Part shown: in pieces, positions 1-64,000 of the stretch | Layout of the letters: each line of letters opens with the position of its first letter | Numbering within the stretch: position 1 is the stretch's first letter | Translations under genes and position numbers: made by a program | The notes under the pieces: model-generated | The model's database searches: none | What the model was told of the DNA's origin: nothing | The model's input: only the letters and a program-made list of their open reading frames with translations | Origin: Candidatus Latescibacterota bacterium | Lineage (GTDB): Bacteria > Latescibacterota > UBA2968 > UBA8231 | Direction: 5' to 3' | Length of the DNA: 64,000 bases | Assembly (NCBI GenBank): GCA_965204725.1 | Contig: OZ242005.1 | Location: 2,848,001-2,912,000 of the forward strand

Positions 1-1075
1 CCAATTCCACGTCGTCCCACCGCCGGCGGCCGAGCTGGGTCAGGTATTCGTCGAGGGTCGATACTTCGAGGGTCCCGGTGGGGCCGATGGTGCGATAGAC
101 GTTCGGCTGCGGCGTGTTGCCCGTGCGGGTGCGGAGCAAAAGCTGGGTTCCCGCGGGCACCTCGCCTTGCCAGCGAACCTTGCTCCACGCAACCTCGCGG
201 CCAAAATCCAGAATCGGAGTGCGGTAAGTAGTCCGGGTCACAAAGCCCTCGCCATAGACTTCAAACTCGGCGATTTCCCAATCGCGCTCGGGGTCGAGCG
301 GGCGAATGGCAATCCACTTGAGGTCGCGGGTGGGGAAGCGCAAATCCACCACCACGTCGAGGCTTTCGCGGTTGCGCGCCAAGATGTCAAAGGCCGGGTC
401 ATTGGGTGCGCCCAAGGCCGCGTCGATAACCATGTACCAACGCTTGCCGCGCTGGCTGCGGTCGAAGTTGCTGTCCCAAAACGGCGCAGTGTGGTTGGCC
501 ACGCCGATTTCGTACCAAGCCAAGTGGTTGTCCTCAAACCGAGGCCGGGGGAAGAAGCGGATGCGGTTGATGGGCAGCTCAGCCCCCAAGTGCATGACGT
601 TGTTTTTGACCACGCCGGGGTTGTTGCGGCCGGCCAAGCGCGGCGGCTCGGGCACTCGCACCAGCATGGCGGTCGTCGGATCGCCGTCGATGAGAAACTG
701 CAAGGGCTGGGAGTCGGTTACTAAGTGCGTACCGCCGTAGATACTGGCCGTGTAAAAGTGCCCTTGGCGTTCCTTGATTGACAGGGCCAAGTTCTCGCTC
801 GGATCGATATACACCGGGCGCAGGCCGCCCGCGGCAAAGTCGATCAACGTATCGACGCCCGCGGTGTTGAAGCGCACGCTGACCTCTTCGGCTACCGCGC
901 CAATGGTCACCTCCTCGACGATGCGGCCCTCGGCGTCGAGCAGCGCGTACGAAGCCGTCTGCTCGGCGATCAGTGCCTGCCAAGAATTGCCGTCCGCGCC
1001 GCCGAGGCGGAACTCACCGCGACCCCAAGCCCCGGTAGTTAGGACCGCTATTAGTAAGCCTAGCCGCTGGAACAT
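1..1075 (-). CDS. Secreted protein of the FlgD-Ig/CHU_C-tailed paralog family (5' part; runs off window start)
   Basis: Not in ORF track; read manually. ATG at 1075 after RBS AAGGAGGAGA: MFQRLGLLIAVLTTGAWGRGEFRLGG...EIAEFEVYGEGFV...PILDFG...LRTRTGNTP. Same core motifs as 1089..3137 and 18231..20240; open to the window edge. Confidence 0.85.
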   Translation of the reverse strand, partial: MFQRLGLLIAVLTTGAWGRGEFRLGGADGNSWQALIAEQTASYALLDAEGRIVEEVTIGAVAEEVSVRFNTAGVDTLIDFAAGGLRPVYIDPSENLALSIKERQGHFYTASIYGGTHLVTDSQPLQFLIDGDPTTAMLVRVPEPPRLAGRNNPGVVKNNVMHLGAELPINRIRFFPRPRFEDNHLAWYEIGVANHTAPFWDSNFDRSQRGKRWYMVIDAALGAPNDPAFDILARNRESLDVVVDLRFPTRDLKWIAIRPLDPERDWEIAEFEVYGEGFVTRTTYRTPILDFGREVAWSKVRWQGEVPAGTQLLLRTRTGNTPQPNVYRTIGPTGTLEVSTLDEYLTQLGRRRWDDVEL

Positions 1076-1088
1076 GATGGTCTCCTCC

Positions 1089-3137
1089 TTAGTACGCTAC
1101 GCATACGGGCCGCACCGTCTGCCCGCTGCGCGCGTCTCCGGCCACTTCGAGCCGCACCAAGTAGATGCCGGGGGCGACGCGCTGGCCCCGCTCGTCGGTG
1201 CCGTCCCAATGTACGGCGTCGTACACCCCGTTTTGTCCTTCGGCGTCGAAGAGGCGGCGCACCCGCCGGCCGCCTACATCCCACAGCTCAATCGCGATCC
1301 GCGCTTTGCCGATGACCGCCAGCACCTCAAAGCGCACGTCGAGGATGTCGTTCACTCCGTCCCCATTGGGCGTCAAGACGTTGCTGCCGAGGGCGAACCG
1401 GCCAATCAAGCTGCCTTCGTTCACCGCACGGCTCAGCACCGTCGTCCCCGATTCGGTCGGCACATCCCCTTCCGCCAAAAAGGCCGCGTCGCCCGGGGTA
1501 ATGCCCTGAAAGGCATCCTCTGCTAGCAGCAGGGCGCGGCCGCCAAAGCGGGTGCTAAAGGCCAGCACTCGGCTGACGAAGTGGATTTTCAGCACGGCGT
1601 CGTGCTGGTTGATGGCCGGGAAACGCACCGCAAAGCGCTGGTCGTCAATGGCGGTGATAGCGACCTCGCCTTCGGCTGTGACCCCATCGGTCACGGCAAA
1701 GGCGTGGTCGAGTACCGGTTGGCCGCTGGCGTCGATGATTTCGATTCGCTCGACGCGGCTGACGCGACTCGGAGTAAACACCTCAAAGCTGTTGAAGCCC
1801 TGCGCGTGATCGCTTTCCATCACCGCCCGCACTGCGTATGCAAAGGGCACGTCGGCGGCGGCCGGCACCTCGCGCGGGAAAATCTCGCCGATGAGGGCGT
1901 CGGCCAGCGGTGGCGAGGAAAATTCGAGGCCGATCTGCTCGATGATGTGGCTGGCTTCCAAGTGCTGGCTCTGAAATTCCACGCGAAATTGGAAGTAGCG
2001 GCTCGGGCCGGGCGAGAGAATCTGTGTGCCCGCAGCCAGATCCTCCAGCGAGTAAGGCGAGGTCCACGGACTCCAGTTTGCCAAGTCGTCGCGCACCGAG
2101 CCGCGCTCCCAATCGTCGCCCTGACGCCCGCGCTCGGGCAGCTTTAAGTACTCTCGGCGCAGCAACGGCTCGCCCGGGTCGCTCGCGGACGACGGGATCT
2201 CGGGGGCGTCTTGCAGGCCCACCTGCTTGCGGGTGTATGCCAAGGGACTGGGGTCGTGGCCGCTCCGGGTGCGCAACTGCATGTCGGCTAGGTCCGCCGC
2301 GCCTACTTGCTGCTGCAAGGTGCGGATGAGGCCCCAGTTGGCCGGGCTGCCCATGTCGATGATCGGCGAGATGTAGCGCGCTGTCGGGAAAAACCCCTCG
2401 CCAAAGACTTGGAGTTTTTCGATCTCAAAGGGAATGGCCGACGTGGCTCGCAGGCGGATGAAGCGAATGTAGCGCGGCGGGTTGATGGGCACTTGGGTGA
2501 TCGGGTCGCTGTTGTTGTTGAGCACGGTATAGGTTTCCCATATAGGGTTGCCCGAGCTGGTCAGCACCAAGCCGTCGTTGATCTCCACTTCAAAGTTTTT
2601 CAAAAAGTCGTTCTGAAAGGGGGTGCCGGGCGAGGAAAAGACCGTGTTGCGAGGAAAAAAGCGCAGCCGGTTGACCCCAAAGCGCGCGCCGAGGTCGAGA
2701 ATGAGTTGGGTCCCCGAGATGTCGTCCTCTTTGCGCTCGAATGCCTGCCCGGTCGGCTCGGCCGCGAGCATGTCCTCGAAAATCACCTGTAGCTGCAAGG
2801 CGGTCAGGTCAAAGACGGTCGGTGCGCGCAGCGAGCCGCCGCGCTCCAGTGCCTCGGTGGCCAAGTTCTGCTCGGCCCCCACTCGCCGCGGCAGGATGCT
2901 GCCCGGAAAATCCGCGCTGTCGAACTCGATTAAGTCGGCCGGCGCATGGCCGATTTCGGTGACGTTAGGGTCGAGAAAGGAGCGGTGCTCGGGCCGAATA
3001 GTCGAGATGCCCTCGGCCCCTTCGACGCGCCCGGTCCACGAGATTTGCCCGTCCTGCCCGATGAGCAAGACTTGTCGAGCCGCCAGCGGTTGCACCCAGC
3101 ACACCGTTAGGACTCCAATCAGTAGCGCGGCTTTCAT
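1089..3137 (-). CDS. Secreted protein with C-terminal FlgD-Ig / gliding-motility (CHU_C-like) domain
   Basis: 682 aa, signal peptide; C-terminus LTPNGDGVND...WDGTDERGQRVAPGIYLVRL...VCVAY. Confidence 0.85.
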   Translation of the reverse strand: MKAALLIGVLTVCWVQPLAARQVLLIGQDGQISWTGRVEGAEGISTIRPEHRSFLDPNVTEIGHAPADLIEFDSADFPGSILPRRVGAEQNLATEALERGGSLRAPTVFDLTALQLQVIFEDMLAAEPTGQAFERKEDDISGTQLILDLGARFGVNRLRFFPRNTVFSSPGTPFQNDFLKNFEVEINDGLVLTSSGNPIWETYTVLNNNSDPITQVPINPPRYIRFIRLRATSAIPFEIEKLQVFGEGFFPTARYISPIIDMGSPANWGLIRTLQQQVGAADLADMQLRTRSGHDPSPLAYTRKQVGLQDAPEIPSSASDPGEPLLRREYLKLPERGRQGDDWERGSVRDDLANWSPWTSPYSLEDLAAGTQILSPGPSRYFQFRVEFQSQHLEASHIIEQIGLEFSSPPLADALIGEIFPREVPAAADVPFAYAVRAVMESDHAQGFNSFEVFTPSRVSRVERIEIIDASGQPVLDHAFAVTDGVTAEGEVAITAIDDQRFAVRFPAINQHDAVLKIHFVSRVLAFSTRFGGRALLLAEDAFQGITPGDAAFLAEGDVPTESGTTVLSRAVNEGSLIGRFALGSNVLTPNGDGVNDILDVRFEVLAVIGKARIAIELWDVGGRRVRRLFDAEGQNGVYDAVHWDGTDERGQRVAPGIYLVRLEVAGDARSGQTVRPVCVAY

Positions 3138-4180
3138 GGCATTTTCCCAGACAATTGTTTCAGCAAGACGTCCCGCTCGGTTTGGACGCGCGCGGCGATT
3201 GTGGCATGCTGCTTTTGGCGCTGGTACTGGGCAAACGCCGCCTGGGCGGCTCGTTCCTCACCTAGCAATCCGTGGAGCTTGCTGAGGAAGAAATGCACCC
3301 GGTAGTCATCCGGGGTGGCCTCGGCCAGCGCGGCAACGCGGGCGAGGGCCTCGCGGTAACGCCCCTGCCAGAACAGCAGCTTGCCCAGCCCCCACAAATC
3401 GGTGCTTGAATCGGGCCTTTCCGCGAGCGCGGCCGCGAGCTGCTCTTCCGCCTTTTGTATGGCTTCCTCCCCGACCAGCTTTTGCTGCCGCCACCAGCCC
3501 TCCACCCTTGCGCGGCCCAACTCGCCGCGGCGGCGGTCCATCTCAATGAGGAGATCCGCCAGCCCCAAGGCTGCTTGCCGCGCATAGTGCTTTTGTCCCA
3601 ACAGCTCGACGTAGGCCGCAATCGCTGGTTCGGCTTGGCCTTCGGCCTCGTACATGCGCGCTAGCTGATAACGAGCCCGGCTGCTGTCGGGACGCAGCAC
3701 TAGCAAGTCGCCGTAGGATTGGGCCGCGCTCTGCAAGTCGCCGCTCAGGCTCTGTGCGTCGCCCAACCGGCCGAGCAACGCGGCCGGGTCGCCACCTTGG
3801 TCGAGCAAGGTCCGGTAGAGGCTGACGGCAGCGGCTGGCTGCCCGGCATCTACATAGCGGGCCGCCAGCAACTCCTGCGCTCGACGCTCTTCGGGCCAGC
3901 GCGTCAACAATTCGCGGTACGCGGTAATGGCCTTGCCGGGTTCGTCCTTTTCGCCGTAGAGTGCTCCGAGCGCGTAATAGGCTGCGGGAAAATCAACCCC
4001 TGCGGCGACCGCACTCCTGAACTCGCGCAGGGCATTGGCCCGCATGCCCTGCTCTTGGTATGCGCGACCCGACCAGTAGTGCTGCTCTCCTTGCGACCTG
4101 CCATCGCAGGCGTTGAGACCAATACTGAGCGCGATTAGCCAGAGATACGCGACCCCACCAGCTATGGCTAGGGGGCGCAT
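3134..4180 (-). CDS. Tetratricopeptide repeat protein (possible lipoprotein)
   Basis: 348 aa; hydrophobic N-terminus with LNAC; TPR-like helical repeats (AYYALGALY, ARYQLARMY). Confidence 0.8.
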   Translation of the reverse strand: MRPLAIAGGVAYLWLIALSIGLNACDGRSQGEQHYWSGRAYQEQGMRANALREFRSAVAAGVDFPAAYYALGALYGEKDEPGKAITAYRELLTRWPEERRAQELLAARYVDAGQPAAAVSLYRTLLDQGGDPAALLGRLGDAQSLSGDLQSAAQSYGDLLVLRPDSSRARYQLARMYEAEGQAEPAIAAYVELLGQKHYARQAALGLADLLIEMDRRRGELGRARVEGWWRQQKLVGEEAIQKAEEQLAAALAERPDSSTDLWGLGKLLFWQGRYREALARVAALAEATPDDYRVHFFLSKLHGLLGEERAAQAAFAQYQRQKQHATIAARVQTERDVLLKQLSGKMP

Positions 4181-6843
4181 TAGTTCAGCCCCGCGTAAAT
4201 CGTCACAAAGGATTCGTTGGTCGTCCGCGCCTCCTGCCCGGTGAACTGCTTGCGCTCGATTTTCATGCCGGTCAGGGCGCGCAGCTTGTAGCCGAGGTAG
4301 TTGGACTCATTGCTAAACTGGACGGCTACGGTCACCGCGTTGAAGTCGTTGGCGTCGGTGTCGAAGTCGTTGAAAATCGCGTACTCCACGCCGGCCTGAA
4401 TTTTGGTCACCTGCAAGACCTGCGTCTCCACCAAACCTGAAAACAACTCCATCAGACTGGTGTGGCTGTCGAGCGAGAGGAGGCTGCGGCTCTGCTTGCG
4501 GAACTCGCTCTTCCAGCGCGGCTCCAAAGACCACGCCCCGAGCTGGAAGCGGTAGCTCGCTTTGTTGATCAGGCCGAAGAAGAAGTCGGAAGGGGCCAAG
4601 TCGTATTGCTGCCGCTGGGCCTTTTCCATCCGCTGGTGGAAGTAGAGCCAGTGCATCTTGGTCATTAAAAAGAGCGACGCCACCTGTAGGTTGTGGCCGA
4701 TAAAGAGCTGATTGACCCAAGTGTCGCGCGCCAACAGCGGGTCCTCGACCTTGGTCAACTCGCCGCCGCGTAGCGTATTGTCCGGCGCCCATTGCAACAG
4801 GGGGTTGGGAATGTCGTCGGCGACCAGCTTGCTCATCTCGAATACCCGGAAACGACCCAACCGCGGCGCATCGCGCTCGTACGTAAACATTAGGTAGGTG
4901 CTCTCGTTTTTGCGCGCCGAGGAAATCAGCCCCTCGCGCAACGCGCCCACCACCAAGCGCGCCCGCGGCGTGAGGTCGGCGCCGAGGTGGATGTTGAAGC
5001 CCCGGTGATCTCGGCGATACGGATAATCCGGCTCCTCGTCGTTTTCGTATTGATCGACCCAAAAGTTGTTGTTCATATCGACGCCAAAGAGAAACTCGGG
5101 CCGATCGACGTAAAACCGCAGAAACGCCTCCTCGTAGTCCGGCTCGGTATTCGAGCGGACGAACGTATCGTTTTGGTTGAAGTCGGGCACAAAGTCGTTG
5201 TTTTGATCCCAACCCGGAAAGACTTGCAAATCGCCGCTGAGAAAGTCGAAGCGCACGTTGTCCGGGAATTTGTCCTGATCGTCGTTGTCATCGACCAAAT
5301 CGACCAAGCCGCGCTCGTTGTCGTAGTCGAAGTCCCCGGTGCCCGAGGTGATAAAGGTCTGGGTGTTGTAGCGCGGGTCCATACTGTAAAACTCGCCGAA
5401 GGCAAAGTAGGGGGCGGCCTTTTTAGACACATTTACCATCCAAGCGGGGGCCGAGCGTCGGCCGCCGATCCCAGAGAATGCCTCGTGGGTCTCCTCGAGC
5501 ACGTTGGGGTACTTCCGATAGCTCCAGCTCAGATCGTACTCGCCGTATAGATCGAAGCCCCGCAGGTTTTGCAACTCGACGCTGCCGCCAAAGATGTGGG
5601 TCGCGGTGGGCAGGCCGTACTCAAAGCGGATGGTCTGCAAATTGGTGATGTCTTGGACGTTGCCCTCGGCTTGTGCGACGAGCAGCAAGACCTCTTGGCC
5701 GTCGAGGTTGATCTGGCGGTCCGAGGTCATCCAGACTTGGTAGTCGTTGCCCAGCGTCAGCAGGAATTCAACCTTGGCGATTTCGTCCTTGGCAAAGCGG
5801 GCCTGATCGACAAAGCTCGGGCTGTCGAAGTCGTACACGAGCCGCATCTCCTCCGGCCCGTTGGCTGCGACAAAGCCCTGCTGCAAGAAGCCGCCCTCGA
5901 CGATCGGCTCAAAGCCAATGGCCTTGCCCGATTCCTTTGAGCCGTCGCGATAGGTGATTTGCACGTCCGACGCATCGGGGAAAAAGGCCGCGCCGCCCAT
6001 GCCGTCTTCGGGCGAGTCGTCGCGCAGCACCAGCTTGATGAGCGAGATGGTCTTGTTTTGCCCGATGGTCAGCGAGCCGGCGAATGGGTTGCCGGCCTGC
6101 TTGTCGAGCAAGGTGTGCGACTGGTGGGCGTTGGCCGTGTGCAGCGCGACTTCGGCAAAGTCGCCGATCTGCGCCCCCAATCGCCCGCCCGCCAAGATGG
6201 TGTTGTTCGTCCGCAGGACCTCGCGGTCTCCGGTTGAGCCGCCGCCGGGGTTGCTCAGCCGCGAAAACAAAAAGGTGGCTTCGTAGCGGTCGGTGGCGAG
6301 GTCGAACTGCACGCCGTCCATGCGGGCCTTGGCAAACACCATCGGCGACAGCACCGAGCGCAGGCGGCTGCTCGCCGTCAAGGTGTAGAAGTATTGGCCC
6401 TTGTTGTCTTGCGCCACCACGACTTCGGAAAACCAACTCTGGAAGCGAGAGGACTTGAACAGCACGTTGCCGAACTGCTGGGGCTTGCTCTGCGAGTTGT
6501 TGAAAATCAGCCAACCGCGCGTGAGGAAATTGCCGTATAGATCGTAGAAGTAATCGCCCTCTAAGGTCGTTTCTACGTAGCGCTCGTAAGGGTTGCGCGC
6601 ATAGTTGGTGTATTCCCACTGCCGCCATTGGTACTCGCTGTACAGCTCTTGCGGCACGTACCAGCGCCGCACGGCCGGGTCGAGCGCGTTCAGAGCCACC
6701 CCGGGGCCTTGGGGCGCGAGACGGGTCTGGTCGCCGAGCTGCAAGCCCAAGCGCGTTCCGTACTGGTCTTGCGCCGCGCCCGGCGCACCGAGGGCACTCC
6801 ACAAAACTAGGAGACCGCAATACAGTTCGGTCTTTGGTCTCAC
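4180..6843 (-). CDS. Large exported protein of unknown function, putative outer-membrane protein with Asp/Asn-rich Ca-binding-like loops
   Basis: GTG at 6843 after RBS AAGGAGG (track ORF extends to 6966); signal peptide; VDDNDDQD, DQNNDFVPDFNQND, DMNNN motifs; amphipathic beta-like C-terminus; paralog of 25147..27780. Confidence 0.8.
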   Translation of the reverse strand: MRPKTELYCGLLVLWSALGAPGAAQDQYGTRLGLQLGDQTRLAPQGPGVALNALDPAVRRWYVPQELYSEYQWRQWEYTNYARNPYERYVETTLEGDYFYDLYGNFLTRGWLIFNNSQSKPQQFGNVLFKSSRFQSWFSEVVVAQDNKGQYFYTLTASSRLRSVLSPMVFAKARMDGVQFDLATDRYEATFLFSRLSNPGGGSTGDREVLRTNNTILAGGRLGAQIGDFAEVALHTANAHQSHTLLDKQAGNPFAGSLTIGQNKTISLIKLVLRDDSPEDGMGGAAFFPDASDVQITYRDGSKESGKAIGFEPIVEGGFLQQGFVAANGPEEMRLVYDFDSPSFVDQARFAKDEIAKVEFLLTLGNDYQVWMTSDRQINLDGQEVLLLVAQAEGNVQDITNLQTIRFEYGLPTATHIFGGSVELQNLRGFDLYGEYDLSWSYRKYPNVLEETHEAFSGIGGRRSAPAWMVNVSKKAAPYFAFGEFYSMDPRYNTQTFITSGTGDFDYDNERGLVDLVDDNDDQDKFPDNVRFDFLSGDLQVFPGWDQNNDFVPDFNQNDTFVRSNTEPDYEEAFLRFYVDRPEFLFGVDMNNNFWVDQYENDEEPDYPYRRDHRGFNIHLGADLTPRARLVVGALREGLISSARKNESTYLMFTYERDAPRLGRFRVFEMSKLVADDIPNPLLQWAPDNTLRGGELTKVEDPLLARDTWVNQLFIGHNLQVASLFLMTKMHWLYFHQRMEKAQRQQYDLAPSDFFFGLINKASYRFQLGAWSLEPRWKSEFRKQSRSLLSLDSHTSLMELFSGLVETQVLQVTKIQAGVEYAIFNDFDTDANDFNAVTVAVQFSNESNYLGYKLRALTGMKIERKQFTGQEARTTNESFVTIYAGLN

Positions 6844-6895
6844 AACAACCTCCTTTAGTGCCCGTAGGATTGCAGAGGACTGCCCACGAAGCACT

Positions 6896-9800
6896 TTAAT
6901 ATGCAACCGCGATGAGGCGGGTGCGGGTCGTCCCGCCGGCCCCTTCTGCATCGGCCTCCACTGCAATCTGACACAAGTATAACCCCGGCGGCACCACCTG
7001 CCCGGCCTCGTCTTGGCCGTCCCACCTAAATTGCTGCGGCCCGCCAGTCGCCAGCCCGGTTAGTTGTCGTACGCGCCGGCCGGCCAGCGTGTATAGATGA
7101 ATGGTCAACGGCCGCATAGCCTGCACTCGGAAGAGGGAAAAACCAATCTCAGCCGTTTCGTTGATCCCGTCGCCATTGGGGGTAAACGGATTGGGTGCGA
7201 TGGCAATATCGTCGATGGTGGCCCGCGCCCCTTGCGCGCCAATGGACAGGCCCTGCGAAGGACTCAAAGCGGTCGCGTCGCCCCCGTCGGCCCCCTGCCA
7301 AGGCGTCGCCGGCTGGCTCTGCCGCACGGCGACCTGCATCCGCGTCCCTTGGAGGTACACCCGCCCAGCAAAGCGCACGCGCAACAGCCGACCGCGACCC
7401 ACCACCCAACCCCGCTGACCGCCCAGCCGACCATAGCTTTGCTGGTCGAGGCTGTCGCCGGCCGCGTCAAAGGGCACCTGATCGCCCAACCCTAGCACCT
7501 TGCGGAAGTAGCGCACCGGCCCCTGCTCGTCTGCGCTGAGCGCGTCGTACGCGGCCGCTTCGACTTCGGCCAAGCGGCCAGTTACCAGCCGACGAAAGTA
7601 GCGCACGGCCCCCTGTTCGGCCTCTGGCAAGAGGCTGTGCGAGGTAAAGGTCAATAGGTTGCGGTCCAGTCCAGTGGGCACCTCGTCGCCGGGATGGACC
7701 GAGCGGTAGTACACGGGCGTGAGCACCTCGGCCGGGGCGCCCTGCACGGTCTGGGGAAATTCCAGCCAGAGGGAGTCGCCCTCGGCGCGGACTCTGACCT
7801 CGCCGTCCCACTCAAGCGGCGTTTCGGTTGACACCTCGGCCTCGGTGCCCAAGGCCGCATCGACGAACCTTAGAGCAAATGGCGGCTCCGCGTGTAAGAC
7901 CAATTGGTTGAAGCCCGGGCTGCGCACGGCGGCCGGCTGCTGCAAAAAGTTGGGCTGCACGTAGAGCGCGAAGGTGTCGAGCACCCCGGCTGCGGCCGCG
8001 GTCGGCCACACTTCGGCCCGCAGGTGCTGGGCCACCGGCTGGTGAAACGCGACCCCAATGCGGTGTAGGGCCGGTGCATTTTGGCTGCTGCTTTTGAGAC
8101 GCGCTTGGATCTGCATGAAGCGGCGCAGGCTCGGCGAAGTGGCCAAGTCCCCAGGCTGCAAGTAGCGCTGGCTCCACGGACTCCAGCCCGGCCCCACCAC
8201 GACGGTCGTGTCCGAAGGCCCCTTGAGAAAGCCGGCCAGCGTCTTGTACTCAGCCGCGGTCTTCTCGTTGCCGGTCTTGTCGAAATAGCGGATCTGCTGC
8301 AAGAGCTGGTCGCCGGTGCGAGTGCGAATCTCCACGTCCGTGCCCGGGGGCGTACTCGCCTCCCAGAGCACTTCGCCCAAGGCCACCAGTCCGGGCAACT
8401 CGATTAGATCCGATTCCAAGACCACCTCGGCCGGTGGCCCCTCGGCGAACAGCATGAGTTCGTGATGGAACGACCAGAACTGATTCATGTGCCCGGTGCC
8501 GCCGGGGCCGGTGGCCCTAAATCCCGGCGGCACGTGGCCGATGGTGATCATGTCGAGGAAGCGGGTCAGAACAGGCGGGTCCTGAATGTCGGCGATGTCG
8601 AGGAAGTGCCCAGCAAAGACGTTGCGTTCGCGCTCCTCTGGACTGATGCGCCGCCACTTGAGATTGCCTTGGGCGTCGCGCTCGCCCGTGGAGGCGCGCA
8701 TGATGTAGCCGCGCTCTCCACTGCCCACCAAGCGGATCTGAGCGAGGCGCACAACGCCCCCTATATCTATGGTTAGCACGTTGGCGGTGGGGTTTTTCGG
8801 GTTGCGAATCTGGTGTGAGAAGCCGGTGCTGGCGTCGCCGTCGAACAAAAGCAGCGTATTGGTCCCATCGGTCGTCAGCCCGTACGAGCCGCCGTTTTCA
8901 ATCAGGTTGATGGACAAGTTGTCGCCCCAGCCGTGCGCTTCGACCTCGGCTAGGCGCGGCAGCTCGCGGCGATAGTAATCCCGCCGCCCTTGGCGCTGCG
9001 CCTCCATCGCTTGATAGGTGGCCTCGTCAACAGGCTCTTCGCGGCCGGCTACGTCGCGGGCAAAATAGACTATATCCCCGCGCTCTGCTTCCGGCAGGGC
9101 CTCCCACGCCTCCTGCGAAATCGGTTCGGCCCGGCCGCCGCGCGTATCCGTGACGACGATGCGGATCGTCTCGATCTTCCGCCCGGTCCACGTTGGCGAG
9201 CGGCGCAAGCCCTCGGCGAGCTGCTTGTCGCTGACGACGCCCGTGGCCGGGGGGAGCTCGGGACTGGTGTGTTCGCTCTCGAAAATGTATTCGCGCTGTG
9301 TGGTATTGGGCGCGTCTTGCGGGATGAAAAGCTGAAAGCCGATGCGGTTGTTCGGCTCGTGCAGCAGCGCACTCTGCCGGTCCGACAGCAGCAGGATGAA
9401 GCGCAAAAAGGGATCCCCCAGCGACTCATCGACGAACTGGAGCTTGAGCCGCTCCACCGGCACCACCCGCCCCAAATCCACCTCGATCCACCACTGCTCG
9501 ATGGGGTCGCGCGGGTCTGGCTCCCAGAACGTGGTGGGGTCGCCGTCGAGAATGTTGGCCGCGAGGTGTGGGTTGGACCCCACCCGACTGATGCCGGGCC
9601 GCACCCAATAGTCAAAGACCAATTGGCTGAGCGTATTCCGTATCGGCTCGCCAAACACATCGAACTGCATGGTGCTGTCGATCGTGCCAATGCGCGGGTC
9701 GGGCTTGCTGATGACGATTGGCCGCTTGAACCCGGGATCGTCTAGGACATTAAAGACCGTCCGCAGCGCGTGTGCCCGCACCGAGCCGTCGTCGTGGATG

Positions 9801-9955
9801 CGCGCCAGATGGGTGGGAATGGACCACTGCTGCCAGTGGCTGGCCCGCTCGACTACGACTTCGTCGCCGACGATCTGATAGCCCGACTGGGCTTCGGCCC
9901 ATGCCCAACTTAGCATTAGGCCGACGAGGATCTGCACGACCGAGAGGCTCTTCAT
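6896..9955 (-). CDS. Large secreted protein, discoidin/F5-8-like N-terminal region and C-terminal FlgD-Ig/CHU_C-like domain
   Basis: ATG 9955 (MKSLSVV) after GAAGGAG; DGDPTTFW...WWIEVDLGR discoidin-like motif; C-terminus FTPNGDGINE...WDGQDEAGQVVPPGLY...IAVAY. Confidence 0.85.
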   Translation of the reverse strand: MKSLSVVQILVGLMLSWAWAEAQSGYQIVGDEVVVERASHWQQWSIPTHLARIHDDGSVRAHALRTVFNVLDDPGFKRPIVISKPDPRIGTIDSTMQFDVFGEPIRNTLSQLVFDYWVRPGISRVGSNPHLAANILDGDPTTFWEPDPRDPIEQWWIEVDLGRVVPVERLKLQFVDESLGDPFLRFILLLSDRQSALLHEPNNRIGFQLFIPQDAPNTTQREYIFESEHTSPELPPATGVVSDKQLAEGLRRSPTWTGRKIETIRIVVTDTRGGRAEPISQEAWEALPEAERGDIVYFARDVAGREEPVDEATYQAMEAQRQGRRDYYRRELPRLAEVEAHGWGDNLSINLIENGGSYGLTTDGTNTLLLFDGDASTGFSHQIRNPKNPTANVLTIDIGGVVRLAQIRLVGSGERGYIMRASTGERDAQGNLKWRRISPEERERNVFAGHFLDIADIQDPPVLTRFLDMITIGHVPPGFRATGPGGTGHMNQFWSFHHELMLFAEGPPAEVVLESDLIELPGLVALGEVLWEASTPPGTDVEIRTRTGDQLLQQIRYFDKTGNEKTAAEYKTLAGFLKGPSDTTVVVGPGWSPWSQRYLQPGDLATSPSLRRFMQIQARLKSSSQNAPALHRIGVAFHQPVAQHLRAEVWPTAAAAGVLDTFALYVQPNFLQQPAAVRSPGFNQLVLHAEPPFALRFVDAALGTEAEVSTETPLEWDGEVRVRAEGDSLWLEFPQTVQGAPAEVLTPVYYRSVHPGDEVPTGLDRNLLTFTSHSLLPEAEQGAVRYFRRLVTGRLAEVEAAAYDALSADEQGPVRYFRKVLGLGDQVPFDAAGDSLDQQSYGRLGGQRGWVVGRGRLLRVRFAGRVYLQGTRMQVAVRQSQPATPWQGADGGDATALSPSQGLSIGAQGARATIDDIAIAPNPFTPNGDGINETAEIGFSLFRVQAMRPLTIHLYTLAGRRVRQLTGLATGGPQQFRWDGQDEAGQVVPPGLYLCQIAVEADAEGAGGTTRTRLIAVAY

Positions 9956-10052
9956 GGTTTGGCGATCTCCTTCGCGCTGCATGAGTGGATGCAAAAACTA
10001 TTAGGTAGGGGGAAAACCTAGGGCTGTCAAGATGGCTGTGACCGGCTAGCCG

Positions 10053-11813
10053 CTACCAATCCACAAAGACGGCCACTTGGTCTTTGTACTGATCTCGCAA
10101 CTGGCCGATAAACGCGCCGATTCGCTCGTTTTCTCGCTGGCGGCGCAAGCTGGCGGCCACCCGGGGGTGCGCCTCGGCAAAGGGCTGGATCTGGCCGCCC
10201 TCTCGCCGCAGCACCCGGAACACCGCGTACCCGTCCATGCTCTCTAGCGGGCCGACGAGTGTCCCAACCTCAGCAGCAAAGGCCGCTCGCACCAGCTCGG
10301 GATAGCGCGGCTCATACAGGCGCAGCAGGCGCGTCTCCGAGCCGTGCTCGCGCACCCCGTGCCCTTCAATGCCAACGTGCGAGCGCACCCCGGGCCGGTC
10401 GAGCAGGTCGGCGATGGACACGCCAGCCTCCAACTCGGCGCGCAAAGCCGCCGCATCCGCTCGCTCAGCGGTCCACAGCTCGTGGACGACCACGGCCTCT
10501 TGGGTGCGGTAGCGGTCCTTGTGGGCCTCGTAATGTGCTCTGATCTCGTCCTCGCTCGGCGCGGCCCCAGCGGTGGCCCGTTGGAAGAGCTGATTGAGGA
10601 TCAGGGCACGACGCTGGTGTGCGCGCCATTCGACAAAAGCCGCCTCCGCGGTCCAGCCGCGCTGACGCGCCTCGGCCTCAAAAAGCCGCACCGGCAGCAG
10701 CAAACGCCCGATTCGCTCGGCGGCCTCGTCCGGCAACAGGCCCTGCGCTCCAACCGCCTGTAGGCTGCCCAGCCCCTCGGCCACGCTGATGACGCCGCCC
10801 TCATACACGTAGAAGGGATGGCTCAGTTCATCCGCCGTCAGGGGTTGGTCTGAGTGCCGGAGCAAAATGGCCTCGCCCGCTGGATCTTTCCGCACATCGT
10901 AGCGCAGGAGGAGGCGTTCAAACTCCTCTTCTTCCTTTTCTCGTATCCGCTCCTTGCGGAGCTGCTCGGCGACTTCCGTGCTGTAATCGGCAAGCGCGGC
11001 CGGGCGATCCTCAATAAAGCGAAAGACCTGATAGCCGCCGGCCAGCGCGACCGGCTCCGCGACCTGTCCAGCGGGCAAACCCGCAAAGATGGAGGGCGGG
11101 ATGGAGAACCGCCGCATGGCCTGCGTGCGCCCGATCCAGCCAACCACCCCGTCTTGCTGCGAGGCGAAGAGATCGTTGGCGGCAAAGCGGGCGGCTACTT
11201 GCTCAAAAGGCTGGCCGGCGCGCAGGTCGCGCCCAACCGCTGCTAGCTCCTCGCGGGTGCGCACCAAGATGCGACTGAAGAGCCGCTCGCGGTCAAACCC
11301 CATCTCGGCGAAGGCGCGCTCGACCTCTTCGGCTGTGATCGCCACCTGCGGCAGAATGACTTGGGCGCGATAGTGTTCTACGAGGCGTTGCCGCACCATT
11401 TCGCGGAGCGGGCGCTCAACCGCCGAGCTGGTGTCGATTCCAAGGGCGCGGGCCTCGGCGAACATCAGCTCTTCGTCGATCATCGACTGCAAGTGTTCCC
11501 GGTCGGCGGCCCGCCCTTCTTGGGGACTGCGCAACCCCGGCGGCAAGCGCTCGACAAAAGCCGCGAACTCGGCCTGCTCAATTTCCACCTCGCCGACCCG
11601 GGCGATGATGGAATCGTCCTCGCCGCACCCGGCCAGCAACACAGCTAGCACACTGAGAAACCTAAGAAGCGTTCTAAAAATCGGGATTTCAGTCTCTGAT
11701 TTGGCTTGGCTCTTTTCTGGATTCCCGCTTTCGCGGGAATGACGGCTAGAGTCGTCGGGCGAGACTAGGCCAAAAGCAACGTGAGTTTTAAGAACGCTTC
11801 TAAGATAGCGCAT
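10053..11813 (-). CDS. SurA/PrsA-like peptidyl-prolyl isomerase lipoprotein with in-frame MITE in its signal peptide
   Basis: Lipobox LAGC, then IIARVG SurA-N-like region and two degenerate parvulin-like domains (SRILVRT..F.QVA; GPLESMDGYAVFRV). Confidence 0.8.
   Translation of the reverse strand: MRYLRSVLKTHVAFGLVSPDDSSRHSRESGNPEKSQAKSETEIPIFRTLLRFLSVLAVLLAGCGEDDSIIARVGEVEIEQAEFAAFVERLPPGLRSPQEGRAADREHLQSMIDEELMFAEARALGIDTSSAVERPLREMVRQRLVEHYRAQVILPQVAITAEEVERAFAEMGFDRERLFSRILVRTREELAAVGRDLRAGQPFEQVAARFAANDLFASQQDGVVGWIGRTQAMRRFSIPPSIFAGLPAGQVAEPVALAGGYQVFRFIEDRPAALADYSTEVAEQLRKERIREKEEEEFERLLLRYDVRKDPAGEAILLRHSDQPLTADELSHPFYVYEGGVISVAEGLGSLQAVGAQGLLPDEAAERIGRLLLPVRLFEAEARQRGWTAEAAFVEWRAHQRRALILNQLFQRATAGAAPSEDEIRAHYEAHKDRYRTQEAVVVHELWTAERADAAALRAELEAGVSIADLLDRPGVRSHVGIEGHGVREHGSETRLLRLYEPRYPELVRAAFAAEVGTLVGPLESMDGYAVFRVLRREGGQIQPFAEAHPRVAASLRRQRENERIGAFIGQLRDQYKDQVAVFVDW
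11666..11800. mobile_element. 135-bp MITE with terminal inverted repeats, TAA/TTA target duplication and internal ATTCCC-N8-GGGAAT palindrome
   Basis: Left end GAAGCGTTCTAAAAA, right end TTTTAAGAACGCTTC; TAA at 11663-11665 and 11801-11803; core ATTCCCGCTTTCGCGGGAAT at 11721-11740. Confidence 0.85.
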
Positions 11814-11870
11814 CGACTTTCATCTTTCTAGGGCCGGCCTTGCAAGGGGGAATCCGCAAGCGAGCCGCCT

Positions 11871-11899
11871 TTGACCCCAGCCTCTGCTAGGGCTACATT
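11871..11899 (+). promoter_or_regulatory. Putative sigma70 promoter for the substrate-binding protein
   Basis: TTGACC-17 bp-TACATT, about 63 bp upstream of ATG 11963. Confidence 0.45.
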
Positions 11900-11962
11900 C
11901 GCGCCGTCCAGATCATAGAGGGCATTCCCCTATAGTACGGCCGTTTAGATATCGAGCTAAGT

Positions 11963-13699
11963 ATGAGAAAATTCTCGCAAAAGACAAAACTCGTCGCCTT
12001 GGGCTTGCTCGGCGGCTTGGCCCTCGCCGCCTGTGGCTCGGACGAGGGGGCCATAAAGCACGTCCCCCGCAACCGCACCCTCATCCTCGGCCTGCCGCAG
12101 ATGCGGGATTACGACTCGTTCAATCCCTTTATTGTCGGAACTCAATCTCCGGGGTTCGACTACCTGTTTGAGCCGCTCTATTTCTACAACGCGTACGTAG
12201 AAAAAGACCACGTCATACCTTGGATCGCCGAAAGCCACGAGTACAACGCAGACTATACGGAAGTGACGATCCGCATTCGCACGGGGGTGGCGTGGAGCGA
12301 CGGGCGGCCTTGGACCGCCCACGATATCAAGTTCACCGTTGACATGCTCAAGGCCCACGCCCCAGAGCTGGCCTTTTCCACCGACATGGACACTTGGGTC
12401 GCTGCGGTCGAAGTGCCGGATTCGCTGACGGCGCGGTTCGTACTCAAAGCACCCAACCCCCGCTTTGTGTTTTCCTATTTTACCTACAACTTTGGCAACG
12501 GCATCCACATCGTGCCCAAGCACATCTGGGAGGGCGAAGATCCCACCTCGTTCAAAAACCTCGACTTGGCCCTCGGCCTGCCGGTCGTTAGCGGCCCCTA
12601 TCGCTTGGCGCACTCTGGGCCCCAACAGCGGCTCTGGGATCGGCGCGAGGACTGGTGGGCGGCCCAAATCGGCTTTCAGCGGCTGCCGAGCGTGGAGCGG
12701 ATCATCTACCTAACCCAAGGCGACGAGAACAAGTGGGTCCAGCTCATTCTCGCCAACCAGATGGATCAGTGCATTGACTTGCGGCCCTCCAACATTAAGA
12801 CCCTCCTCGACCAAAACCCCAACGTCACCACGTGGTCGGGCCGCCAGCCGCCCTACGGCTATCGGGACTGGTGGCCGCCGGCCCTCGGCTTTAACAACCT
12901 AGAGCCGCCCTTCGACGATCCAGACATTCGCTGGGCCGTAAACCACGCGATTAACCGCGAACAACTCGTGGCCATCGGCTGGCAGGGTGCCGGCGAGTAC
13001 ACCCTTTTGCCGTTCCCCTATTTCCCGCCGCTGATGCACTATATAGACCAAGTTCAGGATTTGCTAGCCAAGTATCCGGTGGGGAAACACGACCTAGCCC
13101 AGACCGCCGTCATCATGGAGCGCAAAGGCTGGCGCAGGGATGCGGAAGGGATGTGGAACCGGGATGGCGAGCGGCTGAAAATTCCGGTCGTAGTCTTTCC
13201 CTCGCTCTTCCAAGACTTCACGCCCGTGCTCGTTGAGCAACTGCGCCGTGCGGGTTTCGACGCCTCCTTCCGCATGTTTTCCGACGCCTATACCCGCATG
13301 ACTCAGGGCACGGCCCGCGCCTTTGTCATGGGCAACGGCGGGTCCGTGCGCGACCCGTACTTCACCCTCCGGTTCTACCACAGCCGCTACATCCAGCCCA
13401 CCGGCACGGCCGCCCAGTACTTTTGGCGCTGGGGCAACGCAGACTTCGACCGCTTGGTCGATCGGATGGGCCAGACCTCGCCGGACGACCCGGCGCTGGT
13501 GCCGCTGTTTCGCCAAGCCCTCGAGATCTGGCTGGCCGAATTGCCCGCCATCCCCCTGCTCCAGTGGTTCCACCGCATCCCCCACAACCAGACCTATTGG
13601 AAAAACTGGCCCTCAGCGGAAAACCCTTACATGAACAGTGCCTATTGGGTGCGCTCGTTCTTGATCGTGCTGTTGGGATTGGAGCCGGCCCAGCCCTGA
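11963..13699 (+). CDS. ABC transporter substrate-binding lipoprotein, family 5 (peptide/oligosaccharide)
   Basis: Lipobox LAAC; EPLYFYN, IRTGVAWSDGRPWTAHDIKFT, DIRWAVNHAINR are SBP_bac_5 motifs. Confidence 0.9.
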   Translation: MRKFSQKTKLVALGLLGGLALAACGSDEGAIKHVPRNRTLILGLPQMRDYDSFNPFIVGTQSPGFDYLFEPLYFYNAYVEKDHVIPWIAESHEYNADYTEVTIRIRTGVAWSDGRPWTAHDIKFTVDMLKAHAPELAFSTDMDTWVAAVEVPDSLTARFVLKAPNPRFVFSYFTYNFGNGIHIVPKHIWEGEDPTSFKNLDLALGLPVVSGPYRLAHSGPQQRLWDRREDWWAAQIGFQRLPSVERIIYLTQGDENKWVQLILANQMDQCIDLRPSNIKTLLDQNPNVTTWSGRQPPYGYRDWWPPALGFNNLEPPFDDPDIRWAVNHAINREQLVAIGWQGAGEYTLLPFPYFPPLMHYIDQVQDLLAKYPVGKHDLAQTAVIMERKGWRRDAEGMWNRDGERLKIPVVVFPSLFQDFTPVLVEQLRRAGFDASFRMFSDAYTRMTQGTARAFVMGNGGSVRDPYFTLRFYHSRYIQPTGTAAQYFWRWGNADFDRLVDRMGQTSPDDPALVPLFRQALEIWLAELPAIPLLQWFHRIPHNQTYWKNWPSAENPYMNSAYWVRSFLIVLLGLEPAQP

Positions 13700-13807
13700 G
13701 GCTGCTCTCAATTCAATAGCGACTTGAGAAACCGATGGGAGAGTAATCAGGATTTTGGGGTGGGCATAACGCTCTGGAGCGTCGTAGAGAGGTCTCAACG
13801 CTGTGAA

Positions 13808-14008
13808 TCATTCTAAATTCAATCTCGAATTTTTTAATAGTTTTCCGAGTGTTCCTTTTTTTAAGCTCCTGTTTCCGTGTACTGGTACTGTTAATATTTC
13901 CTCTCTGTCCGATTTTGTATAAATGTGATGACTGCCGCGAATGCGTTGCAGTATCCAACCATTCCGCTCCAACAGTTTACAAAAATTTTTCCCTGAGATC
14001 GCCTTCAC
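13808..14008 (-). CDS. hicA: HicA family toxin
   Basis: 66 aa; LERNGW..RIRGSHHIY..VPVHG..LKKGTL; low GC. Confidence 0.9.
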   Translation of the reverse strand: MKAISGKNFCKLLERNGWILQRIRGSHHIYTKSDREEILTVPVHGNRSLKKGTLGKLLKNSRLNLE

Positions 14009-14208
14009 AATTCCATTTCTACGAGGCGCACTTTTTCAATGGATTGATGCCTTTCAGACGCTGTTTCCAGCCAACCCAATGCGGCCTCTTTAATGTTCGT
14101 CAAGGTCTCGTCGAGTGTTTCGCCTTCTGATACACATCCTCGTAAAGCCGGCACTTCTGCCCAGTATCCACCTTCTTCGGCTTCATAAAGCAAAATTTTC
14201 AACTTCAT
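14005..14208 (-). CDS. hicB: HicB family antitoxin (short, no DNA-binding domain)
   Basis: 67 aa; EEGGYWAEVPALRGCVSEGETLDE; overlaps hicA start by 4 nt. Confidence 0.9.
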   Translation of the reverse strand: MKLKILLYEAEEGGYWAEVPALRGCVSEGETLDETLTNIKEAALGWLETASERHQSIEKVRLVEMEL

Positions 14209-14257
14209 ATCGAACTCCTAACGCCATTTATTCTGGGTGAGAAATGAACTGTTGGGC

Positions 14258-14286
14258 AACATAGCCGAAATTCAAAAGGGCGTCAA
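14258..14286 (-). promoter_or_regulatory. Putative sigma70 promoter of hicBA
   Basis: Minus strand TTGACG-17 bp-TATGTT, 50 bp upstream of hicB. Confidence 0.45.
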
Positions 14287-14337
14287 CAAACACTGGCTAC
14301 CATCCGGGCCAAAAGCCAGTGTCCCGCCGAGTGGTTT

Positions 14338-16296
14338 TCAAAACATCCGAATCCTGTTCCCGGTCATGCCCGTAAATCCATCGACGACCATCCAGAATCC
14401 TCCGGCGACGAACTGCCCCAACACCATGCCGAGGAAAAACCACCGCGTCGCTTTGTAGCCATTTGGGCCGATATACTTGAGCACGAGGGCCTTGACCAGC
14501 CACGCGAGGAAGATGCTGAACCAGACGCTGTTGAGGATCCAAGTGCCGCTGGCCAGATAGCCCAGCGGATGGAAGGGCCACCACAAAAGGTGATGCCGCG
14601 CCCAGATCAACGAAGCCATAATCACCGCGCCGACCCCGTTCCACAACCAGCCATTCCAGTTGGGGCCGATCGGATTGAGGGCGAAGTTTTGGGCGACGCG
14701 AAACGGCTCCTTGGCAAACCACGCCCACGAGCCGTGATAGTTGTTCGCGCCGTAGTGGTAGCTCAGGACGAGAATCGTACCAACCCCGCCCACGAGGCCA
14801 ATGGCCATGGCCAGCCCAATCATCGCGAGGATGCGGTGCTTGTAGCGGCTCAGGCCGTGCAACATGCGAATGCCGTTGGCACAGGGGGCCATCATAAAGA
14901 CCAGCAGGTCGCCGGCCCAAGCGAGGGTCATGCCCGTGGCCAGCACCCCGGCCGTCCCGAGCGAGGAGGACCCGACGCTGGAGATGAGAAAGCCACAGCC
15001 CGACATGCCTTGGACGGCCGCGGCCAAGCCGGCTTCGACGATCATCCGCGTCAGGGCCAAAAAGATGACAAACGCCCCGAACAGATAGACGAAAACGGCC
15101 CACAGCGGCAGGCCCGAGCGCCACAGCCACACCGCCATGACGGCAAGGCCCAACGCGACGCCGAGGACCGCCGTGCGGTACGACAGCAGCTCCTCGCCGT
15201 CGGATCGGCCTTCCCGCCGCCAGAGGTGCTGCACAACGCGCCCTATATGGCCGCGCGCCGTCCACAGCCCCAAAAGCACCATGACGATCATGGCGCCCAT
15301 GGTCTGGTGGCTCAGCAGCCCCATGGTCGGCCCCTCAAAGGTGTGGCTGAAGATGTCGAGGTTTTCGGTGCTCAAGATGCCGATGCGCGTGAAGAGCACC
15401 TCCTCTGCTTTGACCAACAAGTAGAAGAACCACAGGCTAAAGGTGATGTTGGCATGGACCAAATAGGCCAGTCCCATCCACATGCAGTCGAAGCGCAGGT
15501 AAAACCGCACCGCGTCGTGGGCCAGCGGCAACGAGTGCGTAAAGTGGATGCGGCCGATGAACTCGTAGTAGTGGCTCAAGGCGTTGATCCCGTGCAGGAC
15601 AAACGGCACGGCTAGCCCCAGCCACATTGAGGGGTTCTTGAGGAAGGGCTTGACGGGCGCGGCCGTCGCCCCGTCCTCGACCATGCCCAGCGGCACCTGC
15701 GTTAGCGGGTAGAGCAGCCGCTCGTGGTCCATCCACTGCCGCCGCAAGATGACCATCGCGCACACGACGACCACGTAGAACGCAGCCATGAACAGGAGCC
15801 ACCACAAAAGCGGCTCCAGCCAAACGCCCCAAGGGATGGCCGCGCCCGCTGGCAGGCCCTCGTAAAAACCGCGCATGGCCTGAGCATCGTAGGGAATGAG
15901 CCAAGTGGGAAGGTGGGGCAGGAGCAGCTCCTCCCAGTTGTTTTCCGGCGTCGCAAAGTAGAAGACGCCGGTCAAAATCGGCACGGCAATGCTGACAAAA
16001 CCCCGTGCGGCAATGGCGGTGGTAATCATCATCATCACCGCGATGCTCAACAGCTCGGCGCGGCTGAAAAGCCAACTCGGCCGCACGAGGCCGAGCAGCG
16101 GCTGCACGAGGGCCACGAGCAAAAAGAGCAAGAAAAAGGCGGCTGGCGTCGAGGAATTCAGCCCGAGTTGGGTGCCGTTGAGGACGAATTCTCCGTATGG
16201 CAGGCCCACGGCAATCACACTGCACAGCACGGCCCCCACGAGCATGGCGCGCCCGCTGATTCCGGCGCGAGCCGCGGGTTTTTTCGAGGCGTTCAC
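14338..16296 (-). CDS. Polytopic membrane protein, DUF6785/DUF6784-like putative (peptide) transporter
   Basis: ~650 aa with many TM segments; LRRQWMDHERLLYPL, WWPFHPLGY and FFLGMVLGQF motifs; start uncertain (GTG 16296; track ORF to 16380). Confidence 0.7.
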   Translation of the reverse strand: MNASKKPAARAGISGRAMLVGAVLCSVIAVGLPYGEFVLNGTQLGLNSSTPAAFFLLFLLVALVQPLLGLVRPSWLFSRAELLSIAVMMMITTAIAARGFVSIAVPILTGVFYFATPENNWEELLLPHLPTWLIPYDAQAMRGFYEGLPAGAAIPWGVWLEPLLWWLLFMAAFYVVVVCAMVILRRQWMDHERLLYPLTQVPLGMVEDGATAAPVKPFLKNPSMWLGLAVPFVLHGINALSHYYEFIGRIHFTHSLPLAHDAVRFYLRFDCMWMGLAYLVHANITFSLWFFYLLVKAEEVLFTRIGILSTENLDIFSHTFEGPTMGLLSHQTMGAMIVMVLLGLWTARGHIGRVVQHLWRREGRSDGEELLSYRTAVLGVALGLAVMAVWLWRSGLPLWAVFVYLFGAFVIFLALTRMIVEAGLAAAVQGMSGCGFLISSVGSSSLGTAGVLATGMTLAWAGDLLVFMMAPCANGIRMLHGLSRYKHRILAMIGLAMAIGLVGGVGTILVLSYHYGANNYHGSWAWFAKEPFRVAQNFALNPIGPNWNGWLWNGVGAVIMASLIWARHHLLWWPFHPLGYLASGTWILNSVWFSIFLAWLVKALVLKYIGPNGYKATRWFFLGMVLGQFVAGGFWMVVDGFTGMTGNRIRMF

Positions 16297-16484
16297 TTGC
16301 CAATTCCTTGCCAAATTTTCGGATTCTGACGGCCGTTCAAGTATGTCTCTTGGCTGGCTCCGTGTCCACCTAGGCCCCAAGTCGCAGTACTATTGTAATA
16401 TGTAGGGGGCAGTTGTATATTTGGCCCCGACCCATCAGCTTGCAAAGGTTGCAAGTTCGCTCAGACCACTGAAAGGAGAGCAGC

Positions 16485-17420
16485 ATGAAGTTACTGATCG
16501 CCTGCGGCTTTAGCCTAGCCCTAATCGGCGCGGCAAACGCCCAGTTCAACGATCCACCGGCCCTCGAAAATCGCAACGGCCGGCTCGGCTTTGAGTTTTA
16601 CATGCTCGAAGTGCCCGACCCCAGCGCCATGACGGCCGATGCCGACGCCAGCGACTGGGGCTGGTTCGACCCTGAGTACATCCTCACTATGGACGAGTGG
16701 CGCGACGAAGCCGACCGTCCTCTGCCCGAGCGCGACGACTACAACGTCACCACCCTCATGGGCTGGAAGGGCGGCGATGTCAACCGCTGGTACGTCCACA
16801 TGGAAATTGTCGATGACATCCTCTGCCACTGGGGCACCAACGTCGAGCAGTGGCACGCCGACATGATCGAGTTCAGCCTCGACCCGACGGATCACGGCCG
16901 CGAATTTGGCACCGGTTGGGTCATGGAATACATCGCCCGCCCGGGCGACATGGTGCCGCCCCAAAACGTGCGCTATCGCTGGACTCAGGAAGATAAGCCC
17001 CCGGCGTGGCAGGAAAACAACGAGGTCATCGAGTTCGCCGTCCGCGTCGATCCGCCCGAAGCCTGGGCCGCTGAAGTGTGGTCGGCCGGCGGAACCACGT
17101 ATTACGAGTGGAACTACGAGGTCAAGCGGTTCATGGAAGACGGCGGGCCATCGGTCAGCGAGACCTTCCAGTTGGACGAGGTTGCCGGGGAAGACGGCGC
17201 GGGCCTACCGTTCAACCTGTGGGCTGAGGACAGCGAGCCAACAGAGGAAGATGGCGACCGCGCCTCTTCAGTGGTCAACGACATGACCACGCGCGGCCCC
17301 GAAGCCTCGGCGCGGCAGTACTACGCTCATGCTCTGCTGCTGCGCATCGGCGAGTACTCCGCCCAAACGTCCATTGAAGAATCTACTTGGGCGCAGATCA
17401 AGAATTCCTTCCACCGCTAA
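16485..17420 (+). CDS. Secreted acidic protein (possible DOMON/CBM9-like fold) with C-terminal TSIEESTWAQIK tail
   Basis: RBS AAGGAG, signal peptide, acidic and Trp-rich; DADASDW and YVHMEIVDD resemble CBM9-like proteins. Confidence 0.65.
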   Translation: MKLLIACGFSLALIGAANAQFNDPPALENRNGRLGFEFYMLEVPDPSAMTADADASDWGWFDPEYILTMDEWRDEADRPLPERDDYNVTTLMGWKGGDVNRWYVHMEIVDDILCHWGTNVEQWHADMIEFSLDPTDHGREFGTGWVMEYIARPGDMVPPQNVRYRWTQEDKPPAWQENNEVIEFAVRVDPPEAWAAEVWSAGGTTYYEWNYEVKRFMEDGGPSVSETFQLDEVAGEDGAGLPFNLWAEDSEPTEEDGDRASSVVNDMTTRGPEASARQYYAHALLLRIGEYSAQTSIEESTWAQIKNSFHR

Positions 17421-17508
17421 ACCCCTCGGAGCGGCTTCGCGGCCAAACGCGCCGTGGAGCCGCTCCACTTCATACCCAGCGTACCTTCCTCCGTTGCCAA
17501 GACGTACA

Positions 17509-18228
17509 ATGCGCGGATGCCTAGCGATCGCGGTGCTCATCTTCCTCGCAAGCGGCTGCGGGCGCTATTTCCCCCAGCCACTGCGCCCCGCTCCTCAACA
17601 AGCAGAGGGCATGACCATCAACGACGATGGCTCGGTCACCTACGCGCTAGAGCGGCTGGCCATTACCCTCAAGCCCATGACCGACGCCGAACTCAACCGG
17701 CAATTTCCCCAAGCCTCAACCGGCGGGGCCGCGGCCGTCAACCCCTATACCTTTGGCGATTGGGCCGCGCCCGGCGACACTTGGACGCCGCCGCGCTTTT
17801 TGGTGATGAAACTCGGCGTCGCCAACTACCAGTTCCCCAAGGTCGTCATCGATCCCCTCAAGGCCACGATCAAAGCGGCCAACAATCAAACCTACCGCGC
17901 CTTGAGCTACGCCGAGCTGTACGAATACTATCGATCGTATTGGCAGGCCAACTCCGGCCAAGGGCGGCTCGAATTCAGGGCGCGCACCGATATTCTCAAG
18001 CAAACCATGTTTACGGATGACTTCATCTTCAGTGGCCGCGACGAAGAAGGGTACATCGTCTTTCCCCGCTTGGACGACGAAATAAAGCGCGTCCAAGTGG
18101 AAATCGCCGACATCGCCATTCGCTTCAACTTTGAGAACGAACCCGTGGAAACCGTGGACCTCAACGTCTCTTTCGAGCGCGAGGTGCTCAAGGGGCACGC
18201 ACCCCATAGCGCGGTTCCATTGCAATAA
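17509..18228 (+). CDS. Lipoprotein of unknown function
   Basis: ATG 17509 MRGCLAIAVLIFLASGC (lipobox); first gene of a tightly packed run to 24739. Confidence 0.75.
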   Translation: MRGCLAIAVLIFLASGCGRYFPQPLRPAPQQAEGMTINDDGSVTYALERLAITLKPMTDAELNRQFPQASTGGAAAVNPYTFGDWAAPGDTWTPPRFLVMKLGVANYQFPKVVIDPLKATIKAANNQTYRALSYAELYEYYRSYWQANSGQGRLEFRARTDILKQTMFTDDFIFSGRDEEGYIVFPRLDDEIKRVQVEIADIAIRFNFENEPVETVDLNVSFEREVLKGHAPHSAVPLQ

Positions 18229-18230
18229 TC

Positions 18231-20240
18231 ATGCGGCCCCATTGCTCCCTTCCGCTTGGTCGCTTGGCTGCCGTCTGCATGATGGTCGGGCTGGGAACGC
18301 GGCTGGGGCTGGCCGAGGTAGAAACGTACCACATCGGCCGCGGCGGCTTGTCGTGGGCTTCTCAAGCGGATATCCAGAACGGAACCGTAGGAGTTGAGGG
18401 CGCGCTACAGCCGCTGGAGCTGCGCAGCGGCCAGAACCTGATGGAACTGCTGCGGGCCGCAGGTCAGACTTGGCTCAACGGCAGCCCCAGCGACTTTACC
18501 AAGCCCGGCCAGCCGCGCACTTGGTCCAACGACGGTCCCTTCAATCAGGTAAACGGTCCCTTGCAACTCGTTGACGGCGACCCTTCGAGTTCGTCAGAAG
18601 GCGCGTTCCGCACGGCGCGCAACCAAGCGGGGGCCACGTTTTTCTGGGATCTCGGTGCCCCTTTTCCAATAGACCGCGTGCGTTTCGCGCCCGCCTCTGG
18701 TGAGCTAGATTGGTTCATCAAGGCATTTGAACTGCAAGTGAGCGACGGCGAGCAGTTCGACGAGGTCAAGCGGCCCGTCTATCGCCTGCTGAGCCGCGTC
18801 GAGGACAACGACAACCCAGTGGTCGAGCTTTCCTTCAACGGGGTGCAGGGGCGCTTTCTCCGGCTCAAGGTGCTCTCGCGCAATCCCTTCAACCTCGCGG
18901 AATTTGAAGTGTACGGCGAGGGATTTGTGCCCGTGTCCAGCTACGTCTCCCAGCTCTATTCCTTTGGGCGGCCCGTGAATTTCGGGCGGCTCGCGGTGCA
19001 GGCCGAGCGGCTGAGCCGCAGCGCGGCCGGCGACACTGCGATCGCGCGCTTGCAGTTCCGCAGCGGCACGGACGACACGCCGGTAGCCTATTTTCGCCGT
19101 GACCGCGACACGGGCGTCCGCGAAGAAGTGCCCCTGTCCGAATACAACAATCTGCCCAGACGCGCCCTGTACCGCCGCGACCCCAACACCGAGGCCGTGC
19201 TAGAAGAAGTAACGAGAACCGAGTATCTCTCGCTGCCGTTGGCCGAGGTCGGCCCCGCTCGCGACTTTGTGCCGGCTGGCATCCGCGAAGACGTGGAGAA
19301 TTGGAGCACTTGGACCCCGCCGCTGCAACTCGATTCGTCGGGCACAGTGGTCCTGCCGTTGGACCTGCCAAGCCCGCGCGAATTTTTGCAGTTCCGCGTC
19401 TTTTTTAACGGACGCGCTGCGGCCACCATGCGCCTCGATAGCTTGGTCGTGGAGTTTGCTCCCGAATTGGTCAGCACGGCCGTCGGCGAAGTCGCGCTGG
19501 CCGCGGATCCCCATCCCCCGGCCGGCGTCTTGGCGGTTCCAAGCGGAGTCGATACCTCCTTTGTCTGCGACATCCGCACCGAGTTTGACCGCGACGATCT
19601 CGCGGGCTTTCGCGGCCTCCAGCTCACCGCCTTTCCGCCCCCCGTGTTTGAGCGGCTGCAAATGGGCGATCCCCTCGCGGACGTCGCGGACGTCGAAGTC
19701 GAGCCTATTGCCGAGGGCTTCCGCGTCTTTTTCCCGCCGGTGACGCGCCAAAACAACCAGCCCATGCGGCTGGCCTTTAGGCTGCGGCTGCTGGAGTACC
19801 ATACGCCGCTAAACGTCTTTTTGCTCGGCGCGGGCGCGGTGCCGCCGCACCCGGTTGTGGCCGGCAATGCCAGCGTCGAAGTGGGTACGGGGGCGATCCA
19901 CATCTTTGCCGCCAGTGCCACGCCCTCGGTCGAGGCCCGCCTCTCGACTGCTGTGCTTACGCCCAACGGCGATGGCGTCAACGACGGCGTCGAAGTCGTG
20001 GCCGTGCTGGCGCAATTTGCCGGCGAGGTGGCGCTGGCCATCGAAGTTTTTGATCTCTCCGGTCGCCGGGTGCGGGAGTTAATTGCCGCGCCGCGCGCTG
20101 CGGGGGTCTATCGCGAAACGTGGGATGGACGCAATCGGGCCGGTGAGCGGGTCGCGCCCGGCCTGTACCTATGTCGGATCGCGGTGCGCTCGGATGGCTC
20201 CCCAACGACCGCGACCCAGATCCTAGGAGTGGCGTATTGA
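18231..20240 (+). CDS. Secreted protein with C-terminal FlgD-Ig/CHU_C-like domain
   Basis: 669 aa; LAEFEVYGEGF, FRSGTDDTP, LTPNGDGVND...WDGRNRAGERVAPGLY...LGVAY. Confidence 0.85.
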   Translation: MRPHCSLPLGRLAAVCMMVGLGTRLGLAEVETYHIGRGGLSWASQADIQNGTVGVEGALQPLELRSGQNLMELLRAAGQTWLNGSPSDFTKPGQPRTWSNDGPFNQVNGPLQLVDGDPSSSSEGAFRTARNQAGATFFWDLGAPFPIDRVRFAPASGELDWFIKAFELQVSDGEQFDEVKRPVYRLLSRVEDNDNPVVELSFNGVQGRFLRLKVLSRNPFNLAEFEVYGEGFVPVSSYVSQLYSFGRPVNFGRLAVQAERLSRSAAGDTAIARLQFRSGTDDTPVAYFRRDRDTGVREEVPLSEYNNLPRRALYRRDPNTEAVLEEVTRTEYLSLPLAEVGPARDFVPAGIREDVENWSTWTPPLQLDSSGTVVLPLDLPSPREFLQFRVFFNGRAAATMRLDSLVVEFAPELVSTAVGEVALAADPHPPAGVLAVPSGVDTSFVCDIRTEFDRDDLAGFRGLQLTAFPPPVFERLQMGDPLADVADVEVEPIAEGFRVFFPPVTRQNNQPMRLAFRLRLLEYHTPLNVFLLGAGAVPPHPVVAGNASVEVGTGAIHIFAASATPSVEARLSTAVLTPNGDGVNDGVEVVAVLAQFAGEVALAIEVFDLSGRRVRELIAAPRAAGVYRETWDGRNRAGERVAPGLYLCRIAVRSDGSPTTATQILGVAY

Positions 20241-22255
20241 CCGCTTTCTTGCTCGTGCTATTGGTCGCCGGGGCGGCTCGGGGGCAGGCGTCGGCCTGGG
20301 TCGTCGGCGCGAGTGGCGAACCGTGGGCCGAGGTCGCCGAGCGCTGGATTGCCCTCGACGACTCAGTGCGCCTCGGGGCTGTCCAGCCTCGGGCCGTGCC
20401 GCCGGGGCGCAACGCGCTGCGCGGATTGGTGCGGGCCACCGGGATTGCCTCTCTAGTCAACATCTTTGACTACTCCTATGCCTTTACCAAAGACCCGGAC
20501 CAGCTAGAGCGCGACGACCAAATCGTGGGCTGGAATCCGCGGATGTGGGGAAACAACGTAGCGGTAGCGGCAATGCGCGGCCTCATAGATGGCGACGAGT
20601 TGACCGCCACTTTCGTCCACCCCCCGCGCATCACCGGGCGGCCCAACGCCACGATTTTCTTTACGCTCGACCTGGGAGTGCCCATCGCCCTCGACAGCCT
20701 CGTCTTCTTCCCGCCCCAAAGCGGCTTTACCGACGACAACCGACGCCAGCGCAACCTCTTCCCGGTGGGCTACGAAGTGACGCGCACCAACACGCCGGCC
20801 GACTGGCTCATTTTCGAGGAGGAAGCTGTCGCCCTCGGGTCGCCCGGCTACCACCCGCTCGACGAGCTCATCGGCAGCACCTTTTCCAACAACGAGAGCG
20901 TTGTCTCGCTGCGGCCGCCCCTGCGCTTTACGCGCTTTTTGCGCTTTAAGTTCGGCGGCGTCACGTCGCTGGGCATCCTCGCCGAGATACAGGCTTTTGG
21001 GCGCGGCTATCCCCAAGTGGCCCGCTACTTGTCGCAAGTCAAGTCCTTTGGCGAGCCGGTGAGCCTCGGCCGGATTACTTGGCACTTCACCCGCTACCGG
21101 CAAACGAGTTCGGGCCGCATCGTCGAAGACCCAACGGTGCCGGTGCAGCTCGTCATCCAGACGCGCTCCGGCACGGACGACGATCCAACAGACCACTTTA
21201 TCTTTGACGAACTCAGCCGCCTCCTCAAAGTGGACCGCCCGACCTACGAGGACGCTCCGTCGGTCGTGTTCGCCGCGTACGAGCGAGCACCGGGGTTCCA
21301 AGCGCGTCGCGGCGAGGATACTGAAAATTGGACGCCTTGGTCCATTGCCTACGTGGAGTCGGGCGACGAAGTGCGCTCGGCCGACGGCGGATCGTTCTTC
21401 CAGTTTCGCTTTGAGATTGCCACCGAGCATCCCTTTGCCTTTGGCGTCTTGGACAGCGTGGCCTTTGAGGTCTCACCTCTGTTGGCCGACAGCGTACTGG
21501 CCGAAGTCTCGCTCGCCGGGCCGCTGACCGAGCCGAGGGTGCCGCTGGGCGCGGATACTGCGTTTGTCTATGACATTCGCACTGTTTTTGCCTCCAGCGA
21601 CCGCGTGGGGTTTGACGCGATTGAATTGGATGTGCCGCCGGGCGCACGCTTTCTCGGCTTGGAAATTGACGAAGTGCCCGCGCAAGAAGGCGTGGATTTT
21701 TCCTTCGTCGCCGCGCCCAACAAATTCAGCTTCACTTTTCCCCAGCCCTTTGTCGCCGACACGTCGTTTCGCGTCCGCTACCGCAGCGCGATCTACCAAG
21801 CGTCGCTCTTTTTAGAGGGCCAGTTGATCAACCGCGATCCCGAGGCCGCGCTCCTACCCCAGTCCATTGAAGCGGGCGATGCGCACCCAGAGGTCGCCAG
21901 CAACAGCATCCAAGTGGTCGCCAGCGAGGCCGAGCTGAGCGTCTTGGGCACCCTGCGGCTGTCCTCGCCGGTCTTAACGCCCAATGGAGACGGCGTCAAC
22001 GACCTCGTCGTCGCGACCTTTGATCTTTATGGCGTCAACGGAGCACCGACCACCGTAGAAGTCCGCGACCTCGCCGGACGCAGCATCGCCAACCTGCTCA
22101 ACACCTCGGGCCAAGCCGGCTCCTACGCGCCGACTTGGAGCGGCCGAGGCGCGGATGGAGAATTCGTCCCCCCCGGCCTCTACTTGGTGCAGATCGAGGT
22201 CCAGATCGACTTAGGCGCAGTGACCCAGACCCACGCGGTCGCGGTCGCCTACTGA
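20237..22255 (+). CDS. Secreted protein with C-terminal FlgD-Ig/CHU_C-like domain
   Basis: TTG start overlapping upstream TGA, RBS AGGAG; signal peptide; QTRSGTDDDP, LTPNGDGVND...PPGLY...VAVAY. Confidence 0.85.
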   Translation: MTAFLLVLLVAGAARGQASAWVVGASGEPWAEVAERWIALDDSVRLGAVQPRAVPPGRNALRGLVRATGIASLVNIFDYSYAFTKDPDQLERDDQIVGWNPRMWGNNVAVAAMRGLIDGDELTATFVHPPRITGRPNATIFFTLDLGVPIALDSLVFFPPQSGFTDDNRRQRNLFPVGYEVTRTNTPADWLIFEEEAVALGSPGYHPLDELIGSTFSNNESVVSLRPPLRFTRFLRFKFGGVTSLGILAEIQAFGRGYPQVARYLSQVKSFGEPVSLGRITWHFTRYRQTSSGRIVEDPTVPVQLVIQTRSGTDDDPTDHFIFDELSRLLKVDRPTYEDAPSVVFAAYERAPGFQARRGEDTENWTPWSIAYVESGDEVRSADGGSFFQFRFEIATEHPFAFGVLDSVAFEVSPLLADSVLAEVSLAGPLTEPRVPLGADTAFVYDIRTVFASSDRVGFDAIELDVPPGARFLGLEIDEVPAQEGVDFSFVAAPNKFSFTFPQPFVADTSFRVRYRSAIYQASLFLEGQLINRDPEAALLPQSIEAGDAHPEVASNSIQVVASEAELSVLGTLRLSSPVLTPNGDGVNDLVVATFDLYGVNGAPTTVEVRDLAGRSIANLLNTSGQAGSYAPTWSGRGADGEFVPPGLYLVQIEVQIDLGAVTQTHAVAVAY

Positions 22256-22267
22256 CGAGAAAAGCCC

Positions 22268-24739
22268 ATGCCTAGACGCAATTTCACCCCCCCCCTACCC
22301 TCTCAACGCGAACCCCGTATCACTCCCCCCCCCGGGGGGAGTAGCCGCCCTCGGCGGCGGTGGGGGGCCATCTCGGTGCTACTCTTACTCGTCGTTCCCC
22401 CGCCCCTACCCGCTCAGGACCTAGTTTTTGCGGGAGCGGATTTTGCGGCGTGGAATCATCCGGCCGGGCTCGTCCAGATCGGCACCACCGGAATCACTGT
22501 CAAGCGTTTTGGCACGACGTTCAATGCGGTCGCCAATGCCAGCGAATTTTCATCCGTTACCATTGGCGACTACGGCCTCTTGCCGGTGCGCGCTCCCTCC
22601 AATCAGGCCCAAGCCAGACTCGTGGCCGACCAAGACCCCAACACCTATTGGCAGCCCGACTTAGGCGATCCGCTCCAGCAGTGGTGGCTAGAGGTCGATT
22701 TGAAGCGTGCAGTCGTCGCTCGCAAAATTCGCGTGATCTTTCCCCAAACCGAGGACGCCCGGCCCTTTGAATTCTTTTCGCTCCACGTCAGCCCGGGCAT
22801 TCAGGTCGCGGGTGCGCCGGGCAAGCAGGTCGCGTTTGAGCGCGTTGGTCGCCCGGTCAACAACAACGCCGAGCAGGTGGTAGAGTTCGATCTCAAAACC
22901 GCCAACAAGGCTCCTGCGAGCGAAGTGCCCAAAGGGCAGTTCTTGGCAAAGAGCGACAGCTTGGATTTTTCCATCCTCCGCTTTGTGCGCTTTGAAGCGG
23001 CCGGCCAAACCGCTGGCGCGGCCCTCGCCGAAATCGAGGTGGATGGCATTGGCTTCAACCTCTCGACCCGGGTGTTTACCGAGGAGCGCGCGGAAAAGGG
23101 CGAGGAGTCATGGGGCGGCCGGACGTGGACTTCAAGGGCCCGCGATTGCGATGGCTGCGGCAAGGCCAGCGGCGCGGAATTCCTCGTGGATGCGGACTTG
23201 GGCCGGCGGCTGTGGAGCATCCAAGCCTCTTCGGGCGATCGCGATTGGCGCGACGATGGCGTCTGGTCGGTGATCGACTTTGGCAGCGTGTTCCGCATCG
23301 ACCGGATAATTTTCGTGCCGCTCATCGGCGGCCGCAGCCCGTGGCTGTACGGCTACCAGCAGGGCGCGGTGGGTGGCTTTCCCATGTTCGACCTCCTGAC
23401 CTCCGACGGCAGCCCGAGCAATACGGCCGACCCGCAGGCCGAGGGGCCGTTTGAATACGAGCTGTTGTCCGAAGTGCGTACCAGCTACCCCTTCAACGAC
23501 TTCCAATTTCCCACCCGCGACACGCGCCTCATCCTCTGGCGCGTGATCGGCTTCTATGGCCGCGACGCCAATGCCTTGCAGCTTTTTGCCTTTCACCGCG
23601 CGGGCTATCCCAAGCGCGTCGAGTTGGAGTCCGACGACCTCGACTTGGGGGCGGCGCGCAGCATCCGGCGCGTTGAGTGGGACGCCGACCTGCCGGCGGG
23701 AACGCGCTTAGAAGTGCAGACCCAAACGGGCAATGGCTTTACCGAGGTTACACGCTACTTTCTCAAAAACGGCAGTGAAGTCACCAAGGAAGCCTACGAA
23801 GCGGCGCGCAAGCGCTATCGCGGCGACATTGTGCAAGAACAGGTGCGCGATGCGACTTGGAGCACATGGAGCCGGCCGCATCGCTTTTCCGGGCAGGGCT
23901 TTCAGTCGCCTTCGCCGCGGCGCTACCTGCGGACGCGCATTCGCCTGTACAGCGACGACCTAGACGTGTCGCCGGTGCTGCGCTCGCTACGGATTGTCGC
24001 CAACGATCCGGTCATTTTTGCCGGCTTGAGCGGCTCGGTGTGGCCGCGCGAAGCCGCCCTCGATACGCGGACCGAGTTTCGCTATACCATTAAGCCGCAG
24101 GCGTTCAACAGCCGCGACCCCGGGTTCGACCAAGTGTTGATCGCCCTGCCGCCGGGCAGCGCGGATGCTCAGTTGCTTGCGGTGCGCGTGGGCGGGCAGC
24201 CGGTGGAGGCGAGCGGCTCGTTGCGCGGCGATTCCCTGTGGGTGCAGCTACCGCCGCCGGTGGTGCGGCGCGACTCGGTTGACATTGCGTTTGCAACGCG
24301 GGTTTTTGCCAGCCCAACGGTCTTTGAGACCTTCGTCTTTAACTCTGCTCAAGAGGACAACGGTCAGGGGGTCGTGCCGGCCGAGTTGGGGGCCGATCAA
24401 GTGTTTGTGCCCGAGGTGGTGCAGGGCGTCGCGCTCATCCGCAACGTGCGCCACGCCGCGCTCTTCACGCCCAATGGCGACGGAATCAACGACCAATACG
24501 ATCTGAGCTTCACGGTCGTCAAGACCGACAAGCAGCCGCGCGTGCGCGTCTTTTCCCTCGCTGGCCGCCTCATCGCCGAGTTGGCAAACGCCACGCCGCG
24601 CGGTGCTCGTGCGAAGTATGCTTGGGACGGCCAGAGCAACGGCGAGGTCGTGCCGCCGGGCATCTACCTAGTGCAGGTCGAATTGCAGACCGATCCGAAA
24701 GCCGAGGTCGTTCAGCGGAGTGTGCGCATCGTATATTAG
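22268..24739 (+). CDS. Large secreted protein, discoidin-like N-region and C-terminal FlgD-Ig/CHU_C-like domain
   Basis: 823 aa; DQDPNTYWQPD...WWLEVDLKR; FTPNGDGIND...WDG...PPGIY...VRIVY; closest paralog is 6896..9955. Confidence 0.85.
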   Translation: MPRRNFTPPLPSQREPRITPPPGGSSRPRRRWGAISVLLLLVVPPPLPAQDLVFAGADFAAWNHPAGLVQIGTTGITVKRFGTTFNAVANASEFSSVTIGDYGLLPVRAPSNQAQARLVADQDPNTYWQPDLGDPLQQWWLEVDLKRAVVARKIRVIFPQTEDARPFEFFSLHVSPGIQVAGAPGKQVAFERVGRPVNNNAEQVVEFDLKTANKAPASEVPKGQFLAKSDSLDFSILRFVRFEAAGQTAGAALAEIEVDGIGFNLSTRVFTEERAEKGEESWGGRTWTSRARDCDGCGKASGAEFLVDADLGRRLWSIQASSGDRDWRDDGVWSVIDFGSVFRIDRIIFVPLIGGRSPWLYGYQQGAVGGFPMFDLLTSDGSPSNTADPQAEGPFEYELLSEVRTSYPFNDFQFPTRDTRLILWRVIGFYGRDANALQLFAFHRAGYPKRVELESDDLDLGAARSIRRVEWDADLPAGTRLEVQTQTGNGFTEVTRYFLKNGSEVTKEAYEAARKRYRGDIVQEQVRDATWSTWSRPHRFSGQGFQSPSPRRYLRTRIRLYSDDLDVSPVLRSLRIVANDPVIFAGLSGSVWPREAALDTRTEFRYTIKPQAFNSRDPGFDQVLIALPPGSADAQLLAVRVGGQPVEASGSLRGDSLWVQLPPPVVRRDSVDIAFATRVFASPTVFETFVFNSAQEDNGQGVVPAELGADQVFVPEVVQGVALIRNVRHAALFTPNGDGINDQYDLSFTVVKTDKQPRVRVFSLAGRLIAELANATPRGARAKYAWDGQSNGEVVPPGIYLVQVELQTDPKAEVVQRSVRIVY

Positions 24740-24799
24740 AAGCGGTCTGGATTCCGCCCCGTGTCGGGGCACGGGGTGACGTTCTTTCGCGGGAATGAC
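24739..24799. repeat. Truncated copy of the GAAGCG-ended MITE, with interrupted ATTCC...GGGAAT core
   Basis: TTA+GAAGCGGTCT, then GGATTCC, a GC palindrome (GCCCCGTGTCGGGGCACGGGG) and TTTCGCGGGAATGAC. Confidence 0.65.
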
Positions 24800-24865
24800 G
24801 CCTCTAGGGAAAAAAACGGTGCCGATCAACATTCCATGCTTTCGAGTCATTTAGGACTGCTATAT

Positions 24866-24911
24866 CAGGCCATAACCGAACATCGCAACAGGTCATAACC
24901 AAACATCGCAC
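24866..24911 (+). repeat. 23-bp tandem direct repeat (2 copies) directly upstream of the DUF2283 gene
   Basis: CAGGCCATAACCGAACATCGCAA / CAGGTCATAACCAAACATCGCAC. Confidence 0.7.
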
Positions 24912-24912
24912 T

Positions 24913-25119
24913 ATGAAAATCAACTACTTTGAAGATACGGACACCGCACTTATCGAATTCACAGAAAACCGCGTCGCCGAGACCCGCAAGCTGTGCGAGA
25001 ACATCTACATAGACCTCGATAAGCAAGGGAACCTCGTCGCCATGAAAGTTGAACGCGCCGAGCAGAGCGCCAACATTCTAGAGTTCACCTTCGAGCGTCA
25101 AGCAAAAGCGACCGATTAA
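24913..25119 (+). CDS. DUF2283 domain protein (orphan antitoxin-like)
   Basis: 68 aa; MKINYFEDTDTALIEF...IYIDLDKQGNLV. Confidence 0.8.
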   Translation: MKINYFEDTDTALIEFTENRVAETRKLCENIYIDLDKQGNLVAMKVERAEQSANILEFTFERQAKATD

Positions 25120-25146
25120 CCACACCAACCCTGTGGGAGGGAGGAC

Positions 25147-27780
25147 GTGAGACGTCTAACGATACGATTGCTTTATTGCGGTTTGCTCCTCGCCACGCCG
25201 CTGCCATCCGCGGCTTGGCGCGCCACCGGATTTGACAACCCCTATTACACTTCAGCCACCGAAGTCGCGCCCTCAACCCTCGTTCCTTCGGTCCGCAAGT
25301 GGTATCAGCCGCAGCGCCTGTACGAACTCTACGACTGGCGGCAAGACCAGTACTCCAACTACGCGCGCAACCCCTACCAACGCTACAACGACGTCTTCTT
25401 GGAGGGGTCGCCCTTTTACGACATTTACGGCTCGTATATCAGCCAAGGTTGGCAGGTGTACAACTGGACTGAAAACTATCCCACGGCCAGTGGCAGCAGC
25501 ATCTTCAAAAGCCCGCGCTTTAGCTCGTGGTTCAGCAACGTCCTCATCTCCTCCAGCCACTCTGGGCAGTTCCACTCCTCCCTGATGGTGGGCGACGGCA
25601 TCCGCACAACCCTGACGCCGCTCACCTTTTCCAAGCCGCGCTTCGACGGCGTGCAGTGGGACATGATGTCGGACAAATACGCCCTGACCCTGCTGACCTC
25701 GCGCATCAACAACGCGGGCGTCGTCGCGGGCGTCGCGGGCGAAACGGGTGTGCGGTTCAGCACGTTCACCAACTTGTGGGCTGCGAAAGGCCAAGTCAGC
25801 ATCGGCGACTTTTCCGATATTGGCCTAACATTTGTCAATGCGGCCCATCTGAATTCCAACATTCCCTTTGGCGACAATTCGCTCAAAGGCCAACTCAGCG
25901 GACCGATGAACAACGACTTCGTGCGCTCGATCATCGTGCGGATTTCCGACGACTCGCCCGAAGACGGCGAAGGCGGTGCCCTGCTGTCGCGCTGGCGCGT
26001 TTTCGCCAATGGCGTGGAGCACACCGACGACATCGCGCCCGTGGTTGAAGGAGGCTTTCGCCGCCGCGGCGTGATTGAAGCGAGCGGCACCGATGTAATA
26101 ACCCTCACGTTCAACATCGAAGACTTCGCGCCCACCATCGACGACAAAATCGACGACTTCCGCGAGATTAAGCACGTGGAGATCGGCCTAGTACTGGCCA
26201 ACGACTACAAAGTAGAGGTCGCTTCCAACAAACAGACCAACCAACTCGGCACCCCGGTGTTCCTGACCGTGCTGCGCGCCCCGGGCAACGTCAAAGACGG
26301 CGCCAACCAAGCCTTTCACACCTTTCGCTACGGCCTGCCTACGGGCAACCGGCTGCTCGGCTTTGACCTGTCGATCAACGACGTTGCCGGTTTTGACCTA
26401 AAGGGAGAATACGTGCGGAACTTCCAGTACCGCCGCTTCCCCAACGAAAACTTCATCCGCGATCAAGCCCTAGCTACCAACACGGCCGAAGCCTTTTACC
26501 TAACAGCGCAGAAGCGGCATTATCCATGGACGATCTTTGCCGAAGCCTTTAGCATGGACGCTGAGTACTCGACCCAAGCCTTTATCCCGAACTCCGAGGG
26601 CGAGGTGTACTACGGCAACGAACAGCAAAGCGCGTACGAGTTCGTCGATGACAACGACGATCAAGACGAATTGCCCGACTGGACCCGGCGCTACCACGGC
26701 CCGCGCGTCAACACCCGCCAAGGGGTGGGGCTGTTGACCGACAGCGCGGTCTTTCCCGGAATCGACGAAAACAACGACGATCTCTCGGATTTCAACCGCA
26801 ACTTCAACCGCTTACCCGACTACGCCGAGCCTTTTCTGCGCTTTGAGGTGGATCCCCCCGATTTTCTCTTTGGCATGGACATGAACAACAACGGGGTCAT
26901 CGACCGCTTTGAAGACGACGCCGAAGCAGACTATCCCTACAAACGCGGGCACCGGGGATACAACACTTATCTAGGCGTTGAAATCGCGCCGGATGTAAAC
27001 CTCATGGTCGGTCGGCTCGACGAGCGCCTGCTGAAAACCGCCCGCGAAAACGCGACTACGTACCTGCTCTTGACTGCAAGCGAAAAGTTCCCGCGCTACA
27101 ACCTGCAAGTACGGCTGATTGTCAATCCGCGCAAGGTTGCAGACGACATTCGCGACGACGTCTTTTTGTGGGTCGATACGCCCGGCACATTCGGGGAAGC
27201 GCGCTTTATGCGCGACCCGCTCGGGGCGCGCGATGCGTTTGTCAATACGACATATTTAGACGTGCGCTACGACCGCTATATCTCGTTTACCACCAAGGTC
27301 AAGTACGATCAATACACCCAATTAGGGTCGGTTGCTGAAGAGTTGAACAACCAGCGCTTTCTCGGGGTGATCAACAAGGCCCAGTACCCGTTCCACCTGC
27401 GATCTTGGGATTTGACCCTGAACTGGAAACAGCTATACAGCAATCGAGTGCCGGCCGACAAGGACGCGCTGCAAACGTCTGACCTAACGGAGATTTTCTC
27501 GCTGCTGGCCGGCCGCGAGATCAACCGCAACATGAGCTTTACGGCCGGCGTTGAATACGAGATCGCCAACAATCTGGGCGAGCAGCCCGAGGGGTTGCTA
27601 GAAGACGGCACTACGCTGGTGCTGGCCGGCCAAATAGCCAACCAATCGGCCTATCAGGGGTATGCGCTGACGACCAACGTCGGGCTGCGCTGGACCCGCG
27701 AAGACCTCGACTCCGCTCCTTCGTCGGCCAAGCTGTTTACCTTTATCAGCGTCTTCGCCGGGCTGGGCAAGGACCTGTAA
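25147..27780 (+). CDS. Large exported protein of unknown function, paralog of 4180..6843
   Basis: RBS GGAGG, GTG start, signal peptide; PSVRKWYQPQ, NYARNPY, DDSPEDG, YGLPT, VDDNDDQD, FLFGMDMNNN, INKA.Y and FAGL motifs shared with the paralog. Confidence 0.8.
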   Translation: MRRLTIRLLYCGLLLATPLPSAAWRATGFDNPYYTSATEVAPSTLVPSVRKWYQPQRLYELYDWRQDQYSNYARNPYQRYNDVFLEGSPFYDIYGSYISQGWQVYNWTENYPTASGSSIFKSPRFSSWFSNVLISSSHSGQFHSSLMVGDGIRTTLTPLTFSKPRFDGVQWDMMSDKYALTLLTSRINNAGVVAGVAGETGVRFSTFTNLWAAKGQVSIGDFSDIGLTFVNAAHLNSNIPFGDNSLKGQLSGPMNNDFVRSIIVRISDDSPEDGEGGALLSRWRVFANGVEHTDDIAPVVEGGFRRRGVIEASGTDVITLTFNIEDFAPTIDDKIDDFREIKHVEIGLVLANDYKVEVASNKQTNQLGTPVFLTVLRAPGNVKDGANQAFHTFRYGLPTGNRLLGFDLSINDVAGFDLKGEYVRNFQYRRFPNENFIRDQALATNTAEAFYLTAQKRHYPWTIFAEAFSMDAEYSTQAFIPNSEGEVYYGNEQQSAYEFVDDNDDQDELPDWTRRYHGPRVNTRQGVGLLTDSAVFPGIDENNDDLSDFNRNFNRLPDYAEPFLRFEVDPPDFLFGMDMNNNGVIDRFEDDAEADYPYKRGHRGYNTYLGVEIAPDVNLMVGRLDERLLKTARENATTYLLLTASEKFPRYNLQVRLIVNPRKVADDIRDDVFLWVDTPGTFGEARFMRDPLGARDAFVNTTYLDVRYDRYISFTTKVKYDQYTQLGSVAEELNNQRFLGVINKAQYPFHLRSWDLTLNWKQLYSNRVPADKDALQTSDLTEIFSLLAGREINRNMSFTAGVEYEIANNLGEQPEGLLEDGTTLVLAGQIANQSAYQGYALTTNVGLRWTREDLDSAPSSAKLFTFISVFAGLGKDL

Positions 27781-27790
27781 TGGATGTTTA

Positions 27791-27868
27791 GAAGCGGTCT
27801 GCAAACTCTGATGGTCGTCTCTTGGGTCTAACCGATACCGGCTGGATTCCCGCGAAAGCGGGAATGAC
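27791..27868. repeat. Degenerate copy of the GAAGCG-ended MITE with ATTCCC-N8-GGGAAT core
   Basis: TTA+GAAGCGGTCTGCAAACTC; ATTCCCGCGAAAGCGGGAAT at 27846-27865; lies between convergent genes and could act as a terminator hairpin. Confidence 0.7.
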
Positions 27869-27892
27869 TCCTCATAAGCAAAAAGACCGTGC

Positions 27893-29248
27893 TCAAGGCC
27901 GGGGCGTTGCGGCCGGAAAAGCAACTTCGGCGAGTGCTGCGGTATTTATTTCAATATCCGCGCTGTACTGCTCGCGGAGCCGCGCAATGAAGGCGTCCAT
28001 GGCCGCGGTTGCCGCCCGCTGCCTCAGCAGGGTTCCGATGCTGTTATAGACCAAGGATAGATCGGTCACTTTGCCGTCACTGCGAGTAAACAGCTCGATG
28101 TTGGCGTCGTAGTACGCGCGAATGTCCTCTTCAGTGATGGCCTGCTGGCTCACCCCCTTTTGGCCCTCGGCGCGATAGAGCCAATCGACGATGAGCGCGT
28201 CGCGCTTGCGCTCCACCTGCTCGCGCACCTCGCGGTCGCGGTCGTATTGCAGCTTGCGGCCCTCGGCCATCATAATCTGCACCCCGGCCAAGTTCTCGGC
28301 CGTCTTGTGGCGAGCGGCGCTGTCGAGCCGGCTGCGGCTCGTCGCTAGGGCGGCCCAGTACGCGGCCGTGGTCAGTTGGCCGCCGCGCCAACTAAAGAGC
28401 ACTCGCTCCTCGCCCTCGGGATCGGGCGCGGCCAAGGCTTTTAGGCCCTCGGGGTGGGCTGCTAGCTGGTATTCGCGGCGCAGGCGATGGACGTATTGTT
28501 CCATGTCGTCGGCCCGCTTTTGCACCCGCGCTTTTTCTGTTAGCCATGCGCGCTGGGCCGCAAAATCCAAGTGCCGCCGGTCGTCGAGCCGGAAGACGTG
28601 AAAGCCCATTTGGGTCTTCACCGGCTGCGGATAGAGTTGCCCCGCGGCCATGGTCCGCAACGGTTCCTTCAGCTCGGGCAGCATGTTGCCCATCTTGAAC
28701 CACCCCAACCGGCCGGCCGGGCCAAAGCGCCGCTGGATGGTCGCGGTCGAATAGATGGGCACCAGCGACTCAAACGGAGTGCCCTCTTGCAGGGCCGCCA
28801 GCACCTCTTGGGCCTCTTCCTCGGTCGCGCAGACAATGTGCCGGCTCAAGACCTCGACATCGTATTCGCGCTCTTGGGCAAAAGCCCGCAATTCGTCCTC
28901 GGTTGATGTGTAATCGCCGCGCAGGGCCTCTTCCTCGTACAGCTTGTTCACCACGGCCTTTTGCTCGGTGCGCTCGACTTCGCGGGCAATGCTCGGCTCG
29001 CGGTCGAGGCCGCGACGCAGCCCTTCGCGCACCAACAGCTCGCGGGCGATCACGCCGTTGAGCAGCTCCAGCTTGGCGTCCGCATTCATTTCCTCGAGGT
29101 GCTTGTAGCCCGTTTGCATCAGTTTTTGCGCTCGCTCCCGAAAGTCTTCCGGCGATAGGGTCGTTTCGCCAATGCGGGCGACATACCTAGGCTCAGGTTC
29201 GGCGCCAGAAGCTACGAGTGCGAGCAAGGCGATTGTTCTCAGTTTCAT
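27893..29248 (-). CDS. PpiC/SurA-like peptidyl-prolyl cis-trans isomerase
   Basis: 451 aa; signal peptide; VARIGE; SRHIVC..EEEA; GRLGWF; PVKTQMGFHVFRL (parvulin). Confidence 0.85.
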   Translation of the reverse strand: MKLRTIALLALVASGAEPEPRYVARIGETTLSPEDFRERAQKLMQTGYKHLEEMNADAKLELLNGVIARELLVREGLRRGLDREPSIAREVERTEQKAVVNKLYEEEALRGDYTSTEDELRAFAQEREYDVEVLSRHIVCATEEEAQEVLAALQEGTPFESLVPIYSTATIQRRFGPAGRLGWFKMGNMLPELKEPLRTMAAGQLYPQPVKTQMGFHVFRLDDRRHLDFAAQRAWLTEKARVQKRADDMEQYVHRLRREYQLAAHPEGLKALAAPDPEGEERVLFSWRGGQLTTAAYWAALATSRSRLDSAARHKTAENLAGVQIMMAEGRKLQYDRDREVREQVERKRDALIVDWLYRAEGQKGVSQQAITEEDIRAYYDANIELFTRSDGKVTDLSLVYNSIGTLLRQRAATAAMDAFIARLREQYSADIEINTAALAEVAFPAATPRP

Positions 29249-29264
29249 GCGACAAAATTCTCCG

Positions 29265-30917
29265 TTATTTGGCAGTCCGGCCCGAGGTTCTATGCTCTAC
29301 TTCTTCAACGACAATGTGCTGATTGGCCGCGACGTTTAAGAGGGTCTGTACCGCGCCGCTAGGCCAAAAAATTTGCAGTGAATCTACGTGGGCATGGCGG
29401 CCCAAGCCGAGGGTTAGGCGCACGTCGCTGCTGCCCATGTACCCGTAGCTGCGGCGAATTTCGCGCTTTTGCACGAGATCTCCCGCCACGGCGCGGATTT
29501 TGGCCCCGAGTCCGTCGCGGTTGCTGTGGGTGCCTACGGCTTCGACCGTCAGGTAATTATGACCGCTGTGGTCGTTGCGCAACAAGGTGCAGTGGGGCGC
29601 GTCCGAATCCGAGACGAAGATGTCAACGTCGCCGTCGTTGTCGTAATCGCCCAAAGCGGCACCGTGGCTGACGCGCTCGACGAGCATGCCCGGACCGCTG
29701 TCGTTGCTCACGTCGGCAAAGGTGCCATCGCCCTGATTGCGGAACAGTTGGTTTTGCTGCGGATAGGTCGTGTCCGGGTCAAATTCGCGCACGTTTTCAT
29801 CGAGATGGCCGTTGGTGACCAAGATGTCGAGGAAGCCATCGTTGTCGCTGTCAAAAAAGATCGCGGCCATGCCCAAGTAGGGCACACTCGGCGCGCCGAG
29901 CTGGGCGGCAAACGTCAGGTCGCTGAAAAAGCCGCCACCGTCGTTGTGGTAGAGCGTATTGGGCAGCCATTGGAAGGTGGCGAGGATGATGTCGAGCCGG
30001 CCGTCGTTGTCGTAGTCGCCAAAGTCCGCGCCCATAGCGGACTCAGCGCGCCCTTCCTCGTTGTACGCCACCCCGGCGATGATACCATGCTCGGCAAAGG
30101 TGCCGTCGCCGTTGTTGAGGAAGAGAAAATTGGGCTGCCGGTCGTTGGCGATAAATAGGTCCGGGTCGCCATCGTCGTCGCAGTCGCCAAACACCGCAGC
30201 GAGTTGACGGCCCTCGTCGTTGGACAAGCCCGCTGCGTGCGTCGCATTGACAAACGCGAGGTCGCGGTCGTTGCGATAGAGCACTCCAGACTGGCCGGGG
30301 TATGCGAGGGGGCCGCATATAGAGCGCGCCGCGCCCGTAAAGCACTCCTTGTTCGCGTCCAAATCGAACGCCATGTAATTGGCGACGTAGAGGTCTAAGT
30401 CGCCATCGCGGTCGTAATCGGCAAAGGCCGCATGAGTGCCCCAACCCGGGTCGCCGAGGCCGGCCCGGGCCGTCACATCGGCAAAGGCTCGACCTTGGCC
30501 CGCGTTGTGATAGAGGACGTTAGGCCCGTAGTTGGTCACGTACAAATCGGGGTTGCCGTCGTTATCTACGTCGCCGACCGCCGCGCCCATGCCGTACCCC
30601 GCATCGCCAGTGCGCACCGCCTCGGTGACATCTGCGAAGGTGCCGTCGCCCTCGTTGCGGTAGTGGGCATTGGTGCCGGGCGGGCCGTCATAACCCGGCA
30701 GAGCCGTGCCGTTGACGATGTACAGGTCGAGGAAGCCATCGCCGTCGGCATCGAAGAACGCCGCGCCCGAGCCGATGGCCTCGGGCAGGTACTTGCGGCC
30801 ACTCGCGCCGTTTACATAGCGGAAGTCAAGGCCAGCGGCGAGGGTCACCTCGACGAAGTGCGGGACGGACTGGGCATGGACGCTGGCGGCTGCCAATGCG
30901 AGAAGTAGCAGGAGCAC
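29265..30917 (-). CDS. CRTAC1 family protein (FG-GAP/VCBS repeats plus ASPIC/UnbV)
   Basis: Multiple DxDxDGxxDL repeats; C-terminal SNRDGLGA...GLG...IFWPSG. Confidence 0.9.
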   Translation of the reverse strand: MLLLLLALAAASVHAQSVPHFVEVTLAAGLDFRYVNGASGRKYLPEAIGSGAAFFDADGDGFLDLYIVNGTALPGYDGPPGTNAHYRNEGDGTFADVTEAVRTGDAGYGMGAAVGDVDNDGNPDLYVTNYGPNVLYHNAGQGRAFADVTARAGLGDPGWGTHAAFADYDRDGDLDLYVANYMAFDLDANKECFTGAARSICGPLAYPGQSGVLYRNDRDLAFVNATHAAGLSNDEGRQLAAVFGDCDDDGDPDLFIANDRQPNFLFLNNGDGTFAEHGIIAGVAYNEEGRAESAMGADFGDYDNDGRLDIILATFQWLPNTLYHNDGGGFFSDLTFAAQLGAPSVPYLGMAAIFFDSDNDGFLDILVTNGHLDENVREFDPDTTYPQQNQLFRNQGDGTFADVSNDSGPGMLVERVSHGAALGDYDNDGDVDIFVSDSDAPHCTLLRNDHSGHNYLTVEAVGTHSNRDGLGAKIRAVAGDLVQKREIRRSYGYMGSSDVRLTLGLGRHAHVDSLQIFWPSGAVQTLLNVAANQHIVVEEVEHRTSGRTAK

Positions 30918-30919
30918 GG

Positions 30920-32122
30920 TTAATCCCGCTTTTGGCTCGCGCCGCCGAACTTGCGGGCGAGGGCCGCGCCGCGCTGTAAGCGGGCATTGTCCGGCTCAAA
31001 GCGCAAGCCCCGCTGATAGCTTGCCAACGCTTGGACAAATTCTTTTTGCATCATCAGGGCATTGCCGAGCGCGAGATGCGCGAGGATATAGGTGGAGTCG
31101 GCGCGCAGGGCCGTGCGGAACAGGGACATGGCCTCGGGCACTTGGCCGCGGCGCAAATATAGATTGCCCAAGTTGTGGTACGAGGGCGCGAAATTGGGGT
31201 CGCGGTCGATGGCCTGTAAATAGTACAGACGTGCTTCTTCGTACTGCCCGCGCTGGCCGTATAGCGCGCCTATCTTGTGGTATAGCTCGGCCTTGTCGGG
31301 CGTGCGGAACAGGGTAGTACGCAGGCCGACGAGGAGCTTTTCCTGCTTTTCCAGTTCGTTGTACAGGGCCAACTGGCGGCGGCCCTCCTCCTGCTGGCCC
31401 CGGCGCAACAGGGCATTGCCGAGGGTAAAGCGGGCCGGCGCAAAGAGCGAGTCAAGGGCCACGGTGCGCTGTAATTCGACGATGGCCGCGTCGTACTCGC
31501 GGCGCTTGTACAAGGACGCGCCGAGGCCATAGCGGTACTTGGCCACGGTCGAATCGGCGGCTAGCGCACGGGTATAGGCCGCTTCGGCCGCGGCGTAGTC
31601 GTTGAGCTTGAGATGGGCCTCGCCGAGGTTGTACCATGCTTCGCCGTAGTCGTCTTGTAGGGCGACGGCGCGGCCATGCGCGGCAATGGCTTGCTCGTAC
31701 TGGGCTTGGCGGAAGTACAGCAGCCCGAGTGCCATCTGGGCCCAAGCGTAATCTGGGGTCGAGCGCGTGACCTCCTCTAACAGGGCGAGGGCCTCGGCGT
31801 GGCGATTGAGGCGGGTCAGCACAATGGCTAGTTCGGTCTGCGCTTTGGCGTAATCGGGTTGCAGCGCAATGGCCTGTCGATAGGCTGCGAGGGCTTGGGT
31901 CAACTTGCCGTCGCGGGTGTATGCGTCGGCCAGATTGCGATGGGCTACCGCAGAGTTCGGAGCGCGTTCTACGGCGCGTTTTGCGGCTGCTATGGCCGCG
32001 GAGTATGGACCTTGCAGGCGGCTTGCGAGCGTTGCATCGGTTGGGCGCGGTTGGGAGTCGCTGGGGGGTTCCTCCTGACAGGCGACTAAGGTTAGGATCG
32101 ACAGGTAGCAGAGTAGGGACAT
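30920..32122 (-). CDS. TPR lipoprotein
   Basis: LVAC lipobox; about 9 TPR repeats (AHRNLADAY, AWYNLGEAH, SYHNLGNLY). Confidence 0.88.
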   Translation of the reverse strand: MSLLCYLSILTLVACQEEPPSDSQPRPTDATLASRLQGPYSAAIAAAKRAVERAPNSAVAHRNLADAYTRDGKLTQALAAYRQAIALQPDYAKAQTELAIVLTRLNRHAEALALLEEVTRSTPDYAWAQMALGLLYFRQAQYEQAIAAHGRAVALQDDYGEAWYNLGEAHLKLNDYAAAEAAYTRALAADSTVAKYRYGLGASLYKRREYDAAIVELQRTVALDSLFAPARFTLGNALLRRGQQEEGRRQLALYNELEKQEKLLVGLRTTLFRTPDKAELYHKIGALYGQRGQYEEARLYYLQAIDRDPNFAPSYHNLGNLYLRRGQVPEAMSLFRTALRADSTYILAHLALGNALMMQKEFVQALASYQRGLRFEPDNARLQRGAALARKFGGASQKRD

Positions 32123-32238
32123 ATTGAGGGTAGAGGCTTAGGCTTTCCGGGAACATCCATGCGAATCTTGACTTCTTCTTATCCTTATCCTAATAATATA
32201 GGACAATTTTGGCATTCATAGATCGTCGGCATCTCATA

Positions 32239-32655
32239 ATGAACAAAACAATAAAAAATTTAAGTTTCGCAAAACATCCTTCCTCGGTGAATGTTCTTGG
32301 ATTCAAAGAAGAAGATGAATGGTGTGCGTTAGGGTTGGAAGTTGACATCCGGGGATACGGGCACACATTTGAAGAAGCCTGTTCCGATCTTACTGATTTG
32401 ATCACCTCCCAAATCAGCTTTTCTATGTACAAAGATCAAGTAGAGCTTATCTTTCACTCTGCCGATCCCAAATTTTTCGACATTTTTAACACCATTAAAC
32501 ATAAGCAACAACATAAAGTTAATGACGATACAAAACGCTATAGATCGAGCAAGGTTTCCTTACGTGAGATAATCGCAAAAATAACCTCCAATCCCCCAGA
32601 GTTCGCTGACTATCAGAGGTTAAACGTCGAACATGGCGAAAACGTACTCCGTTGA
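32239..32655 (+). CDS. HicB-like antitoxin
   Basis: EEDEWCALGLEVDIRGYGHTFEEA HicB-type fold; low-GC islet; overlaps hicA. Confidence 0.65.
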   Translation: MNKTIKNLSFAKHPSSVNVLGFKEEDEWCALGLEVDIRGYGHTFEEACSDLTDLITSQISFSMYKDQVELIFHSADPKFFDIFNTIKHKQQHKVNDDTKRYRSSKVSLREIIAKITSNPPEFADYQRLNVEHGENVLR

Positions 32656-32869
32656 CGAACTCTTCAGATTGCTCAAAAGTTATGACGAAAAATTTGAGTT
32701 CTATAAAAATAGAGGTAAAGGTAGCCATAGAACCATTTATCACCCCGATATAAATGGAGAAGCAAAATCCTTCCCCATAAAATATCATGGTGGAAGCACT
32801 GATGTCCGACGAGGAACACTCAGTGCCATAAAGAGACGATTTGAATTACCCAACGATCTATTTCAATAA
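32633..32869 (+). CDS. hicA: HicA family toxin
   Basis: 78 aa; RGKGSHRTIY..PIKYHG..VRRGTLSAI. Confidence 0.8.
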   Translation: MAKTYSVDELFRLLKSYDEKFEFYKNRGKGSHRTIYHPDINGEAKSFPIKYHGGSTDVRRGTLSAIKRRFELPNDLFQ

Positions 32870-33215
32870 AATCCACTTCTATCAAATTGTCCGTTGCCTT
32901 CACACTATATAATTGAAAAGACTGAGCAATGGATGCTTGACATGTAGGGCACTCTAAGCGACAGGTCGCATACATGGCCATAAAACAGTGGTTGCGTTGG
33001 CTGCGTTCGCATTCTTTGGATTTCTAGGTCGGCCTAGTCCCTAAAGGTTTCATTCATGGGTTGTGCCCGATACAGTCGAACCCCGCCCGGCCCCGTCTTC
33101 CCCACTGTGCTGCCGCCTTGGCATGGATATTGCAATAATTTGGTGGAAACGGACGTTACGCGGTCGGCTCCCGCGTGGCCCGTCCCCGTCGTCTTACCTG
33201 TCCAAGGCATGGCTT

Positions 33216-34094
33216 ATGGCCGAATTCGATACCATCGCCAAGCACCTCATTCACGCCTACTCGGCTGACTTCGCCCGCTTGTCCCTTCAGCGCGACGACC
33301 TTGAGGTGCTCAACGTCATCGACACCGAGCAACCCACGGTCAAAGCGCATCGCGCCGATAGCCTCATCCTCGTGTGCATCGGTGGAGACGAGGAGGCGTT
33401 GGTGCATCACGAATTTCAAACCACCGACAGCAAACAGCCCATGCCGCTCCGCATGGCCGGCTATATCGGGCGCGGCATTGAGCAGCACGGCCTGCCGATC
33501 TACTCCAGCGTCATCTACCTGCGCCCAGACGCCGGCCGGAATGATCCGGGGCACTATATCCAAGAGCGGCACGGCTTCCGCGTCCTAGTGCAATACCAAG
33601 TGATTCGGCTGAGTGAATTAGACGGCAAACGCATTCTCGACGGGAGGCCTGTGGGCTTGCTGCCGTTTGCTCCGTTGATGCAGCCGCCCGCGGGGATGGA
33701 TGCCGAGGCGTGGCTGCGCCAGTGTGTCAACCGAGCGCAACAGGTGCCGATGGACGAGTCCCTCAAAGCCAATTATATGGCCGATCTTGCCATTTTGAGC
33801 GGGTTGGTGTATAACTTAGAAACGATTACGACCGTCATTGAGGAGGAGACCATGTACGAATCGTCGGTAGTGCAGTATTTCACGGAAAAGGCGATCGAGC
33901 AAGGGATCGAGCAAGGGATCCAAGAAAGCATCCAAGAAGTGTTGGCTCTGCGCTTTCAGCCGGAGGACACACACCAGTTGGCCAGCCGCATTGGGTTGAT
34001 AGACGATGTGCAGCGCCTCAAGCAGTTGCACCGAGCGGCCATACAGGTCCCCAGCCTCGAAGCCTTTAGGCATCTGTTAGACGCGGATGAGTAG
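33216..34094 (+). CDS. Rpn/YhgA-like recombination-promoting nuclease (PD-(D/E)xK)
   Basis: ATG 33216 MAEFDTIAKHL; RADSL, HHEFQT, MPLRMAGY, GIEQGI tail. Confidence 0.75.
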   Translation: MAEFDTIAKHLIHAYSADFARLSLQRDDLEVLNVIDTEQPTVKAHRADSLILVCIGGDEEALVHHEFQTTDSKQPMPLRMAGYIGRGIEQHGLPIYSSVIYLRPDAGRNDPGHYIQERHGFRVLVQYQVIRLSELDGKRILDGRPVGLLPFAPLMQPPAGMDAEAWLRQCVNRAQQVPMDESLKANYMADLAILSGLVYNLETITTVIEEETMYESSVVQYFTEKAIEQGIEQGIQESIQEVLALRFQPEDTHQLASRIGLIDDVQRLKQLHRAAIQVPSLEAFRHLLDADE

Positions 34095-34135
34095 AGGTGT
34101 GCCACGTAACATCTTATATAAAGGAAGGGTGATCC

Positions 34136-34684
34136 ATGACGATTACCGATTTGATCACGGCCGACGAATTGTTGCAGATGAAGGACGATGGCTTCCGCTA
34201 TGAACTGAGCCGAGGAGAATTGATAAAGATGAGTCCAGCCGGCCACCACCACGGCAGAATCGCGCTCAATTTGACCGCGCCCTTGGACCAGTTCGTCCGG
34301 GCCAACCAACTTGGTTCCGTCTATGCGACCGGAACCGGCTTCAAACTAGCAGAGAATCCCGATGTGGTGCGTGCTCCAGACGCGGCCTTCATCCGGCGCG
34401 AGCGGGTCGAAGAGGTGGGCCAAACCGAGGGCTTTTGGCCCGGTGCCCCCGACCTAGCGGCCGAGGTCGTCTCACCGGGCGATACCTACGCCGAGGTACA
34501 GGACAAAATCGCCGATTGGCTCGACGCGGGCACCCGTTTAGTCGTAGTCGTCAATCCAAGTACCCAAGTGGTCACTCTGTACCGCTCGCGGAGCGACATC
34601 CGCATCCTGACCATTGACGACGTACTCGATGGCGGCGAAGTAGTGCCGAACTGGACCCTGCCGGTGCGCGATATATTCATCTAA
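34136..34684 (+). CDS. Uma2 (DUF820) family endonuclease
   Basis: RYEL..GEL..MSP, VRAPDAAF, APDLAAEVVSPGD, LDGGEVVP. Confidence 0.9.
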   Translation: MTITDLITADELLQMKDDGFRYELSRGELIKMSPAGHHHGRIALNLTAPLDQFVRANQLGSVYATGTGFKLAENPDVVRAPDAAFIRRERVEEVGQTEGFWPGAPDLAAEVVSPGDTYAEVQDKIADWLDAGTRLVVVVNPSTQVVTLYRSRSDIRILTIDDVLDGGEVVPNWTLPVRDIFI

Positions 34685-34690
34685 ATACCC

Positions 34691-35653
34691 CTACAACGCC
34701 CCCCGATGCCCCCGGCGAATGGCCTCGCACAAGCGCATGGTATGCACGGCGTCGTCCAAGTTCGACCACGGCGTGCGATCCGCTAGAATGCAATCGACGA
34801 AGTGGACGACTTCGTTGAAGCCCGCCCCGCCCACTGCTTCGATTTCCTCGGCTTCTATGGTAAAGGCCCGCCCCGCGTCATAGCCCTCCACCTGCGGCCC
34901 CCGGGTCATATCCAAGTAGATCGACAAATTTTCGCCGTGTACTTCGGCCCGCTGAATGCGATACCCCACGCCGTAGTGGCTCATCATAATGCCGAAGGTG
35001 CCCGTATCGAAACGCACGACCGCGTTGTGCCGATGGCACCCGGGCCGCGCACCGTCTTGCACCATGCCCTGCACCTCCACCGGCATGGCCGCTTCCACCG
35101 CGCTGCGGCCCGCTAGCCAGCGCAGCAGATCGACGTGGTGAATGGCGTCGCAGATCACTGGATCGGGCGTCCCCGGCCCCAACAGGGTCACCGGCTTGTT
35201 GTACGTAGCAGCGCAATGCACTGCGCCGCCGGCCGCCCGGATGCGCTGCCGCACGGCTAGCACTTGGGGAAAGTAACGCCGGTTAAAGGATACGAGGGCT
35301 TGGCCTTGGCTCTGTCGGGCCGCTTGGGCCATCTGCGCGGTCTCGGCCGCGGTCATACCCGGTGCTTTCTCCACAGAGGTGTGCAGCCCGCGCTCCAAGC
35401 AATCGAGCACGATGGGCAGCAAGTGGCCGGGCATGGTGACTACATGTACGACCTCCGGCCGGCAGACATCGAGCATCTCCCGGTAGTCGGCAAAGGCGTG
35501 TTGCGGCCCCCATTCGGCTTGGTTTTTGCGCCGCCGCTCCTCGTCTAGCTCGGCAATGCCCACCAAGCGCAGCCGCGGCTCAGCGGCAATCATGCGGAAG
35601 TGAGACTGGGCGTGGCCGCCGCAGCCGATGACCGCTACTTTCAAGTCTGCCAT
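34691..35653 (-). CDS. Gfo/Idh/MocA family oxidoreductase
   Basis: ATG 35653; VAVIGCGG Rossmann fold, VEKAP, FNRRY, DAIHHVD. Confidence 0.9.
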   Translation of the reverse strand: MADLKVAVIGCGGHAQSHFRMIAAEPRLRLVGIAELDEERRRKNQAEWGPQHAFADYREMLDVCRPEVVHVVTMPGHLLPIVLDCLERGLHTSVEKAPGMTAAETAQMAQAARQSQGQALVSFNRRYFPQVLAVRQRIRAAGGAVHCAATYNKPVTLLGPGTPDPVICDAIHHVDLLRWLAGRSAVEAAMPVEVQGMVQDGARPGCHRHNAVVRFDTGTFGIMMSHYGVGYRIQRAEVHGENLSIYLDMTRGPQVEGYDAGRAFTIEAEEIEAVGGAGFNEVVHFVDCILADRTPWSNLDDAVHTMRLCEAIRRGHRGAL

Positions 35654-35676
35654 GATGATTTCCTTTCTCAGAAGGT

Positions 35677-35705
35677 TTGACAGGGAATTTGGGGGCCAGT
35701 ATAGT
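35677..35705 (+). promoter_or_regulatory. Sigma70-type promoter
   Basis: TTGACA-17 bp-TATAGT, upstream of 35737 and 35967. Confidence 0.65.
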
Positions 35706-35736
35706 GTTTCATCTTGGTTCACGACATCCAAAGGAT

Positions 35737-35933
35737 ATGCTCATGCGCGTCATTGCCGTTGGCTGCGAGTACTCAGGCGTCAGCACTCTCATCGAGCAGG
35801 TGCATCAATGGGGGCTGAGCCGCGGGATTAGCCACCACCTCGACGACCACTCCAACTCCTCCAGACCTTCCTCAGCCGCTCCATCCCCCACCTCAGCCCC
35901 GGCGACGCCGCCACGCGGCTTTTAGCGGATTAA
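35737..35933 (+). pseudogene. Internally deleted remnant of a P-loop (kinase-like) protein
   Basis: RBS plus MLMRVIAVGCEYSGVSTL (Walker A-like) ...HLDDH, joined out of frame to a C-terminal-like stretch LQTFLSRSIPHLSPGDAATRLLAD-stop. Confidence 0.5.
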
Positions 35934-35966
35934 CCAACCACCAATCACAACGCACGGAGCACGGAA

Positions 35967-37253
35967 ATGGCAGATTCGAGAAGGGACTTTTTTAGAAAGG
36001 CCGGCAACCTCACGCTCGGCGCGGCGGCCGCGTCTATATGGGCCTCCGACAGCCGGCAGAAGGTCCACGCGGCCACGGAACGCCTCGGCCAAGCCTCGCC
36101 AGAGGCCAGTGCATTGGACGAACCTTTTTGGTACAGCGTGCGCGGCGCGTTCAACTTGTCGCCCCAGTTTATCAACTTTGAGAACGGATATTTCAGTCCA
36201 CAACCGGAAGCCGGGGTTGATGAGGTATGCAAAAACGTCCGCGCTATCAACGAGATTCCCTCGTTTTACATGCGGCGCAAACTGGAGGACGACACCCGCG
36301 AGATCCATCAATTGCTAGCGCGCTTTGCCGGTTGCTCAGACGAAGAAATCCTCCTGACGCGCAACACGACCGAATCGCTCAACATCGTCATCATGGGGCT
36401 GAAGCTGCAACCCGGCGACGAAGCCTTGTGGGGAACCTACGAATACGGCAGCATGAAGGTCGCGTTTGAGCAACGCGCCGCCCGCGAAGGCATCGTCAAC
36501 AAAGTGCTCGATCTGCCCATCACCTCTATGGACCAAGCCGAGATCGTCTCGGCCTACAAAAAGGCCATTACGCCGCGCACCAAAGTGATCCTCGTCTCCC
36601 ACATCGTCTATTTAACCGGCCAAGTGCTGCCGGTGCGCGCAATTTGCGACATGGCCCACGAGCAAGGGGTGGAAGTCATCGTCGATGGCGCCCATGCCTT
36701 TGCCCATTTGGCCACCCAAATCCCCGATCTACACTGCGATTACTACGGAGCAAGTTTGCACAAGTGGATGCTGGCGCCGCTGGGCACGGGCCTCCTATAC
36801 ATCAAAAAGGAAAACATCGAGAACGTGTGGCCACTGTTCGGCGACGCTGGGTACGCCTCGGACTCGATCCGCAAATTCGCTCACATCGGCACGTATCCTG
36901 CTTACTTGCAACTGGCCTTGGCCGAGGCCATTCGCTTTAACCAAACCATCGGCTTGGAGCGCAAAGAGGCGCGCTTGCGCTACATCAAAAACTACTGGGT
37001 CGATCGCCTGATTGACGTGCCCAACATCGTCTGCTACACGCCCCGCGAGGCCCATCGCTCGTGCGCCATTGCCACCGTTGGCATCAAGGGCCGCGACCCC
37101 GCAGATATTACCAACGCTCTCTACGACAAATACAAGATATTCACCGTGCCGCCGGGTTATCCTGGGGCAGTCCGCATCTGTCCGAACATATACACGACGC
37201 CCTACGAATTGGATCTGTTCGTCGCCGCGATGAAAGAGTTGGCCGCGGCCTGA
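35967..37253 (+). CDS. Class V PLP-dependent aminotransferase-like enzyme with Tat signal
   Basis: SRRDFF twin-arginine; TRNTTESLN, VDGAHA, SLHKW (PLP lysine). Confidence 0.88.
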   Translation: MADSRRDFFRKAGNLTLGAAAASIWASDSRQKVHAATERLGQASPEASALDEPFWYSVRGAFNLSPQFINFENGYFSPQPEAGVDEVCKNVRAINEIPSFYMRRKLEDDTREIHQLLARFAGCSDEEILLTRNTTESLNIVIMGLKLQPGDEALWGTYEYGSMKVAFEQRAAREGIVNKVLDLPITSMDQAEIVSAYKKAITPRTKVILVSHIVYLTGQVLPVRAICDMAHEQGVEVIVDGAHAFAHLATQIPDLHCDYYGASLHKWMLAPLGTGLLYIKKENIENVWPLFGDAGYASDSIRKFAHIGTYPAYLQLALAEAIRFNQTIGLERKEARLRYIKNYWVDRLIDVPNIVCYTPREAHRSCAIATVGIKGRDPADITNALYDKYKIFTVPPGYPGAVRICPNIYTTPYELDLFVAAMKELAAA

Positions 37254-37266
37254 TCCCCGTTCTGCG

Positions 37267-38679
37267 CTACGTTAGCTCGGCCGTCCAATACGCCTGCGGG
37301 TCTCGCGCGCTGTGGCCCACGCGCCGCACCAAGCCCCGAGCCGTCAATGCGTACAAATTCCTCAACACCACCGGACGCGAATAGCCAGTCAACGCCATCA
37401 ACTCGCCGGTCCGCAATCGGCCCGCCAGCGCGAGCTGTTCAAATAAATGGCGCGCTGCTTCGGGCATCCCTCGCAACTCATCCGGCTGGACTAGCGCACC
37501 GGCCAGCACTATCTCGACGCCGCCCGCCATCTGTCGGACCACCGGCCGCTGCCTCCCACTCGCTTCCATCACGGCCACCATGCGGCGCAACCCTTCTCCT
37601 AATTCCTGACCATAAGATAAGTCTGTCATTACCCGCGCAATGCGGGGATTGCGAGCAAACCGCCGCACCTTTAGCAAGTCGCCTAGGGGCGTTATTCCGG
37701 GAAATCGGCCCGGACTAGACACCTCAACCCTATCGTCGAACACCGCCAACCGGATGTGGTCGCCGAAGTTGCTGTACGCGCGATGAATGACTGCGTTCAC
37801 TAGCGCTTCCAGCCAAACCTCTTCTGGCACGATGCCAAACCAGCCAAAACGTCCATCCGGCCCCAAAGACTTGCGCTTGGGCACGGCCTCGCGCATGGCC
37901 TGACGCGCCGCGTCGATCTGCTGCGGCAACCGTCCCACGCAGCGGGTGTCGCTGATCAGGTTCTGCTCGCTGCCCGTGCGCCGCTCGCGCCCGGCGTATT
38001 TCAGGACCCGGACAAAGGCTTGAGGAAACGCCCTTTGCGGATCGGTCGCAAACAGCAATGCACCCGCCGTGTGCGTTTCCCCGTTGAGTCCGACCAAGTC
38101 GCGCGCCTGCAACAGCCGTTGCGGGTCTGGATGCTCCATCTGTTCGGCGTAGGCGGCTACGCTGTCTGAGTCGAGTACACAAGGCCCATAGGTGTTTGCG
38201 GGCGTGACTTCAAAACTGGTATCCCCGCGGTCGTACTGAAATTCAATGCGCTGTTCAAAGGACAACCGGCGGTTTTCATCGCCGGTGCGCAGGAAAACCT
38301 CGTCGCGGGTCGTGCTATGCACTTGACTGCTCGGAGGGATGGCCAGCAACAGCGCGTGGTCCGTCGCGCCCTGGGCATTGATGCACTGCAACAAGAGCGG
38401 CTCAAAGCGCACCGGCGGCAGCGTCAAATTAATCCCGGCCTGTCGCCACTCATTCTGCGCCTGTGGGCGGTCGTCAATTCCCTCACAAGTGCCGGCGCGA
38501 AAGCCGACGGCAATAACTCCCCCCTCGGCATTCGCCATCGCCACCAGTGTTTCAGCCAAGCTACGGGCTGAAATACGCGCACTTTTGCGGTCAAACCATT
38601 GCCCTTCCGGCTCGGCCAACAGCAGCTCAGTTACCGCATCCGGCGGCATGGCGACTAGATTCTCAATCGGCGGCAACAT
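37267..38679 (-). CDS. AlbA_2 (Schlafen-like) plus HATPase_c_4 plus wHTH protein
   Basis: EGQWFDRKS, AMANAEGG, EALVNAVIHRAY, RVEVSSPG, RNPRIA, LGEGL; C-terminal HTH. Confidence 0.85.
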   Translation of the reverse strand: MLPPIENLVAMPPDAVTELLLAEPEGQWFDRKSARISARSLAETLVAMANAEGGVIAVGFRAGTCEGIDDRPQAQNEWRQAGINLTLPPVRFEPLLLQCINAQGATDHALLLAIPPSSQVHSTTRDEVFLRTGDENRRLSFEQRIEFQYDRGDTSFEVTPANTYGPCVLDSDSVAAYAEQMEHPDPQRLLQARDLVGLNGETHTAGALLFATDPQRAFPQAFVRVLKYAGRERRTGSEQNLISDTRCVGRLPQQIDAARQAMREAVPKRKSLGPDGRFGWFGIVPEEVWLEALVNAVIHRAYSNFGDHIRLAVFDDRVEVSSPGRFPGITPLGDLLKVRRFARNPRIARVMTDLSYGQELGEGLRRMVAVMEASGRQRPVVRQMAGGVEIVLAGALVQPDELRGMPEAARHLFEQLALAGRLRTGELMALTGYSRPVVLRNLYALTARGLVRRVGHSARDPQAYWTAELT

Positions 38680-38711
38680 AATTTGGAGTCCACATAGCTT
38701 CTACTATATCA

Positions 38712-38732
38712 TACTATAAATAATTTATAGTA
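38712..38732. promoter_or_regulatory. AT-rich inverted repeat, putative operator upstream of the AlbA gene
   Basis: TACTATAAA-TAA-TTTATAGTA, about 33 bp upstream of 38679. Confidence 0.45.
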
Positions 38733-38748
38733 ACAGCGTAACAGCCCC

Positions 38749-39942
38749 TTATTTTTTGCCTTCCCCCGCCTTCAGCCCTCGGGCGATGTCTAAATTTTCG
38801 CGGAATCCTTGGTCCTCTGGGGCCAAGCGCACCGCGCTGGCAAACGCCGTTTGTGCGGCCGCAAAGTCTCGGCGCATCAGGTGCAGGTTGCCGAGGCTAT
38901 TGTACGCGTTGGCGTGCGTCGAATCCGCGGCGAGCGCTTGGGCAAAAAGCCGCTGGGCCGCGGCGAATCGCTCCTCGCGCAGGTAAATGTTGCCCAAGTT
39001 CACATAGGCGGCCGCAAAGGTCGAGTCGAGTTCGAGCGCACGGCGGTAGCGCGCCGCGGCCTTGGCGAATTGGCGACGCTGGCCGTAGAGTACGCCCAAG
39101 TCGTAGTGGCGGCGGGCGTCCCCGGCCTCGCTCAAGAGCGTAAACTCCAAGCTCTTGATCATCTTTTCCTCTTCTTCGAGACGCGCAAATCGCTCCAACA
39201 CCGCGCGGCCCTTTTCCCGCTCGCCCAAGCGCGTATAGACCTGCCCCAAATCGTAGTGGGGACGCGCCCAAAACGGGCGCAGCGCAACGGCCCGCAGCAA
39301 AAGAGCTTCGGCCTCCTCGTAGCGCCGCTCCTCCGCATACAGGGACCCCAAGCCCGCGTACGCGCCCGCTTGGGTCGTGTCCGCGCCAATCGCTTGGGCA
39401 AACGCCGCTTTCGCTGCTTCGCGCTCGCCGCGCTTGACTTCGACTTGGCCGAGATGATACCAGAGCTCATAATGAGTCGAATCCACCTGCAAGGCGCGCT
39501 CGTATAGAACGGCGGCCCCTTGGTATGCGCCCTGCCGGATGTGCAGCAGGCCCAAGGCATTGTACGCGGAAATGTGGCCGGGATCGCTTGCCAATGCCTT
39601 GCGGAGCGGCGCGTAGGCCGCCTCGTACTTTTTTTGCCGAATGTACACGCCGCCGAGTTGGTAGTGCGCGTCTGCGTAGTCGGGCTTGAGTGCTATGGCT
39701 TTTTGGTACGCGGCCTCGGCTTGGTCGAGGGCATCGGTTAAAAAATAGGCGTTGGCCAAGTTGTAGTAGATTTGGGGCGCGTCGGGCATCTGCACGGTCG
39801 CTTGCTGGTACGCGGCAATGGCTGCGTGGAAACGCCCGCGTTGGGCGTGTTCGAGCCCCTGATTGAAATACGTGCGCCCCGCCGCCGAGGGCGGCTCCGG
39901 CTCTTGGCAGCCGATGAGCAGAATCGCTAGAAGCCAGCGCAT
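38749..39942 (-). CDS. TPR lipoprotein
   Basis: MRWLLAILLIGC lipobox; about 9 TPRs; paralog of 30920..32122. Confidence 0.88.
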   Translation of the reverse strand: MRWLLAILLIGCQEPEPPSAAGRTYFNQGLEHAQRGRFHAAIAAYQQATVQMPDAPQIYYNLANAYFLTDALDQAEAAYQKAIALKPDYADAHYQLGGVYIRQKKYEAAYAPLRKALASDPGHISAYNALGLLHIRQGAYQGAAVLYERALQVDSTHYELWYHLGQVEVKRGEREAAKAAFAQAIGADTTQAGAYAGLGSLYAEERRYEEAEALLLRAVALRPFWARPHYDLGQVYTRLGEREKGRAVLERFARLEEEEKMIKSLEFTLLSEAGDARRHYDLGVLYGQRRQFAKAAARYRRALELDSTFAAAYVNLGNIYLREERFAAAQRLFAQALAADSTHANAYNSLGNLHLMRRDFAAAQTAFASAVRLAPEDQGFRENLDIARGLKAGEGKK

Positions 39943-39991
39943 AAAGGACGAGCTACCCCCTTACTACACGACACCATCCGCCAGCCTTTCA

Positions 39992-40074
39992 GGATCGAGG
40001 GCGGGACGCCCTTGATCCCGGCCACAGCGGGAACAACAGAAAATGCGGCCGCAAAGTAAGGGTCGCGTACTTAG
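39992..40074. repeat. REP/MITE-like intergenic repeat, copy A
   Basis: Hairpin GGATCGAGGGCGGGACGCCCTTGATCC followed by ...GTCGCGTACTTAG; reverse-complement match to 56443..56517. Confidence 0.7.
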
Positions 40075-40082
40075 GGCAACCC

Positions 40083-41675
40083 CTACCGCGGCTCCTTTGC
40101 GGTCAGCACTTGTCCGGCTAGCACCCCGTTGAGCCGCTGCACCTTGCCGCTGGGCCAGCGAATCACCACTTCGTCGGCTTGTGTGCTGGCCCCGAGGCCA
40201 AAAAAGACGCGCGGGTCGTGGCTCGACAGATAGCTGCCGCCGCGGCGCACTTCTCGCTCTTGTACGCGAGGCCCGGTGCGCACGCGGATGCGCGCACCGA
40301 CGCCATCGAGGTTGCTCTCCACGCCTACCGTGCGGACGGCCAAGTAGTTGCGCCGGCCGCCGAGGTCGTTGCGCAGGAGCGAGGGCCGCGCATTGACGTG
40401 GGCCACTGCAATATCGAGGTCGCCGTCGTTGTCGCAATCGCCCAAGGCCACCCCTCGGCTCGACTGCACACCCCCAAGCCCGGCCGCAACGCTGACCTCG
40501 GCAAACCCGGCCACCCCGTCGTTTCTGAACAACTGATTGGGCTGCGCGTACGTGGTCTCGGCGAAAAGCTCTACGTTGTCGTCAATGTGGCCATTGGCCA
40601 CGAAGAGGTCCTCGTCGCCGTCGAGATCCCAGTCGAAGAAAGCCGTGCCCCAAGCCAAGTACGCCAGCGAGGGCTTGCCCAATTTGGCGTCCGTCGTCCG
40701 GTCGCGGAAAAACCCCTCGCCTTCGTTTTGATACAAGGTATTGGTCTCCAAGTAAAAGTTCGTCACAAAAAAATCAAAGGCCCCGTCGTTGTCGTAGTCG
40801 CCTGCGGCCACGCCCATGCCGGCTTCGGATTGACCCTGCCTATTGTGGGAAACCCCGGCGATCAAGCCCACTTCCGTGAAAGGGCCGCCCTCGTTTTGAT
40901 AGAGCAAATTGGGCGTACCATCGCCCGCGATGAACAAGTCTAGGTCGCCGTCGAGATCCCAATCGGAAAAGACCGCGCCGAGCTCCCGCGCTCGCCCCGG
41001 AGCAAGACCCACTGCCGCGCCGACTTCGGCAAAGCGACCGCCGTCGTTGCGATAAAAAGCGTCCGCTTGGGGCGCGTAGGTCCACGGCGCACAATAGACC
41101 CGGACGCTGTCTTGGCGGAAACAAGCGCGGTCTGAGTCGGCGCGGAAGTCCAGATAATTGGCTACATACAGGTCTAAATCGCCGTCGAGATCCCAGTCGC
41201 CGAAGGCCGCGCCCGCGCCAAAGCCTTCATCGCCCACGCCGGCAGTCGCCGTGGCGTCGGCAAAGCGGCCGTCGCCGAGGTTCCGGTAGAGGATATTCGC
41301 GCCGTAGCAGGTAATGTACAGGTCTGAATCGCCATCGTTGTCGTAGTCAGCGGCCACCACGCCCATGCCGCACCCGGAATTTTTCACGCCGGCCGTTTGC
41401 GTCCGCTCGGCAAAACGGCCATTTCTCTCGTTGCGGTAGAGCGCGGCCGGGCCTGCTACATTAACCCAATACAGGTCGAGATAGCCATCGCCGTCATAGT
41501 CAAAAAAGGCGACGCCCGACCCCATAGTCTCGGGCAATTGCTTCTGTCCCCTAGCCCCGTTGCGGTGCTCGAATTCAATGCCAGCCGCCGCGGCCACATC
41601 CACGTATCGAGGTTGGGCGACCGCGGCCGCGCCCCACAGCGAGAGCAGCACAAAAACCGACTGCATTGCGATCAT
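40083..41675 (-). CDS. CRTAC1 family protein (FG-GAP plus ASPIC/UnbV)
   Basis: DYDGDGYLDL and DWDLDGDLDL repeats; SNLDGVGA...FGLG...RWPSG; start uncertain (41705/41675/41666). Confidence 0.9.
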   Translation of the reverse strand: MIAMQSVFVLLSLWGAAAVAQPRYVDVAAAAGIEFEHRNGARGQKQLPETMGSGVAFFDYDGDGYLDLYWVNVAGPAALYRNERNGRFAERTQTAGVKNSGCGMGVVAADYDNDGDSDLYITCYGANILYRNLGDGRFADATATAGVGDEGFGAGAAFGDWDLDGDLDLYVANYLDFRADSDRACFRQDSVRVYCAPWTYAPQADAFYRNDGGRFAEVGAAVGLAPGRARELGAVFSDWDLDGDLDLFIAGDGTPNLLYQNEGGPFTEVGLIAGVSHNRQGQSEAGMGVAAGDYDNDGAFDFFVTNFYLETNTLYQNEGEGFFRDRTTDAKLGKPSLAYLAWGTAFFDWDLDGDEDLFVANGHIDDNVELFAETTYAQPNQLFRNDGVAGFAEVSVAAGLGGVQSSRGVALGDCDNDGDLDIAVAHVNARPSLLRNDLGGRRNYLAVRTVGVESNLDGVGARIRVRTGPRVQEREVRRGGSYLSSHDPRVFFGLGASTQADEVVIRWPSGKVQRLNGVLAGQVLTAKEPR

Positions 41676-41767
41676 CGCCGCTCGGAGTTTTGCAATTGGG
41701 AGCACAGCCGCTATTTTTTATGCACGGACGAGCGCGGCCCGCCCGCGAATGCGAAAGGAGAAGTCTT

Positions 41768-42076
41768 ATGAACGAAGTTGAAACCAAAGTTCACGAACAC
41801 GACATCACCTTGACCCGCTTAGAGACGCTCATTGAGCAGAATGACCACCGCTTTGACGCTGTTGAGCGCCAGATCGAAAACTCAGAGAAAAACACCGCTG
41901 CTCGCTTTGACGCTGTTGAGCGCCAGATCGAAAACTCAGAGAAAAACACCGCTGCTCGCTTTGACGCCGTTGAACGCAAGATCGAAAGCCTAGACCGGCG
42001 CATGAATTGGTTTCTCGGCCTGTTGTTCACCAGTTGGCTATCGACCATCGGCGTGATTCTGTATAAGCTCCCGTAA
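41768..42076 (+). CDS. Small coiled-coil protein with C-terminal TM anchor (DUF1640-like)
   Basis: RBS AAGGAG, ATG 41768; RFDAVERQIENSEKNTAA repeats; hydrophobic tail. Confidence 0.75.
   Translation: MNEVETKVHEHDITLTRLETLIEQNDHRFDAVERQIENSEKNTAARFDAVERQIENSEKNTAARFDAVERKIESLDRRMNWFLGLLFTSWLSTIGVILYKLP
41849..41987 (+). repeat. 54-bp coding tandem repeat (about 2.6 copies)
   Basis: Units at 41849-41902 and 41903-41956 are identical; a third partial unit runs to 41987. Confidence 0.9.
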
Positions 42077-42110
42077 CGCCGTAACGCCCACCCCGCAGGC
42101 GTAGATCCCC

Positions 42111-42296
42111 GTGCTCGTCCTCAATTTCTCGCTGGTCACGTACACCTCGCTGGGGTACGGCGACATCGCGCCGTTGGGGCCGGCGCGGCTGTTGGCGGGT
42201 ATTGAGTCGCTGATTGGGTTGGGGCTGATTGCGTGGTCGGCGTCCTTTACGTATCTGGAAATGCAGCGTCATTGGTATGCAAACGACGGGGATTGA
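42111..42296 (+). pseudogene. C-terminal fragment of a potassium-channel family (Ion_trans_2) protein
   Basis: FSLVTYTSLGYGDIAP selectivity filter plus one TM helix; N-terminal TM and RBS missing. Confidence 0.65.
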
Positions 42297-42306
42297 AGCA
42301 CTCCCA

Positions 42307-43395
42307 TCACGCCCAGTCGTCAAACGGGTTCGCCGTGCTCGCCAGCGGCAGCTCAACCCGCGCTCCGGCCCGATGCGAGGCGTGGGCCATCATCGCCATT
42401 TCTAGATAGAGCCGCGCATTCTCCAGCGTTACCAACTCCCACTCTGGAGTACGACCTTCGATCTCGTCGATCATGGACCGCGCCATGCGGCGGTGGGCGT
42501 TGAGCCACTTGTGCTCGTCTGGCCGCGGCGACGAGGGCACGACCTCCCAGTGCGAGTCGCCGATCAGCCCGGGGTTGACCAGTGGGTGATAGAAAATGTC
42601 CGGTAGGTTGACCATCGGCCCGGGCAGCGACAGGGTCCCTTCCGTCCCGTGGATATCGATCCGGTAGGGGTTTTCTTTCCCGTCCCCTCGGTAGGACTCA
42701 AAATCGGCCGCCACTCCACCCGGGAACTCGTAGTACGCCTTGATCCCGTCGCCGGCCACCAAGCCCATCCCTTCAACGCCTTCCTGCAAATCGGCCGGCG
42801 TCGCGCTGCGCCCGCCCTGCGTCAGATGGGCATGACACCACAGCGGCGGCCCAAACAACTGATAGAGAAAGTCAAAGAAATGCGGATACAAGTCCAAAAA
42901 CAGTTGATCCCCACCGTGTGCGCCGCCCATCCCATAGATCCGGCACAGCCGCGGCGGGCCGATTTTTCCGGCCTTAATCGCTGGAATCGCCACCCGCTGG
43001 ATCGGCGGATGCCCTCGCCAAGGATGCGCCACCACCACCGTCACGCCGGCCTTGTCGCGCGCGGCGATCATCTGGTCAACTTGGGCGACCGAAGCCGCCA
43101 CCGGCTTTTCGAGGTACACATGCGCGCCGCGCTCCACGCAGTTGAGCACCAACGCCTTGTGATCGCCGATCTCCCGCGAGGCCACCACCGCAATATCCGG
43201 CTGCTCTGCCTCTAACATCTCCACGTAATCGGCGTATCCCTTGAGTGCTCCGGTCTTGGCGACAGCGGCTTGGCGTCCCGCCTCGTCGGGATCGGCCAGT
43301 GCCACAATCTCCGCTCCTTCTACCCCGACAAAGGCCATGTCGAGGTAGTGGCCGTAGTTGCCCCGGCCGGTGTGTCCAATGATGCCAACGCGCAT
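42307..43395 (-). CDS. Gfo/Idh/MocA family oxidoreductase
   Basis: VGIIGHTGRGNYGH, YLEKP. Confidence 0.88.
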   Translation of the reverse strand: MRVGIIGHTGRGNYGHYLDMAFVGVEGAEIVALADPDEAGRQAAVAKTGALKGYADYVEMLEAEQPDIAVVASREIGDHKALVLNCVERGAHVYLEKPVAASVAQVDQMIAARDKAGVTVVVAHPWRGHPPIQRVAIPAIKAGKIGPPRLCRIYGMGGAHGGDQLFLDLYPHFFDFLYQLFGPPLWCHAHLTQGGRSATPADLQEGVEGMGLVAGDGIKAYYEFPGGVAADFESYRGDGKENPYRIDIHGTEGTLSLPGPMVNLPDIFYHPLVNPGLIGDSHWEVVPSSPRPDEHKWLNAHRRMARSMIDEIEGRTPEWELVTLENARLYLEMAMMAHASHRAGARVELPLASTANPFDDWA

Positions 43396-43440
43396 GACTC
43401 GTCCTTTCTTTGGTTAAAGTTCACAGCGCAGGGCGTGGTA

Positions 43441-44442
43441 TTACAACTCCACGACCCGCCCCGTCTCCATAGATTCCTTCACCGCGTCCAACACCCGCAT
43501 CTGCGCGACGCTGTGCTCCGGCGCGATCCGATGCTCTCCGCCCCCAGCCAAGCAGTCGCACAGGTGCTGCAACTGCAATGCAAACTGAAAGCAGGGCGGG
43601 AATTCGACGACCTCCACCCCACTCGGGGTGCGATGCTCAATGGTGACGGCTCGATTCTCGTTGTTCCACGCTTGGTCTAGCCGCAGCATCCCGCGGTGCC
43701 CGGAAATTTCCGCGTACTGCGAGCTGAACGCATTAAAACCCACGGCGATTTGCGCGGTGCGGCCCCCCGAAAAGACGAGCGTAATGGACGCGGCATCGTC
43801 GGTCTCTAGCCCTCGCTGCTGGGCGGCAAACACCCGCTCCGGCTCCGCGCCAAACGCGAACCGCGCATGGTGGATATTGTAACAGGCCAAGTCGTAGATG
43901 CTGCCGCCGCCTTTGGCCCTGTTGAAGCGCCAATTCGCCTCGGGCGTGCGCTCGGTGAGCGGCCCCCCGGAACTGGTGCAAAACGTGCTCCGCACGCCGA
44001 CTAAGTCGCCGATTGCGTCCGCGTCAATCAGGGCCTTGGCCCGCAAGTGCATGGGGTGATGGCGAAACTTAAACGCTTCGGCCACGAGAACGCGGTTTTT
44101 CCGGCCGGCCGCGGCAAAGGCCGCTGCTTGGGCTGCGTCTTGGGTGAAGGGCTTTTCGCAGAGCACGGCTTTGACTCGCCCCGAATTGCAGATATGAATC
44201 CCGGTCTCCGCGTGAAAGGCACCCCAAGTGCAGATGATGGCAATGTCTAGCTCGGCCTCGCGGAGCATGGCGTCGAGGTCGGTGTAGCGCGCTGTAATGC
44301 CAAACTCCTCGCCGTAGCGCGCCAACTGCGCTGCGGACACGTCGCAGACGGCCACGAGTTCGGCCGCGGCGATTTGTTGGCAGGCCCGGCCGTGAGCGCG
44401 GGCGATGCCGCCCGTTCCCACGAGGCCGACGCGATAGGACAT
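43441..44442 (-). CDS. Gfo/Idh/MocA family oxidoreductase
   Basis: VGLVGTGGIA, LCEKP, EAFKFRHHP, GGGSIYDLACY. Confidence 0.9.
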   Translation of the reverse strand: MSYRVGLVGTGGIARAHGRACQQIAAAELVAVCDVSAAQLARYGEEFGITARYTDLDAMLREAELDIAIICTWGAFHAETGIHICNSGRVKAVLCEKPFTQDAAQAAAFAAAGRKNRVLVAEAFKFRHHPMHLRAKALIDADAIGDLVGVRSTFCTSSGGPLTERTPEANWRFNRAKGGGSIYDLACYNIHHARFAFGAEPERVFAAQQRGLETDDAASITLVFSGGRTAQIAVGFNAFSSQYAEISGHRGMLRLDQAWNNENRAVTIEHRTPSGVEVVEFPPCFQFALQLQHLCDCLAGGGEHRIAPEHSVAQMRVLDAVKESMETGRVVEL

Positions 44443-44444
44443 GG

Positions 44445-44912
44445 TTATACCTGTGGGCTTAGGTCTTTGGGTTCAAAAAGCCGCGGCCGCAAGTAGATGG
44501 GTGCTCCGAGGCGCGTGACCAGCACCATGCCGTCGCTGGGCCGGCAATCGAGCACCCACTCGCCGGCCGCGGTTTCAATGTACAAGTTGGCGTGAAAGGT
44601 GTTGTCCTCGATGCTGTGGACGACGAGGTGCATTACCTCGCCTTGCAGCTTCTCCAGCATCGCTTCCAACAGATCGTACGCGAGCGGGCGCGGGAAATCC
44701 TCGTCCTGCATGGCCCCGACTAAGGCCCGCGCCTCGCAGTGGCCGATGATGATGGGTAGCGGCGGCACATCGTCCCCTTTGAGCACGACAGCGACCCCAT
44801 CGGAGCCGAAGTCGCGCACATCGACAATGCGGGCGGGGATGAGGTCAGCAGGGGGTTCTCGGCCACAGGCTGCCAGCGCAAGGGCCGCCAAGGCCACGAG
44901 GAGCTGTTTCAT
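44445..44912 (-). CDS. Bifunctional nuclease (DUF151) family protein with lipoprotein signal
   Basis: ATG 44912 MKQLLVALAALALAAC; LPIIIG..EA, RPLAYDLL, DCRPSD motifs. Confidence 0.8.
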   Translation of the reverse strand: MKQLLVALAALALAACGREPPADLIPARIVDVRDFGSDGVAVVLKGDDVPPLPIIIGHCEARALVGAMQDEDFPRPLAYDLLEAMLEKLQGEVMHLVVHSIEDNTFHANLYIETAAGEWVLDCRPSDGMVLVTRLGAPIYLRPRLFEPKDLSPQV

Positions 44913-45142
44913 TATATCGCTCCTGTTTCGGTTTGAGTCTTTTGCACACGGCCCAATTATAGGGGCTGTGGGCACGGCCTGCAAAAGTGAACGGGCCGCG
45001 GATAGAATACACTCAATAGCAGGATCGTTTGCGGCCTATCGAATGGAGGCATTTTACGGCCGTTCGCTCGGCAGCGGGAGTTTAATTACTAATTTAGTGC
45101 TAATTAGTAGTTTGTTAGTATTAACCCCCCAATGCACCGAAA

Positions 45143-45346
45143 CGTTCGTTTTTGTACACCGAGACGGATGACAACGACTTGACCTACTTTTGGCTTGCCC
45201 AGACCGAGGTGATCGCTCGATCTATATGCGAGCTGCGCCGCTATATCGAGCGAAAAGCGGCTCAACTGCGCCATGTACTCCAGCGCACCCTCGTCGAATC
45301 TCGCAGGTCGGGCGGCCCGGAAAAACTGACCAGTCAGTTTTATTGA
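45143..45346 (+). pseudogene. C-terminal remnant of a Fic family protein
   Basis: RSFLYTETDDNDLTYF resembles the post-catalytic Fic helix; no HPF..GNGR motif and no in-frame start. Confidence 0.5.
45322..45341. promoter_or_regulatory. Perfect palindromic operator (TetR/AcrR type)
   Basis: AAAACTGAC-CA-GTCAGTTTT, abutting the -35 box. Confidence 0.75.
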
Positions 45347-45371
45347 CAAAGATCGACGCCTCGTCTATACT
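45343..45371 (+). promoter_or_regulatory. Sigma70 promoter of the RND operon
   Basis: TTGACA-17 bp-TATACT. Confidence 0.75.
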
Positions 45372-45437
45372 CTCTCGACGACACGCCAAAGAAAGGAATC
45401 CCGTGGACAACACACACACCATTAGGGCCTGCTCCAG

Positions 45438-46697
45438 ATGACGGCTCGCCAATACGCGCTGTCCATCGGCAGCGTCTTGCTCTTTGCGCTAGGCTGCGGC
45501 GAGGAGCAAGCAGCACAAGGCCCCGGGCGCGGCGGCTGGGGTGGGCGCGAAGCGGCGGCCATTCCGGTCAAGGGCGAACAGGTCACGCGCGGCGACATGA
45601 ACGCTTACATCGAGACGTACTCCCGCCTCGAAGCTGAGCGCCGAGTCAGCGTCTTGGCGCGCACGACCGGCCTCGTTGAGGAGCTAGCGGCCGAAGAGGG
45701 CGACTCGGTGCGCCAAGGCCAAGTCATGGTCCGCCTCAACAAGGACGAACTGAGCCTGAACAAGCGCCAAGCCGAAGAGGCTTTTGCCGACGCGAGCGCC
45801 AACTACAACCGCATCAAGGCACTGCACGAGCGCGGCATGGTCAGCCAGTCCGAGTACGAGACAGCCCGCCTCCGCTTGGACAACGCCAAGTTGGCCCTCG
45901 AAGAAGCCCAGCTCAATCTCGCGTATGCAGACATTACCGCGCCGATTGCCGGCATTGTCACCGAGCGGTTGGTCGAATTGGGCGATCTAGTTCGCGGCAA
46001 TCAAGAGGTCTTTGTCGTCGCCGACCTCAGTCCGCTGCTGGTGAAAATTTTCGCGCCCGAGCAGCGCATGTACCAGCTACACCCCGGCCAAGAGGCGACC
46101 ATCGCCGTTGAGGCCCTGCCCGACACGAGCTTCCGCGCCCGCATCCGCATGATGAGTCCAGAGGTCGATCCCGCCAGCGGCACCGTCAAGGTCACCCTAG
46201 AAGTCGCCAGCGGCGGCATCCTCAAGCCGGGGATGTTCGCTACCGTCCGCATTATTACCGCACGGCGGCCCCAGACCTTGATCATCCCCAAGAAGGCACT
46301 AGTCCTCGAAACCGACGAGGACGACGTCTTCCTCATTGAGGACGGCAAGGTGCGCCGGGTCGCGGTCGAGTTGGGTTTTGTCGAGGGCGATCAAGTCGAG
46401 ATCGTCGCCGGCCTCAGCGAAGGCGACCAAGTCGTGACCATTGGCCACGAGGGGCTCAAGGACGGTGCGGCCGTGCGGCTAGCCGGCGAGGGCCTAACGG
46501 CGCCGGCCGCATCGGCGGCCCCAAGTCCCGGCGCTCGGGGCGGCTGGCAGGGCCTGCCCGACAGCTTGCGCCAAGTCATAGCCGAGTACCGCCGCGCGGG
46601 CAAGCCCCTGCCCGACAGCTTGCGCCAACGCTTGCGCGCCCTGCGCGAGCAAGGCGGCGGGGGGCCACCGCGGCGCGGGCAAGGTAGGGGCGAGTGA
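45438..46697 (+). CDS. RND efflux periplasmic adaptor (MFP) lipoprotein
   Basis: ALGC lipobox; ITAPIAGIV, VDPASGT, LKPGMF, GLSEGDQVV. Confidence 0.9.
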   Translation: MTARQYALSIGSVLLFALGCGEEQAAQGPGRGGWGGREAAAIPVKGEQVTRGDMNAYIETYSRLEAERRVSVLARTTGLVEELAAEEGDSVRQGQVMVRLNKDELSLNKRQAEEAFADASANYNRIKALHERGMVSQSEYETARLRLDNAKLALEEAQLNLAYADITAPIAGIVTERLVELGDLVRGNQEVFVVADLSPLLVKIFAPEQRMYQLHPGQEATIAVEALPDTSFRARIRMMSPEVDPASGTVKVTLEVASGGILKPGMFATVRIITARRPQTLIIPKKALVLETDEDDVFLIEDGKVRRVAVELGFVEGDQVEIVAGLSEGDQVVTIGHEGLKDGAAVRLAGEGLTAPAASAAPSPGARGGWQGLPDSLRQVIAEYRRAGKPLPDSLRQRLRALREQGGGGPPRRGQGRGE

Positions 46698-49600
46698 AAC
46701 TCGTCGAGTTTTCCACTCGTCGCCGCGTCACCGTGGCGATGCTGATGGTGGCGATCATCGCCTTTGGCGGGGTCGGCTTTTCGCGCCTAGCCGTCAACCT
46801 CCTCCCGGACATCACCTATCCCACGATCACCGTCCGCACCGAATACGAGGGCGTGGCCCCCTTGGAGATTGAGCGTCTCATTTCCGAGCCGGTCGAGGGA
46901 TTGGTCGGCGTGGTCAGCAACGTGGTCCGCGTGGCGTCGATTTCGCGACCGGGCATCTCGGATGTGGTCGTAGAGTTCGGCTGGGGCACCAACATGGACT
47001 TTGCCTCGCTCGACATCCGCGAAAAGCTCGATTTGGCCAATCTGCCGCGCGACGCCAGCAAGCCCATCCTCTTGCGCTTCGACCCCTCGCTCGACCCGGT
47101 AATGCGCTTGGCGTTTTACGGCACGTTGAGCCTGATGGAGATGCGGCGCGTTGCCGAAGAACGCCTGCGCCCCGACCTCGAAAGCCTCGAAGGCGTCGCG
47201 GCCATCCGCATCAACGGCGGCCTAGAGGAAGAGATCCAAGTCGAGGTCGAAGCCCGGCGCCTCGCCCACCTCGGCATCTCCATCCACGAGGTCACCAGCC
47301 GCCTCGCCGCGGAAAATGTCAACCTGACCGGCGGGGTGCTCAAGGACGGCGAAGCCGAGTTCCTCGTCAGGACCCTCAACGAGTTCCAAGGCATAGACGA
47401 GATCGGGGAGATCGTCATCGGTCAGATCGATCGCGCGCCGATCAAGCTCAAGGACGTGGGGCGCGTCTTCCGCGGCCACCGCGAGCGCGACCTCGTCACC
47501 CGCATTAACGGCCGCGAGGGCGTCGAGGTCTCGGTCTTTAAGGAAGGCGACGCCAATACCGTCCAAGTCAGCGCGGCGGTGCAGGAGCGTTTAGACGAGT
47601 TTCTCGCGGAAAACGCCTCCCTGCTTGAGGGCAGCGGCATGGAGGTTGTCTTTAACCAAGCGACCTTTATCCAGCAAGCCGTTGACGAGGTGCTCAACAC
47701 CGCCATTCTCGGCGGCATCCTCGCCGTTGTCATCCTTTTCCTCTTTCTCCGCGACCTCAAAAGCACGGCCATCATCGGCCTGTCGATCCCCCTCTCCGTG
47801 GTCGCGACCTTTTTCCTGATGTTCGGCTCGGACGTCAGCCTCAACATCATGTCGCTGGGCGGGCTGGCTTTGGGGGTCGGGATGCTGGTTGACAACTCCA
47901 TTGTGGTCTTGGAAAGCGTGCAGCGCTACCGCGACCAAGGGCTGAGTGTCTTGGCCGCGGCCGTGCGCGGGGCCAGCGAGGTAGGCCGCGCCGTCATCGC
48001 CGCGACCACTACCACTATCTGCGTCTTTTTGCCCATCGTCTTTGTCGAGGGGGTTGCCGGCCAGCTCTTTCGCGATCAGGCACTCGCCGTCACCTACTCG
48101 CTGGTCTCTTCCCTCGTGGTCGCGCTGATGCTGATACCCATGCTCTCGTCCCTGAGCCTTGAGCGCATGATTGCCGAGGCCGAAGAAATTGGCCCCAAAC
48201 GCGGCGTCCAAGGCCCGGCGTTCCTCATCGGCCTGCTCCGCACCCTAGGCCGCGGCGTCGGCCGCGTCTTTTCCACCCTGCTCTTCCCCCTGTACTGGCT
48301 ATTCGACCTCGTATTCAATGCGTTCAACACAGCGTATCCACCCTTTTTGAGTTGGGCGTTGCGCCGGCGCTTGCTGGTCCTCGCCGTCTTTATTGGGCTA
48401 GGGGCCTTGGTCCTCGGGCGGGCGCAGCACCTAGGGCTGGAGCTGATCCCAGAGATGAGCCAAGGCGAGTTCCTCGTCGATCTCGAATGGCGTGCGGGCA
48501 CTCCGCTGGAGCAGACCGCCGCCCAAGTCGCCGCGCTCGATAGACAGGTCCGCAGGCTCTGGGGAATCGCCTCGGTCTTTGCGCTCGTCGGCAGCAGTGC
48601 CCAAACCGGCGGCACGGCCGCCGACAAAAAGGAACACACCGCCCATCTCCACGTGCGGCTCGCGCCGGAGATGAGCGAAGAGGCGGCCATCGAAGCGGTC
48701 CGCAGCCTCCTCGGGCGCGTCCCCGACCTGAAGTTCAAATTCTCGCGGCCCGCGTACTTTTCCTTCCGCACCCCGATAGAGGTGGAAATCAGCGGCTACA
48801 GCCTGAGTGCGCTCGACCTGTTGGCCGAGCAAGCGGTCGAGCACCTGCACTCCATCCCCGGGCTGACCGACATCCGCTCGAGCACGGCCGGCGGCCAACC
48901 CGAAGTCCAGATCGTATTCGACCGTCGGCGCGTCGCCGAGCTGGGGACTACCGTGCAGAACATCGGCGAACTGTTGCGCAACAAGCTGCAAGGCGATGTC
49001 GCCACCGAGCTAGCCCGCCGCGACCGCAAGGTCGATATTCGGGTTCGTGCGCTCGACGAGGAGCGCCAGACCGTCGCCGACCTCAAGCAGATGGTCGTCA
49101 GCCCGGCTTCCTATCCCGTGCCGGTCGCGCTCGAATCGGTCGCCCAAGTGCGGGCGGTAGAAGGCCCGGCCGAGATCCGTCGCCTCGACCAAGAGCGCGT
49201 CGCCGTCCTCTCGGCCAACCTCGACGGACGCGATCTGGGCGGCGTGGTAGCAGAGATTGAAGCCGTCCTCGCCGACTTGCCCCTGCCCGAAGGCTTCACC
49301 GTGGCGATCGGCGGCCAAAACGAGGAAATGGTCCGCTCCTTTGACAGCATGAAGTTCGCCCTGCTGTTGGCGGTATTCTTGGTCTATCTGGTCATGGCTT
49401 CGCAATTTGAGTCGCTTTTGCACCCGCTGGTCATCATGTTCACCATTCCCTTGGGCCTGATTGGCAGCGCCCTCGGCCTGCTCGCGACGGGCACCACCAT
49501 CAGCGTGGTGGTGCTCATTGGCCTGATCATGCTCGCCGGCATTGTCGTCAACAACGCCATCGTCCTCGTCGATTATATCAACCACTTGCGCCGCGACGAG

Positions 49601-49834
49601 GGGATGGAAAAATTCGCTGCCGTGCTGCGCGCCGGCGAGGTGCGCTTCCGGCCGATTCTAATGACGACCTCGACGACGGTCTTGGGGCTGTTGCCCATGG
49701 CCTTGGGGCTGGGCGAGGGGGCCGAGATCCGCGCCCCCATGGCCATTACGGTCATTGGCGGCCTCTTGGTCTCCACGCTGCTGACCCTCGTGCTCATTCC
49801 CGTCGTCTATACGCTACTCGATCGCAGCACCTAG
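46694..49834 (+). CDS. RND efflux permease (AcrB/SwrC-like)
   Basis: 1046 aa; LNIMSLGGL..GMLVDNSIVV; QFES..HP; RFRPILMT. Confidence 0.93.
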   Translation: MKLVEFSTRRRVTVAMLMVAIIAFGGVGFSRLAVNLLPDITYPTITVRTEYEGVAPLEIERLISEPVEGLVGVVSNVVRVASISRPGISDVVVEFGWGTNMDFASLDIREKLDLANLPRDASKPILLRFDPSLDPVMRLAFYGTLSLMEMRRVAEERLRPDLESLEGVAAIRINGGLEEEIQVEVEARRLAHLGISIHEVTSRLAAENVNLTGGVLKDGEAEFLVRTLNEFQGIDEIGEIVIGQIDRAPIKLKDVGRVFRGHRERDLVTRINGREGVEVSVFKEGDANTVQVSAAVQERLDEFLAENASLLEGSGMEVVFNQATFIQQAVDEVLNTAILGGILAVVILFLFLRDLKSTAIIGLSIPLSVVATFFLMFGSDVSLNIMSLGGLALGVGMLVDNSIVVLESVQRYRDQGLSVLAAAVRGASEVGRAVIAATTTTICVFLPIVFVEGVAGQLFRDQALAVTYSLVSSLVVALMLIPMLSSLSLERMIAEAEEIGPKRGVQGPAFLIGLLRTLGRGVGRVFSTLLFPLYWLFDLVFNAFNTAYPPFLSWALRRRLLVLAVFIGLGALVLGRAQHLGLELIPEMSQGEFLVDLEWRAGTPLEQTAAQVAALDRQVRRLWGIASVFALVGSSAQTGGTAADKKEHTAHLHVRLAPEMSEEAAIEAVRSLLGRVPDLKFKFSRPAYFSFRTPIEVEISGYSLSALDLLAEQAVEHLHSIPGLTDIRSSTAGGQPEVQIVFDRRRVAELGTTVQNIGELLRNKLQGDVATELARRDRKVDIRVRALDEERQTVADLKQMVVSPASYPVPVALESVAQVRAVEGPAEIRRLDQERVAVLSANLDGRDLGGVVAEIEAVLADLPLPEGFTVAIGGQNEEMVRSFDSMKFALLLAVFLVYLVMASQFESLLHPLVIMFTIPLGLIGSALGLLATGTTISVVVLIGLIMLAGIVVNNAIVLVDYINHLRRDEGMEKFAAVLRAGEVRFRPILMTTSTTVLGLLPMALGLGEGAEIRAPMAITVIGGLLVSTLLTLVLIPVVYTLLDRST

Positions 49835-49844
49835 GAGGTTGGTT

Positions 49845-52800
49845 ATGACCCTGTCGGAATTTTCGCTCAAACGGCCCGTGACCACCCTGATGCTCACCCT
49901 CTGCGCCTTGGTGGTGGGCTTTGTCGCCTTAGATCGCTTGCCCATGGAGCAGTTGCCGAGCATTTCCTCGTCGGGGATCACGGCCCGCGTCCAATACAAC
50001 TCCTCCTCGCCCGAAGAAGTTGAGCGCCTGATTACTCTGCCGCTGGAGCAGACGCTGGGGACTCTTAACAACATCGACCGCATTAGTTCGAGCTCGGGGC
50101 ACAATCGGGGCGAGGTGCGCGTTGACTTTAAGGCCGGCACCGACATGGACTTGGCCAACATGGAAATGCGCGAAAAGCTCGACCAAGCCCGCGCCCTCCT
50201 GCCCGCAGACGTCGATCGCGTCAGCCTGCGCCGCTGGCAGTCCGACCAGCGCCCCATTGTGTACGCCAATTTAGCGTGGCGCGGCGACGGCGACCGCTTG
50301 CTCGACGTAATCCAGAAAGTCATTGAGCCTCGGCTGTTGCGGCTCAACGGCGTCGCCAACGTGGTCATCGACGACCTCGAGGAGAAACAGCTCATCGTCG
50401 AACTCGACCAAGAGCGCTTGCAGACCCACCATATATCGCTGCCCTCGCTCGGCTGGCAGCTCAACGAGAACAACACCAACCTCTCGCTGGGCCGGGTCAT
50501 GGACGGGGGCCAGCGCTACATGGCCCGCGCCGTCGGCGAGTTCACCCGCGTCGAGGATATTGCCAGCATGCCGCTTTTGGGCGGCCAGTTCCGCCTCGGC
50601 GACATCGGCGCGATCAACTACGGCTTCCCCGAAAAGCGCCGCTACGAGCGGCTCAACGGCGTCGATGCGCTCCAGCTAGAAATTTTCAAAGCCTCCACCG
50701 CCAATGTCGTCGATGTCGGCGAGGCCATCGTCGCGGAGCTAAAGGCGATTGAGGGCGAATACGCGGGCCAGCTCGATGTGGCCATCGTCCGCAACCGCGC
50801 TGAGGATGTGCTGCAAGAAGCCGACACGCTCGTCAATTCGGCGCTGCTCGGCGCGTTTTTGGCGATGATCATCATCTTCGTCTTTCTGCGCAATATCCGC
50901 TCGACCATTGTCATCGCCCTCGCCATTCCCACCTCGGCACTCTGCGTCTTTATCGGCATGTACGTCGCCCGCGAGGTCTTTGAGTCCACCATCACCCTCA
51001 ACATGGTCTCCATGATGGGCCTGATGCTGGCGGTGGGGATGTTGGTCGATCCGGCCGTGGTGGTGCTGGAGAGCATTTTCCGCCGGCGTCAAGAAGACGG
51101 CCTCGCAGCCGATGAGGCCGCCCACGTTGGCAGCCGCGAAGTCGGCATGGCGGTCTTGGCCTCGGCCCTGACGACGATCTGCGTCTTCGTGCCCTTCTTC
51201 TTCCTCTCCGAGGGGCGCTCGGCCGCGTGGATGAAGGACGCCGGGATCGCGATATGCCTCGCGGTGGTAGTGTCGATGATCGTCTCGTTGTCCCTGATTC
51301 CGCTGGCTTCTTCCCGGCTGTTCCGCGCCGGGGTTGAGCGCTTCGACCGCTGGCTCAAGCTGCTGGTGGTCGCGGTCGTGGTGGGCATGGCCTGCTGGCA
51401 GGTGCGCGCCGTTGGCTGGCTCGGTTTGCAGGCTTGGTGGGACCGCTGGTCTGGGCTGATTGCCGCTTCGATCGGCGGGATGCAGTGGCAGACCATGCTC
51501 GGGTGTGCGCTGGCTGCGCTGGCCGGGGCCGCGCTCGGCTGGTACTGCTCCCGCCACGGCCTGCGCGCCTCATACAGCCGCTTGCTCAACTGGACGCTCG
51601 ACCACCGCTGGGTCGCCCTGCTGGCCACAGTGGCGTTGACCGGCACCGGGTACTACCTCTACAACCAAATCGAGCAACGCGGCACTCCTTGGACCCCAGA
51701 GCGCCGGGTCGATATGACGGTGGTCATCGACCGCAGCTACAGCCTCGAAGAGATTCGCACGCATTTCGACCAAATCGAGGACATCCTCCTCGCGCAACAG
51801 GACTCGCTCGACCTTGAATCGCTCACGACCCGCTTTGGCCTGCGCCGCGGCAGCATCCGCGCCTATCTCGTCGATGCCGACGCGGGCCGGTTCTCGACCA
51901 TGGAAGCGGGCAACGCCATCAAGCAGTTGCTGCCAGAAAAGGTGGGGTACACGTACAAAATGGGCCGCTCGCGCAGTTGGACCGGCAACCAACTGGGCGT
52001 CGAAGTCCAGCTTCACGGCCGCAATCCAGAGGTCCTAGCAGTGCTGATGGAGGACGTCAAAGCCGGTCTCGAACAGTTCCCCGGGGTCCAAGACGTCGAT
52101 AGCAGCCTCGAAGACGGCGAGGAGGAAGTCCGCGTTGAGATCAACCGCGCTCAGGCGCTCGGTTATGGGCTGTCGCCGCGCGAGGTGGCCCAAGGAATCT
52201 CCGCGGCCTTGGGCACTCGCCGCACCAGTGGCTTCAAAAGCGACGACCGCGAGATCGACATCGTCATGCAGCTCAACGAGGGCGACCGCGCCACCCTCGA
52301 ACAGCTCAAAAACAGCCGCTACGAGACCCGCGACGGCAGCTCGGTCCAACTCGCGTCGTTGGCCGACTTCGAGCTGGGCTACGGCCCCCGCGATCTCAAG
52401 CGCGAGAATCGGGTCCTCAACGTCACCGTCTTTGCCAACACCAAAGACCGCGGCACCGCCCGCATGCTGATGGAGCCGATCCGCCAAATGATGGAAGGGA
52501 TGCAACTGCCCCCTGGGTATAGCTGGGATTTGGGTCGGGCGGCGCGCTGGGAGCAGGAGGAGGCCCGCGACAACCACTTCACCGCCATTTTTGCCGTGCT
52601 GTTGATCTATCTAATTATGGCCTCGCTCTTTGAGTCCCTGATCCATCCCCTAACCATCATCTTCGCCATCCCCTTCTCGGTGATCGGCGTGGCCTTGGGG
52701 CTGTATGCCCTCGACGTGCCTTTTGACAATAACGGCGTCTTGGGGCTGTTGATCCTCTTTGGCATCGTCGTCAACAACGGCATCGTGCTCATAGCCCATA

Positions 52801-53111
52801 TTAACCACCTGCGGGCCAGCGGGCTGTCGCGACGAGAAGCGATTTGCCTCGGCGGTCAGCACCGGCTCAGGCCCATTCTGATGACCGCCTTTACCACCAT
52901 CCTCAACCTAATGCCGATCGTGCTGCCGATGGTGTATGGCACGTCCGAGGGCTTTGCCCGCCGCTGGGGGCCGGTCGGCTTGGTCGTTGCCAGCGGCTTG
53001 GCGACCTCGACGGTGCTGACCCTGATGCTGGCCCCGACGCTCTATTCGCTGTTGGACGATCTGGCGCTGTGGTGCAAGCGCGTGATGCGCACGGCGCGCA
53101 GCATGGCATAA
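49845..53111 (+). CDS. Second RND efflux permease
   Basis: RBS AGGAGG, ATG 49845; GMLVDPAVVVLE; LFES..HP; RLRPILMT. Confidence 0.92.
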   Translation: MTLSEFSLKRPVTTLMLTLCALVVGFVALDRLPMEQLPSISSSGITARVQYNSSSPEEVERLITLPLEQTLGTLNNIDRISSSSGHNRGEVRVDFKAGTDMDLANMEMREKLDQARALLPADVDRVSLRRWQSDQRPIVYANLAWRGDGDRLLDVIQKVIEPRLLRLNGVANVVIDDLEEKQLIVELDQERLQTHHISLPSLGWQLNENNTNLSLGRVMDGGQRYMARAVGEFTRVEDIASMPLLGGQFRLGDIGAINYGFPEKRRYERLNGVDALQLEIFKASTANVVDVGEAIVAELKAIEGEYAGQLDVAIVRNRAEDVLQEADTLVNSALLGAFLAMIIIFVFLRNIRSTIVIALAIPTSALCVFIGMYVAREVFESTITLNMVSMMGLMLAVGMLVDPAVVVLESIFRRRQEDGLAADEAAHVGSREVGMAVLASALTTICVFVPFFFLSEGRSAAWMKDAGIAICLAVVVSMIVSLSLIPLASSRLFRAGVERFDRWLKLLVVAVVVGMACWQVRAVGWLGLQAWWDRWSGLIAASIGGMQWQTMLGCALAALAGAALGWYCSRHGLRASYSRLLNWTLDHRWVALLATVALTGTGYYLYNQIEQRGTPWTPERRVDMTVVIDRSYSLEEIRTHFDQIEDILLAQQDSLDLESLTTRFGLRRGSIRAYLVDADAGRFSTMEAGNAIKQLLPEKVGYTYKMGRSRSWTGNQLGVEVQLHGRNPEVLAVLMEDVKAGLEQFPGVQDVDSSLEDGEEEVRVEINRAQALGYGLSPREVAQGISAALGTRRTSGFKSDDREIDIVMQLNEGDRATLEQLKNSRYETRDGSSVQLASLADFELGYGPRDLKRENRVLNVTVFANTKDRGTARMLMEPIRQMMEGMQLPPGYSWDLGRAARWEQEEARDNHFTAIFAVLLIYLIMASLFESLIHPLTIIFAIPFSVIGVALGLYALDVPFDNNGVLGLLILFGIVVNNGIVLIAHINHLRASGLSRREAICLGGQHRLRPILMTAFTTILNLMPIVLPMVYGTSEGFARRWGPVGLVVASGLATSTVLTLMLAPTLYSLLDDLALWCKRVMRTARSMA

Positions 53112-53112
53112 C

Positions 53113-53844
53113 GTGAACAAGACCCAACGCAAAGAGCCGCCTTTGCGCGCCGCAGTGCCCGTGCAGGTTCGGCGCGCACTGGCCGAGCTAGTCGATCCCG
53201 ACGTTGCGCTCTGCTTGGCGGTCGCTACGGACATCAAGCTCGATGGTCAGTACGGCGAGGCGTGGCTCATGGCCACGGACGACCTGCTGCGGGGCGAGTT
53301 GCGGGTGGCGTGGATGCGCAGCCTGTTCGGCCCGGTCATGGCCTTTATAACCTCTCTGGGCACCATCATTTTCTACGAGCCGCAGGCCGGTGCCATTCTC
53401 ATCGACGGCCACGACACCCGCCACCTAAACCTCAAGTCGCTGCGCGAGCAGATCGGCGTGGTCTTGCAGGATCCATTCCTCTTCAACGGCACGGTGGCCG
53501 ACAACATTGCCTACGGCCATCCCGCCGCCTCGCTTGAGCAAATAGTGACCGCGACCAAGGCCGCCAACGCGCACGACTTCGTCATGGACATGCCCGACGG
53601 GTACGACACCATGGTCGGCGAGCGCGGCGTCCGCGTATCTGGCGGCGAGCGGCAGCGGCTGTCGATTGCCCGGGCCATTTTGCGCGACCTGCGCACCTTT
53701 GAGATCTATTCTAGCCGCCGCGATGTGCGCGATCTAGGCAGCGGCCGAGTGCTGGTGCAAGACGCCGACGGCAACCGCTACGAAATTCCCGACTATCGGC
53801 GGCTAGACCCAGCGAGCCGAGCCTCGGTCGAGGAAATGATTTAA
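53113..53844 (+). pseudogene. Multiply deleted in-frame chimera of ABC exporter and DUF1854 sequences
   Basis: Four segments match the N-terminus, a TM helix and the mid-NBD (no Walker A or B) of 56607/58855, and the C-terminus of 61083. Confidence 0.75.
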
Positions 53845-53884
53845 CGCGCTGTCCCATGATGCCGACGCGCAACCTAGCCTACGA

Positions 53885-54358
53885 ATGAGTTTGAACGTGA
53901 CGTCCAATAAAAAAAGAGCCGGTAGCGTCCTGTCTTTGCGGCGCGGTGCCTTGCTGATTTTTGTCCTCGGAACTTTGGGGCTGGGAGCCGAACTGCTGCT
54001 GTTGGGACATTTTGAAGAATGGCGTCAACAAGTGCCCATGGTGTTGCTGGGGCTCGGGTTGATCTTGTTGGCGGCGCGCCTGCTCTACCGAGGTGCGCTT
54101 GTTCTGCGCTTGTTCCGCTGGACCATGCTAGCTTTCGTCTTGGGCGGCCTAGCTGGCCTCTGGTTGCACCTGAGTGCCAATATGGAATTTGAACTGGAGA
54201 TGTACCCGACGCTGAGCGGGTTGGAACTGCTAGCTAAGGCATTGGGCGGCGCCCTGCCGGCGTTGGCCCCTGGGGCGCTGGTTCAGCTCGGATTGATTGG
54301 GTTCCTTTATACACACCAACACCCGGCCCTGAGCCGGGGGCAAACCAAGGAGAATTAA
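53885..54358 (+). CDS. Four-TM membrane protein of unknown function
   Basis: 157 aa, hydrophobic; ELLLLGHFE, PALAPG. Confidence 0.7.
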   Translation: MSLNVTSNKKRAGSVLSLRRGALLIFVLGTLGLGAELLLLGHFEEWRQQVPMVLLGLGLILLAARLLYRGALVLRLFRWTMLAFVLGGLAGLWLHLSANMEFELEMYPTLSGLELLAKALGGALPALAPGALVQLGLIGFLYTHQHPALSRGQTKEN

Positions 54359-54361
54359 GCC

Positions 54362-54991
54362 ATGCAGCGAGTCGTTTTAGCCGGGGTTTTAGCCATCTGC
54401 CTCTGCGGTAGCACTCATGGGCAGGTGGGTAAAAACGAAACGGTCCTCAATCCCAACCGCGCCGGCGTCGAGCAGCTATTGGCCTTGACGTCCCTCGATT
54501 CGGCGTTGGTCGAGGGCCTCATGGCGCGGCGGCCCTTTATCGGGATGGAAGCGTTCGACGCCTATTTGGATTCGACCCTAGCGGATTCAGTCAGAGCCGA
54601 ACTGTACGTCGAGATCTTCCTGCCGATCAACCTCAACAGCGCGAGCGACGCCGCGATGCAACTGGTGCCGGGGGTTGGTCCGCGGCTGGCACACGAGTTT
54701 GACGAGTATCGTCCCTACCAGAGCTTGGCTCAGTGGCGGCGCGAAATCGGCAAATACGTCGATGACGACGAACTCGCCCGCTTGGAGCAGTACGTCTTCG
54801 TGCCGCTCGAACTCAACAGCACCAGCGAGGCCGATTTCCGCACGATCCCAGGGGTTGGTCCGCGGCTGGCACACGAGTTTGACGAGTATCGTCCCTACCA
54901 GAGCCTAGCTCAGTGGCGGCGCGAAATCGGCAAATACGTCGATGACGACGAACTCGCCCGCTTGGAACGGTATGTATTTCTAAAAGAGTGA
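54362..54991 (+). CDS. Secreted helix-hairpin-helix (ComEA-like) protein
   Basis: Signal peptide; INLNSAS....LVPGVGPR..HEFDEYRPY, twice. Confidence 0.8.
   Translation: MQRVVLAGVLAICLCGSTHGQVGKNETVLNPNRAGVEQLLALTSLDSALVEGLMARRPFIGMEAFDAYLDSTLADSVRAELYVEIFLPINLNSASDAAMQLVPGVGPRLAHEFDEYRPYQSLAQWRREIGKYVDDDELARLEQYVFVPLELNSTSEADFRTIPGVGPRLAHEFDEYRPYQSLAQWRREIGKYVDDDELARLERYVFLKE
54671..54966 (+). repeat. Near-identical internal direct repeat (about 116 bp, period 180 bp)
   Basis: 54671-54786 vs 54851-54966, differing only around GAGCTTGGCT/GAGCCTAGCT. Confidence 0.85.
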
Positions 54992-55569
54992 TGGCTAAAA
55001 CCGACCGCAAAAAGCAAATCATCGAAGAGGCGGCCCGCCTCTTTTCGGCCAAGCGCTTCGACGAAGTGCTCATGGACGACATTGCCCAGCAGGCCGGCGT
55101 CGGCAAGGGGACGATTTACACGTATTTTGCCGACAAGGAAGAGCTGTACTTTGCGGTGGTCTTTGAAGGGATTCGGCGGCTCAACGAGCAGCTTCAGCGC
55201 GAGGCCAATCGCCCGCAGGACCCCGAGGAGGAACTGCGCCGCATGGTCCACGCCATCGTCTCCTTCTTCAGCCAAAACCGCTTCTTCTTCCGCTTGATGT
55301 CGCAGGAGGACGGCAAGAGCGAAGGCGGCAAGGGCGAAAACCGCAAGCGCTGGCGGGCAGAACGGCGCATCCAGCTCGCCGCGATCGAGACGGTCCTGCA
55401 AAACGGTGCTGAACAGGGCGTCTTCTCGGTTGAGCATCCGAAGGTTGAAACCGCCATCCTCCGCGACATGGTGCGCTCGGTGATGATCCACGCGAAGGGC
55501 CTGAGTGCCGAGGCGATGGTCAATACCATCATGCGCATTTTCCTCCAAGGCATCCGCAAAAGGCCCTGA
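54988..55569 (+). CDS. TetR/AcrR family transcriptional regulator
   Basis: MDDIAQQAGVGKGTIYTYFADKEEL HTH. Confidence 0.92.
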   Translation: MMAKTDRKKQIIEEAARLFSAKRFDEVLMDDIAQQAGVGKGTIYTYFADKEELYFAVVFEGIRRLNEQLQREANRPQDPEEELRRMVHAIVSFFSQNRFFFRLMSQEDGKSEGGKGENRKRWRAERRIQLAAIETVLQNGAEQGVFSVEHPKVETAILRDMVRSVMIHAKGLSAEAMVNTIMRIFLQGIRKRP

Positions 55570-55609
55570 GCGACCTGTCTAGCGCGGAGTTCGGATTATA
55601 ACCATCGGC

Positions 55610-56365
55610 TCATATATTGTAGTGCAGCCCGCACTCTTTGTGATCGCTCGCGCCGCTGTCGTGCCCGTTGAACCAGCGCCAGCGACCGACGCGCTTGTGT
55701 TCGCCCGGGCGGGTCGGGGTAGAGCATATAATGCAGCCAAAGCTCGGATAGCCCTGCCCGTAGAGCGGATGGACCGGCAACTCGTTTTCCTTGGTAAATT
55801 CCATTAGCTGCTCCTCGGTCCAATCCACCAACGGGTTGAGCTTGACTATTTTTCGCTGCGTGCCGTATTCATTGATCAAGGCCGCCTTCTTCGCCGTCTG
55901 CTGGCGGTGCTCGGACTGATCCCAACGCTGCCCGGAAATCCAACAATCCGCGGTCCGCAACAGCGCGTTGTTGGGCCATTCTTTGCGGACTTGGCAGCAG
56001 TGCTCCTGTTTTTCCTTGGAATCAAAAAACAAGTACTCGCCGTGGCGCGAAACCATAAGCTGGACATCGCGGCGCTTGGGCTGAAAGACCTCAATGTGGC
56101 AGCCGTAGCGCGCCTCAACTTCTTGGAGAAACGCGTACGTCTCCGGGTGGAGCCGGAGGGTGTCAATGGTTGCGAGGCGCAAGTCTAGCCCCAAGGACGA
56201 GGCTATGTGGATCATGGCCACGCCAGTGTACTGGAAGCTGGTGTTGAGGACGGCCCGGCCGGGAAAGGTCTCGCTGGCCCAGCGCAGCAGGTCCTCGGCC
56301 GACATCTGGGCTAGGGGCAAGTCGCGGATGTAGTGTTCTAACTGCTGATTGCGTTCTTTGTCCAT
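55610..56365 (-). CDS. cysH: Adenylyl/phosphoadenylyl-sulfate reductase (probably the [4Fe-4S] APS-reductase type)
   Basis: IDTLRLHPETY, CCQVRK, GYPSFGCIICS, GRWRW, ECGLH; CC plus CxxC indicates an Fe-S cluster; ATG 56365. Confidence 0.88.
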   Translation of the reverse strand: MDKERNQQLEHYIRDLPLAQMSAEDLLRWASETFPGRAVLNTSFQYTGVAMIHIASSLGLDLRLATIDTLRLHPETYAFLQEVEARYGCHIEVFQPKRRDVQLMVSRHGEYLFFDSKEKQEHCCQVRKEWPNNALLRTADCWISGQRWDQSEHRQQTAKKAALINEYGTQRKIVKLNPLVDWTEEQLMEFTKENELPVHPLYGQGYPSFGCIICSTPTRPGEHKRVGRWRWFNGHDSGASDHKECGLHYNI

Positions 56366-56442
56366 CTCGTCGTCTGAAGCAGGGGAAAATGACCTTATAA
56401 TATAAGATATGGAGAACATATTGAGAAAAGAGACGCGCAGGG

Positions 56443-56517
56443 CTAAGTACGCGACACCTGCTTTAAGTCCGCCTTTTCTGGTGCTCCCGCTACGTCCGGG
56501 ATCGAGGGCGTCCTTAG
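56443..56517. repeat. REP/MITE-like intergenic repeat, copy B (inverted relative to copy A)
   Basis: CTAAGTACGCGAC...GGGATCGAGGGCGTCC matches the reverse complement of 40003-40074. Confidence 0.7.
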
Positions 56518-56606
56518 CAGGTTGGCCGCTTCATCCTCTTGCCATTGTTCAAACGGCAGGATTAGCTTTTTCAGGCTAGATAGGCGAACCAAAGCGAGCA
56601 CGAGCC

Positions 56607-58841
56607 ATGAGCACCCCAAAACTACTAGAGGCCGCCGACGCGCCCGCGGCGGCGCGGATTGCCGCCGCCCTGCCCGCTGAGGAGGAGGTGCTAATCCGCG
56701 CCTCTACGGATTTGGCCGCCGACGGGCGCTTTGGCCGCCAGTGGCTGGTCGCCACCCCGCGCCGGGTCCTCGTCGTGCCCGCTCAGGGCGAGATCGTCGA
56801 TATCCCCCTCGCCTCGCTGGCCGAGGTGCATACCGACGCGCTCGTCGGCGGCGGCCAGTTGGCGATTGAGCGCGTGGATGCGCCAGCCTTATCGCTGGGC
56901 TATACTAGCTCTGAGGCCGAAAAAATGTCCGAGGTGGCGCGGGGCTTGGAGCAGTTGCGCCAAGGCCAACCCTTTGCCATCAATGGGCGCTTAGACCGGA
57001 CCCGCTGCGAGCACTGCCACCGGCTCTTGCCCGAGCGAAACGGGATCTGTCCGGCGTGCATCAAGAAGCTGGCGACCCTCAAGCGCATTGCCAGCTATCT
57101 CGGCCCGTACAAACTCAAAGCGGGCGTTTTGGCCTTCGCCTCCATTGCCACCACGGCCGCCGAGCTGGCCCCACCGCTGATTACCAAGCGCATCGTCGAT
57201 GAGGTGTTGGTCCCGGTGGAGGGCCGCGCCACAGGGTTTGACGAGCGCATTCACCTCTTGGGCCTGTTCGTCCTAGGCTTAATCGGCGTCCGCTTCTTTG
57301 CTTGGGTCGCCGAATGGGCCCACGGCTGGATTGCCACTTGGCTCGGCGCGCAACTCACCGCGGATATTCGCTCGCTTCTCTACCGCCGGTTGGAAATGCT
57401 GTCTTTGCAGTTTTACGACAAACGCAAGGTCGGCTCCCTCATCTCGCGGGCCACCCGCGACGCCGGCATGTTGCAAGACTTCCTCGTCAATGGCTTGCCC
57501 TATATCGTCATCAACGGCCTGATGGTCTTTGGCATCCTCGGGTTTTTGTTTTGGATGAGTTGGTCGTTGAGCCTGTACGTGTTGATCCCCGTGCCGCTAA
57601 TCATGCTGTGGGGGGTGATCTTCTGGCAGCGGCTGCGCGGGTTTTTCGTCAAGTGGGGCGAGGTCTGGTCTGGCCTGACCGAGCGCACGGTGGAGACGCT
57701 TTCCGGCATCCGCGTGGTCAAGGCGTTTGCCCAAGAAGGCCGGGAAATCGCGGCCTTTGCCAAGCCCAATGCTCGGCTGCGCCAAGTCGCGGAAAAGACC
57801 GCGATAAATCGCGGCGTGTTCTTCGCTACCATCTCGTTCCTAACCGGGTTGGGGGTCTTGGTCGTCTGGCTGCTCGGCGGGCTACAGGTCCTCGGCGGCA
57901 AGATGACCTTGGGCACGCTGCTGGCCTTTTACTCGTACATGTGGCTGTTTTACGGCCCCCTAGAGTGGTTCGGTCAAGTCAATTCTTGGATGTCGCGGGC
58001 CTTTGCCGGGGCCGAGCGCATCTTCGAGGTCATCGACACCCCGCCCGAGGCGTATGAGGACCCGACTGCAAAGCGGGTGCCGCGTATGAAAGGGGGCATC
58101 CGCTTCCGGGGCGTCACGTTTGGCTATGACAAGAGCAAGCCCGTGCTAAAAAACTTTGACTTGGACATCCAGCCGGGCGAGATGATCGGCCTCGTGGGCA
58201 AGTCCGGGGTCGGCAAGACGACGACCGTCAATCTCATCGCCCGCTTTTACGACGTCGATTACGGGGCCATTGAAATCGACGGAATGGACATCCGCCGCAT
58301 CGCCCTGCGCGACTTGCGCTCGCAGATCGGCATCGTGCTGCAGGAGCCAGTGCTTTTTTCTGGCACCATTGCCGAAAACATCGGCTACGGCCGGCCCGGT
58401 TCCTCCTTTGCCGACATCATGGCGGCCGCCCGCGCGGCCAACGCCCACAACTTCATCGTCGCCAAGCCCGATGGCTATGAGACCCAAGTCGGAGAGAAGG
58501 GGGCGGGGCTTTCGGGTGGGGAACGCCAGCGCGTCTCCATTGCCCGCGCCATCCTTCACAACCCCCGCGTCTTGATCCTCGACGAAGCCACCGCCTCGGT
58601 CGATGTGGAGACCGAGTTGCAGATCCAAGAGGCGATTCAGCGGCTCGTCGAGGGGCGCACTACCGTGGCCATTGCCCACCGGCTCTCAACCTTGCGCCAC
58701 GCCGACCGCCTGATGGTTCTCGACGACGGTCGCATCGTCGAGGCGGGGACGCACGCCGCGCTCATGGAGAAGCGGGGGACCTTTTACGAGTTGGTCAACA
58801 TGCAAAAAGAGGTGGCCGAGATCATCGCCATTAAGGAGTAG
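56607..58841 (+). CDS. ABC exporter (TMD plus NBD) with N-terminal extension and CxxC...CPxC motif
   Basis: CEHC..CPAC; GKSGVGKTT, LSGGE, LDEAT, AHRLST. Confidence 0.92.
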   Translation: MSTPKLLEAADAPAAARIAAALPAEEEVLIRASTDLAADGRFGRQWLVATPRRVLVVPAQGEIVDIPLASLAEVHTDALVGGGQLAIERVDAPALSLGYTSSEAEKMSEVARGLEQLRQGQPFAINGRLDRTRCEHCHRLLPERNGICPACIKKLATLKRIASYLGPYKLKAGVLAFASIATTAAELAPPLITKRIVDEVLVPVEGRATGFDERIHLLGLFVLGLIGVRFFAWVAEWAHGWIATWLGAQLTADIRSLLYRRLEMLSLQFYDKRKVGSLISRATRDAGMLQDFLVNGLPYIVINGLMVFGILGFLFWMSWSLSLYVLIPVPLIMLWGVIFWQRLRGFFVKWGEVWSGLTERTVETLSGIRVVKAFAQEGREIAAFAKPNARLRQVAEKTAINRGVFFATISFLTGLGVLVVWLLGGLQVLGGKMTLGTLLAFYSYMWLFYGPLEWFGQVNSWMSRAFAGAERIFEVIDTPPEAYEDPTAKRVPRMKGGIRFRGVTFGYDKSKPVLKNFDLDIQPGEMIGLVGKSGVGKTTTVNLIARFYDVDYGAIEIDGMDIRRIALRDLRSQIGIVLQEPVLFSGTIAENIGYGRPGSSFADIMAAARAANAHNFIVAKPDGYETQVGEKGAGLSGGERQRVSIARAILHNPRVLILDEATASVDVETELQIQEAIQRLVEGRTTVAIAHRLSTLRHADRLMVLDDGRIVEAGTHAALMEKRGTFYELVNMQKEVAEIIAIKE

Positions 58842-58854
58842 GATTAGACCATCC

Positions 58855-61068
58855 ATGCCCACCTTTTTGGAAAATCTGCCGCGCACGGTTGAAGCCAAAG
58901 TCCGCTCGCGCAAGGGCCGAGAGGAAAAGGTCCTGATTCAGGTCTCTACGGACATGGCCGGCGAGGACCGCTTTGAGCAGCGCTGGTTGGTCGTAACGCC
59001 GAAGCGGCTGATGGTCCTCGCGCCCAACGGCGCAAGCAGCGACGTGGAGTTTTCCCTGCAAGCGGTCAAATCCGCCCGCATTGAGGCGTTAGTCGGGGGC
59101 GGGCGCTTAGAACTGGAGCGCGGGGAGGGCGCACCGACCCACCTGTATTACTCCAACTCCCTAGCGCCCAAGTTCGCCGAGGTGGCCGAGGGCATCGAAC
59201 AGATCAAACAGGGCCAAGCCCTCAACCTGCCCCGCGAATTGGACCGTACGCACTGCGAGCAGTGCCAGCGTCGCCTGCCCGAGATAGGCGGGATATGCCC
59301 GGTCTGCCTCGCCAAATTCGACACCTTTAAGCGCCTCATCGGCTACATGCTGCCCTATCGCTTCCAGCTCGTCTTGTTGCTCGGTCTGACTGTGGCATCC
59401 TCGCTTTTGGAGCTGGCACCGCCCTACATCGTCAAGCATCTCATTGACGATGTGCTCGTCGCCGAGGCCGCCAACGTCAGCCTGCTCTACTATCTGGTCG
59501 GCGGCCTTTTCGCGATCGGGGTCGTCGAGTGGGGCGTCGGCGTGGTCCGCCGCTGGCTCAACACCCGGGTCGGCTTCCGCGCCATTGAGCACTTGCGCTC
59601 AGACTTGTTCAAGGCACTCCAGTACCTGCCCCTGCGCTTTTACGACAAGCGCAAGGTCGGTGCCTTGATCTCCCGCATGAACAACGACTCGGAGATGGTC
59701 GAGGATTTTCTGCTCTTTGACATGCCCTATATCGTCTCCAATGCCGCGATGATCGTCGGCATCTTGGGGCTGCTGTTCTACATGAACTGGGAGCTAACTC
59801 TCTACGTACTGGCCCCGGTGCCGCCGATTGTCATCGGCTCAAGCCTAATATGGAATCGCCTCCAGCGGTTCTGGGGCCGTTGGTCGGCGCGCTGGTCGCG
59901 GCTGACCACGCATCTCAACGAGTCGATCGCCGGCATCCGCGTGGTCAAGGCTTTCGCGCAAGAGCACCGCGAGTCCGAGCGCTTTGATCAGCGCAACCAC
60001 GCCCTGCGTCAAATTAGCGTCAGTGCCGAGCGCTCTTGGTTGGTCTTCTTCATGGTGACCAACTTCTTTATGAGCTTTGGCGGGTTCTTCGTGTGGTATT
60101 TTGGCGGTCGTCAGATCGTTGAGGGCGGGCTGTCGCTGGGCGAGCTCATGGCCTTTATCGCCTATCTGTGGATGCTCTACCACCCGCTCAAGTGGTTTGG
60201 CGATTTCTACAGCTTCATGGTGCGAGCCTTTGCCGGGGCCGAGCGCATCTTTGAACTCGTCGATGCGCCCTCCGAGCCGTTCGACAATCCAAGCGCCCAG
60301 CGCGTCCCCGGGCTCAAGGGCCAAGTCGCTTTTGAGGGCGCGGCCTTTGGCTACGACCCGGGCAAAATTGTCCTGCGGAACCTCGACTTAGTGGTGCAGC
60401 CGGGCGAGATGATCGGCTTGGTGGGCAAGTCCGGGGCGGGCAAGAGCACGTTGATCAACCTCATCACGCGCTTTTACGATGTCTCGCATGGCCGCCTCGC
60501 CATCGACGGGGTCGATATTCGCAACATTCGCCTGCGCGACCTGCGCTCGCAGATCGGCTTGGTGGCTCAGCAGTCGTTTTTGTTCAACGGCACGATTGCC
60601 GAAAACATCGCCTACGGCAAGCCCGGTGCCACATTCGACGAGATTTTGCGTGCGGCCCGCGCCGCCAACGCCCACGAGTTCATCGTCAAACAGCCGGATG
60701 GCTACGACATGGTCGTCGGCGAACAGGGCGACAAACTCGCTGGCGGCGAGAAGCAGCGCATCGCGATTGCGCGGGCCATTCTCCACGACCCGAGGATCCT
60801 GATTTTAGACGAGGCGACCTCGTCGCTCGACACGCCGACCGAGAAAAAGATCCAAGAGGCGATTCAGCGGCTGGTCCAAGGCCGCACGACTTTTGCCATT
60901 GCCCATCGGCTCTCGACCTTGCGCAGCGCCGATCGCCTCGTGGTGCTCGACGCGGGCAAAATAGCCGAGGTTGGCACGCACGAGGAACTCATGGGGCGCG
61001 AAGGCATTTTCTACCATCTGGTAAACACCCAACGCGAGACATCGGCCGTCATGGCCACTAGCGGCTAG
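58855..61068 (+). CDS. Paralogous ABC exporter (TMD plus NBD) with N-terminal extension and CxxC...CPxC motif
   Basis: CEQC..CPVC; GKSGAGKST, LAGGE, LDEAT. Confidence 0.92.
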   Translation: MPTFLENLPRTVEAKVRSRKGREEKVLIQVSTDMAGEDRFEQRWLVVTPKRLMVLAPNGASSDVEFSLQAVKSARIEALVGGGRLELERGEGAPTHLYYSNSLAPKFAEVAEGIEQIKQGQALNLPRELDRTHCEQCQRRLPEIGGICPVCLAKFDTFKRLIGYMLPYRFQLVLLLGLTVASSLLELAPPYIVKHLIDDVLVAEAANVSLLYYLVGGLFAIGVVEWGVGVVRRWLNTRVGFRAIEHLRSDLFKALQYLPLRFYDKRKVGALISRMNNDSEMVEDFLLFDMPYIVSNAAMIVGILGLLFYMNWELTLYVLAPVPPIVIGSSLIWNRLQRFWGRWSARWSRLTTHLNESIAGIRVVKAFAQEHRESERFDQRNHALRQISVSAERSWLVFFMVTNFFMSFGGFFVWYFGGRQIVEGGLSLGELMAFIAYLWMLYHPLKWFGDFYSFMVRAFAGAERIFELVDAPSEPFDNPSAQRVPGLKGQVAFEGAAFGYDPGKIVLRNLDLVVQPGEMIGLVGKSGAGKSTLINLITRFYDVSHGRLAIDGVDIRNIRLRDLRSQIGLVAQQSFLFNGTIAENIAYGKPGATFDEILRAARAANAHEFIVKQPDGYDMVVGEQGDKLAGGEKQRIAIARAILHDPRILILDEATSSLDTPTEKKIQEAIQRLVQGRTTFAIAHRLSTLRSADRLVVLDAGKIAEVGTHEELMGREGIFYHLVNTQRETSAVMATSG

Positions 61069-61082
61069 TGGGGAACGACCCA

Positions 61083-61613
61083 ATGACAGACAACCAAAAA
61101 CTAGCGATCACGCCGATTTCCGTTTCTCACCCCGAGCGCGTGGAAATCGACACGATACGCCTCTTCCGCGAGCCGGCGTGGATCTTGCGCCTGACCATCG
61201 ACGGCGACCGCTCGTACCTGAAGGTCAAGGTCGTTCGCGCCGCGCCCCTGTCCCATCCGACCCGCTATATCTGCCTCCTCGACGCCAAAGACGAGGAAAT
61301 CTGCATGATCGACGATCCCAGCCAGCTCAATCGAGCGGCCCGCGCCTTGATTGAGGAGGAGTTGGACCGCCGCTATTTGACTGCGGCCATTCAGCGGGTC
61401 CATGCGGTGCGCAACGAATACGGCACCTCGTATTGGGACGTGCAGACCGACCGCGGCCCGCGCGAGTTCGTCGTCCAGAACGTCGCGGAAAACGCCCAGT
61501 GGCTCGGCGACCACCGGCTGCTGATCACCGATGTCGATGGCAACCGCTTTGAAATCCCGCACCTCAACGAGCTGGACAAGAAGAGTCTGGCCGCGGTCGA
61601 GCAGGTCGTCTAA
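61083..61613 (+). CDS. DUF1854 domain protein
   Basis: VRAAPLSHP..YI, EEELDRRY, WDVQTDRG, ITDVDGNRFEI. Confidence 0.85.
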   Translation: MTDNQKLAITPISVSHPERVEIDTIRLFREPAWILRLTIDGDRSYLKVKVVRAAPLSHPTRYICLLDAKDEEICMIDDPSQLNRAARALIEEELDRRYLTAAIQRVHAVRNEYGTSYWDVQTDRGPREFVVQNVAENAQWLGDHRLLITDVDGNRFEIPHLNELDKKSLAAVEQVV

Positions 61614-61738
61614 ATCTCTGTACCGAGTTGTAAGTACTGCGACCTGCGCACTGATTGCCCCTATTTGGAAGTGTGATAGGCAATCGTTAGCTTGCTTCTA
61701 TAGCCAGAAAACCATGTACCCAACACAAAGGAACCGCC

Positions 61739-62464
61739 ATGGAAGCTCCCCAAGCAGCAATCAGCGTCGTCGGCCGCATGGTGCGCGTCTTCTACGCGCC
61801 GAGCGAGACCTTTGAGGCCGTAAGCGAGCAGCGCACGGCCGCCGACTGGCTGGTGCCGACCGCGCTGGTCGCCGCGGTGACGACGGTCGCGGCCCTTTTC
61901 GTCCTGCCCATCGTCACCGAGTTCAACCAAGAGGCCATGCAGCAGCAGATGCAGAGCATGTCCGCCGAAGAGCGCGAAATGGCGGAGAAATTCCAGTCCC
62001 AAGGCGCAGCGCAAGTAGCGACCCTAATCGCCACGCCGATTATGATGTTCATTTATCTCTTCACCTCGGCGGCACTTTGCCTAGTGCTGGGCAAATTGTT
62101 CGGCGGCTTACTCTCCTACGGCCAAGCCCTAGCCATAACCGCGTATGCCGGGCTGATCACCCTTCCCCAACAAGTGCTCACTGCGTTGCTCGTCTCGGCC
62201 AAGAGGACGCCGGAAGTGCAAATGGGGTTGGGGCTTTTCCTCTCCGAGGAGGCACTACAAAGTTTCGGTGGACGCTTTCTGGCCTCGATTGATCCCTTCT
62301 TAGTTTGGTGGATGGTGCTCATCGGAATCGGCCTGTCCATCGTCGGGCAATTAGACCGCAACCGGGCCTACATTGGGGCCGCCGTGCTGGCGATTCTTTG
62401 GATAGCCGGATTCGCCGGGTGGGTCACTCTCGGCGCGGCCTTTACCCCCAACTCCAATGGCTGA
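61739..62464 (+). CDS. YIP1 family membrane protein
   Basis: VFYAPSETFE N-terminus, about 5 TMs, IDPF..WW..LIGIGL. Confidence 0.8.
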   Translation: MEAPQAAISVVGRMVRVFYAPSETFEAVSEQRTAADWLVPTALVAAVTTVAALFVLPIVTEFNQEAMQQQMQSMSAEEREMAEKFQSQGAAQVATLIATPIMMFIYLFTSAALCLVLGKLFGGLLSYGQALAITAYAGLITLPQQVLTALLVSAKRTPEVQMGLGLFLSEEALQSFGGRFLASIDPFLVWWMVLIGIGLSIVGQLDRNRAYIGAAVLAILWIAGFAGWVTLGAAFTPNSNG

Positions 62465-63749
62465 GTCGGTCACCATGTCTCCCAAAAGCGGCAAGAAACG
62501 CCCCCTTCTGAAACTCCTCGTCTTTTTGCTGTTGGCCGGCTCGGTCGGGGCTGCGATCTACTTCAACTTGCAGCGAGAAAAGGACGAAGAAACCTATCCC
62601 ACAGCGCTCGTCGAGCGGGGCGAGATCGTCGATAAGCTGGCCGAAACCGGCCGCATCGAGCTGGTGCGCACCGTGGAGGTCAAATCCACGATTGCCGGCG
62701 AAATCCGCAACCTGCCCATTGAGGCCGGCGCGTGGGTAAAAACCGGCGAACTAATGGCCGTCATCGAGCCGGACCCCAATCAATCGCTACAATTATATCA
62801 GAAGCGTTCCAGCGTGGAGCAGGGCAAGATCGACCTAGCGGAGCAGGAGCGGAACTTTGAGCGTCAGAAGGCCCTGTTCGACCGCAAGATGATACCGGCC
62901 AAGCAGTTTGAGGAAGCCGAGGTGCGCCTGACCCGCGTGCGTACCAACCTGCGCTTGGCTCAACTCGAACTCCAGATGCTCGAAGCCAAGGCCAACTTGC
63001 AACGCGCCCAGCTTTCAGAAGACCAAGTCGCGCTTGACGAGGTGCGGGTCCTCGCGCCGATTGACGGTATCGTCATCCGCCGCAACGTGGAAATCGGCGA
63101 GGTGGTCGCCTCTGGGCTATCGTCCTATTCCGGCGGGACGGTCCTTTTCCAGATCGGCGACCCCAGCCAACTCATCGTGCGCGGCGACATCGCGGAAATC
63201 GACATTGGCCGAGTGGAGACCGGCCAAGACGTGGACATCGTCGTGGATGCCTATCCCGACACCACCTATCGCGGCCGGGTGCGCTGGATCGCGCCGGTAG
63301 GCCAGCGCAAGCAGGGCAGCACCATCGTCACCTTTGACACTGAGATCGAGATTACCGACGCCGCGCCGCGCCTGCGTCAGGGCATGTCCTGCGACATCGA
63401 CATCCTCTTTGCGCGGCGCGACAGCGCGTTGTACTTGCCGGTCGAGCAGGTGCTAGAAGTCTTTGACGACGAGGACGAAGAAGCCGAGCGCGGCCGCTTT
63501 GTCGCCTACATCGCCCAGTCGCCGGATTCGCTAGCCGCGGCTCCAGACAGCACGCGCCCGGACAGCGCGTTGCACCTGCCCCTGAGTGCCTTCGCCGAGG
63601 TGGAATTAGCCATCGGCATTGAGACCTCAACCCGCTTTGAAATCCTCTCCGGCCTCGCTAGCGGCGACCGCGTCGCCGAAGACCCAAGCCTCATTCGCAA
63701 CCAGCTTGAGCAAAAGGACGAGGAGCAGGACGAGGACGAGGAAGGCTGA
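62457..63749 (+). CDS. Efflux periplasmic adaptor (MacA/HlyD-like)
   Basis: N-terminal TM; VEVKSTIAG, VLAPIDGIV, LRQGMS, EILSGL. Confidence 0.88.
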   Translation: MAESVTMSPKSGKKRPLLKLLVFLLLAGSVGAAIYFNLQREKDEETYPTALVERGEIVDKLAETGRIELVRTVEVKSTIAGEIRNLPIEAGAWVKTGELMAVIEPDPNQSLQLYQKRSSVEQGKIDLAEQERNFERQKALFDRKMIPAKQFEEAEVRLTRVRTNLRLAQLELQMLEAKANLQRAQLSEDQVALDEVRVLAPIDGIVIRRNVEIGEVVASGLSSYSGGTVLFQIGDPSQLIVRGDIAEIDIGRVETGQDVDIVVDAYPDTTYRGRVRWIAPVGQRKQGSTIVTFDTEIEITDAAPRLRQGMSCDIDILFARRDSALYLPVEQVLEVFDDEDEEAERGRFVAYIAQSPDSLAAAPDSTRPDSALHLPLSAFAEVELAIGIETSTRFEILSGLASGDRVAEDPSLIRNQLEQKDEEQDEDEEG

Positions 63750-63922
63750 TGACTGACCTAGCGTATCTTCTCGTCGTCGAGTGGTCGGAAGAAGATCAGG
63801 TATTTATCGGTTCATGCCCCGGAATTGTTGGACCTTGCTGTCACGGATTAAACCGCAGAGATGTACTCCGCCAGCTAGTCCAAATCGTAAATGATTGGCT
63901 GGAAGATGAGGAGGTTGGCTAG
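63749..63922 (+). CDS. Short HicB-like protein
   Basis: Not in track (57 aa); ATG overlaps upstream TGA; VVEWSEEDQVFIGSCPG...HG HicB-like motif. Confidence 0.65.
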   Translation: MTDLAYLLVVEWSEEDQVFIGSCPGIVGPCCHGLNRRDVLRQLVQIVNDWLEDEEVG

Positions 63923-64000
63923 CTCAAAGCTGGGTGCATTTAAGTCCGCGTCTCTAACTCTAAGCGCAGCAAGGTCTGGGGCAGGAACTCGACGGGAATA

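Follow-up and report, generated by a model that had tools for sequence, protein, structure and literature searches.

What kind of system is encoded by two similar gene modules of a Candidatus Latescibacterota bacterium, in which several tailed secreted proteins stand beside one very large exported protein? The whole stretch of DNA that was analysed, a window of 64,000 nt on contig OZ242005.1, carries both modules, which belong to one conserved system. A first-pass annotation had proposed an undescribed secretion or surface-display system, with the ~880-aa protein (here B) as the partner of the tailed cargo. To our knowledge, research on type IX secretion (the system known as T9SS) and on its type B cargo-shuttle pairs has dealt almost exclusively with Bacteroidota. 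The earlier statement that no such system is characterised in this lineage agrees with the literature, in which no paper joining Latescibacter* with T9SS or type IX secretion was found. The reading favoured here, with a probability of roughly 0.45, is that each module encodes a lectin complex that is serviced by the one canonical T9SS of the genome, held on the B barrel and probably feeding it.

Gene content of the window

The window contains six paralogous cargo proteins, two B proteins, SurA/PrsA-like PPIases and TPR/FG-GAP proteins, together with a lipoprotein and a CBM9-like protein tagged at its C-terminus with SWGxIK. The features are as follows.

2..1075, minus strand: cargo c1, N-terminal 358 aa; the gene crosses the window start
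G000:C1:2847036-2849075, minus strand: full ORF of cargo c1, 679 aa; type-B-like tail present
1089..3137, minus strand: cargo c2, 682 aa; secreted, beta-rich core and type-B-like tail (CTD) ending VAY; PF13585 27.7 bits
3134..4180, minus strand: TPR protein, 348 aa, of the recurrent TPR/FG-GAP family (F4)
4180..6966, minus strand: B1, predicted giant outer-membrane beta-barrel family; 928-aa ORF, 37% identical to B2; true start probably later than the ORF start, at the signal peptide
6896..9994, minus strand: cargo c3, 1032 aa, long member; discoidin/CBM32 PF00754 39.8 bits, CTD PF13585 24.5 bits
10053..11813, minus strand: SurA/PrsA/PpiD-like parvulin PPIase lipoprotein, 586 aa (F3); Rotamase_2 85 bits, SurA_N_3
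11963..13699, plus strand: SBP_bac_5 periplasmic solute-binding protein, 578 aa; PF00496 166 bits; between the modules, not a recurrent member
14338..16380, minus strand: DUF6785/DUF6784 inner-membrane permease, 680 aa (F6); PF20581 399 bits
16485..17420, plus strand: secreted CBM9-like protein, 311 aa (F5), C-terminal tag TSIEESTWAQIK; assigned from recurrent paralogs, tag statistics and a CBM9 lead
17509..18228, plus strand: lipoprotein, about 239 aa (F7); lipobox LASGC; longest ORF from 17329
18231..20240, plus strand: cargo c4, 669 aa; CBM32/discoidin, then Ig-like sandwiches, then CTD; AF2 pLDDT 78.4
20171..22255, plus strand: cargo c5, 694-aa ORF; alternative start at 20237 equally possible
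22268..24739, plus strand: cargo c6, 823 aa, long member; best type B CTD scores (PF13585 34.1, TIGR04131 34.4 bits)
25147..27780, plus strand: B2, 877 aa; predicted beta-barrel with a signal peptide and a conserved, aromatic stretch at the N-terminus
27893..29248, minus strand: second parvulin PPIase, 451 aa (F3), by domain search
29265..30917, minus strand: FG-GAP/ASPIC-UnbV protein, 550 aa (F4); FG-GAP_3 167.7 bits, UnbV_ASPIC 67 bits
30920..32122, minus strand: TPR protein, 400 aa (F4), by domain search

The 17 ORFs to which the first-pass annotation refers, by name or by implication, all exist where it placed them. Its module make-up of one long and two short cargo proteins, one B, a parvulin PPIase and TPR proteins also stands, but it missed a second B of the left module upstream of the window (895 aa, G000:C1:2843563-2846250) and two conserved genes, at 16485-17420 and about 17509-18228. 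In the metatranscriptome run X20, contigs of a roughly 90%-identical relative span the entire right module; with DNA carry-over possible in the library, this is a weak hint that the right-module genes are real, and the depth cannot rank genes.

Cargo proteins

The six cargo proteins are true paralogs by BLASTP, as had been claimed (c2 and c4, 30% identity over 585 aa, E 1e-58; c4 and c5, 30.5% over 704 aa, E 5e-49). The core motifs said to unite them are only approximate among 100 long paralogs, where the E.YGEGF-like motif is present in 21, [RQ]TR[ST]G in 40, WxxW[ST] in 21 and the SP.PR-type motif in 8. The discoidin-type domain had been given to the one long member of each module. Against the PF00754 F5_F8_type_C cut-off of 28.2 bits, this holds for the long c3 (39.8) but not for the long c6 (23.1), and the short c4 passes (36.5); the Pfam scan gave no match in c1, c2 or c5. 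Residues 65-233 of the c4 model resemble CBM32 structures such as 4a42_B and 2v72_A (Z 11-12.3). By HMM, and for c4 also by its predicted jelly-roll fold, c3 and c4 are CBM32/discoidin proteins with putative sugar binding.

Domain and fold searches found no catalytic domain in the cargo, and among the structures that match its fold are adhesins, pilins and S-layer proteins. Cargo of this kind, with lectin and Ig-like domains, might also form an adhesive or protective coat, either for attachment to a sponge host or matrix or S-layer-like, with B as membrane anchor and no import. The stretch occurs in sequencing runs labelled sponge metagenome, B resembles the S-layer anchor SlpA, and Flavobacterium type B cargoes are adhesins (PMC12618676). 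Such a coat is nevertheless quite improbable. Neither an SLH nor an OmpA-type domain for wall binding was found in B (Pfam, E<=10), and the presence of 39 divergent copies, with transporters nearby, is more suggestive of capture systems that are each specific for a substrate. The module family is also present in many other families of the phylum, some records carrying groundwater- or sediment-style isolate names, and is therefore not specific to sponges.

A separate class of type-B-like tails

The tail signature described earlier was recovered, as TPNGDG.N[DE], PG[IL]Y and a final VAY or IVY, in the five complete copies and in full-length c1; W[DS]G[RQT] is found in the five window copies and is missing from c1. 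Among 4514 genes outside the B and cargo families, TPNGDG.N[DE] occurs in one and a terminal [VI][AV]Y in four.

The assignment of the tail as a T9SS-type CTD is upheld by scores at or near cut-off and by a predicted fold like that of the PorU CTD. On PF13585 CHU_C (cut-off 27), c2 reaches 27.7, c3 24.5, c4 24.6 and c6 34.1 bits, and c5 has no match in the Pfam scan. On TIGR04131 (cut-off 35), c6 reaches 34.4 and c3 16.4 bits. Cargo of distant modules scores 35.3, 26.8 and 37.5 bits on type B sorting-domain models. Residues 563-669 of the c4 model are nearest to the PorU CTD 6za2_B of P. gingivalis (Z 12.9, rmsd 2.7, 100 residues, 21% identity), and the PorZ CTD 5m11 follows at Z 10.1. The tails form the extreme C-terminus in all cargo aligned; by this position and the predicted beta-sandwich fold, they are T9SS CTDs.

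The source genome encodes 184 CTD proteins, 100 of the cargo family and 84 type-A-like (NPFN kind). The [PA]NGDG motif is carried by 80 of the 100 cargo-family CTDs, which end in VAY or VVY, and PNGDG by one of the 84 type-A-like CTDs, an exception that adjoins a B gene. Within 10 kb of B lie 65 of 84 type-B-like tails (median distance 3.4 kb); for the type-A-like tails the figure is 9 of 82, with a median of 56.6 kb. TPNGDG...VAY tails make up a CTD class of their own that is nearly confined to B neighbourhoods.

The predicted giant barrel B

The AF2 model of B2 (pLDDT 71.7, pTM 0.72) shows a beta-barrel of about 26-28 strands, into which a beta domain is inserted at about residues 240-395, after about the seventh strand; an Asp/Asn-rich loop lies at about residues 500-600. 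The B proteins are, by prediction, a family of giant outer-membrane beta-barrels. Neither B1 nor B2 has a Pfam match at E<=10 or an NCBIfam match, and the B profile found no PDB sequence at E<=1. B is not a homolog of PorP/SprF, there being no Pfam or NCBIfam similarity between them; the hhalign probability between the B alignment and that of the genome's own PorV/PorP-like proteins is 2.9%. In a library of 1.84 billion proteins, the B superfamily comprises 1002 representative clusters at E<=0.001. Homologs with a source name are all labelled 'hypothetical protein', and the Atlas relatives are only unnamed Latescibacterota/Gemmatimonadota clusters. DUF6029 (0.89), the nearest Atlas cluster with a Pfam family, was rejected as below the trusted level.

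The best fold match of B, a weak one, is Deinococcus SlpA (7zgx_A, Foldseek E 1.7e-8), which aligns by VIA over 422 residues at Z 13.9, with TM-scores of about 0.19 and 10-11% identity. SlpA of D. radiodurans is likewise a very large barrel, of 30 strands, in an S-layer deinoxanthin-binding complex (PF21620). B differs from it by the absence of an SLH domain or coiled coil and by an unrelated gene context. In one stretch, five of 14 distant B relatives score 16.8-30.2 bits on PF21620 SlpA_C, all below the cut-off of 35, and the window B proteins have no match (Pfam, E<=10). A TonB-dependent transporter or SusC was rejected as an identity for B, in which the Plug domain is missing; the source genome has 20 Plug matches, all of them in other genes, and the SusC structure aligns to B at Z 10.1, inside the generic barrel range.

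Genome-wide linkage and distribution across the phylum

The source genome holds 39 B and 104 cargo paralogs. These genes make up 6.2% of its DNA, or 7.5% with three further recurrent families, in some 30 module copies. B and cargo lie together at 27 loci, 12 of which have the commonest make-up of one B and three cargo genes. A further 27 of the 104 cargo genes, spread over 19 loci, have no B within 6 kb. In other genomes, all 47 loci with full flanks contain at least three cargo genes.

The co-occurrence of B and tailed proteins on which the earlier proposal depended is found in the source genome, in loci of other genomes and in a sample of 81 genomes. In that sample, 43 genomes have both tail and B, 3 have B only, 1 has the tail only and 34 have neither. 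No genome with the cargo core (33 in the sample) lacks B. Counting against a pairing of CTD and B are the 27 cargo genes without a nearby B and 13 sampled genomes with B-like genes and no cargo core (E<=1e-15). In five genomes from two distant families, each of the seven full-length type B tails is on the same strand as a B-like gene and directly upstream of it. The linkage persists in distant families where B matches only at E 1e-42 to 1e-112 and the cargo falls outside the core model.

These data bear on the least probable of the explanations considered, namely that no functional link exists, the cargo being ordinary T9SS substrates and B an unrelated porin co-amplified by tandem duplication. 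Whole-module duplication alone would keep neighbours together within one genome, and the 27 cargo genes without a nearby B fit this as well. It accounts poorly for a linkage that is kept across families with highly diverged B and cargo, and for tail and B distributions that agree in 77 of 81 genomes. The modules duplicate as units, so congruent B and cargo trees would not show binding.

T9SS core and small barrels

The source genome encodes SprA outside the window (611 bits, cut-off 200), as well as PorU (623 bits, cut-off 420) and a PorV_fam protein (239 bits, cut-off 90), whose adjacent genes form a PorU-PorV operon. To judge by these sequence matches, the SprA/PorV/PorU part of a canonical T9SS is present. 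With this core encoded elsewhere in the genome, the modules are therefore not an independent secretion system, and the proposal of an undescribed one is not sustained. The first-pass annotation had also allowed that the tailed proteins might be ordinary cargo of a canonical T9SS elsewhere. The translocon is indeed elsewhere, but the cargo is not ordinary, its tails being distinct and tied to B. From the gene set that it had named for such a system, sprA, porV and porU were found and gldLMN were not. The models TIGR03513, TIGR03517, PF12081 and TIGR03523 gave no match to GldL, GldM or GldN; they matched no control genome either and may not reach this phylum. The GldK model matches only FGE-sulfatase-like parts in the source genome, and by neighbourhood inspection no gldKLMN operon lies beside the GldK-like matches, SprA or PorUV. 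GldL, GldM and GldN were not found in the genome, and completeness of the T9SS is therefore not shown.

In its strongest form, the earlier proposal would make B an usher-like translocon with the PPIase as its chaperone, in a secretion route independent of SprA. Like the chaperone-usher pili (FimD/PapC), the modules combine a large barrel carrying an inserted beta domain, here placed where ushers carry a plug, with a dedicated periplasmic chaperone gene (24 of 27 loci) and, in one operon, a number of paralogous genes for beta-sandwich 'subunits'. FimD and PapC are among the fold matches of B (Foldseek E 5.5e-7 and higher; VIA Z 11.6), GldLMN were not detected in the source genome, and in the genome G015, 96% complete, B-like genes and a type-B-tailed cargo occur with no SprA match at E<=1e-10. 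The resemblance stops at the level of families: B has no usher match and was rejected as a fimbrial usher, FimD at Z 11.6 being tied with porins and ushers in general scoring no better than porins, LptD or MtrB. The module chaperone is a parvulin PPIase and not PapD-like, and the 'subunits' are 650-1030 aa long with T9SS CTDs, their tail fold being that of CTDs recognised by the T9SS; PorU of the source genome itself bears a related CTD. SprA is present in 76 of the 81 sampled genomes, including all 30 of two families that have neither B nor cargo, and in 42 of the 46 B-positive genomes, three of the four exceptions being only 64-80% complete. An usher-like B is thus very unlikely.

Type B CTDs pair cognately with adjacent PorP/SprF-like shuttles (PMC12618676). 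No gene of the source genome reaches the PorP/SprF cut-off (best TIGR03519 score 44 bits against 90.55), and the window has no TIGR03519 or PF11751-type match, so that no cognate PorP/SprF was found beside its cargo. The roughly 100 type-B-like tails must accordingly be served by some other protein. A small PorV/PorP-like barrel lies between cargo and B in distant families and at one locus of the source genome (C1:97-110 kb). These small barrels score 37-76 bits on PorV_fam and are missing from typical modules (at least 23 loci in the source genome and 47 of 47 full-flank loci elsewhere). Separately, an ExbB/ExbD-like pair adjoins a PorV/PorP-like barrel at C1:243-250 kb; no motor is claimed from this.

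Where it is present, the small barrel is the more evident candidate for holding the CTD, in which case B may never make contact with it. B could then be a substrate channel only, a TonB-independent, SusC-like or SlpA-like porin, with the lectins held by PorV/PorQ/PorP-like small barrels acting in trans. Besides the small barrels themselves, this is consistent with six PorV-family genes over cut-off in the source genome, with the pore-forming SlpA barrel as nearest fold, with the sub-threshold PF21620 matches and with permeases near the modules. It is unlikely all the same, given that typical modules have no small barrel, that only two of the 13 PorV-family matches in the genome lie near cargo or B, and that the tail class is confined to B neighbourhoods, which a pure channel would not require.

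Accessory genes

Parvulin PPIases number 25 in the source genome and occur in 24 of the 27 loci; CBM9-like proteins have 25 paralogs, in 23 of 27. One CBM9-like paralog (L154:12380-13336) scores 38.6 bits on PF06452 (cut-off 23.4), and the window copy has no match (Pfam, E<=10). PF06452 is carried by 25 of the 30 named Atlas clusters nearest to the family, which is a lead only. The lipoprotein, with no Pfam match for the window copy at E<=10, has nine paralogs in nine loci of the source genome and, in other genomes, is encoded at 44 of the 47 loci with full flanks. DUF6785 permeases (12 genes) occur in 11 of the 27 loci. Among 127 accessory genes chosen, 66 were scanned; they include sugar ABC and SSF transporters, GFO/IDH/MocA oxidoreductases, aldo-keto reductases and enolase-superfamily genes, and no classic glycoside hydrolase. 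The permeases and sugar-related neighbours are hints of uptake.

Proposed mechanism

The favoured lectin complex on B is built on the observed gene content, folds, linkage and co-occurrence. From these we infer binding of the CTD by B, a channel function, and roles for the chaperone and TPR proteins. The three cargo proteins, each with a CBM32-type head, an Ig-like stalk and a type-B-like CTD, would cross the inner membrane by Sec and then the outer membrane via the SprA encoded elsewhere. Unlike the ~80 ordinary type-A-like cargoes, they would not be passed to PorV/PorU. Instead, the special CTD would be captured and held by the module's own giant barrel, B taking, in modules of this family, the place of the cognate PorP/SprF-like barrel of Bacteroidota. 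B is probably also a channel through which captured sugars or oligomers could reach the periplasm, where neighbouring permeases and binding proteins would take up the sugars. The SurA/PrsA-like PPIase and the TPR (BamD/PorW-like) proteins may help barrel and cargo assembly, and the CBM9-like SWGxIK-tagged protein may be a further subunit of the complex.

Relation to known systems

The closest counterparts are the Bacteroidota type B cargo and PorP/SprF systems (SprB/SprF; Fjoh_3952/3951/3950; PG1035/PorP/PorE). Both have a TPNGDGxND-type CTD, with CHU_C/TIGR04131 scores at or near cut-off here, and non-enzymatic, adhesin- or lectin-like cargo that is encoded next to an outer-membrane barrel of its own and, in many cases, a TPR protein; canonical SprA/PorU/PorV are present and, in distant family members, so is a small PorV/PorP-like barrel beside the cargo. 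In Latescibacterota, however, the partner that every module conserves is a barrel of ~880-1030 aa and about 26-28 predicted strands without PorP/PorV similarity. There are three cargo genes per barrel, and the modules additionally encode a dedicated parvulin chaperone, a lipoprotein and a tagged protein of CBM9-like type. F. johnsoniae has 12 type B substrates, whereas one Latescibacterota genome has 39 barrel and 104 cargo copies. The host phylum also differs, and GldLMN were not detected.

The polysaccharide utilisation loci (PULs) of Bacteroidota (SusC/SusD with SusE/F-type proteins) are similar in having many divergent paralogous loci per genome, each with a large outer-membrane barrel and several surface carbohydrate-binding proteins, and in the transporters, sugar-catabolic and FG-GAP/ASPIC genes nearby. 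In contrast to SusC, B has no Plug or TonB-dependent signature, the 20 receptors of the genome with a Plug domain being encoded apart from it. Here T9SS cargo, and not lipoproteins, supplies the binding proteins, SusD is absent from the modules, and the 66 accessory genes scanned include no glycoside hydrolase. A bolder proposal, possible but doubtful, is that B, the three CBM32 lectins and the CBM9-like protein form a TonB-independent capture-and-import machine, a counterpart of SusC/D, in which a giant barrel took the PorP/SprF role in a type-B-like branch of the T9SS.

Significance

An uncultured sister phylum here shows the logic of type B cargo-shuttle pairs with another outer-membrane partner, far larger and without family assignment. 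The 39 paralogous barrel-cargo sets offer a natural series for studies of specificity. If B holds the CTDs, the shuttle or anchor role in T9SS would not be bound to the PorV/PorP fold. If B imports material caught by the lectins, it would be a second, independent solution to the SusC/D problem and would give a handle on the diet of sponge- and sediment-dwelling bacteria. Should the capture-and-import reading be true, it would explain the uptake of complex glycans by this uncultured phylum.

Module composition and genomic context

The open reading frame positions of the first-pass annotation were confirmed in the window, and its identification of PPIase, TPR and FG-GAP/ASPIC proteins is secure. 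Two genes had been missed:

16485-17420, secreted protein, CBM9-like in appearance
about 17509-18228, lipoprotein

A paralog of the CBM9-like protein matches PF06452 at 38.6 bits, and this domain is carried by 25 of the 30 Atlas clusters that are its nearest named relatives. The left module extends upstream of the window, where a second gene of the B family (the ~880-aa protein of each module) is found.

Named homologs assign the source organism to Candidatus Latescibacterota. Its genome of 5.43 Mb contains 39 B genes and 104 paralogs of the secreted cargo proteins (c1-c6 in the window), together 6.2% of its length. B and cargo occur jointly at 27 loci, cargo only at 19 (27 genes) and B only at one. 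The commonest make-up, seen at 12 loci, is one B gene with three cargo genes.

Accessory families of the genome, with gene number and presence at the 27 loci with B and cargo
Parvulin PPIase: 25 genes; 24/27 loci
TPR/FG-GAP protein: 50 genes; 23/27 loci
CBM9-like protein: 25 genes; 23/27 loci
DUF6785 permease: 12 genes; 11/27 loci
Lipoprotein: 9 genes; 9/27 loci

The PPIase and TPR genes would be consistent with a module-specific kit that assembles very large proteins rich in beta structure. A second TPR and FG-GAP/ASPIC-UnbV pair (window 38749-41705), paralogous to that at 29265-32122, is flanked by three GFO/IDH/MocA oxidoreductase genes (34691-35731, 42307-43395 and 43441-44442). The region 45438-63749 encodes an RND efflux set, in which an HlyD-type adaptor accompanies two pumps of the AcrB family. 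It also encodes two fused ABC exporters with flanking DUF1854 proteins, a Yip1-domain protein and a further adaptor of the HlyD type. Elsewhere, the module at 884-906 kb is adjoined by a gene whose 1528-aa product has Peptidase_M28 and FtsX domains (L123:1-4587; G000:C1:906836-911422).

The CBM9-like protein of the window (311 aa) ends in a short tag (17381-17420) of the form (T)SVE..[ST]W[GA]x[IVL]K, with 2-10 residues after it. This pattern occurs 48 times in the proteome, 46 of them within the last 22 residues (about 2.2 expected); it is carried by 22 of the modules' CBM9-like proteins and by another 24 secreted proteins of small size (150-380 aa). The tag looks like an undescribed sorting or docking signal.

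Metatranscriptome contigs (run X20) from a relative roughly 90% identical cover the whole right module, 16446-31636. A single contig at depth 177.7 includes the genes for the CBM9-like protein, the lipoprotein and c4; depths are 7-15 for the contigs that cover c5-c6, B2, the PPIase and the TPR gene. Since genes cannot be ranked by contig depth, this RNA coverage is a weak hint only.

Cargo proteins

The six cargo proteins are truly homologous, as first proposed, with BLASTP similarity well above chance (c2 and c4, 30% identity over 585 aa, E 1e-58; c4 and c5, 30.5% over 704 aa, E 5e-49). The core motifs named for them are present but loose, with 8 to 40 carriers each among 100 long paralogs. 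TPNGDG.N[DE], PG[IL]Y and the VAY/IVY end were recovered in the five complete copies and in c1, whose full length of 679 aa was read from the genome; W[DS]G[RQT] is present in all five complete copies but was not found in full-length c1. Of the 4514 genes that belong to neither the B nor the cargo family, one has TPNGDG.N[DE] and four have a terminal [VI][AV]Y. The first tail model matched 102 of the 104 paralogs.

A model of c4, folded with 22 aligned relatives (pLDDT 78.4), predicts a CBM32/discoidin head at residues 65-233 (Z 11-12.3 against many CBM32 structures), several Ig-like sandwiches in the middle and a C-terminal domain (CTD) at residues 563-669. Among about 48,000 chains, the top match of this predicted CTD is that of Porphyromonas gingivalis PorU (6za2_B; Z 12.9, rmsd 2.7 Å, 100 residues, 21% identity); the next is the PorZ CTD (Z 10.1). 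Pfam and NCBIfam searches found no catalytic domain in the cargo, and no glycoside hydrolase was found among 66 of the 127 accessory genes around the modules that were scanned, the latter a point against uptake. Such cargo might simply form an adhesive coat, a reading that we consider unlikely beside uptake of lectin-captured material.

Type IX secretion machinery and two classes of tail

The canonical core of a type IX secretion system (T9SS) is encoded outside the modules. The first-pass annotation had raised sprA, porU, porV and gldKLMN as possible genes elsewhere in the genome. The first three were found: SprA as a 2162-aa ORF (G000:C1:3033398-3039886, 611 bits), a PorU-PorV operon with the gene for an M6-like T9SS-dependent protein after it (C1:343384-351028) and, in all, six PorV-family genes above cut-off. 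GldK gave only a partial match, and four models for GldL, GldM and GldN gave no match in the genome but were silent in control genomes too, which does not establish absence; the motor may be either too diverged to detect or replaced. The top PorP/SprF score in the genome was 44 bits against a cut-off of 90.55.

An iterated tail profile identified 184 C-terminal CTD proteins. The cargo family accounts for 100 of these, with [PA]NGDG in 80 and VAY or VVY ends. The other 84, which include PorU itself, have the classic type-A-like NPFN...LLK/LIR/KLP form; PNGDG is present in one, and that gene adjoins a B gene. A B gene is found no more than 10 kb away from 65/84 type-B-like tails (median distance 3.4 kb), against 9/82 type-A-like tails (56.6 kb). 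The tail is therefore a T9SS signal of a distinct class, tied to the B neighbourhood. This parallels Bacteroidota, where type B CTDs are described as pairing with adjacent PorP/SprF-like shuttles (PMC12618676); the likeness to that pair would be functional, and the module is not a member.

A second, separate expansion of T9SS cargo comprises paralogs of about 720 aa arranged in tandem (G000:C1:2164624-2193734, 998128-1004735 and 4877896-4900426), which have type-A-like CTDs and array-specific ends (…KTTKLP, …KMVKIE).

The B barrel family

The two ~880-aa proteins of the window are related, as had been claimed, at 37% identity. B has no Pfam or NCBIfam match, even at E<=10, and no match in a sequence search of the PDB. 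Tested as PorP/PorV, TonB-dependent receptor or usher, it failed each family test.

The B2 model (28 relatives, pLDDT 71.7, pTM 0.72) has about 27 strands of membrane length; an inserted beta domain (about residues 240-395) is modelled with confidence. The N-terminal stretch is aromatic and conserved, with low model confidence, and an invariant, disordered Asp/Asn-rich loop at about residues 500-600 may bind calcium. Fold searches returned large barrels only (Deinococcus SlpA, porins, MtrB, LptD, FimD, SprA and SusC); as all matches have a TM-score <0.3, the assignment is limited to 'giant outer-membrane barrel'. SlpA gave a Foldseek E of 1.7e-8 and Z 13.9 over 422 residues, and SlpA_C had sub-threshold matches in 5/14 distant B relatives; any relationship of B to the SlpA barrels is distant at most. 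FimD appears among the fold matches and a T9SS is encoded in the genome; an independent usher-like secretion route is very improbable.

Distribution in other genomes

Relatives of B, at least 600 in number, were found by a pattern scan covering 185,579 species genomes. Nearly all of the best 80 carry the label Latescibacterota, some are labelled Gemmatimonadota and one is a 3-kb contig in an archaeal bin; being closest to B2, they mostly sample one module type. Among these, 47 loci have full 10-kb flanks. All 47 contain at least three cargo-core genes with tails (exactly three in 42), accompanied by the CBM9-like gene in 41, the lipoprotein in 44 and the PPIase in 36.

Matches among 81 genomes drawn evenly across the phylum
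B: 46/81
Cargo core: 33/81
Type-B-like tail (E<=1e-12): 44/81
SprA: 76/81

The T9SS translocon is thus almost universally present in Latescibacterota. Of the 81 genomes, 43 have both B and the tail and 34 have neither; 3 have B without the tail and 1 has the tail without B. Because relatedness makes the genomes non-independent, the numbers reflect clades and should not be read as 81 separate trials. The co-occurrence of B with tailed proteins that had been proposed holds within the source genome, at 47/47 full-flank loci and across the 81 genomes. All 33 cargo-core genomes also have B and SprA, and two families of the source genome's own class (30 genomes, mostly >95% complete) have SprA and no B, cargo or tail. 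That B and cargo lack any functional link is the least probable reading. Counting against the reading preferred here are 13 genomes in which the B-like genes are all distant and the cargo core is missing, and four B-positive genomes without a SprA match, one of them (G015) 96% complete.

Distant-type modules

In five genomes from two distant families, 7/7 full-length type-B tails immediately precede B-like genes and share their strand.

Gene order in the distant-type modules
First: discoidin cargo (CHU_C, 26.8-37.5 bits)
Second: small barrel (weak matches; PorV/PorQ 37-76 bits, PorP 19-27 bits)
Third: one to three B-like genes (about 1000 aa)
Fourth: TPR protein (BamD/YfiO-like)

The source genome has one such locus (L154, C1:97001-112000). 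It encodes a CBM9-like tagged protein, a B-like protein of 1028 aa, two small ORFs, a cargo of 552 aa with a VAY end, a 286-aa PorV-like barrel (C1:102.3-103.2 kb; 42.8 bits), a second B-like protein of 1036 aa and a TPR protein with BamD/YbgF-like matches, which in addition scores 82 bits with the PorW/SprE model. The distant modules firmly tie the module family to T9SS-type partners. Since small barrel and B coexist in them, B need not be the CTD holder. It could then be purely a channel, the strongest of the alternatives, and one we regard as doubtful.

At C1:243315-254918, a lone 884-aa cargo adjoins a CBM9-like tagged gene, a 1081-aa ORF, a 317-aa PorV/PorP-like barrel (PorP model, 44 bits) and an ExbB/ExbD-like pair, which is possibly an energiser of the Ton/Mot type close to a T9SS-type barrel.

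Proposed role of the modules

The reading preferred here, at a probability of about 0.45, combines surface retention with uptake. The shared T9SS would export the cargo, whose special CTD would keep it at the surface via the module's barrel B. The barrel would probably also let in what the lectins catch, as suggested by the size of B, by divergent copies as numerous as in PULs, by cargo that consists of lectins only and by the neighbouring permeases and sugar-catabolic genes. The modules look like PULs and are not members of that class. No literature linking Latescibacter* to T9SS or 'type IX secretion' was found, nor an account of this system among the papers listed for Latescibacter* with PUL, CBM32 and discoidin. 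The accessible text of a 2015 genomic study of Latescibacterota predicts import via 'non-specific porins' only; in the preferred reading, material captured by surface lectins would probably enter through the modules' own barrels.
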